Positions 1 through 64,000 of a DNA stretch of 64,000 nt are shown here, piece after piece. This stretch comes from Rhina ancylostomus (Eukaryota). The notes under the pieces were generated by a model that was given only the letters and a program-made list of their open reading frames with translations, ran no database searches and was not told the origin of the DNA. How positions within the stretch are numbered: the first letter of the stretch is position 1; every line of letters starts with the position of its first letter. The DNA lies in contig JARFYF010000072.1 in the NCBI GenBank assembly GCA_030265395.1, positions 3,467,711-3,531,710 of the forward strand, in the 5' to 3' direction. The position numbers and the translations under genes were made by a program.

Positions 1-199
1 ACTTTGGGACCAGTGACCACAGTTCCGTTGGTTTTATTGTCGTTCTGGAAAGGGACAAAACTGCTCCGCAGGTTCGAGTTCCGAATCGGGGCAAGGCGAA
101 TTTTGACGGTATCAGACAGAGGCTTCCAAACATTGCCTGAGCGGGTTTGTTTTCTAGAAAAGGGACCTCTGGGATGTGGGAAATTTCTGAATGTGAGTT

Positions 200-710
200 A
201 GCAAAAGTTCAAGATCTGTGTTTTCCTGTTAAAGAAAAAAGGCAGAGCTGCTAGGAATTGCGAACCTTGGATGTTAAGGGCATTTGTAACTCTGATCAAG
301 AGAACCAAGAAGGCCTGGTCAGATGCAGGAAGCTGCGAGATATATAAAGGATGCCGAAGTATACTCAAGACAGAAATTTGGAGAGCCTGAGAAAAGCTGC
401 AGACGGGCAGCGCTGTTTTCGATCCGTTGCAAAAAGACAGCGAGGAGGAACTTGAACGACTGAAGAAAGGAGGTGCACATCCGAACTGAGAAACTGACGG
501 CACGGAGAGAGAAGGCCTGCTGGCATCCCATTAATCAGTGCAGAAAGATCAGTGAAGATCAGATTGAGAAGCAACTGGTTGCATTTGCAGATGGATCACG
601 CGGAGTGGCAATGCAAATGTAAGAATTCGACAATGGAGACGTTAAATGTTGATAATCAGGTTCATAAGATTGCCTCGCACGGTCTTGTTGCGGAGAAAGG
701 TATCACTGAG
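200..710 (+). mobile_element. Highly degenerate CR1-type LINE ORF2 fragments
   Basis: Resembles CR1 ORF2 segments seen elsewhere in the window (EPWM...LIKR region; degenerate DKVPHGRLV-like stretch near 665-700); many stops. Confidence 0.4.
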
Positions 711-939
711 GTAATTCCCGGGATTTGATGTGTTTCTTTTGTTCAATCCGCACGATATTGACAGCCGGGACAATGGAGTTTGTTCAAGCGACCTTAACTT
801 GTAGAAATGGTCAGGGGTATAAGCGGGAAACCGGAGACTGATCCTCCGTCTCAATCAGCGCCTATTGGAGTCCATCAGCTCAGTGTGTCTGCCGGAGCAG
901 TGAATTTCGGAACAACAAAAGTCACAGTTTATCACTGAT

Positions 940-1486
940 ATTGGATATCCACTAATCTGGCGGAGACGAGACATTTACCATCCTGTTATTTCAGCTGTTG
1001 GACTTCCTGCTAATCAGCTGTCTCAGCTGCATTTGGGGGAAATTGATGTTTAATTCCAATACTCGTAAGTGTTTCTCTCGCTGCTTGCTTTTTCAGAGTC
1101 ATCTGCCCCAGCCTAGCATTTCGATAATGGAATATGTGGGGTCTCTGCGTATTTGGTCTTCTCGAACCAGCTACAATTTCAATGACTTTGATTGTACAAC
1201 CCAGACTGGATTTTTGTCTCCAAATGGTCTGATTTAGAAGCTGGATTCAAACGATCGGCAGGTGGGAACACGAGCAGTTATAAAGAGTTACACGCAATGC
1301 TCTTCCACGGATCCCCGTTATTTCACAGAAGACACAGCGGCGATGTTGCAGCTTCTCAGTTCCTGCACCAACATGTGTATTTACGCCGTGACTCAGAGGA
1401 AATTCCGAGAGGAGCTGAAGAACGCAGTGAAATACCCGCTGAATCGGATTGCGAAACTTTGTAAATCATGGAGAGGAATTGTGTAA
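940..1486 (+). pseudogene. GPR139/142-like GPCR pseudogene with internal deletion (exon 1 remnant plus TM7/C-terminus only)
   Basis: 940..1009 reads (I)GYPLIWRRRDIYHPVISAVGLP+G: 70 nt like the other exon 1s, but ATG>ATT and donor GT>CT. About 1300..1486 reads DPRYFTEDTAAMLQLLSSCTNMCIYAVTQRKFREELKNAVKYP..., homologous to the end of the 30744 ORF. TM2-TM6 are missing. Confidence 0.8.
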
Positions 1487-2899
1487 AACGCGATATTTAA
1501 ATCTACCTCCATGCTCCTAACCCTACATCCTCCACAATAGAGAAGGAGTTAATTATGTTATAAGCAAATCAAAAAATAAACAGCCATTTACAGCTGACCC
1601 CGCAGTACCTATGGCCTCACCCTCCCAGAGATATCCCCCTTGTGCAGCACTTCCCTTCCCCACTCGCCCTACAGCTCGAAACCAGCTCGTTACTTCTTCT
1701 TCCCATTTCCTACAAAGTGCATTGGAATTACTTCCGTTTCTTATTCTGAAGATAGTGCCTGATCTGCTGAGGGAGGCAGTATTTCCGTCGGTGTTTAAGT
1801 TTCGCTCTTGTCTCACCACTTAACTTCCTTCGTTGTAACGTTCTCTTTCGCCTTTCTGTTGATGGTCCTTGCCCTGTACTCTCTTACAATCCCTTCTCTC
1901 TCTCTNNNNNNNNNNNNNNNNNNNNNNNNNNNNNNNNNNNNNNNNNNNNNNNNNNNNNNNNNNNNNNNNNNNNNNNNNNNNNNNNNNNNNNNNNNNNNNN
2001 NNNNNNNNNNNNNNNNNNNNNNNNNNNNNNNNNNNNNNNNNNNNNNNNNNNNNNNNNNNNNNATTTATCTGTTTATCTTTCTCATGCAGTCGAAGTTCAA
2101 TAGGTGATGCAAATGGTAAGTGCCATTCAGACTTGTTCTGTGCAAGAAATAACCCACAGTATGGCTACACTTGAAATCGCATGGAACATGTAAGAAAATG
2201 GTTGTGGGAATGTCATAAATAAGCACATGCCGCAATGTATTGAACCAGACTGCATGGTTGTTCGTGAATTGTCTGTTGAATCCAGCTCTCATTTTACTGA
2301 GGTAACAACGATAAGTGACACGATGACACGAGCATCACGGTTCATCCAGTGATTAAATCAAGCCATACCCCCCCCCCCCCTCCGCCACACAGCTGACTTG
2401 CACAACAAAACAGATGTTATATCAACTGACATCGTACGGGTATCTCAAAGGAACAACTACAGCTTGTGTTCTTTGCGCTCAGAGTGAGTGTGTTAAAGAG
2501 ATGATTGTTGACTTCAGGAATTCGAATGAGGGCGAACATGCACCAGCCAGCAGCGGGAGTCGATAGTAGAGAGAGTCAGCAGTTTAAGATTCCTGGGCGT
2601 TCACATATCGGATGACCTGTCCTGGGCCCTGCACCCAGATGCAATCAAAAGAAACCGCACTAGCGTCTTTACTTTCATAGGAGGTTAAGGAAGATCGACA
2701 CATGTACTGTTGAAAGTTTTCTGACTAGTTGCATCATGGTACGCCAATTGAAATGCGCAGGAACGTAAGAAGTTCCAGAGAGTAGTGGACACTGTTCAAT
2801 GCCTCACGAGTATATCGCTCCCCTCCATCGCTAGAATCTGCAGGAGCCGCTGTCTCAATAAGGCAACATCCCTCATCAAAGATCCACTGCATCTTTGTT

Positions 2900-3052
2900 T
2901 TTAAATTTTATTTACAGCGTGGTAACAGGCCCTTCCGGCCCAACGAGTCCTCGCTGCCCATCTTAAACCCCAAATTAACCTACCCGTACGTCTTAGGAAT
3001 GTGGGAGGAAACCGGAGCACCCGGAGGAAACCCACGCAGACACGGGAGAACG
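2900..3052 (-). mobile_element. tRNA-derived V-SINE (HE1-like), 3' part
   Basis: Reverse complement contains the V-SINE core TTCTCCCGTGTCTGCGTGGGTTTCCTCCGGGTGCTCCGGTTTCCTCCCAC and a CR1-like tail gggccggaagggcctgttaccacgctgtaaataaaa; truncated by a gap. Confidence 0.85.
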
Positions 3053-3152
3053 NNNNNNNNNNNNNNNNNNNNNNNNNNNNNNNNNNNNNNNNNNNNNNNN
3101 NNNNNNNNNNNNNNNNNNNNNNNNNNNNNNNNNNNNNNNNNNNNNNNNNNNN

Positions 3153-3227
<75 letters not shown>
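3153..3227. repeat. (ATCT)n / GATA microsatellite
   Basis: Perfect atct tetramer array abutting an N-gap. Confidence 0.98.
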
Positions 3228-6089
3228 ATTCTCGTGCAGTCGACGTTCAATAGGTGATGCAAATGGTAAGTGCCATTCAAGCTTGTTCTGTACAAGAAAT
3301 AACCCACAGTATGGCTACACTTGAAATCACATGGAACATGTTATCGTGTAAGACACTGGTTGTGGGAGTGTTATAAATTAGCACATGTCTCAATGTACGG
3401 AACTAGACTGCATGGTTGTTCGTGAATTTTCTGTTGAATCAGTTCTCATTTCACTGAGGTAATAACGATAAATGACACGATGACACGAGAATCACGGTTC
3501 ATCCAGTGATTAAATCAAGCCTTAAGCCCCTCCACCACACAGCTGACATGCACAACAAAACAGATGATATGTCAACCGACATCGTCCGGGTATCCCAAAG
3601 GAACAACTACAGCTTGTGTTCTCTGCGCTCAGCGTGAGTGTGTTAAAGAGATGATTGTTGGCCAGGAATTCGAATGAGGGCGAAAATGCATCAGCCAGTA
3701 GCTGGGGTCGATAGTAGAGAGAGTCAGCAGGTTAAAATTCCTGGGCTTTCACATATTGGATGATCTTTCCTGGGCCCTGCACACAGATGCAATCGAAAGA
3801 ACCGCACCAGCGTCTTTACTTCCATGGGAGATTAAGAAAGACGGACTTTCACCGAACACTAACAAACTTTCAAACATGTACTGTTGAAAGTTTTCTGACT
3901 AGTATCATCATGGTCTAGTACGCTAATTCAAATGCACAGGAACGTAAGACGTCGCAGAGAGTAGTGGACACTGTCCAGTGACTCACGGACATATCGCTCC
4001 CCTCCATCGCTAGAATCTGCAGGAGCTGCTGTCTCAATAAGGCAACACCCATCATCAAAGATCCACTGCATCTGGGCCATGTTATTTTCTCGCAGCTACC
4101 ATCGCACAGGAGGTACAGAAGCCTGAAGTCCCACCACCAAAATCAATAACATTTACTTCCCTTTAAACATTCGGTTCTTGAAACAGTCATCATCATTTGC
4201 GTTCGGTTCTTGAAACAGTCGGCTTCATTTGCGTTCAGCAAATAACCACTGGAATCACTTTGCAGTAAAATGTGTTTTGTGATGTTATTTCTTCTTGCTT
4301 TTAAAAACGGTTTGAATTTATATTTAATTTATGTTTTTTTTCAATGCTGTCTATATGATGCTATGGGCCTGTAATGCTGCTGGAAGTAAGTTTTTTTATT
4401 GCACCTGTGAATGCACGTACTTGTGCATTTTATAATAAACTCGACATTGACTGAACCGTGAATGCATCCAAATGAACAGTGCAGGCAGAGGCCATTTGGT
4501 GCGAGTGCTGAACGCCACAGGTGCCAATTCACACTAATCCCTACCCGTTTCCGCTCGTCACATTCTGCCAGCCTCTCCCTCTGTAATTATCTTCATTTCC
4601 CCCGGCACACCAGTCCTTGAACACAGGCTAACTTCCCTAAATACTGCTTGTTCAGGCGCGTACTGTATTTTGGACACTTGCCCTGTAAATCAGGAACTCT
4701 AGACATTCTAACTGGAGTTATTCATGACAGTTACGTTCAAGGACACCGATTTCGAGTCGCTCAGACATGGAAATTTGCCCTGTCCTTGGAGCCATAAACA
4801 TTTCACAAGGGGCATAAAATATAAAAAGCAGTACCCACCGTTCCACGATTTCATTCGCCTCTCAGGAAAGTTCCACACAATTCAATGTCGCGGCGGAAAA
4901 AGAAAACACAGACAAGCGAAGTACAATGTAGGGATTGGGAGCTGGGACAGATATAAACTGGCGGGTATAAATCTGATCTGTCGCGGATGAAGCATAAATA
5001 TTGAGAAGTGGGAAACGTGCTCTATTCACAAACGTCAAATGAATATTTATTTTAATGTTCAATCAGACCTTCACATTTTATATAAACCAATCATCCAAGT
5101 GTTTAGAGAGGGAGAACGGAAAAGCGCCTTGACGTCCTTCAAGTTTCGCGTTTTTCCTTTCTAGATAAAAGGAGTGGACTTACTGCGGCCGAGTTGTGAT
5201 CCAGTTTACGACGAATGGGTAGAAGATGCTACTTCCATGTACCGTAGTTAGAGGAACTCTCAGATCAGAGCAGGTAGGTTATGCCGTATGCACATGTCAG
5301 GTGCGAATAATAGAAGCCCAGAGCCAGTGCAACATAATGCTCCAGGACTGTCACAGACCAATGTGCTGTATCCCAGAGGACACAGTTACGGAATCAGGCA
5401 TAATCTGAGTTCCACTGAGACCTCCTCCTCCAGACTCAGGACAGGACGCAGTGAGAGAACCGCCCTCCGCAAATGTAATCGCAGTTCCAGTAAAACATTC
5501 ACACTCAGCCGCAGTGAAGCAACACCACTCAGTCAAAATCTTAGACTGTTCCAGACCTGGACCACGGCAGAGTGATGCAGGCCCGAACAGCTTTGGGTGT
5601 TGTGCTTTTGAATTCAGTGCTGGGAATGTGTCGTCACTGCTTCGTCCAGGTGAGAGTGACTGGAGATTAAACAACTAGACAGTGCCCGGGAATATACAAC
5701 ACCCGGACAGTAGTTGGCAGAGTGTCACTGATATTACCGTGTTCTGCTCTGAGTGCGGTCTCAAATCCCTTGCATCCAGTTACTCCGACTCCTGCTTCTG
5801 GCCTGATGAGTCCAATATATTCTCCCCGAAACCATTTACCGTTTTCCATATCCGCGTCATATATTTCCCTGCGAAAAAAAAGCTGAGGTAGTACTGCTGG
5901 ATCCATTGTTAATATCTCAGCCTTCGCGAGCATTTTCGGAAGAGTGTCGGACACTGGCAGGATACTGTCATCGAAGATCCTGCATGTCACCCGGCTATAT
6001 ATTTTTATTCACTACGATTGGACTTCTACTTGATTCACAGATCTTCACAAAATAGATACCCTTTTCATGGAAAAGACTCTTGTCATCCG

Positions 6090-6320
6090 CGTTGGCCATT
6101 CAGCAGCGTGAGAGGACCATCTCCTCCGTAGATCTAATCACCCCTTCTACTCTTGTCCTATCCCACTGGAGCTGCACCCATCGCGCTTCCCACCCCTCTC
6201 TTTCCTGCCTCCGTTCGTCATATCCTACGGTAATTTTCCTCCCGGATACCTTGATAATTACCCATTGATTCAATGCCGTATTTCTCTCGATCTTCGCCTT
6301 CTGTCGTTCACACACCGTTC
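6090..6320 (+). mobile_element. Degenerate Penelope-like element fragment
   Basis: C/T-rich stretch resembling the RT-to-GIY-YIG linker (ISSVD...LVLS.H...) of elasmobranch Penelope elements. Confidence 0.35.
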
Positions 6321-7329
6321 AAATGGACATCTGCAAAAGACCATGGCCGCGGGATTACACAGGTTGAATTAACCAAGTGCTGCTCGACATTAATAGTCCA
6401 GCACTTACACAGAAATATTTTGTAGAAGCGGATCGTGACGTAACCCTCGCTGGTGTCTGTTCCGCAGACACTTCAGCTGCGCCTCAGGAGACCCTGAAGT
6501 GGTGGAAGTCATCGAAAGGGAGCTGCCAATCAGTATCGGCTGATGTCTGTGTGCCGTGTTGTATCGGACGGTCTCATTGGCAGAGATGGAGGATCCGGAA
6601 AGCATTGATCCTGCCAAACACAACGGGCTGTTTCCATGGATTATCCTACCTGATGCAGAATGAGGACCGGACTCCTTCATTCAAACGATTTTACTCTGGA
6701 TATTTAATAGGTTTCCTGCCACTGTGATTCCCTCACCAACTCTCTGAGGGCAGCTGGAGCGGGACTTCAACTAAAGACTTTCTTTCCAATGGACCCTACA
6801 AGGCAAGTGCACCACGAGTTAGGGACACATGAATCCTCTCTGTAAACTGACAAGTGCAAACAGTAAAAGAACAAGTTCAACGCCCAATGAACACCAAATA
6901 ATGCTCATAAGACTGTGGCTGAAACAAGCGAAAAATTCCTCCAATCTGTACTCCCATATTGGTAAATATCTCACTAAATAGAGATTGATGTTGGTTGCAC
7001 ACAATGCCACGTGCGTAACTTACCCGCAGACTTTCCGAATAATGTTAACCTGACAGAAAAGGGCGGAGGCGATAGTGAAAGAGAGGTTGTTTATGTGACC
7101 GAGAGAGGGAGTAGGAGAAAGAAGTGGAGCATTCTGTGCTCGGAGAGATAGATAGATGGACAGATAAAGAGAGAGAGACCAAACACGTTGAATTTGCAAA
7201 TTGCAAGTCGGAACTGTGGGAAACGACCAGCATATCAGACCGTGTCAAGGAAGAGGGAACGAAAGCCGAGCTGTTGGGTCTTGCACGAGCCAGCAACATG
7301 CACTGCCTGAAGCCGTTGCACTTGAGACT

Positions 7330-8125
7330 CGGAGAAGGGCGAGGTGGTACACTTTGGAAGGACAAACTCCAGGGCAGAGTACAAGGTAAATGCAAGGTAC
7401 TCGGCAGTGCAAAGGAGCAGAAGGATCTGGGGGTTCATATTCACAGTTCAATGATCGTTGCTTCACAGGTGGATAGGGCAGTTAAGAAGGCATATGGGAT
7501 GCTAGCTTTCATAAAAAATCGTGGGATCGAGTTTAAGAGCCACGAAGTGATGATGCAGCTTTACAAAACTCTAGTTAGACCACACTTAGAGTACTGTGTT
7601 CAGTTCTGGTCGCCGCATTATAGGAAGCATGTGGAGGCGTTGGAGAGGGTGCAGAGGAAATTTACCAGGATGCTGCCTGGATTAGAGCGTATGGAATATG
7701 AGGAGAGGCTGAAGGTGCTAAGGCTTTACTCATTGGAGAGGAGGAGGATGATGGGAGACATGACAGAGGTGTATAAAATATTGAGAGGAATAGATAGATT
7801 AGATAGCCAGCAAACGCTTTCCCAGGGCACCAGTGCTGAAGGAAAGAGGGCATGGCTTTAAAGTTATGATTGGGAAGTTCAGGGGAGATGGCAATGGGAG
7901 GTTTTTCACCCAGAAAGTGGTAGGTGCATGGAATTCGTTGCCTCGGATGGTGATGGTGGCAGATATGTTGGACAGGTTCAAGATATTGTTGGATCGTCAT
8001 ATGGAGGAATGTGGGATATAGGGATATGTGGGAGGAAGGGATTAGATAGTGTTCGGTGTGGTTTTATGGATGGCACAACATGGTGGGCCGAAAGGTCTGT
8101 ATTGTCATGTATTGTTCTATGTCTA
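7330..8125 (+). mobile_element. CR1 LINE, 5'-truncated (RT C-terminus plus 3' UTR)
   Basis: KDLGVHIH...KKAYGMLAFI...LYKTLVRPHLEYCVQFWSPHYRK..LERVQRKFTRMLPGL; tail tgggccgaaaggtctgta...gttctatg. Confidence 0.93.
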
Positions 8126-8849
8126 ACTTCTCAGGCCTGGGTCTGAAGGCTTGCAACGTGCCGACACGAGTGCGCATGTTCCTGACCTGAGACATCCGTT
8201 GGACATTGCAACATTGCAGGATTTCCAGGATCTGTGTTTTTATTAAACATGTTCAAGTTAAAAGTAACATTCTTCTCAATTTCATTTGAAGAAACATTAA
8301 CATGTGGTATTCTCAGCTGTGTAAATCTATTGCCCACTGTATCTATTGCCCACTGTATCAACTGTATTTATAACGCCTGTTGCGTAATGACGTTCTTTGT
8401 TGTATAAGTAATTATTTTTCTGTTTGATTGTATTCGGTCACTCGCTCCTGCTCCATCATTCACTGTCCATGGTTAAACATTTTTTTTCTATCTGACTGTC
8501 CTTCCCTGCTCTCATCGAAACACGAGCAAGGCGATCCAAACCCACACCGACAAGTACATCTCAGCCTGAAGTCTTGGGACGCGTGCAGGGGCATTGATCC
8601 TGTCGTCGGTGACTTTTTCTCTCATCCCTATTTAACCAGTTTGCGTATTTTATTAAAATGAGAATAAAGAAACAGAGTTCTGGACATATTCCGCATTCCA
8701 GGCGGAAGCTGAGGAATAAGCAATACTTGCAACAACTCCTCACAACAAGCCACTTCTGACACAAGAAGACAGAAGACAGAATTACCAGCAACAGCAACAG
8801 CATCGCGATCAATCAGAATCTGCAACTTCATGGGCCGACATATGCCCAC

Positions 8850-9205
8850 ACCCGCTACCATCACCATCAAGGCAGAAGATCAATATTGGCTCTACGTCGT
8901 GTGCAGTAACATTAAGTATGTCGAAGAATGAGAGAGAAACCTGGTGCAGCTGAAAGGCAGATACACATTCATGCCAAACAGCATAACCAGCATTCAATAG
9001 TCAGAGCTGTACGATACCGCACCAACAGATCAGTTCTGAGATCCTCAGTCCTCTCACACGGAGTCATAACCGGCGGTTGAAAATTAAACAGCTCATTGGA
9101 GGAGAAGGCTCCACCAATGACCCCATACTCAATAATGCGGCAGACCAGCACATCAGTGCAAAAGTGAAAGTTGAAGCAATTGCAAGAATCTTCAGCCGGG
9201 TTTTG
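8850..9205 (+). mobile_element. Old CR1/L2-group LINE ORF2 fragment
   Basis: Encodes KIKQLIGGEGSTNDPILNNAADQHISAKVKVEAIARIFS, matching a typical elasmobranch LINE inter-domain motif (TIKQLTGGGGSTNIPILND...KAEAFA.IFS). Confidence 0.65.
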
Positions 9206-9477
9206 TTTCATTTTTTTTCTGTCAAGCAGATCACGTGCGTAGAAATACCAACAGCTGTCGCTTCCCCTCCAATGTGATTCAATACCCATAAAATCGTTCT
9301 CTCCGCTCACCTCCTCCCATTCTTCGCCTTCGAAACCTGATTAAACGTCAAGACTTTGGAACAAGTCGCCGACGTTTTGTTGTCATTGACCCTAAATTCT
9401 GGAGCTTCACATTGAAAAGAGATGTGGGGTACCCGCAGATATCGAAGAAACTGGATGATCACCTACTGAAATCCAGT

Positions 9478-9540
9478 TGTGTGTGTGCATGTGCGTGTCT
9501 GTGTTTGTGTGTGTGCGTGCCTATATGTGTGTGTATGTTT
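9478..9540. repeat. Imperfect (TG)n microsatellite
   Basis: gtgtgtgcatgtgcgtgtctgtgtttgtgtgtgtg... Confidence 0.85.
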
Positions 9541-9936
9541 TGGGGAGTACGCGCTTAACCTTATTGCAATGCAGTTGCAAGTGAATGAACAAAACTAATC
9601 TTTCATATTCCTTGGAATATTTCTGTGCCGGGGAGAGATGTTTCATGTTTTAACTGAGAATTTGTAAGAAGAGACAAAGTAATATTTTCTTATGGTCTTC
9701 AGTTCAGGACATGTATGAGGAAATAAGTAATATTTAGACATGAATCAGCAGGAGAGAGTATGCTCAATGAAATTGAGGACAAGTGATAAATAAAGACCAG
9801 CATGAGCCTAGTGTGAGTCAGCATGAGCCTTGTTTGAGTCAGTATTATCCCCAAGGCTACGACATATGTTGCTGAGCTTTAAGGAACTGTGTTAAATTTC
9901 GCTGAAAACAACAGATTCCAAAGAGCTGAAGTAATA

Positions 9937-10002
9937 TGTTTGTTCAAGTAGCCGAGAATGACACAAATGAACACGTATGCAGCAGCTTCGTCACTATATA
10001 AA
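9937..10002 (+). promoter_or_regulatory. Putative GPCR promoter: TGTTTGTTCAAG motif (9937..9948) and TATATAAA (9995..10002)
   Basis: Located ~140 and ~85 nt upstream of the ATG at 10084; both are retained in the paralog (20684..20695, 20743..20750). Confidence 0.5.
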
Positions 10003-10083
10003 CTAAACGCTATTGACTGACACATCTCAGTGTACCTATCGACAATTGTGGTTTCCAGAGCACGAGAGGACGAGGTCAATCAA

Positions 10084-10153
10084 ATGGGTCATGTGTCAGT
10101 CACTCCTTCAGCGTCTATTTTCTACGTATTTCTTGCGGCAACAGGAGTTACTG
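10084..10153 (+). CDS. GPR139/142-like GPCR gene A, exon 1 (MGHVSVTPSASIFYVFLAATGVT+G); predicted to splice to 29843
   Basis: Exactly 70 nt (23 codons + 1), like exon 1 at 48385..48454, with an ASIFY..LAA motif. Followed by a weak GT donor (gtattc). Intron homology continues at 28579 across a split LTR. Confidence 0.65.
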
Positions 10154-12107
10154 GTATTCTCTTCTGTCTCTTGTAAAAGGCGATGCTCAGTGTTAACTAT
10201 TTTTTTATTAAATTTAAAATTGCTTCTCTCGGTGCTCGTATTTCACAGCTGCTTATTTTCAGCAGCTTCATGATGGAATGTTGAAAACCTTCGCATTCTC
10301 CGTTCCGTTGCAGAATATTACAAATGCAATCCGCATCCATTAACCAAGCAAGGAGTTGCTTCTGCATTATTATCTGCACAACTCTGTGATTATCTTGTCT
10401 AAGTCCACTGGTCGCATTGCTTCATTTGCGTTCGTGGTGTGAAATTAATGTGCTCCTGCTTTCTGAATTTTGTTTTTGATAAATATCCAGATCGCAAAGA
10501 ACCATCTTAGTGCCTAAACCCTTCCAAATAATGTATTACGCTATATCTGTTTTCCCACATATTTCTTACTTTGTTGTTTAACCTTCAATAGCATAGTTTC
10601 ACTGTGTGGGTTCCCAAATACCGTGAACTGAACAAGACTTCCTGCAGACTTTTTCACTGTGTGGCTCCTTCACTGCGGTTACCTTTTCTGCATGTCACTG
10701 GAAATTAATTTAGGTCCAGGGGTTCACAGTTTATCATATTGCAACGCAGAATGGAACCATAGCAAGTAAGAAAACCTTCAATCATCGGTGAATAAATATT
10801 GCAGCAGTTACTTTGGTGTTGGTCAGTTGGACAATGCTACCGCATATCGTTGCACTTTGGGCAATACAACTTGTCCGATGTCTGATGGGAAGAGCCGTTC
10901 GTTTCTCCTCAGTCTGTTAGCTGACTTTCAAGAGAACACTGTGGATGACCAGGCAGACAGTGAAAGAAGTAAACAAGTCAGAGACATTTGACCACAAAAC
11001 AAACTGTGTGAATCGCATCACGATATTTGATGCCGATAAATAGATCACCTGCACAGGATGTGGCAACTGAGCCAGATAAGGGGAAATGTTAAGAAGTTGG
11101 TGCAATAGCAGGAACGGATAAAGGAAGAGTCCGCAATGTGAAGCTGGTAGAAGGAATATCCTTGAAAGAGAGAAAGATCGATCCGAACACATCAGTTTTG
11201 GCAAACTTGCCGCGAATGCGACTCTTCTGACAATCTCATTCTGCTTTCATTGATGTTGCGGTTGAATGAAGAGAAATATTTAGTATTTAATTTTGCTGAT
11301 CTCATGATTCCATCGATATCTCTCCGATATCGTATTCTGGATGTATTGTCAACAGAGTCCATTGGAAAACGTGGACTGAATTGAGTAACCTAATTGCCTG
11401 CAGTCCGTGGTTCAGGTCGTCACAAACTGCCAATAATGCGTGATCAAATTCATAAATTCGTAAGTAGGTGGATGCCGGGGCATTTGTCTTGACGGCAGAT
11501 GCGGACCCGTTTGTCGTTACTAATGACGAGATGAGGGACGTGGAAGGATTAAGAGATGACGGCTTTCAGAACAATCTTCGTCTTTGCTTATTTCCTTGTA
11601 GCAGAGTCCATCACACATGCCGATCAACACCGCCTTATTCTCTTACCACCGAGCTATTCCACGGAGAAACAGAAAAATGTTGCGGGAGGTCAGGGCATAA
11701 GGACAATTAGAATTTAAGGTCGAGCCCCTGGAGATGAGCCGCTGAGTTCCTCCAGCATCTTTTCTGTAGCGACAGATCCCGCATTTACCATCTCTTGTGT
11801 ATACTGCAGCAACTTCTATTGCACATTCCCAAATCCTTTCTCCTTCAGCTGTCCCGGTATCATCCCACTGGCTCAACATTCAGTGGCCTCTTTCAACTTG
11901 ATGCGAATCTGCAAACAGGAAATTCAAGTCAGTTGACAAGGATCTACAAAAAGAAAGGAGTGTGCAAGACAGAACAATACCTATTTCAACAGGCAAAGTG
12001 AAACCAAAAAATGTGAAAACTGACAGATTTTAGAGCTTTCAATACAGGAGAGCTGAGGGTCTAAGGCGTGAATGGCGAAAGGCCAACGTTCCTGTACAGA
12101 AAATAAT

Positions 12108-12278
12108 TGTCATGGTTCTGAGTTCTGGTCCTCAATTTGGCTCCATTAATGCCTTGTTGTCCAGCACATGGATTACATGCTGGACTGATTAGACAACTGT
12201 GCACACCTGAGCCCCATCAGGGCCTAGCATAAGAACCTGTGTTTCTCTGGCACTAGTTGCCAGAGTATTGGTCTACCT
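12108..12278 (+). mobile_element. Gypsy LTR, 5' half (continues at 28410..28578)
   Basis: Starts TGTCATGGTTCTGAG like the LTR at 60957; preceded by ATAAT; ends at an N-gap. Confidence 0.88.
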
Positions 12279-12378
12279 NNNNNNNNNNNNNNNNNNNNNN
12301 NNNNNNNNNNNNNNNNNNNNNNNNNNNNNNNNNNNNNNNNNNNNNNNNNNNNNNNNNNNNNNNNNNNNNNNNNNNNNN

Positions 12379-13166
12379 ACTTCAGGAAAGGGAGCGGTGT
12401 CTGTGCACTTGCCTACATCAATGGTGCTAAGGTCGAGAGGGTTCAGAGCTTCAGTTCCTGGGAGTGAACATTACCATTAGCCTGTACTGGTCAAATCACG
12501 TAGAAGCCAAGCCAAGAAAGCTCACCAGCGACTCTACTTCCTCAGGAGGCTAAGAAATTTGGTTTGTCCACTTTGCCTCTCACCCACTTTTAACGATGCA
12601 CCATAGAAAATATCCGATCTGGATGTATCACGGCTTGGTACGACAATTGCTCTGCCCAGGACCGCAAGAAACTGCAGTGTTGTGGACACAGCCAAGCACA
12701 TCACGGCTACCAACCTCCCTTGCTGGGACTCTGTCTTTACCTCTCGTCGTATTGGTGAATCAGCCAGCATAATCAAAGATCCCACCCACCCGGGACATTC
12801 TCTGTTCTCTCCTCTTCCACCGTGTAGAAGATACAGGAGCCTGAAGGCACGTGCCACCGGGCTGAAGGACGGCTTCGACCCAACTGTGATAAGACTATTG
12901 AAAAGTTCCCTGACACAATGAGATGGACTATGTCCACGCGATCTACCTTATTGTGACCTCTCACCTTATTGCACTGCACGTTCTCTCCAGCTGGGACTCT
13001 TTACTCTGTACTATTATTGTTTTTAGCTGAATTTCATCAATGCACTCTGTACTAACTCAATGTAACTGCACTGTGTAATGAAATGACCTGTACGATGTGT
13101 TTGTAACACAAGCCTTTCACTGTACCTCGGTACAAGTGATAATAACAAACCAATACAAATACCAAT
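12379..13166 (+). mobile_element. Rex1/Babar-clade LINE 3' end
   Basis: LYFLRRL.KF...TAKHIT...IIKDPTHPGHSLFSPLP..RRYRSLKA; tail gtacaagtgataataacaaaccaatacaaataccaat. Confidence 0.85.
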
Positions 13167-14220
13167 TTAGCAAAAGCAAGGAGTCGTTATTGAAGGGTCA
13201 TATTCTGCATGGAGCTCGGTGACCAGTGGTGTACCTCAGAGATATATCCTGGAACCCTTACTCTGTGACTTTTATAAACCAAATGGTTGAGGAAGTGGAG
13301 GGATGCGTTAGTAATTTTGCAGATGACACGAAGGTGGGAGGTGTTGTGGATAGTATAGAGGACAGTCAGAGGTTACAGCGGAACATAGGATGCAAAACTG
13401 GGTTGAGAAGTGGCAGATGGAGTTCAGCCCAGACAAATGTAAAGTGGTTCATTTTGGTAGGTCAAATAGGATGGCACAGTATAGTATTAATGGTAGGACT
13501 CTTGACAGTGTGCAGAATCCGAGGGTTATTGGGGTACGAGTCCATTGGACGCTCAAAACAGCTTCACAGTTTGACTCTGTGGTTAAGAAGGCATTTGGTT
13601 TATTGTCTTCATCATCGTGGAATTGAATGTAGGAGGCAAGAGGAAATGTTGCAGCTATATTGGACTCTGGTCAGACCCCACTTTGGAGTACTGTGCTCAG
13701 TTCTTGTCGCCTCACTACAGGAAGGACGTGGAAGGCATATAGAATGTGCAGAGGAAATTTTAGAATGCTGCCTGGATTTTGAGCCTGCCTCATGAAAGCA
13801 GGTTTAGTGAACTCGGCCTTTGCTCCTTGGAGCGACGGAGGATAAGGGGGGAACCTGAGAAAGGTGTATAAGATGACGAGAGGTATTGATCGTGTGGATA
13901 GTCAGAGGTTTCTTTCCTCGGGCTGAAATGGTTGACACTAGAGGACATTGGTTTAAGGTGCTGAGGAGTAAGTACAGAGGAGATACCGGGGTAAGCATTT
14001 TACTCAGAGAGTGGTGAGTGCGTAGAATGGGCGGCCGACAACGGTGATGGAGGCGGATATAACAGGGTCTTTTCAGAAACTTTCGGATTGGTACATGGAG
14101 CTGAGAAAAATATAGAGAGTTATGTGTGAGCTTAGTAATTTCTAAGGGAGGCACATATTCGGCACAGTTTTGTGGGCCGTCGGGCCTGAATTGTGCTGAA
14201 AGTTTTCTATGTGTCTATAT
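13167..14220 (+). mobile_element. CR1 LINE RT and 3' end, degenerate
   Basis: SGVPQ, FADDTKVGGVVDS, KWQMEFSPDKCKVVHFGR, LYWTLVRPH; tail gggcctgaattgtgctg...ttttctatg. Confidence 0.92.
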
Positions 14221-14954
14221 AGTACGTGATTTGACAGTAATTCCAAAGGGTGTGGAAAGACACTGCCATTTATTTCTTCCCTGTTGGAGAAATTGCATTT
14301 GGTGTATTCTGCTGGATAACGGAGATTAGGTCATTGTCTTTTCCCTTGCACTGAAATGACAGGGACTTGCGTGGAGAGAGCAACATTATAGTTCCCTTAG
14401 TTTTGGATGTCAGTGGAGGAAGAATCTCACTTTCATGCAGAAAGAGGAAAAGCTGGCGATACTCTGGGGCTGAAGCAACTGCTAACAGAAATCGTCTCCC
14501 TGCATTCTACCCTTTCCTGCATCTAACCTTCCCGATGCCAGAGCGGACACTTCAGGGAACAATCTCAACTGACAGATTACCCACATATCTGTGCCGGAGA
14601 GTCCTGCCTGCTTTTGAGAGGAGGTTCGGATTGGTGCAGAACATTATCGACCGTGCGAATTGTCAGCACAATTAGCAATGGTGTTCGGAAGGGTTAATAA
14701 AAATAAATTTACATTATATGCTAAATTGATCATACACAAATATATGTAAATGTATCGAAAGCTTTACGAATTTGCATACAGTGTTACGCCATTAAAGCAG
14801 CAAAAATCAGATTTTACGTAGAAATAACAACAACTTTCTTTGCAAATCTCACAATCTGAAATGATGCAATGGCCTGAACATTTGGATAACAGGAGACGGC
14901 TAATCTCCGATGCCGCAAGCGTAATACAAAATCACAGCTACACTAACACCTTAC

Positions 14955-15024
14955 CGGGAACATCGACCCCAGTAAGTACAGGATAATAAATTCTAACGAT
15001 GTAAAAAGTTAGTGGATATCTGAT
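14955..15024 (-). pseudogene. Orphan GPR139-like exon 1 remnant
   Basis: Reverse strand reads ATC-RYPLTFYIVRIYYPVLTGVDVP+G|gtaagg: 70 nt, start ATG>ATC. Upstream 15080..15245 is homologous to 41350..41510. No exon 2 found downstream. Confidence 0.75.
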
Positions 15025-17299
15025 TTTCTACCAAAAGTAGTCAGCAGTTCACAAAACGCTACAACTATTCTTATTAACTAATTCAAGGAGTTCTTATACT
15101 CCATACGAAACGGGTTTAGCCAATTGGTTGCCTCCGAAATTACATTCGCCTCAAGCCTCTGAACGAACACTTAGTCTGAACTATCTTTGCTTATTGTGTC
15201 AGTGTACAATATATTTAACTCTTTGAAGGATGTTTGAAGCAAGTTAATTACATTTTGTTTGTACATATTTCGTTGCGAACGTTGCAAGTTTTATTATGTG
15301 TAAACAAGTTTGAGCTGCTGAAACTTTTTTTTGGATCTTTATTTCACATAAAGTTATCTCCTTCAAGTACTGGTCAATTAGAAGATATATGGTTTCACAT
15401 GGACTTGAAGCATGAAGTAAAATTATGTCGCAGTTAATGTGCGGGATAAGCCTTCCTGCAAGGGTATCGTTTAGCTGTCGTCTTGTCCTTCTGGTACCTT
15501 TCGTGCTTCAAGGGACAGAAACGGGCGGATTTAAGTTAAAATGACAGATTTATTGTATCCCCGTCTGTGTCCCATAACGGCAACAATTCTAAACCAATCG
15601 AACAATCTTTTGAGGAGCTCCAGGCGGACAAGCATTTGGCAGGAATAACGCATTGTGTACAGAGACTGCTGATAGTACTTCACAGTACAGAAATCATCCA
15701 CGTGGCCAATTCACTTCACCTCCATGAGCGGTAATGTAGTCCTTACTTTTCGCAAATATTCTACTTACCTGGATTTTTTTCTTCCTTTTGCACTCGATGT
15801 ATCTATGCATGCAAGAATCTGTCGGATTGGCTATCAAACAACAGATTTATCGGCACATATGACAATAATGAATCAATTACTAATCACCAATAAATATTTC
15901 CTGGAATCGTATTGCATCGTTAATTTTGCTGCGTAGTTTTCTGTCTCAGCAAACCTTTCCATTAAAACGGCAATTTCTTCTCCTAGCGATGTTTCACGCC
16001 ACAGACAAAATCAGACACAGAGAAATGGTTCCACTTCTGTTTGCTTGTTTGACTTGTTTTTTACGATTTTATGATTTCATTGAGCGAATTAGTTTATGTA
16101 TCTGTGATTAATTCTGCTCGCACTTCACACCTCCGTGAAACTACTTCGTACATTGAGATGTGGCTGACCCTCATACGCATTGAGTCTCCGACACTCCACA
16201 TCTCGGCCCATTTGTGTAAAACTTTGCCTCTGATTTCACAATTCTTTGCAGATCGGAAGTATATTTTCTATTTATATTACATTGAAATTTGTTACAATTC
16301 TATTTCATAAGTTTCCTTTTGCATTTCCGTTAGCCGGCCAGGCGCCTTTTCCTGCCTCCATTGTTTAATCGGCACACTCCTGAAAATAATGCTCGACATG
16401 CTGGCGATCTCAGCATCGACATCACGCTTTCACCAGTCACCTCTTACAGACTGAGACAGAATAAATAATACCGGGGAATAATGCAATGGACAAAAATAGA
16501 CCAACGAATGAAACACTCTGGAGATAACATTTCTACATTGTTTTGGATGGACTCTAAACCTCTGCTGTAAGGATACTTTGCCTTGTATGTATTTTAAGCA
16601 CAGTGAATAAATATTTGCTGTTTATTCCGAACGTTGTGTGTGGACTTCCGCTCTGCCATCCCTGTTGTCAACTATGTTCTCCAAAGCCTATTTCATCAAA
16701 ACTGTCCCTCTTCTTTGGAACCTGATATCATCCAAATAATTACCAACCAGTAATGTTTATCTTCAGCGCCGACTCTGACATGGTCTGTCCCTGAATAATG
16801 CCTTTAAAATCAGTCAGGGTTTCCTGCTCAAGCCGGTTCGGGGATGTATCTGTGTTATTCGCAGATTAATTTTTCTGCAATCGAACACATGTCTCGCGGT
16901 ACCTCGGAAATAATGTATTTTAATGGTTCCTACCTTGGCTGCATAATTTTGCTTTTCGCTTTTTATCAAAAAGTCAAGAAACCATGTCTTTAATCGACTG
17001 AAAAAATATATAAATATACCTACAATAGAGCACAAGGAACCTCGTAACTGGACAGTCACCGAGACATCATCATTGATCTCTCACTTCAGCGTTACGTTCC
17101 ATTATGGGGCCAGATCATCTCACAGTCTTCAGAATTTGCCTCCTCTAATTTTCCGCCAGAGTGAATGACCGCAGATACATTGATCTACCTCCCACGTCCT
17201 GTTTCATTCTAACCCTGACTCTATCCCCTTAAAAACTACCTTCCTGCCCCTGACAAGTCCGTTTGTTGCTCATCCTTGTGCTCGAAGCGGACCTGGATG

Positions 17300-17575
17300 A
17301 TCACTTCTTCCCTATCGCTGATAAAGAGGCGTCAAGGGCGAAGAATTCTGGGACTGTGTCAAGATTTTTTAACTTATCTCCGGTTAACAAGGAAGGTACC
17401 GGATGAATGGAGAACAGTGAGTGCTATATCCCTAATCAAGAAGGGCAGCATAGGTAAGGCAAGTAATGACCTGTCTGATGGTTTAAAGTCAGAGGCAGGA
17501 AAACTGATCAAAAATATGTCGAAGATTATAAATCCGCGTTTGGAAAGGCAGGGATTTATCAGCGATGATCAGCGT
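17300..17575 (+). mobile_element. CR1 RT fragment
   Basis: KVPDEWRTVSAISLIKKGS...GKL, a degenerate form of VPEDWR.ANV.PLFKKG. Confidence 0.6.
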
Positions 17576-18429
17576 TAATCACTTGCCCCAGTTGTTTCGA
17601 TGCAACTTCTGAGTTAATCACAATTGCTCTCCTGCAACATAAATCGGTCCGTCAGTTTGTTCTATATTCCCAGGTCTTTTTCTCTAGACTCTCCTCCACA
17701 GCGCTCCCTAACCTGTTTCGATGATTGCCCAGGTACCGCACAGATAATGCCAGGAGTTTTTTGCAGTTCATCGGACAGATACATTCTCTTGCAAGGTATC
17801 GATGACACACATGGTTCCTCTTTCACGATGCACTCAGGAAATGTTGTTCGGCTGATACCCAGGCTCGAGCCCCCAGAGACAGGGATATATCACTGTCATA
17901 GACTGGGATGAGCCACTTCTTATTCATCTTAAACTAATCAACACCCTTGGAATTAGCCGTAAGTTGTTGCTGGGCTGCTGGACGCTGCGTCTAATGTTGC
18001 ATTTGCATTTGCTTTGGGGTCTTGTATTAACTTGGGGTCTTCACTTCGAGAATTAAATGATGCAATTAGAGGTCACCAGAAAGAAATAGTAGTTCTATTT
18101 CTCTCTTTCTGAAAGAGTATTACCGTTATTTTCCATTTTCTGATTTCTTTTGTGTTTGTTGTGTAGATTTCTGTGAGTATTCGTTTCATCCTCTGCTGCC
18201 TCAGTGATTTAAACTATCACAAACGATATTAATTTCTTCTACAATAAACAGATGCAGCACTCGGCTTAAATTATAGAGTTCAATTGTATGTGTGCTGCGG
18301 GATACAATCTCCCATTTTCTTACCGTGCAGCCTTTCCCAACTTATTGAGTATATTGACAAGTCGACAGAGAGACTTCTGGGCACAAACACAACGAAGGTA
18401 TGGGAAGGGATCGGTAACACAGGAATGTG

Positions 18430-19560
18430 CATCGACTTTCCTTCGTACCGGGATGATGTTGATGTTATAAAAGCAGGTGGGAACAGCAGATTGAAGTAAA
18501 GAGAGGATAAAATATCTGTAAATACCCCGCCAGCTGATCTGCGCAGGATCTAAGGACACGCAGTGGACTCCGTGCGGGCGAGATGTTTTCCGTGTGTTCA
18601 CTCTCCAGAAGACTGAGCTGACATATACAAAGATGACTATCTGTTCAGGTGCATTGTAGGCTGTCGGGTGAGTGGTATCATTCCATTTCCCTCCTGTTGA
18701 AAACGTGCAAAGAATGCTTTCAGCGCATTGGGGTAGATGTGTTGTGGACAGCGATGCTGCCCGACTTTGTTTGGAGCCCGTTGTATCATGGAAGCCCGGC
18801 TACAACTGACGGCTGGTCTGGTATTCGATTTACGACTGTCATTGTGTCCTGGCATTCTTGAGAGCTTTAGGAAGGTCGCTCCTCGATATCTTGTATTGTT
18901 TTGGGTCACCCGATATGAACGCCGCAGTCCTGGAAGTCAGAAGGGAGTAGATCACCCTGTTCATCCATGGTTTCCGGTTTTGGAACACCACCCAGGTTGA
19001 CCCCGTTGGTGTACCGCCCTCTGCACACGCACTGATAACGTCCGCGACTGTGCTAAAATACTTAACTAGATTAGCTGCTGAGTATTTTTACATGGACCGT
19101 CTACTGACTCAAATAATCTTATGAAAGCTCATCTTACTCCTCGGTCCAACACTGTACGACTTTTTGTGGTGGATCCTCACGTTTATGTTTCTGTTTGTAT
19201 GCAGAGAGAAGGAGCACGGCGTGATGACTTGAGTTACCAAAGTATGAGCGTGTGATGTATCAGCAGGCTTCCTGAACGGTAAATATGCAATGGTCAAGGG
19301 TGTTTGGGATGCTGGTGTGAGAAGAGAGTGCTGTTAGTATTTTGGTTACAAACTCAGTGAAGTTGGCCTGTTTGAAGTCACCGGCTATGATAAATTGTAC
19401 CTCAGGGTATTCCGATTCAAGGTGATTGATCGCGGAGTTTGGTCATTGGAAGCAGGGTTCACAGCCTCTTGGCGTGCAATATCGAATGCCGTCAGGAAAG
19501 CATAAGACAAATGTCAGCTTCATTCAACTGCCATCTCCATGTGTGAAACTTCTGGTTTAC
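18430..19560 (-). mobile_element. Rex1/Babar LINE fragment (APE end to RT start)
   Basis: Reverse strand gives SAINHLESEYPEVQFIIAGDF.QAN, KPWMN-like, NAFFARF-like and SLLQSAVPTCF...IIPV.RK motifs. Confidence 0.75.
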
Positions 19561-20836
19561 CATTTCCAGATGCTTTGCTAAATATCCATTCAAAGAACTC
19601 CAAACATCTGTTTTACTTTTTAATTACTGGAATGATCTGTCTCGCACTCCAGTAGTTTTCTTCATATTAGTACTTCGTAATCGTTTGTTTCGTTAAATAC
19701 TTTAAACAATCTTTTGATACATTGCCTTTTTTTGCAAGAAGATATTTTTCTTCAAGATTGATAGTATCTTCAGCTGTTTTAGTTAACCATCGATAATGAA
19801 TTCTTCCCTTGAAATGCTCCTTCTGCTTGGAATGTATCTATCCGTTGTTTTCATAAAATAATCCTTATATGCTGTCACTGTATGTTGATTGACGATCTGT
19901 TTATCCAATTTCTCGGTTCATATCTGCTCGCACTGTCTCGTGCTCTGTCAGTGAGGAGGTATTTTACAGACAGCTCAGATTTCGCGCCATTAAACAGTGG
20001 AAAAGAGGCGGACACGGAACGACCGTTGTCAGTTGGAAAAATTATAATTCTTTCAGGCAGAGATAGAATTTATTAAATCGATTTGAAACAGTCACTTCAA
20101 GCTGAATCGGCGTCTGCGCAGTGAGAGCCAATCAAAAGTTGTCTATACTAAATTGAAAACGAAGGCGTCCAGTTTCAGTTTCTGCAGGACTTCAAAGGTA
20201 GCAAGGTCGAAAATAAAACAAAACCCACGCAGGAACACAAGAAAGTGGTAGTAGTAGCAATAGGTCACCCCGCCCGGAACACCAGCCCGACATTGAATAT
20301 GATCGTGGCTTCTCCATGGTTGCCCCATCCCCTCTTCTCTGCCAGTTCCCTGTCGCCCTCAGTTCATTTAAATTTCGAATGGTTATTTATGTACACCCTT
20401 CTTATGATCCGATCTCCACAGAAAGTTTGAACAGATAATTGCAAAGACACTCTGCCGTTTGAGTGAAGACATGTCCACGCATTTGAATTTTTAATGAACA
20501 TTTAGGCACGAATCGGCAGGAGTGAGCATGTTCAATGGAAGTGATGACAAGAGATAAATAAGTATCAGCATTAACTTTGTTTGGGTCAGCATTATCTCCA
20601 AGGGTAAGATTTTTGTTGCTGAGTTTTAAAGAACTGTTTCCAATTTCGCTGAAAAGATCAGATGCCAAGGTGCTGAAGTAATATGTGTGTTCAAGTTACC
20701 GTAAATGAGATAAATGAACAGGTATGCTGCGGCCTTGTGCACTATATAAATTGACACCCTGTGGACTGACTCATCTTAGTGTACCTGTCGATAACTGTGG
20801 ATTCCACAGCACGAGTAAACTCGGACAATCACAGAA

Positions 20837-23800
20837 ATGGAACATGTGTCAGTCACTCCTTCAGAGTCTATTTTCTACGTATTTCTTGCGGAAACAGGTA
20901 ATCTGTTCTGTCTCCTGTAAGGCAGTATTACCTGCTTTACTATATTTTAAATTACTTGTATTGCACAGACTACTGTTTATTTTCGGCAGTTTAGTGATGG
21001 GATGTTGAAAGCCTTCGCTTTCTCTGCTCCGTAACAGAGTTGTATAAATGAAATCCGCATCCATTAGCCAAGGAGGGAGTTGCTACTGCATTATTATCTG
21101 TACATCTCTGTGATTACGTGGTCTAAACGCATGGATCGCTGCAGTTACTTTCACAATGCCCAGTTGTGAAAATCATGTGTATCTATTGTGTAAATTAAGT
21201 TTTTGATAAAGATGCAGCTCGCAAAGAGCCAACTTAAAGCATAACCCTTCCAAATAATTTGGTATGCTTTATCTGTTTTCCTCCATATATTTTATTTTTT
21301 TTTTAACCTTCAGTAACATCGTTTCACTGTGTAGGTTCCCAAATACTGAGAACTGAACAAGATTTCCTGCAGACTCTTGCACGGTTCCTTCATTGAAGTT
21401 AGATTTTCCGCATGTTACTGGAAATTAACTCAGGTTAAAAGGATCAAAAATTGTAATAGACCTATAGCAATGAATAAAACCCTCAGACATCGGTAAGTAA
21501 ATTTTGCAGGAGTAACGTTGATGTTAGTCAGTTAAGCAATGCCTCCGCCTATGGTTTCACTTTAGACAAGACAAACGAATGCGATATCTCATTGGACGAG
21601 ACCTTCGGTTCATTGCCTTTGAAGAGACTTGTATGACTCGTTGAGACGTAGCAGACTGCAAAAAATAAACTATTCAGGGATGTTTGACTAATAAAAAAAA
21701 CTCTGTGTGAATCACATCAAGCTATTTGATACTGGTGAATGGACCACGTGCAAAAGATGTCGCATTTGAACCGGGTGACACCATTGGAAAGCGTGGATTG
21801 AATTTCTTAGCGTACCTCATCGAGAATGCCTGCAGTCCGTGGTACTGTTCAGGTCCCCACAAACTGACACGCATGAGTAATCAAATTCATAAATTCGTAA
21901 GTAAGCAGATGCCGGAGTGTCTGTCCTGTCGCCAGATGTGGACTAATTTATTGTTATTAATAACGAGATAGAAGGACGTGAAAAGATAAAGAGATGACAT
22001 CTTTCAGAACAATCTTAGTCTCTGCTCATTTCCTTGTCACCAACTCTATAATACATGCCGATCAACACCGCCTCATTCTCTTACCACCGAGCTATTCCAC
22101 GGGCAAACACAGAAGATGCTGCGGGATGTCAGGAATCAGGCAATACCTGTGGAGGGAAATGCACATTCGGCCCTTCGGATTTAGACTCTTCAGCTGATCC
22201 GTTGAGTTCCCAGGGCTCTTTTCCAGGGCACCAATGCTTAAGGCAAGAAGGAATGGATTTTAAATAATGTGGGGGGAGTTCAGGGGGAATGTCAGATGGA
22301 GCTTTTCATGCGCTACCTGGGGTGGTGGTGGAGGCGGATACGTTAGGCAGGTTCAAGAGGTTGTTGGATAGGCATATGGAGGAATGTGGTATAGAAGGAT
22401 ATGCGGGAGGAAAGGGTCAGATGGTGAGAGGTGTGGTTAGATGGGCGGTACAACACGGTGGCCCTAAGGGCCTGTATTATGCTGTATTGTTCTATGGTTC
22501 TGTGTTTCCTTTAGCAACTTATATGTTGCTCCAGATTCCAGCATCTGCAGTATCTTGCCTATAACTCAGACACCTTCTGTTGCACATTCCCAAATCGTTT
22601 CTCCTTCAACCTTCCCGTTATCTTCCCACTAGCTGAAAATTATACAGCCTCATTCAACTCGATCAGAATCTGCAAATAGGACATTCAAGTCAGCCAGCAA
22701 AGATCCGCAAATTGGAAGGACCGTGCAAAATAGAACATTACCCGTTTCCGCATGCAAAGTGAAACAAAAAAATGTAAAGTGACGTATTTAGAGCTTTGGA
22801 AGCAGGAAAGCTGGAGTATCTAACTCATGAATGTCAAAAGGCCAGCGTTCCCAACCATGAACTAATCACATAAAGCAATAGCGATAAATTCAAGGACAAC
22901 TGAATGCAGAAATACGGAGGTGATGCTTCAGTTATTCAGTCAGTGCGACCGCATGAAAACTCCAGGACTCTGCGTTTCTTTAAGGAAGGGTTACAAAGTG
23001 TTCCAAGTCATTAAGAAGTACAGTCTACATGTTATGAGAGGTTGGTTTTGAAGTAAATCACTGACAGGCCAGACTTGTATCCCGAATTTCCCAGAATAAG
23101 AGGGGACAAAGGAATCAGGCAAGGTGCCGAGAATCATGCAACGGTGGATGTCGAGAGGATATTCAGTCTTAAAGGAATGTTCAGAACTGTGGGCCGCTGT
23201 TTAATAATACTGTGAAGCCAAAATGAAAACAGAGAAGACGCTATGTTTATTTTTTTTCTCTCTTGGTGGTTGGTGATTCTTTGGAACTACTTCTCAAACA
23301 TAAAGATGGAAACGGGGATCTTCAACACCCTTACAGATTTACAGATTTACAGATACCTGGTGAGATGGGCAAGAGAAGTTACGGCGGGGAGCGGGTTGTA
23401 TTGGTTCTGATCACAACCCGTTCAGTCATCAACGCATTAAATGGCGGAACAGATTTGAGGGCGGAGGGGTCCGATGCTACCTCTAAATCCGATGTCCATA
23501 TGCAAATCGGTATGATTAGAGTCAGCATCAGAAGGAATTACTCATCTAGGCAGCAAACACGCTGCCGTTCGCCGATTATCCCCCTTCGTGCTCATCAGTA
23601 CGGAGTTGCATGCGAGATTCACTATTTGGGTTCCGCTCCAGGAATCTCCCCCAATCTCCCTCAACAGGACTGCGCCTACGGCTGGTTCTCTCTCTCTCTT
23701 TCTCTCTTTCTCTCTCAGTCTCTGTCTCTCTCTCTCTCCATGTGTGATAACCAATACAAGCTTTAAATTAGTTTTCAATCGTTGTCCCGTCCTCTGAACG

Positions 23801-24832
23801 TGATGTCCGGGCCCAGTTTCTGTCTTTTGATGCACTGACACACATGAAAAGTTTTTCTGACAACCAACGAACTCATGTTTTGTTCCTTGCTCACATTAAT
23901 TATTTCTCAATTTCTTTTTCTCTCTGTTTTGGTCAACTTGGTGGCGATTGTGATTCTGTCCCGAGGGAAGTGCGATCTCTCCAAATGTATCACTCTCTAC
24001 CTGGTCGGAATGGCAGCGGCCGATCTCATGGTGGTGTTACTGACGTCATATTAAGGTGGATTCCTGTGATATATTTCCGATGTTCATTCTTGTTCATTAC
24101 TGCGGTGTGCCGTATCATTTACTTCCTGATTTTGCATCCACCGTGGTGTCTGTCTGGCTGACAGTCGATTTCACATTTGATCGATTTGCAACTCTCTGTG
24201 GTGTGAAGCTGAAAACAAATTCTTGCACCGAGAGAACAGCGGCCGTGGTTGACGGTCCAGTGAGTGTGCTGGGCTGCTTGGAGAGTGCCCCCTGGTGTTT
24301 TACGTTGACATCTGGCTCAATTGTTAACAATGTTCCCTGGCGCTGTCTGAATAAACCAAGCTTATACAAATCAGCCGCCTGGACGGCATTTAACCTATTC
24401 CATCGCATTTTAACCCCGTGTTCTGTTTTTCTTTCTGATTTTGATGCTCAATATTATCACGGTCAGACGAATTTTAGCGGCCAGTAGAGTCTCCCACGAG
24501 CTCTGGAGCCGCAGAAATGGAGAGAATGCTAAGGACCGGAGATGGAGAACCGAAGGAAATCCATCGTTTTTATTCTTCAGTATAACCGATAGTTTCATAT
24601 TGTTGTGGCAACACGGACTGTCTTTTACATGTATAAGCAAATTACCCATAATTATTATTATTCCCCCTCTGGCCTACTTTACGTCATAGAAATCACAGCA
24701 GCAAAGCTTTAGCTTCTCAGCACCTGCATCAACACGTGTATTTATGCCCTGACCCAAATCAAATTCAGAGACGAGCTAAAGAACGCTGTCAAATACCCAG
24801 TCAATGCGATAGATAGATTTATTAAACAATAA
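20837..24832 (+). pseudogene. GPR139/142-like GPCR pseudogene (paralog of gene A): exon 1 20837..20897, exon 2 23933..24832
   Basis: Exon 1 is MEHVSVTPSESIFYVFLAET+G|gtaatc (9-nt deletion vs 10084). Exon 2 is closely similar to 29843..30744 but has acceptor AG>GG, a frameshift near 24130, further indels and an in-frame TAG at ~24708. Confidence 0.9.
22214..22505 (+). mobile_element. CR1 3'-end insertion, specific to this paralog block
   Basis: Same tail family as 7330..8125; absent at the equivalent position (~11750) of block A1. Confidence 0.85.
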
Positions 24833-38100: not shown

Positions 38101-39590
38101 GTGCCAATCCACGCTCTAAACTCATCTGCCTTACCTACAATACTCCGTACATTGAAATAGATGCACCTGAGAACATTTCTATCACGCACAGACCTTTTAT
38201 TTCTGTCTATACCTGCAATACTTGCATGACCTTTTTCTCCTCCAGCTCACTATGTATTGGAACAATCTGGTTCTCCTCTCTCTGTAAATCTAGTTGAACA
38301 AATCCCATACACCCCCCCGAACAGCACAAGCAAACCTACCAGCATGTATGTTAATCCCCCTCCAGTTAAGGTGCAAACCATCCCGTCCGAACACGTACCA
38401 CCATCCCTAGAACAGAGCACAATTGTCCACAAACATGAAGCCCTCCCTCCTGTACCTTTTCCTTAGCCACGTATTTAGCTGCATTGTCCTCCTATTTCTC
38501 ACCTCACTAGTACGTGGCATGGGTAGCAATCCTGATATTGCAACCTTGGAGGGCCTGTCCTTCAACTTTGCACCTACTTCTCTAAACTCTCGTCGTGATA
38601 GGAAGGACCTTCTTCTCCTTTCTATTCACATCATTGGTCCCTCCGTGGACTACGAAATCCGACTGCTCACCCTCCCTACTGAGACTCTCGAGAATTCGAT
38701 CCGAGATGTCGCGAACCTTGTCACCAGGGAGGCAAAGGCCATCCTGTATTCTCGATCTCTCCCACAGAACCTCCTAAACTATCGAATCCCCTATCACTAT
38801 TGCTGTCTTATTTTCTCTCCTTCCTTTCTGGGCCGAGGGTCCCGTCTCGGTGCAAGAGACGCTATCACTTCAACTTGTCCCTGGTCGGTCGTCCCCACCA
38901 GCATAATCCAAAAAGGTATACTTATTGTTGATGGGAACCGCCACAGAGTTTCCCTGCTCTTTCTGTCAAAACACCTTACCTCTCCTGGCAGTCACTCAGC
39001 TACCTGCCTCCTGACATTTAGGGGTGACTATCTCCCTAAATCTTCTGTCTCTTTCTGCCTCTGCCTCACGAATGATCCGAAGTTCATCCGGCTCCAGCTC
39101 TAGTTCTCTAACTCGGTTTGTCAGGATCTGCAACTGGATGCACCTTTTACAGGTGTATTCATCAGGAACAAGTGTGCTGTCCTTGACGTCCCAGATACAG
39201 CATTCGGAGCACTCAACAGCCTTAACTTCTGCCATCACCACAGACTCCTAATTTAATTAAATTAAAGGAATTTACCAGCCTTACCCCTCAGGGAGCAAGC
39301 TCTTCCTCAGGCTCTGCTCGCCGAAGCTTCTTGAGCCAATGTCTCAAAGCTCCACTCCTACCCTGAACCACTGACACACTGGCCGCTCCTCTTCAGTTAG
39401 TCCTTAAATTTGTCCCTGCCAATTACCTCAAGTACACACTCGTTCTAATCAAGCACTCAACACTGTTCAACCGTTTAGTTGCTCTCCACTTATCAAGATT
39501 TTTAAATACACTCACCGTACCTGAAAGGGAACTGCTGGTCCAACGGCTGCCGGGCTGCTTCTGTGCATCCAGAACAGTACTGTTTGACTT
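35105..39590 (-). mobile_element. Near full-length CR1 LINE (5' UTR, ORF1, APE-RT ORF2, 3' tail), disrupted
   Basis: ORF1 start MVMAEVKAVECSECCIW...CKRCIQLQILTNRVRELE (zinc finger and coiled coil) with esterase-type DGLHF-like end. ORF2 DWQFNVPGFRCFRRD, GLYYRPPNSQ, NPKCFFK.IKSKR, HDTKIGGVVDSE, LVRPNLQYCVQFWSP. Confidence 0.92.
36611..36850 (+). mobile_element. tRNA-derived V-SINE (HE1-like) nested in the CR1
   Basis: tRNA-like head ggcacggttgtgtagtggtta, V-domain gtctgcgtgggtttcatccgggtgctccggtttcctcccac, tail gggcctgtgaccacgctgtaaataaaa. Confidence 0.9.
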
Positions 39591-41254
39591 AACGGGGCTG
39601 GTGACTTTCGGGAACGGAGCATTAAGTAGAGACATCTGTTTTAATTTGACTTTACATGATGTTATTATAACGTTATAAAAGAACGGACTTACATTCGATG
39701 TATTTTAATAATCTTTTTGGATACAACCATGAAGATATTTCATCTCATCAAGAGAGAAATTTGCACATGGTGGAAAATGCCTGCTGGACGCATATGATAT
39801 CAAGTTTCTCTATTCAGTGAAAGGCGCATCCATCATCGCAGGTAAGATGAGTATGTCACTCGCTGACCGCTGCATCTCGCGAAAAAGAAATGCTATCGAG
39901 AAGTTCCGGACGTGGGGAGCCATGGAGTGGAAATTTTACTGGTGTGATTGAACACCACGCGGTAGGTGAACAGGAGACAGTGCCGAGTCAATTGTGATTC
40001 TGCTCAATGAACAAATTATGTGAATGAATCTGTTCAATAAACATCAGTAGCATCTTGAAACTAATATGTCACTGTTAACGTCAAAATAATCAGTTATTAT
40101 TTGCATAGATGACAAAAGTAGAATACGAGAAGAGAAACGCCCAATGAACAGGGAAACTTGTTAATTTGCATTCAGTTGGTACCCCTCTACTTTCAGGGCA
40201 AACAAGCCGAAGGTCGCACTGAAAAGGGCAAAGAGTCAGTGGCGGGGAAACCGCTGCAACCGCTGCTCAGGGAACCGAACTGCTCTTTTTTGGAGAAGCA
40301 CTGATAATAAGAGACATACATAACTGTTTTTAAGGTCAGCTTTCATCGATTGATCCAATTGTATTCTTCAACTATCAGGGAAGATCCAAGGAAATATGTT
40401 GTATTTGTTGGTGGAATATTAAGCGGCGCTTACCCAGGAAACAGAGAAAATACAGCTACTTCCGAATGTGATAATATCGATAATTGGACGGGAGTGCAGG
40501 AGGGTGGTGAAAGTCTATCAGCGTTTGTTCTCTGACTGAAAATGAGCGCTTAATATGTTCTCACAGACATCAGAACTTCGGTCATCACTGTACATTTGAT
40601 ACTTAAACAACATGGACGTTCGTGGATGCAGTACAATTGTGATTCCCTAACATTGGGAAGAGTATTGTCAGGATGACAGCAGACAGAAGGAACCTTATTC
40701 AAATGCAGAGAACGGGAATACTAAGAATTGTATTTGGCGTAATCCAAAGCTGACAGAACTCAGCCCCTGAGTTCTCTGCTCAGTAAATTGTCCTGGGACT
40801 ACCCGGGGACAAATATGGATATCAATGTCAAGAGGTGACTCAACAACGATCAGCACGCTGGCAAACTACGATCCTCAGCGTCGGAATATCCACAGATAAT
40901 GTTGAACTGCAAGGTTACCGCGCGCTTTGTAGGCATACGTAAAAATTCTGGTATTCGGCAGAATTAATAAAAGATCATTAAATCTGCGTTTTCGATTGAA
41001 ATTCACAAGAAATGAATTCCGAAATTTGTTGAAAATATCGTTCATACTTCCATACAGATCTTTTTGAAAAAAAATAAAGCAATATAAATTACATGTAAAA
41101 AAAGTAAAGAACAATATCTTCCTTTGTGATGTCCGTTGAATGAAATGCTGCACTGAACCGAAGAACTGCAGAGAAACACACGGAGACTTCACGTTGCAAC
41201 AAGCGTTACATGAAGGTAGATTGATTGACATAACAGTCATATGCAGTATCTTAC

Positions 41255-41324
41255 TAGGAATACTGACCACTGCAAGTGTATGATAATAAATGCTAGCTCT
41301 GTAGTAAATTGCCACATATCAGTT
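41255..41324 (-). pseudogene. Orphan GPR139-like exon 1 remnant
   Basis: Reverse strand reads AAC TGA then YVAIYYRASIYYHTLAVVSIP+A|gtaaga: 70 nt, with ATG GGA mutated to AAC TGA. Aligns codon for codon with 48385..48454. Confidence 0.8.
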
Positions 41325-41507
41325 GTGTAGAACATTTTAACTGTCCATAGCAGTGATTCAAGGAGTGTTTGTACACCGGACGGAAAGTCAGTTAAGCCAA
41401 TTCGTATCCTGCTCGGTCACGTTAGCCACAAGCCTCTGAACAAACACTAATGATGCATTGTTTTTACTAACTGTGTCATAAAATTAGCTCTTCGAGGGAT
41501 ATTGCAA

Positions 41508-41615
41508 GCAATAGAGGGCTATGGGTAAGCATAGTAATTTCTAGGTTAGGAACATTTTCGGCACAGCTTTGTGGCCCGAAGGGCCTGAATTGTGCCGTAG
41601 TTCTTCTATGTTTCT
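41508..41615 (+). mobile_element. Short CR1 3' tail
   Basis: tagtaatttctagg...ggcacagctttgtggcccgaagggcctgaattgtgc...ttctatgtttcta. Confidence 0.8.
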
Positions 41616-41939
41616 AATTTCTTTTGACGTTGTTTGGGTTAGCGACAGATTCTCGGAGGAGAAGGTCCCATGTTCTACTTCCGTGTCAGGGAAATGGAGC
41701 TGTTACGAAAATATTTTAAAATTCGTTTATTTTTCTTTCCTGATTCAGCAGCAAGACGTATTTGCAAACAAGGGAGGCACGTACAAGTAGTAAAGGTTAG
41801 GGAAACTACTTTATTAGTGTTATATAAATAATAAAATACAGAACGAAAGATGAAATACAGAAGGAACCAAAATAATACATCAACCAATCAATTACCAGAT
41901 ATATATTAATTTCCTTATCTTCGATTGGCATCTCCAAAC

Positions 41940-44356
41940 AGTGCGGGGTTTAGATGGGGTGGAGTTTGTTAGTTGTGTTCAGGAAAGATACTTAACACAA
42001 TATGTAGATGGGCCTGCAAGAGGAGAGACTGTGCTTGATTTGGTCTTGGGAAGTGAACCTGGTCAGATGTCAGATCTCTCTGAAGGTGAACATTTTGGTG
42101 AAAGTGATCAGAGTTCTATCTCCTTTACGTTAGCACGGGAGAGAATTGGAATAGACAGACTAGAAAGGCGTTTGCTTGGAGTAAATGGAATTATGAGGCT
42201 CCCAGGCAGGAAATTGGAAGGTTAAATTGGGAATGATGTTCTCTGGGAAAAGTACGGAAGAAATGTGGCAAATATTAAGGGGATATTTGCGTGGAGTTCT
42301 GTATAGGCATGTTACAATAAGACAGGTGAGTCACGAGAGGATACAGAAACCGTGGTGCCTATAGGCTATAATGAATCTAGTCAAAAGGAAAAGAAGGTAC
42401 ACAAGTTCCAGAGAGCTAGGTAATGTCAGAGATCTGGAAGAATATAAGGCTAAGAGGAAGCAACTTAAGAAGGCGATTAGGAGAGCCAGAAGGGGACATG
42501 GGTATACCTCGGCGACAGTATTAAGGAAAACGCCAAGGTGTTCTGTAAGTATGTGAATAGCAAGAGGATAAGGTGCGAAAGTTTAGGGCCTATCAAATGC
42601 AGCAGTGGGAAAGTGTGTATTTATCCGGAAGAAGTAGCGGAGGTGCTTAATGAATACTTTACATCAGCATTTACTACGGAAAAAGATCTGGAGAATTGTA
42701 GTGGGGACTTGCAGCAGCCTGAAAAGCTTGAGCATGTAGATATTAGGAAAGAGGAGGTGCTGAAACTTCTGGAAAGCATCAAGATCGATAAGTCGCCGGG
42801 ACCGGATGAGATGTACACAAGGTTGTTGTGGGAGGCGAGGGAGGAGGTTGCGGAACCTCTGACTATGAATTTTGCATCGTCCATGGAGACGGGAGAGGTT
42901 CCGGAAGATTAGAGGGTTGCGAATATTGTTCCCTCATTCAAGAAAGTGAGTAGGGATATCCCAGGGAATTATAGACCGGTGAGTCTTGCCTCAGTGGTTT
43001 GTAAGCTGATGGAGATGATCCTGAGAGGCAGGATTTATGAACATTTGGAGAGGTACAATATAATTGTCAGCATGGCTTTGTCAAGGGCATGACCTTCCTG
43101 ACGAGCCTGATTGAATTTTTTGAGGATGTGACTAACAGATCGTTGAAGGAAGAGCAGTAGATGCAGTGAAATTGATTTCAGCAAGGCGTTTGACAAGGTA
43201 CCCCATGCGAGGCTTATGGAGAAAGTAAGGAGGCATGGGATACAAGGGGACATTGCAGTGTGGGTACAGAACTGGCTGGCCGACAGAAGTCAAAGGGTTG
43301 TTGTCGAAGGGTCATATTCTGAGTGGAGGCTGGTGACCTGTAGTGTATCTGTGGTGTATCAGGAATCTGTACGGGGACCCTAACTCTTGTTTTTCATTTT
43401 GATAATCGACCTGGATGATGAAGTGGGAGGGGTGGGTTCGTACGTTTGCTGATGACATTAAGGTTGAGGGTTTTATGGATAGTTTGCAGGGCTGTCAGAG
43501 GTTACAGAGAGATACAAATAGGATGCAGAGTTGGGTTGAGAAGTGGTAGATGCAGTTCAACCCAGACAATTATGAGGTGTTTCATTTTGTTAGGTCAAAT
43601 ATGTTGGCGGCATATAGTATTATTGGTAGGACTCTTGGCAATGAGGAGGATCAGAGGGATTTTGTGGTCCGAGTCCATAAGACGCTCAAAGCGGCTGCGC
43701 AGGTTGACTCTGTGGTTCAGAAGGTATATGGTGTATTGTCCTTCATCAATCGGGGAATTGAATTTAGGAGCCGAGAGGTATTGTTGCAGCTCTTTAGATC
43801 CCTGGTCAGACCCCAATTGGAGTAGTGTGCTCAGTTCTGGTCGCCTCACTTCAGGAAGTATGTGGAATCCATATAAATGGTGGAGAGGAGATTGACAATG
43901 ATACTGCCTAGAATGCGGAGCATGCCTTATGAAAGCAGGTTGAGGAAACTCGGCCTTTTCTCCTTGGAGCGACGGAGAATGAGGGGGTACATGATAGAGC
44001 TGTATCAGATGATGAGAGGTATTCATCGGGTAGATAGTCAGAGGCTGTTCCCTAGGGCTGAAATGGTGGCGACGAGGACACAGGTTTAAGGTGCTGGAGA
44101 GCAGATACAGGTGAAATGTCAGGAGTAAGTTTTTTTACTCAGAGAGTGGTGAGTACGTGGAATGGGCTGCCGGCAACGGTTGTGGAGGCTGATACGATTG
44201 GGTGTTTTTAGGGACTGATGGATGTTTTCAAGGAGCTGAGAAATATCGAGGGAAATGGGTATTCCTGGTCATTTCTAGGGTAGGCACTTGTTCGGCACAG
44301 CTTTATGGACCGAAATGCCTGAATTGTGCTGTAGTTTTCCTATTTTCTATGTTGTA
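41940..44356 (+). mobile_element. CR1 LINE ORF2 (APE end, RT, 3' tail), 5'-truncated and degenerate
   Basis: LDLVLGSEPGQ..GEHFG.SD, KSPGPDEMY.RLLWEARE, NYRPVSL, DFSKAFDKVPH, FADD, LVRPQLE. Confidence 0.93.
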
Positions 44357-45039
44357 TATAATGCTTGAGAGAACCTCAGTTGTCCGAAAGCCTTTCACGA
44401 AGCCTTCTCTCTGTGTCTCAGCATTTGTCGCTACCCAGCCTCAGGGAAGGTCTCCATTTGCACTGTTATCCCTTTTTATACCCCTCAATAACTTTACATA
44501 ACCTTTACCCAGGTACTTTCCATTTCTTCAGGTGACCAGCCTGTACATTATTATTACTCACGTCTTCGGCCAAAACACCTAACTTAGAAACACAGATAAC
44601 AGGTCTGTAAAGAAGAAAACATCCTTCACCAGTATCTCAACTCAAGGATACGCGTCTGTCCTTCCATAAATTCGCAAAGCATTTCCACAATCTGAGCTGA
44701 CACTGTTTTGTGTGACACACTACTGCACATACTCAGGAGGAATCAGAAATGATTGTAGCTAATATATCCGACGGATTCTAATATATCTCGACTCACTACT
44801 TCCGACTCCTGTTTGTTATTTCTGAGTTCCGTTTCTCCACTTCCAAGAGAAGGATGTAGACTCGTGTCCCAGGGATAAATGATCCAGTTGATTTCAATAT
44901 AATTCCAGCAATGCAACAATCGCATCACCTCCACTTAGTTTTTTTGGCGCGGTTCCCTCGCCTCCATTCATGAATTGTGCAGCCTTCCGTGGATATAATA
45001 GTTTCAGGATGGTCAAGAATGTTCTTTCTTGATTTATCA

Positions 45040-46625
45040 TATTCACTATGGAGAAGGACGGGGAAGGTCAGAAGTTCAGGGAAATGAACTCTAATATCCC
45101 GAGACACATGGATATTATGGAAGAGGAGGGGTTGGCGGTGTTCCAGCGCATGAAGGTGAATAAATGGCCGGGATATGACCAGGTGTATTATGAGACGTTG
45201 TGGGAAATAAGAAATGAAGTTTCTGGGGCACTGACAGATACTTATGTGTTTTTGCAAGACGGAGGTGCGGTACTAGAAAACTGGAGGATGACTCATTTTA
45301 TTCCTTCATTTAGGAAGTGCTGCAAGGGCAAGACAAGGAACCGTACACTGGTGAGCTTTACATCAATGGCTAGAAATTACCGGAAGTGATTCTAAGGGAG
45401 AGCGTTTATTAGCATTTAGAAATATATGGTCCCATTTGGGACAGACAACTTCATTTTTCTCGTGCGATATCTTGTCTCACAGATTTGACGGAGTTTCTCA
45501 GGAAGTGGCCAAGAGGTATGACAAGGGCATAGCAGTAAACATTATTCACATGGAATTTAACAAGGCAATTGACAAGGTCCCATTTGGTAGGCTGGTCCAC
45601 CAGGTTAGAATACATCGGATCAAGTGTAAGGATGCTGATGAAATACAAAACTTGGCTTGGTAGTAAGAGACAAAGAGTGAGAGCGGAGGGTTGATTTTCA
45701 TTTAGTGAAACTGTAATCAGTGTTGTGGCGCAGTCAATGAATACGGTTTTCAAGGTTCAAACAGGATCTAGATTGTTGGGAATGCGAGTAAGAGAACAGC
45801 TGATGGTATTTAACTCAGACACGTAGGACGTGATTCATTTTATGAAGTTGAACCAGGCCAGGAAACATGTGCACTGGCAGTACACTAGGTTGCGCTGTTG
45901 CTGCCTTGGGGTGATACATTCACAGCTCCGGGAAAATAACAACACAGGCAGATCGAGTGAAGAAGAGGTCGTGTGCCATGGTTGAATTCATCGACCGTGG
46001 AACTGAGTACAAAACTTGGAACATCACCGAGTAGTAATTTTAGTTGTTAGCGTGGTAGAACTTGGATCATTGTGAACAACTTGGAACATTGTGTGTAGAT
46101 CCAGTGGTCACGCTATATAAGGATGTGATTAAGCTGGGCAGGAGGCAGAGAAATTTCAACGGGATGTTCCCTGGACCGGAGGGCTAACGGAGATATTAAA
46201 TGAGGATCTAACTGATTGCACTGCAGAGAAGGGGCCTGAGGTGCGACCAAATAGAAGTTTCTTTATTCATGAAGAGAACAGCTACATTATAAAATCACAC
46301 AGTATTACGCAGAGTAGAAACGTTTTAAACCAGAAAGCATGGTTTCAATGTGAGGGGAGAAGATTTAAGAGATCGAAGAAGGAGATCTAAGGGACTTGTT
46401 TTCCAGTCAGAGGTTGTTAGGAATATGGAACGAGCTGACAGAAGATATGGTGGAGGCACGCACCATTAAAACGTTTAAAACATATTTGGACATGTGCATC
46501 CGCAGGAAAGGTTTGGAGGTAGACAGGCGGAACGCGGGATAATAGGAGTTGCGTACAGCGGCATGTTGGTCGGCATGTACGATTTGGGCCAAAGAACCGT
46601 GGTGTCTAAATCTGTGACTCTATAC
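45040..46625 (+). mobile_element. Older, highly decayed CR1 LINE
   Basis: KVNKWPGYDQVY..TLWE, EFNKAIDKVPFGRLV, WNEL.EDMVEA; many stops. Confidence 0.8.
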
Positions 46626-46723
46626 TCGATAAAGTATTGACATATTTACCAAACTCATTAATGTTTCAGAACATTTACTTGATGAAAACATTTATTCAGC
46701 GAAGTTGCAATTGGATCTCCATG

Positions 46724-47622
46724 TTATCGGCAGAGCAGCCCATTTAATGTGAAGACATATCTCACTCCATTCTTCAACTCAGTCCTGAATTTTCTTTGAG
46801 TCAGCGTGTAGATGCACGTGTTAGTGCACATACTGAGCATTTGCAAAAAAAATCCGACCTGTTGCAGGATATATATTGGGTTATTCAAATATCTGTCTGT
46901 GTAACGAGAATTTTGCGGTTGCCAGTTCATAGAATGTACAACATAGGGCATCCATAATAAGATGAAATTAGCTGATATAGCGAACAACAAAATCATTGAT
47001 TTTCTTCGGTTCTCCACCTCTTCATCCTTCTGATTCTCGATGCTGTTTCGAAGTCCTCTGCGTACTTTATTTGCCGCTATGATATGTCTGACTGTTAACC
47101 CATTGAACAACAGAATTAAACAGATTGGTAACAACGGTGTCAAGATACTGTCAAGTAACTCGTAGGCTTTCCACGCCGATGAGGTAAAATATTCAGCCTT
47201 AAAGACGCATTGCCATGGAATGTTGTCTATTATGACGTCAGGCTCCACCATAAAGTAAAATGGGACACATCTCCCGCAGCTCACGACAACCACGGTCACT
47301 ATAACTACAGTCGCTGTTTTCTCGGTGCAGTATCGTTTTCGGAGGTTTTGGCAACAAATTGCGATAAAGCGATCGAAAGTGAAAACCACTGTTAGCCAAA
47401 CGGAACAGTCCCTGGTTACAACCCTCAGTACTTTAGTCAGAGCGCAAATTGGAGTAATGAATAAGAAATTAGTATACAAATAGATAAAGTTAGTCTGTTC
47501 CACTAAAGCAACAACGATAACCACCATGAGATCTGCTGCTGCCATTCCAACCAGATACCGGGTGATACATTTGGAGAGTCCGCATTTTCCCCGGGAGATA
47601 ATCAAAATCGCCGTCAAATTAA
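46724..47622 (-). CDS. GPR139/142-like class A GPCR gene B, exon 2
   Basis: Acceptor ttttttcatttgcag|TT AAT TTG; NLTAILIISRGKCGLSKCITRYLVGMAAADL, SVWLTVVFTFDRFIAICC, LLWMP, SMCTNTCIY, RKFRTELK. Open to the stop codon. Confidence 0.95.
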
Positions 47623-48384
47623 CTGCAAATGAAAAAAAAGTTATTCAAACCAGGCTAAAGTGGATCCGTTTTTACTTGACAAATACACTGAACCGTGCGA
47701 AATGATGCCCTTCCTCTGATCCTATGCTGCAAATGGCTGGTTTGGAATCTGAGCGAAGAAATGCAGTCCATTCAAGCTCTGCTATTGCATTCTGTCTGGA
47801 GGACAACGCCGGAGCGGAGTTATAATTGTTTGGGACACTCACCAATCGTTGACAGAGGGGGCTTAAACGTCCACAACATACTCAGCGCTGAGTGGTGGTC
47901 ACCTAATCATCGAAAGCTTGTCCATCATTGGAGCTGAAATGCTGAATGGAGCATTGATCCAAGTAAAAAAGTGGACTCAGGGAAAGTGTTTCTGCAATCA
48001 TGACATATTTCAGGACTGCGATTTAAAATCAAAACTGGCAAAAGAACGCCAACGTTGAAACGGGGAGACTTTTCGTGTTATTGTTGAAATTGAAAAGACA
48101 CTTCGACAGATATAAATACCAATAGCGTTTCGTAAAGTCGAGAAGAGAAATGCTGGAAATATGTCAATATTAACACCAACGTAATTAACAAGAGACCCGG
48201 CCATTAAAGATAAAATACGCTGAAGATCGACAGAGCCCGATCAGCTAGTTCAAGCCTCTTCATTCTGGAAATACTCAGCAGGTGAGTTAGCGTTCTGTTG
48301 GGTATCAAGACGTCTATTCTGCAGTGCAAATATTGCAACAAATCACGGCAATCACACATATGGCAGTCACGTCCAGTCTCTTAC

Positions 48385-48454
48385 CAGGGATAGCAACCGC
48401 TGCAATTGCAGGATAAAAAATGCTCGCTATGTAATAAATTGCTGAATATCCCAT
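48385..48454 (-). CDS. GPR139/142-like GPCR gene B, exon 1 (MGYSAIYYIASIFYPAIAAVAIP+G); full protein 322 aa
   Basis: aaaATGG Kozak-like start and canonical donor G|gtaaga. The 762-nt phase-1 intron joins in frame to 47622. Confidence 0.9.
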
Positions 48455-48604
48455 TTTCTGTCGGAAGCAACGAACACGTGTGCTGTATGTGCGAACTGTC
48501 CATACGTACTGGTGATTGGTTTAGCAAACTCTAATATAAGAGAAGTAAACTCCACTGAGACAATTACTGTGATCGTAATTCTCAGTCACATCAGGCACAT
48601 CCCA

Positions 48605-48615
48605 CTGAACAAACA
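48605..48615 (-). promoter_or_regulatory. Conserved TGTTTGTTCAG upstream motif of gene B
   Basis: About 150 nt upstream of the ATG; a similar motif lies at a similar distance in the six other exon-1 copies. Confidence 0.5.
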
Positions 48616-49399
48616 CTTACGATAAATTGTCTTCATCATTGTGTCATTATGTAATGAATTAGGCTCCTCAAGGGATTTTCGAGGTTATGTATTTTTAAAA
48701 AAGTTAACCTTTTTTGAGGGCAATATTGCAAGTTCAATTTCCATGACACGAGATTGAATCTTCTAAAATACAACAGTTCCTTGGATCAGTATTATTTATG
48801 ACATGGACACACAACTTGAAATAGGTATCATTCATAACATTAGACGGAACACTTTGGGCTTCTGAGATAAAGAAGGGGAGTTTAATTTGGCAGATGAAAT
48901 GAAGTACCCGTCTTCCATGAAGAGGAAGACTCAGCTCTCCTTTTCGATTTTGGGGAGGGGGTGTATTCGTGCTGGAAATCACAGGAACAGCTGAGAACAT
49001 TTAACGTAATAAAAAGGACACAACAACCAGTTACCCCTGAAGATATCAACAGATCCACACCGACACTGGAGTCACCTGCAATGAACACACAGAATCCCAA
49101 TTCCAAAAACTAGATCGGTAGAAGAACTACGTTTTCTGGAACAGAAGTCGGCCTTTCGGCCAGAATCATACTGCCTTCTGCAACTGAAAGGCATGACCTC
49201 CGTTGACATTTGTTGCAGTGCCATGTTTTATTTCTTTTAAGACATTAATCGCGATTTTATTTGTCACTTATCCAAGGTTCTGATCTTACCCCAATTTTAT
49301 GCTGACCGCTGCTGCCTGAACGGAGATCAAATCGACGACCCAACTGGAGGACCCTGCGCTTTGATATTCAGAGACTCAGCAATGGGAGAAAAGTAGAAT

Positions 49400-49820
49400 G
49401 GCAATATTGGATGGTTCGACCCTCTCTTGTTGGACATGGTCATGGTCTGGAAATCTGTTGCCCGTAAATTACGTATGATTGGTCAATCTATTCCTGAATA
49501 TCTTGGTGCACGAAGCCATGACATGCTTCATTCTTGGGCAGTTGCAAATGGAACTGAAGGACAAGAAATCATCAGCGAGCATTCACACCTTTGACATACT
49601 CATGGATGGAAATTCATGAATGAGGCAGTTGAGAGCAGTTGGACCCAGCAGACAGTTCTGAGGGACTCTCACAGTGATCCCCTGGGGCTGGGATTATGGA
49701 CTGTTGGAAAACACACCATTTTTACATAGTGAGAGATATGATTTTGACACTTGGTGTGTCTCACTTCTATTTCCCGTTGAATTCAGTTTTAGCTACGTTT
49801 GTTGATGCTACGCTCCAGCA
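49400..49820 (-). mobile_element. Degenerate CR1/L2-group RT fragment
   Basis: Reverse strand resembles a decayed GVPQGSVLGP..FSCFI...V.MLADD segment. Confidence 0.55.
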
Positions 49821-51983
49821 TTCATTTCAAGAGGAGACGCCCTCTAAATTCTACCAAAGGAAGTCATGGTGGAAACAACGGTTGTACTGTTGCTGACTTT
49901 CCAGCATTTTTAAACGGTGGTACATTGCCTAAAGACTCGAGCATGGCAAACCTGATGTTAATATTTATATAAGGTAGGAATGGAATAAACTCGCTATTGC
50001 AGGCCAGTTAGTTCAACAAAGGAAGTGTCGAACGAAACCTTGAATCTTGTGTGGACAACACGATAATAGAACACGTGGAACAGATTAAGAACCTTGGATC
50101 AAATCAGCGTGAAGTAACGAAAGGAAAAGCATGCTTGCCATGTCACTAGAGGACTTGGGAGAACACTTTAACAGAAAGTGGCGAGTCAGTTGCAAAGTAA
50201 GTATTTGTAAAAGAGGTTTGCATTCCCTCTTCTGTCACCTGCTCATCTTTCAACATCCTCTGCACTCTCTGCATTCAGCCTGTCTTTCCGTTGCATTCAT
50301 TAACTCTGAATTCACCTTCATTCTGTATTTCCTCATTCTCGATTTCTCTTCAAATATGATCAGCCTGTCTCTCTGTGTCCACTTTTCCTTTGTTTGTTGT
50401 CAATTTACATAATTCGTAGAATACACCGGATCTGTTCCAAGGTAAACAGGCCCCACTTCTGCAGTCTTTTCACGGAACTAAACTGATGGCCCTTGGAATT
50501 ATTTCAACATATCGTTTCTGCACTCCCTCTAACCCATTTACAATTTTGCAGAAGAGCGGTGCCCAGAGGTGAACACAATATTTCAACAGACACAGAAAAT
50601 GCCGGAAACACTTACCAGATCAGGCACCTTCCGGATAAAGTAAACGTCTCATCTCGAACGGTTAAAACGGTTTCTCTTTATGGAGATCATCGTGACCTGT
50701 TGTATGCTTCTCTTATTGTCTGTTTCGGTTTCTATTTTCATCATTTCAGGTTTTTATCAACTATAGACACAATAACCAAGTTGTGGCCGGACCAGTGTGC
50801 ATCATGACTTTGTCGTTCTCTGTTTCAGTGCGTCTCCTCATAAACCCCAGAGTACGTCTGCCAGAATCCACAGAAACACTGAGCCGTGAAGATGGTTGTT
50901 TACGCTAATCAATGGTGCTCTGGAGTTCTCAGCCCTCAGAACAGTTTATTCCCGTCATCGTATTGTGAATTCTGTCTGCCAGAATACGGCTGTGTTTGGA
51001 CTTCGGGCTTTCCAGATCTCGGGATCTCATATTAGATACAACAATGCAGAGTAATCGATCTTTCGAGTAGGTTTCGGAACTGATTAGGTCTGAGGAAAGA
51101 TCCTTATCCGGAGACATTGCCTCTGGAGACATGGAAAGAGAAACAATGTCTTCTGTCTGACCTGCTGAGGTTTCCCAGCATTCCCAATTATCATTCTGAA
51201 CATGAGTAGAAATGAGTAGAAATATAAGGTAGAAGTATCCAAGAGAGAGTTAGGAAACTCGGGCCAAACATCTGAAACCCGCATGTGAAAATTATTTGGA
51301 CGTGAAAATGAAGACTGGGCTCCGCAGGACCTCAGTGAAAGAGTTGGAAAGCGGATTCTTCCGTGAGCCGTGTTTTTTTCTCTGGTGTTCCGGTTTACTA
51401 CCACAGGCCAAAGATGTGCTGGTTGTGTGCCTTGTGCGCCTTGTGTGCACGAGTGGCAGGACGAAGGAGCTGACGGTATGGAGGTGAGTGGATGTGTGTC
51501 CGAGGCAAAGCCAAGACATTTAAAGGGCTAGGGAGAGCAGACCAATGATATTCCGCCCTGTCCCTGTGTGTAATTGGAACAAATGTTGACATTTTGATCC
51601 TGGTATGATTTAAGTGAACATTCTGGTCGTCTTGTTTGACATTGCCAAGAAACCTCCTTTCTTACAGCTCCGTTTGAGGCCTAATTTAGTTGCAACACGC
51701 TGAATGTAATTCTCGTCAGATTCTACCCCACCTTGTATCCTGAGTGGTGATTTCAAGTCCACCACTTTCTTCTAGTGGCCCTCTCCAGGACGAGGAATAA
51801 GTGCCGACATCGCAAACCTCGGCACCTCCGGAGTACGAATTGACATTTTTAACATTGAGGATTTGATGGAGCGACTCTCAGAGCCGAGTGATCCTTCTCT
51901 TGCGGAGTTTTTGTGATTCCCCCGACCAAATTCAATTGGGTGTGAGTCTTACCTCCACAATCGGGGCTGCGCGAGGAGCCTGT

Positions 51984-53204
51984 TGTAAATGATAACGTTC
52001 GCCAAATCGAACAGTTCATGGATACAGCCCTCAGTACAAGTATCAAGGCGCAAACCGGGGTAAAGAGCAAGACACGGCATAAATATAGATATAATTTGTG
52101 TGTTCCACAATAGCAACAACGAAAATCACCATGTGATCTGCTGTTGCCATTCCCATCAAATACGGTGCGCCGCATTTGGAGAGTCCATATTTTCCCCGAG
52201 ATAGGATCACATTCGCCGTTAAATTAACTGAAAGGAAACAACGAGAGTTATTCCAACGGTCGAAACTGATCAGTTTCAGTTGACAAATCCCCTGGACTGT
52301 GCAGAATGGATCCCAGTTCTCTGATCCAATGTTGTAAATAACTGACTTAGAACCTCAGCGAGGAAATGAAGTCCGTCCAGGCACCATCACGTCTTTCCGT
52401 CTGGAGGACAGCGCCGGACTGGTGTGACAGTTGCGGCGGCAAGTCTCCTTCGGATAACAGCAGGGGATCTGCAGTCCACAACAGTACGGTGAACTCCTGA
52501 TTGCATCGTGATCGAGACTTGGCCCATTCTTGGAGCAGGAAATTCTGCAGGTAATAAAATGAACTCGTTGAGATTGTATCTTTCAGCAGAGCATATTTTG
52601 GAAGTAGAAACATAGAATGAAAATCAAAACTGGCAAAAAGAACTCTAATGGGGCAAACGCTATATTTCTTTATGTTATTGTTAAAAATGAAGAGACATTC
52701 AGACAGGGGAAAAAACACTTCTCTTGTGCTGAGTTATGGTAAAAAAAATATGCGCGTGGAAAGTAAACTGACATTTCCGTGAAAGTGATGACCGGTTGTT
52801 ATTCTAATTTTTCAAGTTTCTCTCCTGATTCAGTCTGTTACCCAGAACAACATATACCGGTAACGTTACCAAAAGTTTAGTAAGGTAAAATGCTGGAGTA
52901 ATGTCAATATTATCGCCAACTTAATTGATGAAGCAAGTGGATATCAAATCGATCAATATACATTAAGATAAAGAAAAAATAAAACAATCAGCTGCTTGAC
53001 ACCTCGTCATTCTGGAAATACTTATCAGCAACTGAGGCAGCAACTGTGTTAGGTATCAAGCGACGATCCTACAGTGTAGCCGATACAGCAAAACGAGGAC
53101 ACGACACAAACACTACCCAGCTCCAGTATCAGACCAGCAATAACAACAGCTGCAAGCGCAAGATAGAAAATACTCGCTATGCAGTAAATTGTTTCATATC
53201 CCAT
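51984..53204 (-). pseudogene. GPR139/142-like pseudogene (duplicate of gene B), truncated after TM3
   Basis: Exon 1 53135..53204 is MGYETIYCIASIFYLALAAVVIA+G|gtctga. Exon 2 from 52227 reads NLTANVILSRGKYGLSKC..YLMGMATAD, frameshifts near 52072 and ends at CSIWRTLSFT. Intron and ~850 nt upstream are homologous to gene B. Confidence 0.88.
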
Positions 53205-54519
53205 TTTTGTGTGAAGCAGCATCAATGGTACTGAAGGTTCCAAGTTCCAAGTATCCACAAGTGATTTATTTAACAAACTCTTAATCAAGAGAGGGATGTT
53301 GCACTGAGTCAATACTGTGTTCATCTCCACAGCCATATCAGGAACAAAACATTGAACAAACATTCAGGGTAAAATATGCTTACTCATTTGTAACGGAGTA
53401 ATGAATGTGACTCTTCACTGGAAACTACAAGCTGTGAAAAAATGTTAAGCTTCTTCGAAAGAGATTGTTGCAAATTCAATTTCTATGACACGAAGTGTCA
53501 ACTGCTGAAAAGGAACAATTCCTTGAATATGTATCATTTTTCACATGGGCAATCAACTTGAAATCGGCAGCATTTGTCACATTATGCGGTTCACACTGAG
53601 CTTCTGAAATTAGGAAAGGGAGATTGGGTTGGCAGGTAAAACAGTACACGTCTCCCGTGAAGGGGAAGACTCATCCCTCCCTTTGGCTTTCTGGAAGTAT
53701 TCATGCTCGAAATCACAGGGGCAACTGAGGACAGTTATTGCAATAAAAATATACTGTATTCATTTACCCCGGAGATATCAAATCATCCGCATCTATACTA
53801 GAGTCACCTGTGATGAACTCACGGACAACCGAATCACAAAACTGTCCAGGTGTAAGAACGATGTTTCCTAACACAAAGCACCTGTACTTCTTCAACCGAG
53901 AGACCTGACCACCTCACTTTACCCCATGGGCGTTTGTTGCAATCTCATTTTTATATTTATACAATAATCTCGATGTCTTTTTGTAATTCTTCTAAGGTTC
54001 TGATCAGATCACAATTGTTCCCACGCCATTTCCTGCATGAATGTAGCTCATAAGGATGATTGTTTCGGAGGTTACCATGCCGATCACTCTTCTAGTACCA
54101 AATAGCTGTAATAATGTTTCCTTATTTATTTAAGGTGTCTTGTCTTTAATTTGCCACCACTGTCATCATCCAACAGCATTGCTGGTGAAATACACAAAAC
54201 ACCATACAATGACAACGTATAATCCTTGCGTTGTGCTTTTGTGGGAAATGCCGCCCCATGTTTACACCTCACGAAACACTGTCGGACTATTTCTAATTGT
54301 CTCTAGGTTCCAATCCAACATGGTCAGCCACCAGTCACTGGGTCTCAAAGACATGAAATATCTCGGTGCCCTTCCCCATCCATTGTCGTCTCACTTTCCA
54401 AATTCATCACCAACCTAACTGCATTGCAGAGCGGTGAGTGCGCTCTTCTCCCCTGCTTCAGGACCATTAGGACCATTTTCATCTGATAAGAGTGCTCGAC
54501 TCTGCACCCTTTGCTGAAT

Positions 54520-54808
54520 CTGTACTGAGATGATTGTGTGGGAATGGGAAGTCCAATTGAAGCGGCTGGCGACAGGGAGATATTGGCTGTTGTGGCAGAT
54601 GGAGCGAAGGTGCTCAACTGAGCAGTCACTCACTCTGCATCGGGTCTCACCGATGCAGAAGAGGCCGCACCTGGAACACCGGATGTAATAATGGGCACCC
54701 TCAGATTCAAAGGGGAAGAGCTCCCTCGCCTGGAATGATCGTCTGCGTCCCTGAATGGAGGTGAAGGAGTAGGTGTTAGGGGTGTTGTAACAGGTTTCAT
54801 GGTGGCAG
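54520..54808 (-). mobile_element. Penelope-like element, GIY-YIG endonuclease fragment
   Basis: Reverse strand reads IRCSRCGLFCIGETRCRVSDCSVEHLRSI...LPVASRFNWTSHS. Confidence 0.8.
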
Positions 54809-55679
54809 TGTCACAATGTTGATCCAGATCAAACTCACAGAGAACCCAAATGCGGCACACCAATACACGACTGGAGTCAGGATACNNNNNNNNNNNNNNN
54901 NNNNNNNNNNNNNNNNNNNNNNNNNNNNNNNNNNNNNNNNNNNNNNNNNNNNNNNNNNNNNNNNNNNNNNNNNNNNNNNNNNNNNGTAGGGCTCTGGATC
55001 AGGTACATGCAGTTCCCTGGGTGGTTGGGACATCAGACTGTACTGTGGTGCTCCAACTGATGACCCAGGCTGGTCAGACGGAATTCCAGGATTGGCAGAG
55101 GCAAGGAGAGCAGAAACTCGGCTGACCTATTCACTGAGCTGCGCCACAGTCGCAGTAAGGGTACGGAAGTGTGCCACAACACCCCGGAGCTACTGGTCAT
55201 GCCAGCCCAGAAGTGAACCCTGGTTGGCAAGGGCTTCATTAAGGGCATTACTGTCCGCTGGGTTCATTATGGTCAGACTATTCTGTAACAATGTTGAGCA
55301 AACTCAGAGAACCCAAATGCGGTGCACTGATACAAAACTGGAGTCAGGATACTTCCTCACGACAAAGGCACGCAGTAACTGGTAGGAATCTTGCCTCGGA
55401 GATCAGCAGAGGAATCCCAACACGAACTGGATCTTCACAATGGAATAGAGAACACAGTACTGCTCTTGAGTAAACCACTCTGAGCAACTGGAACCAAAGT
55501 ATTCCTAAAGTTAGTGCAATACTCTGGCAACTCGTGCCAGAGAAACCCAGGTACTTATGATAGGCCCCTGATGGGGCTTAGGTGTGTGTCGTTATGCAAT
55601 GAGTCCAGCATGGAATCCATGTGCTGGACAACAAGGCATTACAGGAGCCAAATTGAGGCCATAACGCAGAACCATGACA
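54809..55679 (-). mobile_element. Gypsy element: 5' LTR 55284..55679, gag start, gap, 3' LTR end 54809..54885
   Basis: LTR TGTCATGGTTC...TGTTACA followed by gaatagtctgaccataATGAACCCAGCGGAC, homologous to 61358..61665. Confidence 0.88.
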
Positions 55680-57999
55680 TGTATTGGAGACACTTGTGAT
55701 GAATAATATGCAAATAATTTTAAAATCCCACAGCAAAGATAACCACCTGTGCATATTGATCATTACTGTTGAGTGCGTAATGAACAGTGAGGTCTGTGAG
55801 ACAGCAATTTAGTCCTAACCCAGGACAACGCCATTTATCTGATTCAATGAACTATTTATAATCTCTGTGACATTATCGGGGTTCTATTCTCCTTGCATGT
55901 GATGTAGAAAGAGATTGTGGCATTAATTGGCCGTTAATTTGCATCAGCTGTGAATTACTTTTCATGTCCTTTGTTCCTTCGGTAGATTTAGCAGTGATAC
56001 ATTCCATCTATCGTGCTGGACAAACCGCGATCACACAGGGAATTTTCTTGTTTTTTTTCTCCTCACAGCTTTCGCGAAATGCCACGGTAGAGTTTTATGT
56101 GCAACAGGCGTCTGACCAAAGCAGAATCTATCCTCAACAAGACCATAGAGGACAGCTTGACTCTGGTAAATTGAATTTTTCGGAGAGGCCATTACTTGGA
56201 TGCTAATTTAGTTGTCGCGATGTTATTTTAAGGCTATTTAAATTTTCCTCTGCCTCAATGATAAACTATCCTCCTCACCGAATTACGTACGATACAGTCC
56301 GAGTTGGAACGCTGTCATCAGTTGTAAAGAGAGGATTAAATTTTCCAGAACTCAATATTTGATTCCTCTTTGGTATGTTGAACAATGGGTAAGAAAAAAT
56401 GGAGGCTGTAACACAACATGTAATGTTTTAAAGTATTGGGAACACACAGGATTACACTGCCTTGAGATTAGATAATGGTGAAAAATGATCTTCTGAAAAA
56501 TAGGCTCTGCATGCTATCTCTGAGTTATGTGCCTAAACTAAAGGCCACGAGGGATAAGAATGAATAGAAAAGTACTAGGGTAAAGATTTTGAAGGGCATG
56601 AAAAGAGGCTACTACTGAGTGTTTAGGAGAATCTCGCCTTAGGCTGGGGCCGCGACCAGTGCTAACTGTGACTGAAGCCGAAGGACAGACTGACCCAAAA
56701 CAGATAGAAGGTTGCAGAAGAGACTACGGGACACCTGGGATTCGCTGCGGTACTGTATCAGATTGGTTGAAAAATACTTTTTTTTTCCCTTTTGTATTTC
56801 ATTGTATTCATCATTGTGTTGCATTCATGATTTTTAAAAGCGTTTTATCAACTTCATCGCCTGTATGGTGCCTTATTTGTTTGTCAATACCTCTTGCTGC
56901 TGAATCTGGAAAGAACAGGGAACGAATTTCAGAATATTTCGTTACACCTGTTGAATTTCTGCTGTGGTAGATTAGTAGTAAGTGAGCAAATCTTTGCCGT
57001 CAGAAACAGATCAGAGAAAGCCAGCGTTGTATTGCAACGGCTAATTCATAAATGACGGAGTATGATTTTCGAAAGAACCAACTGCTTGGTTAAACAGTCT
57101 GTCCATGGATGATGTTTGTGTCTACAGAAGGCACATCTTCAAGTTTAACATAGCGTCGAGGTCCCATAAGCGAATAATCTTGTAGTGCCCTCAACCTACT
57201 GGCAGGTTCAGATTTTGGAGGTCGGCAATGGGAGTGTACTCCAATGTTCTATCAATCTATGAGTGTGGCATATCAACTTCGCATTAGATTCACTGACGAA
57301 AACGAAATGCGCACAGATTCCTTTGCTACAACTTGAGAGAAACAGGTTTCGTGAGATGGGACAGACATGGACTTCAGTTAAGACGGACAGGAATCGTTGG
57401 ACTTTTTCCGAATGTGCGGAGCGTGAGGCCATCTATGTCAAGCATCAGGTTTGTGTAAATAACTAAATTCTACAATTGCGGCTTCAGAAATAGAACACTG
57501 ACAACATCAATAACACATTTAACTAATAAAAAAATCATCGATGAGACGTTGGTCTTTCACCGGGTGTTGTGGAGACGCAATGATGGGATAGCAAAACAAG
57601 CATTGTTGCTAGGGAAGGATCCATGGGCATGGATTCTTCGGCAATGAACATCAACTGGGGCGATTCACCCGGTATGTCCATGACAATGTCAGTGGAAGAT
57701 GAAGTATGGGAATGGAAACTTCATGGATGCTCACATATGTTGGAGCAGACCGAAGAAAACATTCATAATGGAACATTACAGAGAGTTCAGAGAGAACATT
57801 TTCACAAAATGACCCTGGTATATGTAAACTCTTCATTCACGAAACCATATGGTTCAGTTTACTGAAAATGACTCGATTCCGGCCAACCAATATTCAATGC
57901 TGTGAAGGAACTGTGAGCATCCATGAAGTTTTCCAATTTCAGATAAGCCTCCTTCCTTTCTGTTTCCCCCCTCTGCCCGCGCTCTCTCCTTCCAATCGT

Positions 58000-58520
58000 T
58001 CGTCCATCATTCTAATTGTATTCTGTTTCCCAACTGCCCTCCGTCCCCCACTCACCAACATCTCAGTTTCCCGCCGGTTCCGTCCACCCACCACAGAAAT
58101 AATTAATCGAAAGATGTTCCCTCCACGAACTGGTCAGGATCATGAAAATCCTATCTCTCCTCACAGTTCCCTTTCTCACTCTCTTACTTATCTGATTCAA
58201 GCAGCGGGATATCTTGTTGCTGCGTATCTCACTCCAGCAGCTGACACTAATCATTGTCCTTCCTCCACGACATCGAACCATCAGCCTCTATTTTCTTTCG
58301 TTTCTTCCCTGTTGTGCCTCCATCTATCATCCGCCAACCTCTGTCTCCCAAGTCCATCCCTGCTGTCCCCTACCTGGCTCGACCTGCCCGTCATCGATAA
58401 ACCCTCCGCAGCCCACCAATCACCCCGGGATCCTGTTTCATCACGCCCCTTTATTTTCGCTATCTCCCCTCCCCGCTCAGTACGGATACAGAGTTCCCCA
58501 CAGAAGCGGCTATGTAGAAA
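58000..58520 (+). mobile_element. Degenerate Penelope-like fragment
   Basis: C/T-rich sequence resembling the Penelope RT-endonuclease linker and terminal region. Confidence 0.45.
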
Positions 58521-59900
58521 GAGTTCCTCCAGCAAGTTGTTTGTTGGTCCAGATTGTAAAATGCCCATCAGACAAAGATAACGGTGATCCAATTAATCTA
58601 AAGATTTTATTCCAAGCATCGATTTTCCACCTACTCCTGTGTCTCCGATTTCTCTTGAGTTTTTATATCAAAATGTTAGCATTTATCTGAATATTGAAAC
58701 TTCGGTTTGGGAAAAGCATCATCTGCAGAAAGAATTACAAGTATCTCCTTCAGGTCATTTTATTTAATTCGGTATTTATGCAAAGACGACCAGACAAAAA
58801 GTGTGAAATTTATTTCTGGGCAATGATTCTTCAATCAGGTATCAGTAATCACTTGTTCTTTGGGTTCGTGATTGGTGAAACTCCTAGTTCACTTGCAGAA
58901 GAACAGGCAGAGCGATATTTTCTGCATGGAGAGAAAAAAATTCACGGCTCAATGCAAGTTCAGTGACGATCCCCCCTCCACTACATCTGCAAGCGGTAGT
59001 TGGCAGATTCCAAACGGAAGTTGCGTAAAATTGATAGTGGCAACCCAGAGATTTCAGTGAAATAACGAACTGTGGTGTACGTGACTAAGTATCCCTGAAT
59101 GCAGCCACCAAAATAATGGCGGTGACATAAGTAATACACGTACTTATTCGGCTGGCGACAGACTAGAAAAGCATGCATTTTACATACAACTGAATTAATC
59201 ATTGGTTTGGCCGCAGATGGAATTGTGTGCGATTCTCGTCACCACATATGGAAGGAAGCGATTGCTGCGGAAGGGGTGCAGCCCAGATTTAACAGGTTGT
59301 TTGGCTTGGGCTGAAAGTCTCTCCATCTTTGAAAAAAAATCAGATAGGCAGGGTGTATTTTTGCTTTTAATGTAGAAGGAGAGGTGTGTCCTAAATGCGT
59401 ATAAAATACAAGGACCATAGTTGTGGAATATTGTTAGAATCACCCCCCCCGTCCATTTCCCAAATGTGATTCTCACGTTAGCAGAGCATTGAGGAAGAAT
59501 TATATTCACCTGGAAGTTAATTAAATCTGGAGGCAAAACCGGAGAACCGGTGGAGGCTGAGATTTTCACTATTTTAGGAAATATATCAGTAAGAAATTAA
59601 AACACCATGATACAGGAAGCTGCTCGGCCAGTGTCCGAAATAAGAGTATAGATGTTCGCTGCTGGCCCCCGCGCACAGACTGTGTAAGCCAACCTCGTGA
59701 ATCTGTAATTGTTTTACAGTTTTATGCAGAATTGTAATTACTTTCTCGCAAACGTCTTGTACGCTTCAGAGACGTGGCGATGAAATTTTCATGATCGGCA
59801 TATTAATTGTATACGTTACAATGACTGTGGCGCTAGCACGCACTTGCCAAACCACATTGTGTCCCATTGCACTTTACGAGACTGAGCTCAACTTAAGTGA

Positions 59901-59971
59901 TGTATTGACCGGGAATCGAACCCGAGTCTCATTCGAGGGAGGCGTGAATTCTACCACTGAACCAACAATGC
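59901..59971 (-). tRNA. tRNA-Gly(CCC)-like pseudogene
   Basis: Reverse complement GCATTGTTGGTTCAGTGGTAGAATTCACGCCTCCCTCGAATGAGACTCGGGTTCGATTCCCGGTCAATACA closely matches vertebrate tRNA-Gly. A and B boxes are intact, but the anticodon stem has two mismatches and the acceptor stem is imperfect. Confidence 0.8.
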
Positions 59972-60824
59972 ACTATCGATGCAACTTCTCCTGCACATCT
60001 CCATCCTTACCCGCCAGCACTAAGTGCCCTCTTGGTCCAATGTACCCAATGTTTACTTTGTTCACTTGCTGAAGGAAATTATTGAGGCAGAGTTAAGAAA
60101 CGTGTTCAAATGCACCTTCTTGTCCATAAGCGTTGACTAACTCGTGAATCACTTCCATATTTCCATACCTGCAGAGATCATGATTTCAACTGGATCCTTT
60201 ATGTGTGAGGCACCAAGTAAATGAAATTCTCACCATCTCTTGCTTGACATAACGCTGGCTGAACTTGGGTCTACTCACTGTTACATTGAGTCAACACAGA
60301 TCTCACTTGGATTCAAATAATCAGGGAGAACGGCAGACAAATGCTAACTTCCCCAATGGGCCGTCTGTGAAATCTAGGCAGAGACATACAGCGCAATGTA
60401 GGTGTTGTAAAGTGTTTTCCGGAGGTTGCAGTGTTCTGTGCTTCAATATTGTGGAACAGGCCCAACAGTTCCACCCGTTCAAGGGCAGGAATGTTTACTG
60501 TGGGTTTGGGTGCGATGCTGTAAAGATGCTTAATTTGTCTGTGTCTTCTCAGGACGGTGTGTTAGTCGGAGTGCTCTCAGTGTTTTCGTTCCTGTCCGAA
60601 TGAGTTGGGGTCTGGGGGAGCAATGCATAAGCTCTCTGTGCCTTCGTAAGATTGGTATTTGAGCTGCCGTTTATCAGACATGCGATTGTGTTTCTCCTGC
60701 AGTGCAAGCGTCAGGGAGAGCTGTTTAACCCCGCTGTGTGGGGAGAGTACCTGGAGTTGAAAGTCTGATATTCATTTTAAGGCGGTGCCTAGGATGGATT
60801 TTGTGGTGTTAAGTGGAATAAAAG

Positions 60825-63395
60825 AACCGCTGGATGAATCCTGCCGCTCAGGCAGCATTTATGGAGGGACATGAGCAGTCCACAGTTTGGGTCCAGACTC
60901 ATCACTGTGACTGAAAGTGGAAAGGAGATATTGCCCTTATGAAGAGACGAGGGCTGTGTCATAGTTCTGAGTACTGGCCCCATATTTGGCTCCTTAGATG
61001 CCTCGTTGTGCAGCATATGGATTCCATGCTGGACTGATTGATTAATGACACACACCTGAGCCCCATCAGAGGCCAAGCATTAGTACCTGTGTTTCTCCAG
61101 CACGATTTGCCAGTGTATTGGTCAACCTTCGGGTATACTTTGGCTCCTGGATGCTTAGAGTGGTCTACTCTAGAGCGGTTCCGTGTTCTCTATTCCTGCT
61201 TGAAGATTCGGTTCGTGTTGGGATTCCTACTCAGACCTCCGAGGCAAGATTCAGTGCAGCCCGTGCTTGCTCCTGAGGAAGTATCCTGACTCCAGTCTTG
61301 TACCAGTGTTCCGTATTTAGGTTCTCTGTGAGCTTTACCTTTGCTCAACAATGTGACAGAATACTCTGGCCAGCATGAACGCAGCGGACAGGCATTCCCG
61401 GTGTGAAGCCCTAGCGAGTCAGGGCTCACTTCTGGGCCGGCATGACAATGAGCTCCTGGGGATCATGGCAGACTTCCATACCCTTACTGCTACCGTGGGT
61501 AGCTCAGTGAACAGGTCAGCCGAGTCTCTGCTCTCCTTATCTCTGTCACTCCTGGAATTCCGTCTGCCCTGCCTGGGCCATCAGTAGGAGCAACACCGTA
61601 CGGTTTGATCCCCAACCACCCAGGGAACAGCATGCACCTGACCCAGAAGCCAGTACTGGGGATCTGGCAAAATGCTAGTCCTTCATATTACAATGCTTGT
61701 TAGTCCCTCTCATAGAGGGAAATGCGGCCCTCTATGTACACCACTGGGAGATCAAAGGTTGCATTCATCGTGGGGTTGTTGCGTGGAAGGGTGCTGGAAT
61801 GGGCCACTGCCATCTGTGACCATCAGCCAGAGACCTGCTCCTCGTTTTACACCTTCATCGAGGAGATGAGAAAGGTCTTTAACCATCCCATCCGTGGAAA
61901 AGAGGCAGCCAAACGACTCCTCACCCTCAGCCAGGACTCCCGCAGCGTCGCGGAATATACTGTGGATTTCCGGACGTTGGCAGATGACTCAGGGAATGGG
62001 GAAGCTCTCCAGGGTTTTTTTGGCAAGGCCTCAGTGAAAAGATTAAGGATGAATTGGCTGCCCGAGATGAAGCGAGCAAACAGCCTGGATGCATTAATCT
62101 CTTTAGCCATCAGGCTGGATAACCGACTCCGGGAAAGGCAAAGGGGGAGGATGACTCGTCCAACTCCTGCGTTCCTCCCTCAGGTCACCTTCCCGAGCCT
62201 CTCTGCTCCTTCTCCTTCCGTCCCCAGAGGGGGCCCTGACCCAGTCGATTACATCACCCCAGAGGAACAACCAATGCAACTGGGGCGGAACCACCTTTCT
62301 CCCTCCGAACGACGTCGTAGATTAAGAGCTGGGAGATATCTCAATTGCAGGCAGCCTGGCCACTCTCTCGCCACTTGTCCCTTTCAGCCAAAAGGGAAGG
62401 GATAGCCAGTAGAGAGAAGGCTTCTGGAGAGCCAGAGGACTTTCCCTATGGCATCCTAGAACCAATTGCTGGTGCCAGCTACCATCAGGCACCTCCAACA
62501 GTCCTTGTCCTTCTCTGCCTTGGTGGACTCTGGCGCTGAACGGAATCTGTTGGATGAAAAGGTAGCCTCCCAGGCAGGGATTCCCCGGGAGCCATTGAGT
62601 TCTCCTCTAGAGCTTCGGATACTTGATGGCAGACTGTTGACCCGAGTTACGCACCGGACACCTCCTCTGTAACAATATTGAGGAAAGAGCAAGCTCACAG
62701 AGAACCCAAATGCGGAACACTGGTACAGGACTGGAGTCTTAATACTTCCTCAGGACCAAACACGGGCTGCAGCTGGAAGGAATCTTTCCTCAGACATCTG
62801 AAGAGGAATCCCAACACGAACTGAATCTTCAGACAGGAATAGAGAACACAGAACTGCTCTGGAGTAGACCACTCTAAGCAGCCAGGAGCCAAAGTATACC
62901 CGAATGTTACCCAATACTCTTGCAACTTGTGCCAGAGAAACTCAGGTACTTATGTTGGGCCACTGATCGGGCTCAGGTGTGTGTCATTATGCAATCAGTC
63001 CATCATGGAATCCATGTACTGTACAACGAGGCATCTAAGGAGCCAAATCAAGGGCCAGTACTCAGAACCATGACTGGCAGTGGTGAGGCAAAAGCTGGAA
63101 AATGAGAGGGGTATTCAGGTGAGAGGCTTGAATGGCAGAAGAACTCAGGTGCGCGAGGCTGGGGTGATGATAATGGCACCAGCTGGGTGGGGATAGGTGG
63201 AGGCAACAAACGGCAAATGTGAATAGAATCTGATCGGAAAGGAAGGTAAAGCAGGGAACTAAATAAAGGATGTGTGGTGGGAAAAGGGGAAGGATGGGAG
63301 AGGGGATCCAGTGGGACGAGTTTGCGATAGCCAAACAGAATAGGTGGAGGAGTTGCAACAACCTGCGTGATGGGGGATAGTTGATGTTGGTTAAC
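60825..63395 (-). mobile_element. Penelope-like terminal fragment (60825..60956 and 63076..63395) interrupted by the Gypsy insertion
   Basis: gctggatgaa...caggcagcatttatggaggga...gggctg | ggcagtggtgaggcaaaagctgg reads as one continuous Penelope-type end sequence. Confidence 0.6.
60957..63075 (+). mobile_element. Ty3/Gypsy (sushi-like) LTR retrotransposon remnant: LTR(+) 60957..61357, gag-pro 61375..62667, LTR(-) 62668..63075
   Basis: LTR TGTCA...TGACA; gag KVAFIVGLLRGRVLEWATA, LSQDSRSVAEYTVDFRTLA, PMQLG and a degenerate zinc knuckle (YLNCRQPGHSLATC); protease ALVDSGAE. No RT or integrase. Confidence 0.92.
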
Positions 63396-63439
63396 TTCTT
63401 TACTTCTTTGAATTGCCGTGATGAATGTTGTACCCCTGT

Positions 63440-63700
63440 CTGCCATGGTCCTGCGGTACAGTGTGAGAGTGAGGGTGTTTCGTTGACAGAGCTGTGATCC
63501 TGCGATGCATGATATGCAAGAGTATGGGGTGTTTAGCGGACAGATTTGTGATCCTGAGATGTCGGGTGTGTGAGATTATGATGTGTTTAACGTACAACGC
63601 CGTAATTCTGTGGTGTAGGGGATGTGAGAGTAAGGTTTTATCAGTGACAGAGCTGTGATCCTGCGGAGTAGGGTGTGTGAGAGTGAGTGGCAGAGCTGCA
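63440..63700. repeat. Degenerate minisatellite-like repeat (gacagagctgtgatcctgcg...gtgtgagagtga)
   Basis: Unit recurs at ~63486, 63538 and 63646. Confidence 0.5.
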
Positions 63701-64000
63701 CTTTGGGCTGAGTGAAGGGTGGTTACTGCACTGTCCTGTGTCCTTTAAACCCGTTGCTTTGAATCTTTGCAAATTACAGGCCACATCCTGGAGTGATGTA
63801 AACTTACAAGGTCGTTCATGGTCACAGTTTCAGAAGCTACGGTTTTCCGTGTTTTCGTTATGTGCAGAGTTGGTGGCTTCACTGTCGTTATTTTTTTCTT
63901 GAAGTGCAGTTCTGCCCGGCACAGAGCTGAACCCTGTGCACTGAGCAGGATGTTCAGCTGCTTGGCTCTGTTGTGCGTGTTCTAAGGGTCTGTTTCCAGC

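Follow-up and report, generated by a model that had tools for sequence, protein, structure and literature searches.

The window, 64,000 nucleotides of the genome of Rhina ancylostomus (contig JARFYF010000072.1, positions 3,467,711 to 3,531,710 of the forward strand), appears to hold a portion of one cluster, among many, of a G protein-coupled receptor (GPCR) family of class A with many hundreds of two-exon genes that, judged from its sequences, is probably a chemosensory repertoire, with smell the likely modality. The family's place in receptor trees is that of a sister lineage of GPR139 and GPR142, expanded in sharks and rays. A bolder reading, which we advance tentatively, is that sharks and rays may have a further olfactory family, of the size of the mammalian odorant receptors (ORs), formed by an ancient GPR139/142 sister lineage without bony-vertebrate members and independently wired into the Ebf/LIM-homeodomain programme that olfactory neurons use.

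Six gene units of the family lie in the window: two intact genes, three pseudogenes and one orphan exon 1. A sequence-only reading of this DNA had counted seven loci (two intact, three pseudogenes and two orphan exon 1s); all of them were found where it had placed them, and the number of units falls to six since the exon at 10084-10153 most likely belongs to gene A as its first exon. The features, in window positions, are:

940..1009, plus strand: pseudogene 1 exon 1, with start codon ATT and donor CT
1289..1465, plus strand: pseudogene 1 exon 2 remnant, TM7 and helix 8 only, the remainder deleted (tblastn E 2e-17)
10084..10153, plus strand: intact 70-nt exon 1, most likely that of gene A, with GT donor and TATA upstream
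12379..28309, no strand: 16-kb piece between two 100-N runs, within one SINE
14955..15024, minus strand: orphan exon 1, start codon ATC, GT donor retained
20837..20897, plus strand: pseudogene 2 exon 1, 61 nt, with a 9-nt deletion relative to the 10084 exon
23932..24829, plus strand: pseudogene 2 exon 2, 88% identical to gene A in DNA, its acceptor AG gone, several frameshifts
29843..30744, plus strand: gene A exon 2, intact (7tm_1 E 1e-20), 323 aa if joined to the 10084 exon 1
46724..47622, minus strand: gene B exon 2, intact (7tm_1 E 4e-25), 322 aa including its own exon 1
48385..48454, minus strand: gene B exon 1, 70 nt, with a 762-nt GT-AG intron to exon 2
48534..48566, minus strand: gene B promoter, a homeodomain-type site directly next to an O/E(Ebf)-like one, followed by a TATA-like box
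51984..52228, minus strand: pseudogene 3 exon 2, frameshifted, and cut short in TM3
53135..53204, minus strand: pseudogene 3 exon 1, 70 nt, promoter element decayed

The 70-nt exon 1 that all loci had been said to share is not universal, as the one at 20837 has 61 nt and lengths of 67, 73 and 76 nt occur elsewhere in the family, and the last exon 1 of the window starts at 53204, not at 53362. The very short N-terminus (exon-1 peptides of 22-23 residues) and the phase-1 intron in TM1, which sits just before N1.50, were both confirmed. Pseudogene 2 was considered as an allele of gene A and rejected, given its 88% identity to that gene.

No exon 1 for gene A was found between 27848 and 29843. The exon at 10084 is in frame with 29843-30744 (972 nt with one stop), and it is assigned to gene A because the same exon recurs in a paralog, C1105, whose intron is 3.3 kb long, and because the intervening 16 kb is flanked by the two halves of a single SINE, is bounded on each side by a run of 100 Ns and has about half the depth in run X1. 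Contigs of run X1 end at the SINEs flanking the piece and do not reach across the direct join in gene A's intron. The piece is likely to be misplaced or carried by one haplotype only. The paralog structure, the split SINE and the N-bounded, half-depth insert also led to rejection of the 10084 exon as a true orphan. The status of gene A as intact depends on this join.

The encoded proteins have the features of class A GPCRs: a 7tm_1 match above cut-off, the TM helices, a DR motif and the TM3-ECL2 cysteines (C3.25 and the ECL2 cysteine are each present in 82 of 84 intact exons), with a predicted structure at pLDDT 82.8. The cysteine pair reported for ICL1 is a family trait (C14 in 83/84 and C19 in 81/84). 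Likewise, the two intact proteins are alike inside and unlike outside, as had been claimed, with 74% identity in the inner TM halves (67/90) versus 15% in the pocket (4/26) and 38% in the extracellular loops (20/53). Across the family, entropy exceeds 3 bits at 3.29, 3.32, 3.33, 2.65 and 6.54 and is near zero at DR, RRKS and NTxIY; pocket residues are hypervariable and the intracellular face is near-invariant.

The description of these genes as "GPR139/142-like" stands as far as kinship goes. In trees without invertebrate relatives, ORs or T2Rs, the family and GPR139/GPR142 form one clade (100/100 against 8 outgroups; SH-aLRT 100 against 12 outgroups, with a long-branch warning), rather than the family grouping with some other GPCRs. 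The genome's own GPR139 and GPR142, separate single orthologues located elsewhere (C112, C50), have the same phase-1 intron before N1.50, in line with the similar intron already noted for GPR139. What does not stand is any suggestion that the members are duplicates of either gene: they are 24-34% identical to the genome's own GPR139 (rows compared), which is itself 88% identical to bird GPR139, and nesting with either GPR139 or GPR142 is rejected (p-AU 0.034, LG+G4). Nor is the aromatic amino-acid site kept. Of the residues that bind Trp/Phe (F3x33, H5x43, W6x48 and N7x38; PMC5430874), W6.48 alone is kept (81/84), with F3.33 in 19/84, H5.42 in 18/84 and N7.39 in 5/84. By sequence, the best solved-structure match is GPR139/GPR142 (E 1e-10); a fold search, which does not discriminate within class A, placed GPR139 at rank 12 among near-equal peptide receptors.

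The expansion proposed from the window turns out to exceed a single cluster by far, in size and in age. Exact matches to a TM7 motif number 602 genome-wide (5 for the control) and those to an ICL1 motif 557 (0 for the control), and capture-recapture gives an estimate of about 1,300 loci (range 1,080-1,650), so that the family is not one of a few copies. Birth-and-death evolution is supported as well; exon 2 is intact in 19 of 40 randomly sampled loci. A large clustered family with pseudogenes is what is expected of chemosensory repertoires. Two database searches returned 2,125 and 2,319 relatives; among the best 120 of each, 113 and 118 rows name a species, every one a shark or ray, with no chimaera among them. 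Subfamilies are common to sharks and rays. A literature search, which covered few subscription papers and no bioRxiv supplements, found no paper on the family, and this is likely a set of receptors without earlier description.

Site-wise dN/dS gave a divided answer to the proposal of extracellular diversification. In two of four subfamily sets (A and C) there is positive selection (LRT 51.9 and 123.7), with all selected sites in the pocket or loops (10/10 and 13/13), a pocket omega of 1.3, an inner TM omega of 0.2-0.3 and no recombination signal. Sets B (which includes gene B) and D gave no positive selection and are under purifying selection even at the pocket (omega 0.24-0.28), where an acidic pocket is conserved. 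Selection thus differs among sets and is not uniformly purifying; inner TM omega is about 0.2 in all four.

A TATA box and, at a fixed position, an O/E(Ebf)-like element recur in the promoters of different subfamilies. With a motif fitted to the family's own promoters, and departing from the canonical O/E palindrome, the element is no more than 40 nt away from the TATA box in 22 of the 29 groups of promoters that do not align with one another (6.6 in shuffles, 3 in far windows). Genome-wide, 19 of 25 matches to the element-plus-TATA pattern precede a family exon 1, and just 1 of the 19 is a promoter that had defined the motif. A homeodomain site abuts the element with spacer 0 in 6 of 31 groups, a base closer than the mouse composite has it; the mouse spacing itself occurs in 1 of 31. 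The homeodomain site is absent from subfamily C promoters, the O/E-like element is absent from the gene A promoter, and none of four non-family matches to the homeodomain, O/E and TATA pattern led to an olfactory gene. Ebf factors have roles in other neurons and in B cells, too. In the mouse, the promoters and enhancers of OR genes employ sites of the O/E and homeodomain types (PMC12547500, PMC5608512). The family's arrangement resembles these control elements, its O/E identity being putative, and the composite site in the gene B promoter is similar to a published mouse one. The shared family promoter with its positioned element is new here.

If the family is chemosensory, each receptor would bind a small ligand of its own that is carried in the water (an amino acid, an amine or a short peptide), and would do so in the TM pocket because the N-terminus is too short for binding. 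All members would share one transducer, likely of Gq or Go type with a PLC/Ca2+ route by analogy with GPR139, and Ebf, with a LIM-homeodomain factor in some subfamilies, would activate the genes sparsely in sensory neurons. Family type does not fix tissue, since expression of the catshark's OR and TAAR genes, and of some of its V2Rs, is seen in places other than the nose (PMC11979771).

The receptors might instead serve leukocytes or barrier epithelia as an immune repertoire that detects peptides or metabolites of microbes, in the manner of FPR or MRGPR clusters, which we consider unlikely. Big clustered families, selected pockets and copy-number variation are typical of immune receptors too, Ebf1 is a B-cell factor, and 18 kb separate a conserved basal member from a gene of the PRA1 family whose human counterpart, RABAC1, is on the immune-receptor-rich 19q13 arm. 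However, immune-type motifs in 31 promoter groups had no enrichment over shuffles worth noting (ETS 17.0 vs 17.0, Runx 8.0 vs 8.4, NF-kB 2.2 vs 1.0), the clusters are scattered over many scaffolds, and the family is without the long N-termini through which chemokine-type receptors bind. Sensing of internal metabolites or peptides by the gut, gonad, rectal gland or brain, as an extension of what GPR142 and GPR139 do, is likewise improbable. It would suit the nearest relatives, which sense Trp/Phe and peptides in the brain (PMC5430874, PMC12208981), the acidic pocket of sets B and D, and the enrichment of Forkhead and bZIP-like promoter motifs (14/29 and 20/29, about 5-6 in shuffles), but internal signals seldom call for receptors by the hundred or for a high turnover of pseudogenes, single-copy GPR139 and GPR142 are both kept separately, and their binding residues are not kept in the family. 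Mostly non-adaptive expansion, by repeat-driven duplication at scaffold ends and with a count inflated by uncollapsed haplotypes, is very improbable: breaks or gaps affect 21 of the 40 sampled loci, 76 of 86 motif matches (not independent of one another) on ten large scaffolds fall in the 6 Mb next to either end (26% expected), and the assembly of 65,984 contigs has a likely misplacement inside the window itself, but inner TM omega is low in four of four sets, members diverge far beyond alleles (median identity 51% among 124 distinct intact exons), sharks and rays hold the same subfamilies, and the positioned promoter element persists where flanks no longer align.

Whatever its tissue, the family would rank among the largest of these genomes, and its several hundred intact receptors, with their diversified pockets, have escaped notice because each of them is entered in databases as "probable GPR139". 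Cartilaginous fish are credited with very small chemoreceptor repertoires, mostly a few dozen V2Rs (PMC11979771); the known catshark repertoires comprise 32 V2R, 2+6 OR, 3 ORA, 3 TAAR and 2 TARL genes (PMC11979771), and 65 is the size of the largest V2R cluster so far reported for any ray (bioRxiv 2025.06.08.657570). An olfactory role for the family would change the account of how vertebrate smell evolved, and would explain how keen-smelling animals manage with seemingly only tens of receptors.

Compared with GPR139 and GPR142, the end of exon 1 is homologous, but the family has a far shorter N-terminus, a longer ECL2 hairpin and ICL3, and hundreds of copies in place of one each. FMRFamide/sex-peptide-receptor-like and nematode Srw receptors, which were left out of the trees, are Atlas neighbours by features and structure; GPR139 has been grouped with both types (PMC12208981), and gene B has a weak Srw match in Pfam. 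From the OR, TAAR, V1R/ORA and T2R repertoires the family differs in ancestry, Pfam (E 0.01) returning 7tm_1 with weak Srw/Srx and no OR, V1R or TAS2R family, and in its intron inside TM1. What it shares with them is clustered birth-and-death, compact genes, a short N-terminus, a variable pocket, in two of the four sets selection at pocket and loops, and a putative O/E-like element with a TATA box at the promoter.

The Rhina ancylostomus genome carries a very large family of two-exon class A GPCR genes that is apparently undescribed so far. Six-frame translation and tblastn reveal, in the window, two intact receptor frames (genes A and B) and four decayed exon-2 pieces at three places. Both intact frames match 7tm_1, and for both the closest solved structure is GPR139 (E 1e-10).

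Receptor gene features of the window
940, + strand: start of an exon 1
10084, + strand: start of an exon 1
15024, - strand: start of an orphan exon 1
20837, + strand: start of the pseudogene 2 exon 1
29843-30744, + strand: exon 2 of gene A
46724-47622, - strand: exon 2 of gene B
48454, - strand: start of the gene B exon 1
53204, - strand: start of an exon 1

Gene B is complete, with a 70 nt exon 1, a 762 nt GT-AG intron and 322 codons. No exon 1 was found near the gene A exon 2. A paralogue of gene A on contig C1105 (88% identical) has an exon 1 resembling the one at 10084, and a 3.3 kb intron whose two parts match window 10-11 kb and 28.6-29.3 kb. Between the 10084 exon 1 and the gene A exon 2 lies a 16-kb piece (12379-28309) with a 100-N run at either border, and its flanks (12102-12278 and 28410-28578) match neighbouring parts of one SINE copy. 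Long contigs of read set X1 have a depth of 19-24 over the 10084 exon 1, the gene A exon 2 and gene B, and of 8-12 within the piece, a halving that is a hint only, depth not being copy number. We read gene A as the exon 1 at 10084 plus the exon 2 at 29843 (323 codons). The 16-kb piece, together with pseudogene 2 and the orphan exon 1 at 15024, we take to be DNA that is either misplaced or confined to one haplotype. The window then holds six gene units; the sequence-only reading had counted at least seven loci with two intact, of which both intact exon-2 frames stand, gene A being intact as a whole if the join to 10084 is right. Elsewhere in the window are a Ty3/gypsy-type retrotransposon gag frame flanked by copies of that SINE (61716-62405, +; Retrotrans_gag E 2e-10) and an 870-nt repeat (2063-2894 versus 3213-4073, 85% identity) whose two copies are separated by a 100-N run.

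Four protein searches of the genome returned at least 132, 133, 132 and 132 matches, with some 3,500-3,700 candidates. Two motifs derived from 71 intact exons, in TM7 and ICL1, have 602 and 557 exact matches genome-wide (reversed controls, 5 and 0), which sets a firm floor of 602. Scaffolds C1-C55, the sole part of the genome with a complete motif listing (148 loci), hold 98 matches of one motif and 93 of the other, 43 of them paired. Scaled up from this pairing, about 900 loci would bear either motif and the family would total about 1,300 (range 1,080-1,650), an estimate that fragments and uncollapsed haplotypes would raise and subfamily differences would lower. A random sample of 40 of the 148 loci, biased towards motif-bearing loci and the C12 cluster, has 19 with an intact exon 2; 12 are broken adjoining N and nine without N. 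Extrapolation gives roughly 400-600 intact exons genome-wide. Clusters occur on many scaffolds, and the expansion proposed from the sequence is upheld. On ten large scaffolds 76 of 86 matches lie within 6 Mb of an end, either because the clusters are truly subtelomeric or through an artefact of scaffolding; the mostly near-end cluster scaffolds are C12, C46, C50, C53-C57, C62, C64, C65, C70-C72 and C81.

Two database searches found 2,125 and 2,319 relatives. In the top 120 of each, every row that names a species (113 and 118 rows) belongs to a shark or ray, and nearly all carry the label GPR139. The family had been called GPR139/142-like, and the kinship holds while identity with either gene does not. 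True GPR139 (C112; 99% identical to a stingray entry) and true GPR142 (C50) are separate genes that have in common with the family a phase-1 intron before N1.50. In a tree of 24 rows (LG+G4) the three are united at 100/100 against eight other receptors of the genome, with the family clade (100/100) sister to GPR139 plus GPR142 (100/99). A mixture model with 39 rows gave the same shape, in a quick search with a long-branch warning, and nesting of the family with either gene is modestly rejected (p-AU 0.034). If this shape holds, the lineage would be older than the GPR139/GPR142 split and may have been lost, or have stayed unexpanded, in bony vertebrates. Descent from OR, TAAR, V1R or T2R receptors is rejected, Pfam at E 0.01 having matched none of these families. 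The GPR142 exon (C50:8900869-8901576) contains a 10-N run with a frame change across it. At C72:2806807-2807685 and C72:2825490, a divergent low-copy subfamily, 66-80% conserved across sharks and rays, has a gene of the PRA1 family 18 kb away, and one Mobula entry is labelled a RABAC1 isoform; synteny at this place might help to trace where the family arose.

The predicted model of gene B exon 2 has a class A bundle and an ECL2 hairpin. Across 84 intact exons there is hardly any variation in the intracellular motifs and a great deal at the pocket positions; the pocket list is the usual class A set and was fixed after the entropy table was known. Of the Trp/Phe-binding residues of GPR139 (PMC5430874) the family keeps only W6.48. 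Five intracellular cysteines hardly vary (two in ICL1, a pair closing TM3, one in ICL2) and might serve for lipidation or metal binding.

To assess selection, four groups of closely related paralogues were analysed with a home-made codon site-mixture model. Set A (n=19, with gene A; LRT 51.9, 26.6 minus loop columns) has 10 selected sites and set C (n=24; LRT 123.7) has 13, every one in pocket or loop. Set B (n=26, including gene B) stays short of significance at LRT 4.5, and set D (n=27) has LRT 0, its rate scale lying on the edge of the grid. Null simulations, three for set A and three for set B, never exceeded LRT 0.1, and in none of the four sets did a PHI-type test detect recombination. 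The pockets of sets B and D are conserved and acidic (D3.37, E/D5.39, D5.42), so part of the subfamilies would seem to serve a fixed class of ligand, and others appear to be diversifying. Judged by its anatomy, we lean towards a family that works like a chemosensory repertoire.

Literature searches found no published description of the family. Mayeur et al. (PMC11979771) count only tens of catshark olfactory receptors, and 'gpr' is absent from their main text; the Squalomix tandem-gene survey (10.1101/2025.06.08.657570) leaves the family unnamed in its text, and term searches of 10.64898/2026.10.27.761883 and 10.1101/2023.01.12.523848 found no GPCR mention.

Promoters were sampled from 45 exon 1s with 400 nt upstream, forming 31 groups beyond mutual alignment. 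A TATA (lenient pattern) lies 61-92 nt upstream of the ATG in 29 of 31 groups, a position that suggests no exon precedes the one with the ATG. Some 22 nt further upstream, 22 of 29 groups have an O/E(Ebf)-like element, TCYC-NN-KGGAG, when one mismatch is allowed (against 6.6 in shuffles and 3 in far windows), and 16 of 29 the strict O/E palindrome with two (shuffles 3.1); a homeodomain-type TAATTR closely abuts the element in 6 of 31 (shuffles 0.15). The patterns were fitted to the promoters in which they were counted. As an outside check, a genome scan for element plus TATA gave 27 matches at 25 places (control 16), one match being a training promoter; 12 places precede an intact family exon 1, seven a decayed one recognised by eye, one an N run and five nothing. 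Adding the homeodomain site gave 15 matches (control 2), 11 before family exons, mostly training loci. A near-canonical homeodomain, O/E and TATA array at C52:108875983 has no gene found within 10 kb. Upstream of the element, Forkhead-type TGTTTRY (14 of 29 groups) and bZIP-like TGAYGYAA (20 of 29) are enriched (loci L061-L140, L216-L260). The gene A promoter has the TATA and a Forkhead-type site and lacks the element.

The promoter element may point towards olfactory neurons, as a lead and not as proof. In the mouse, O/E, homeodomain and TBP motifs occur in OR promoters (PMC12547500), and a composite Lhx2/Ebf motif occurs in OR enhancers (PMC5608512, PMC7804114). In the one published composite sequence compared, the mouse version resembles the gene B element and has one more base between the two sites.
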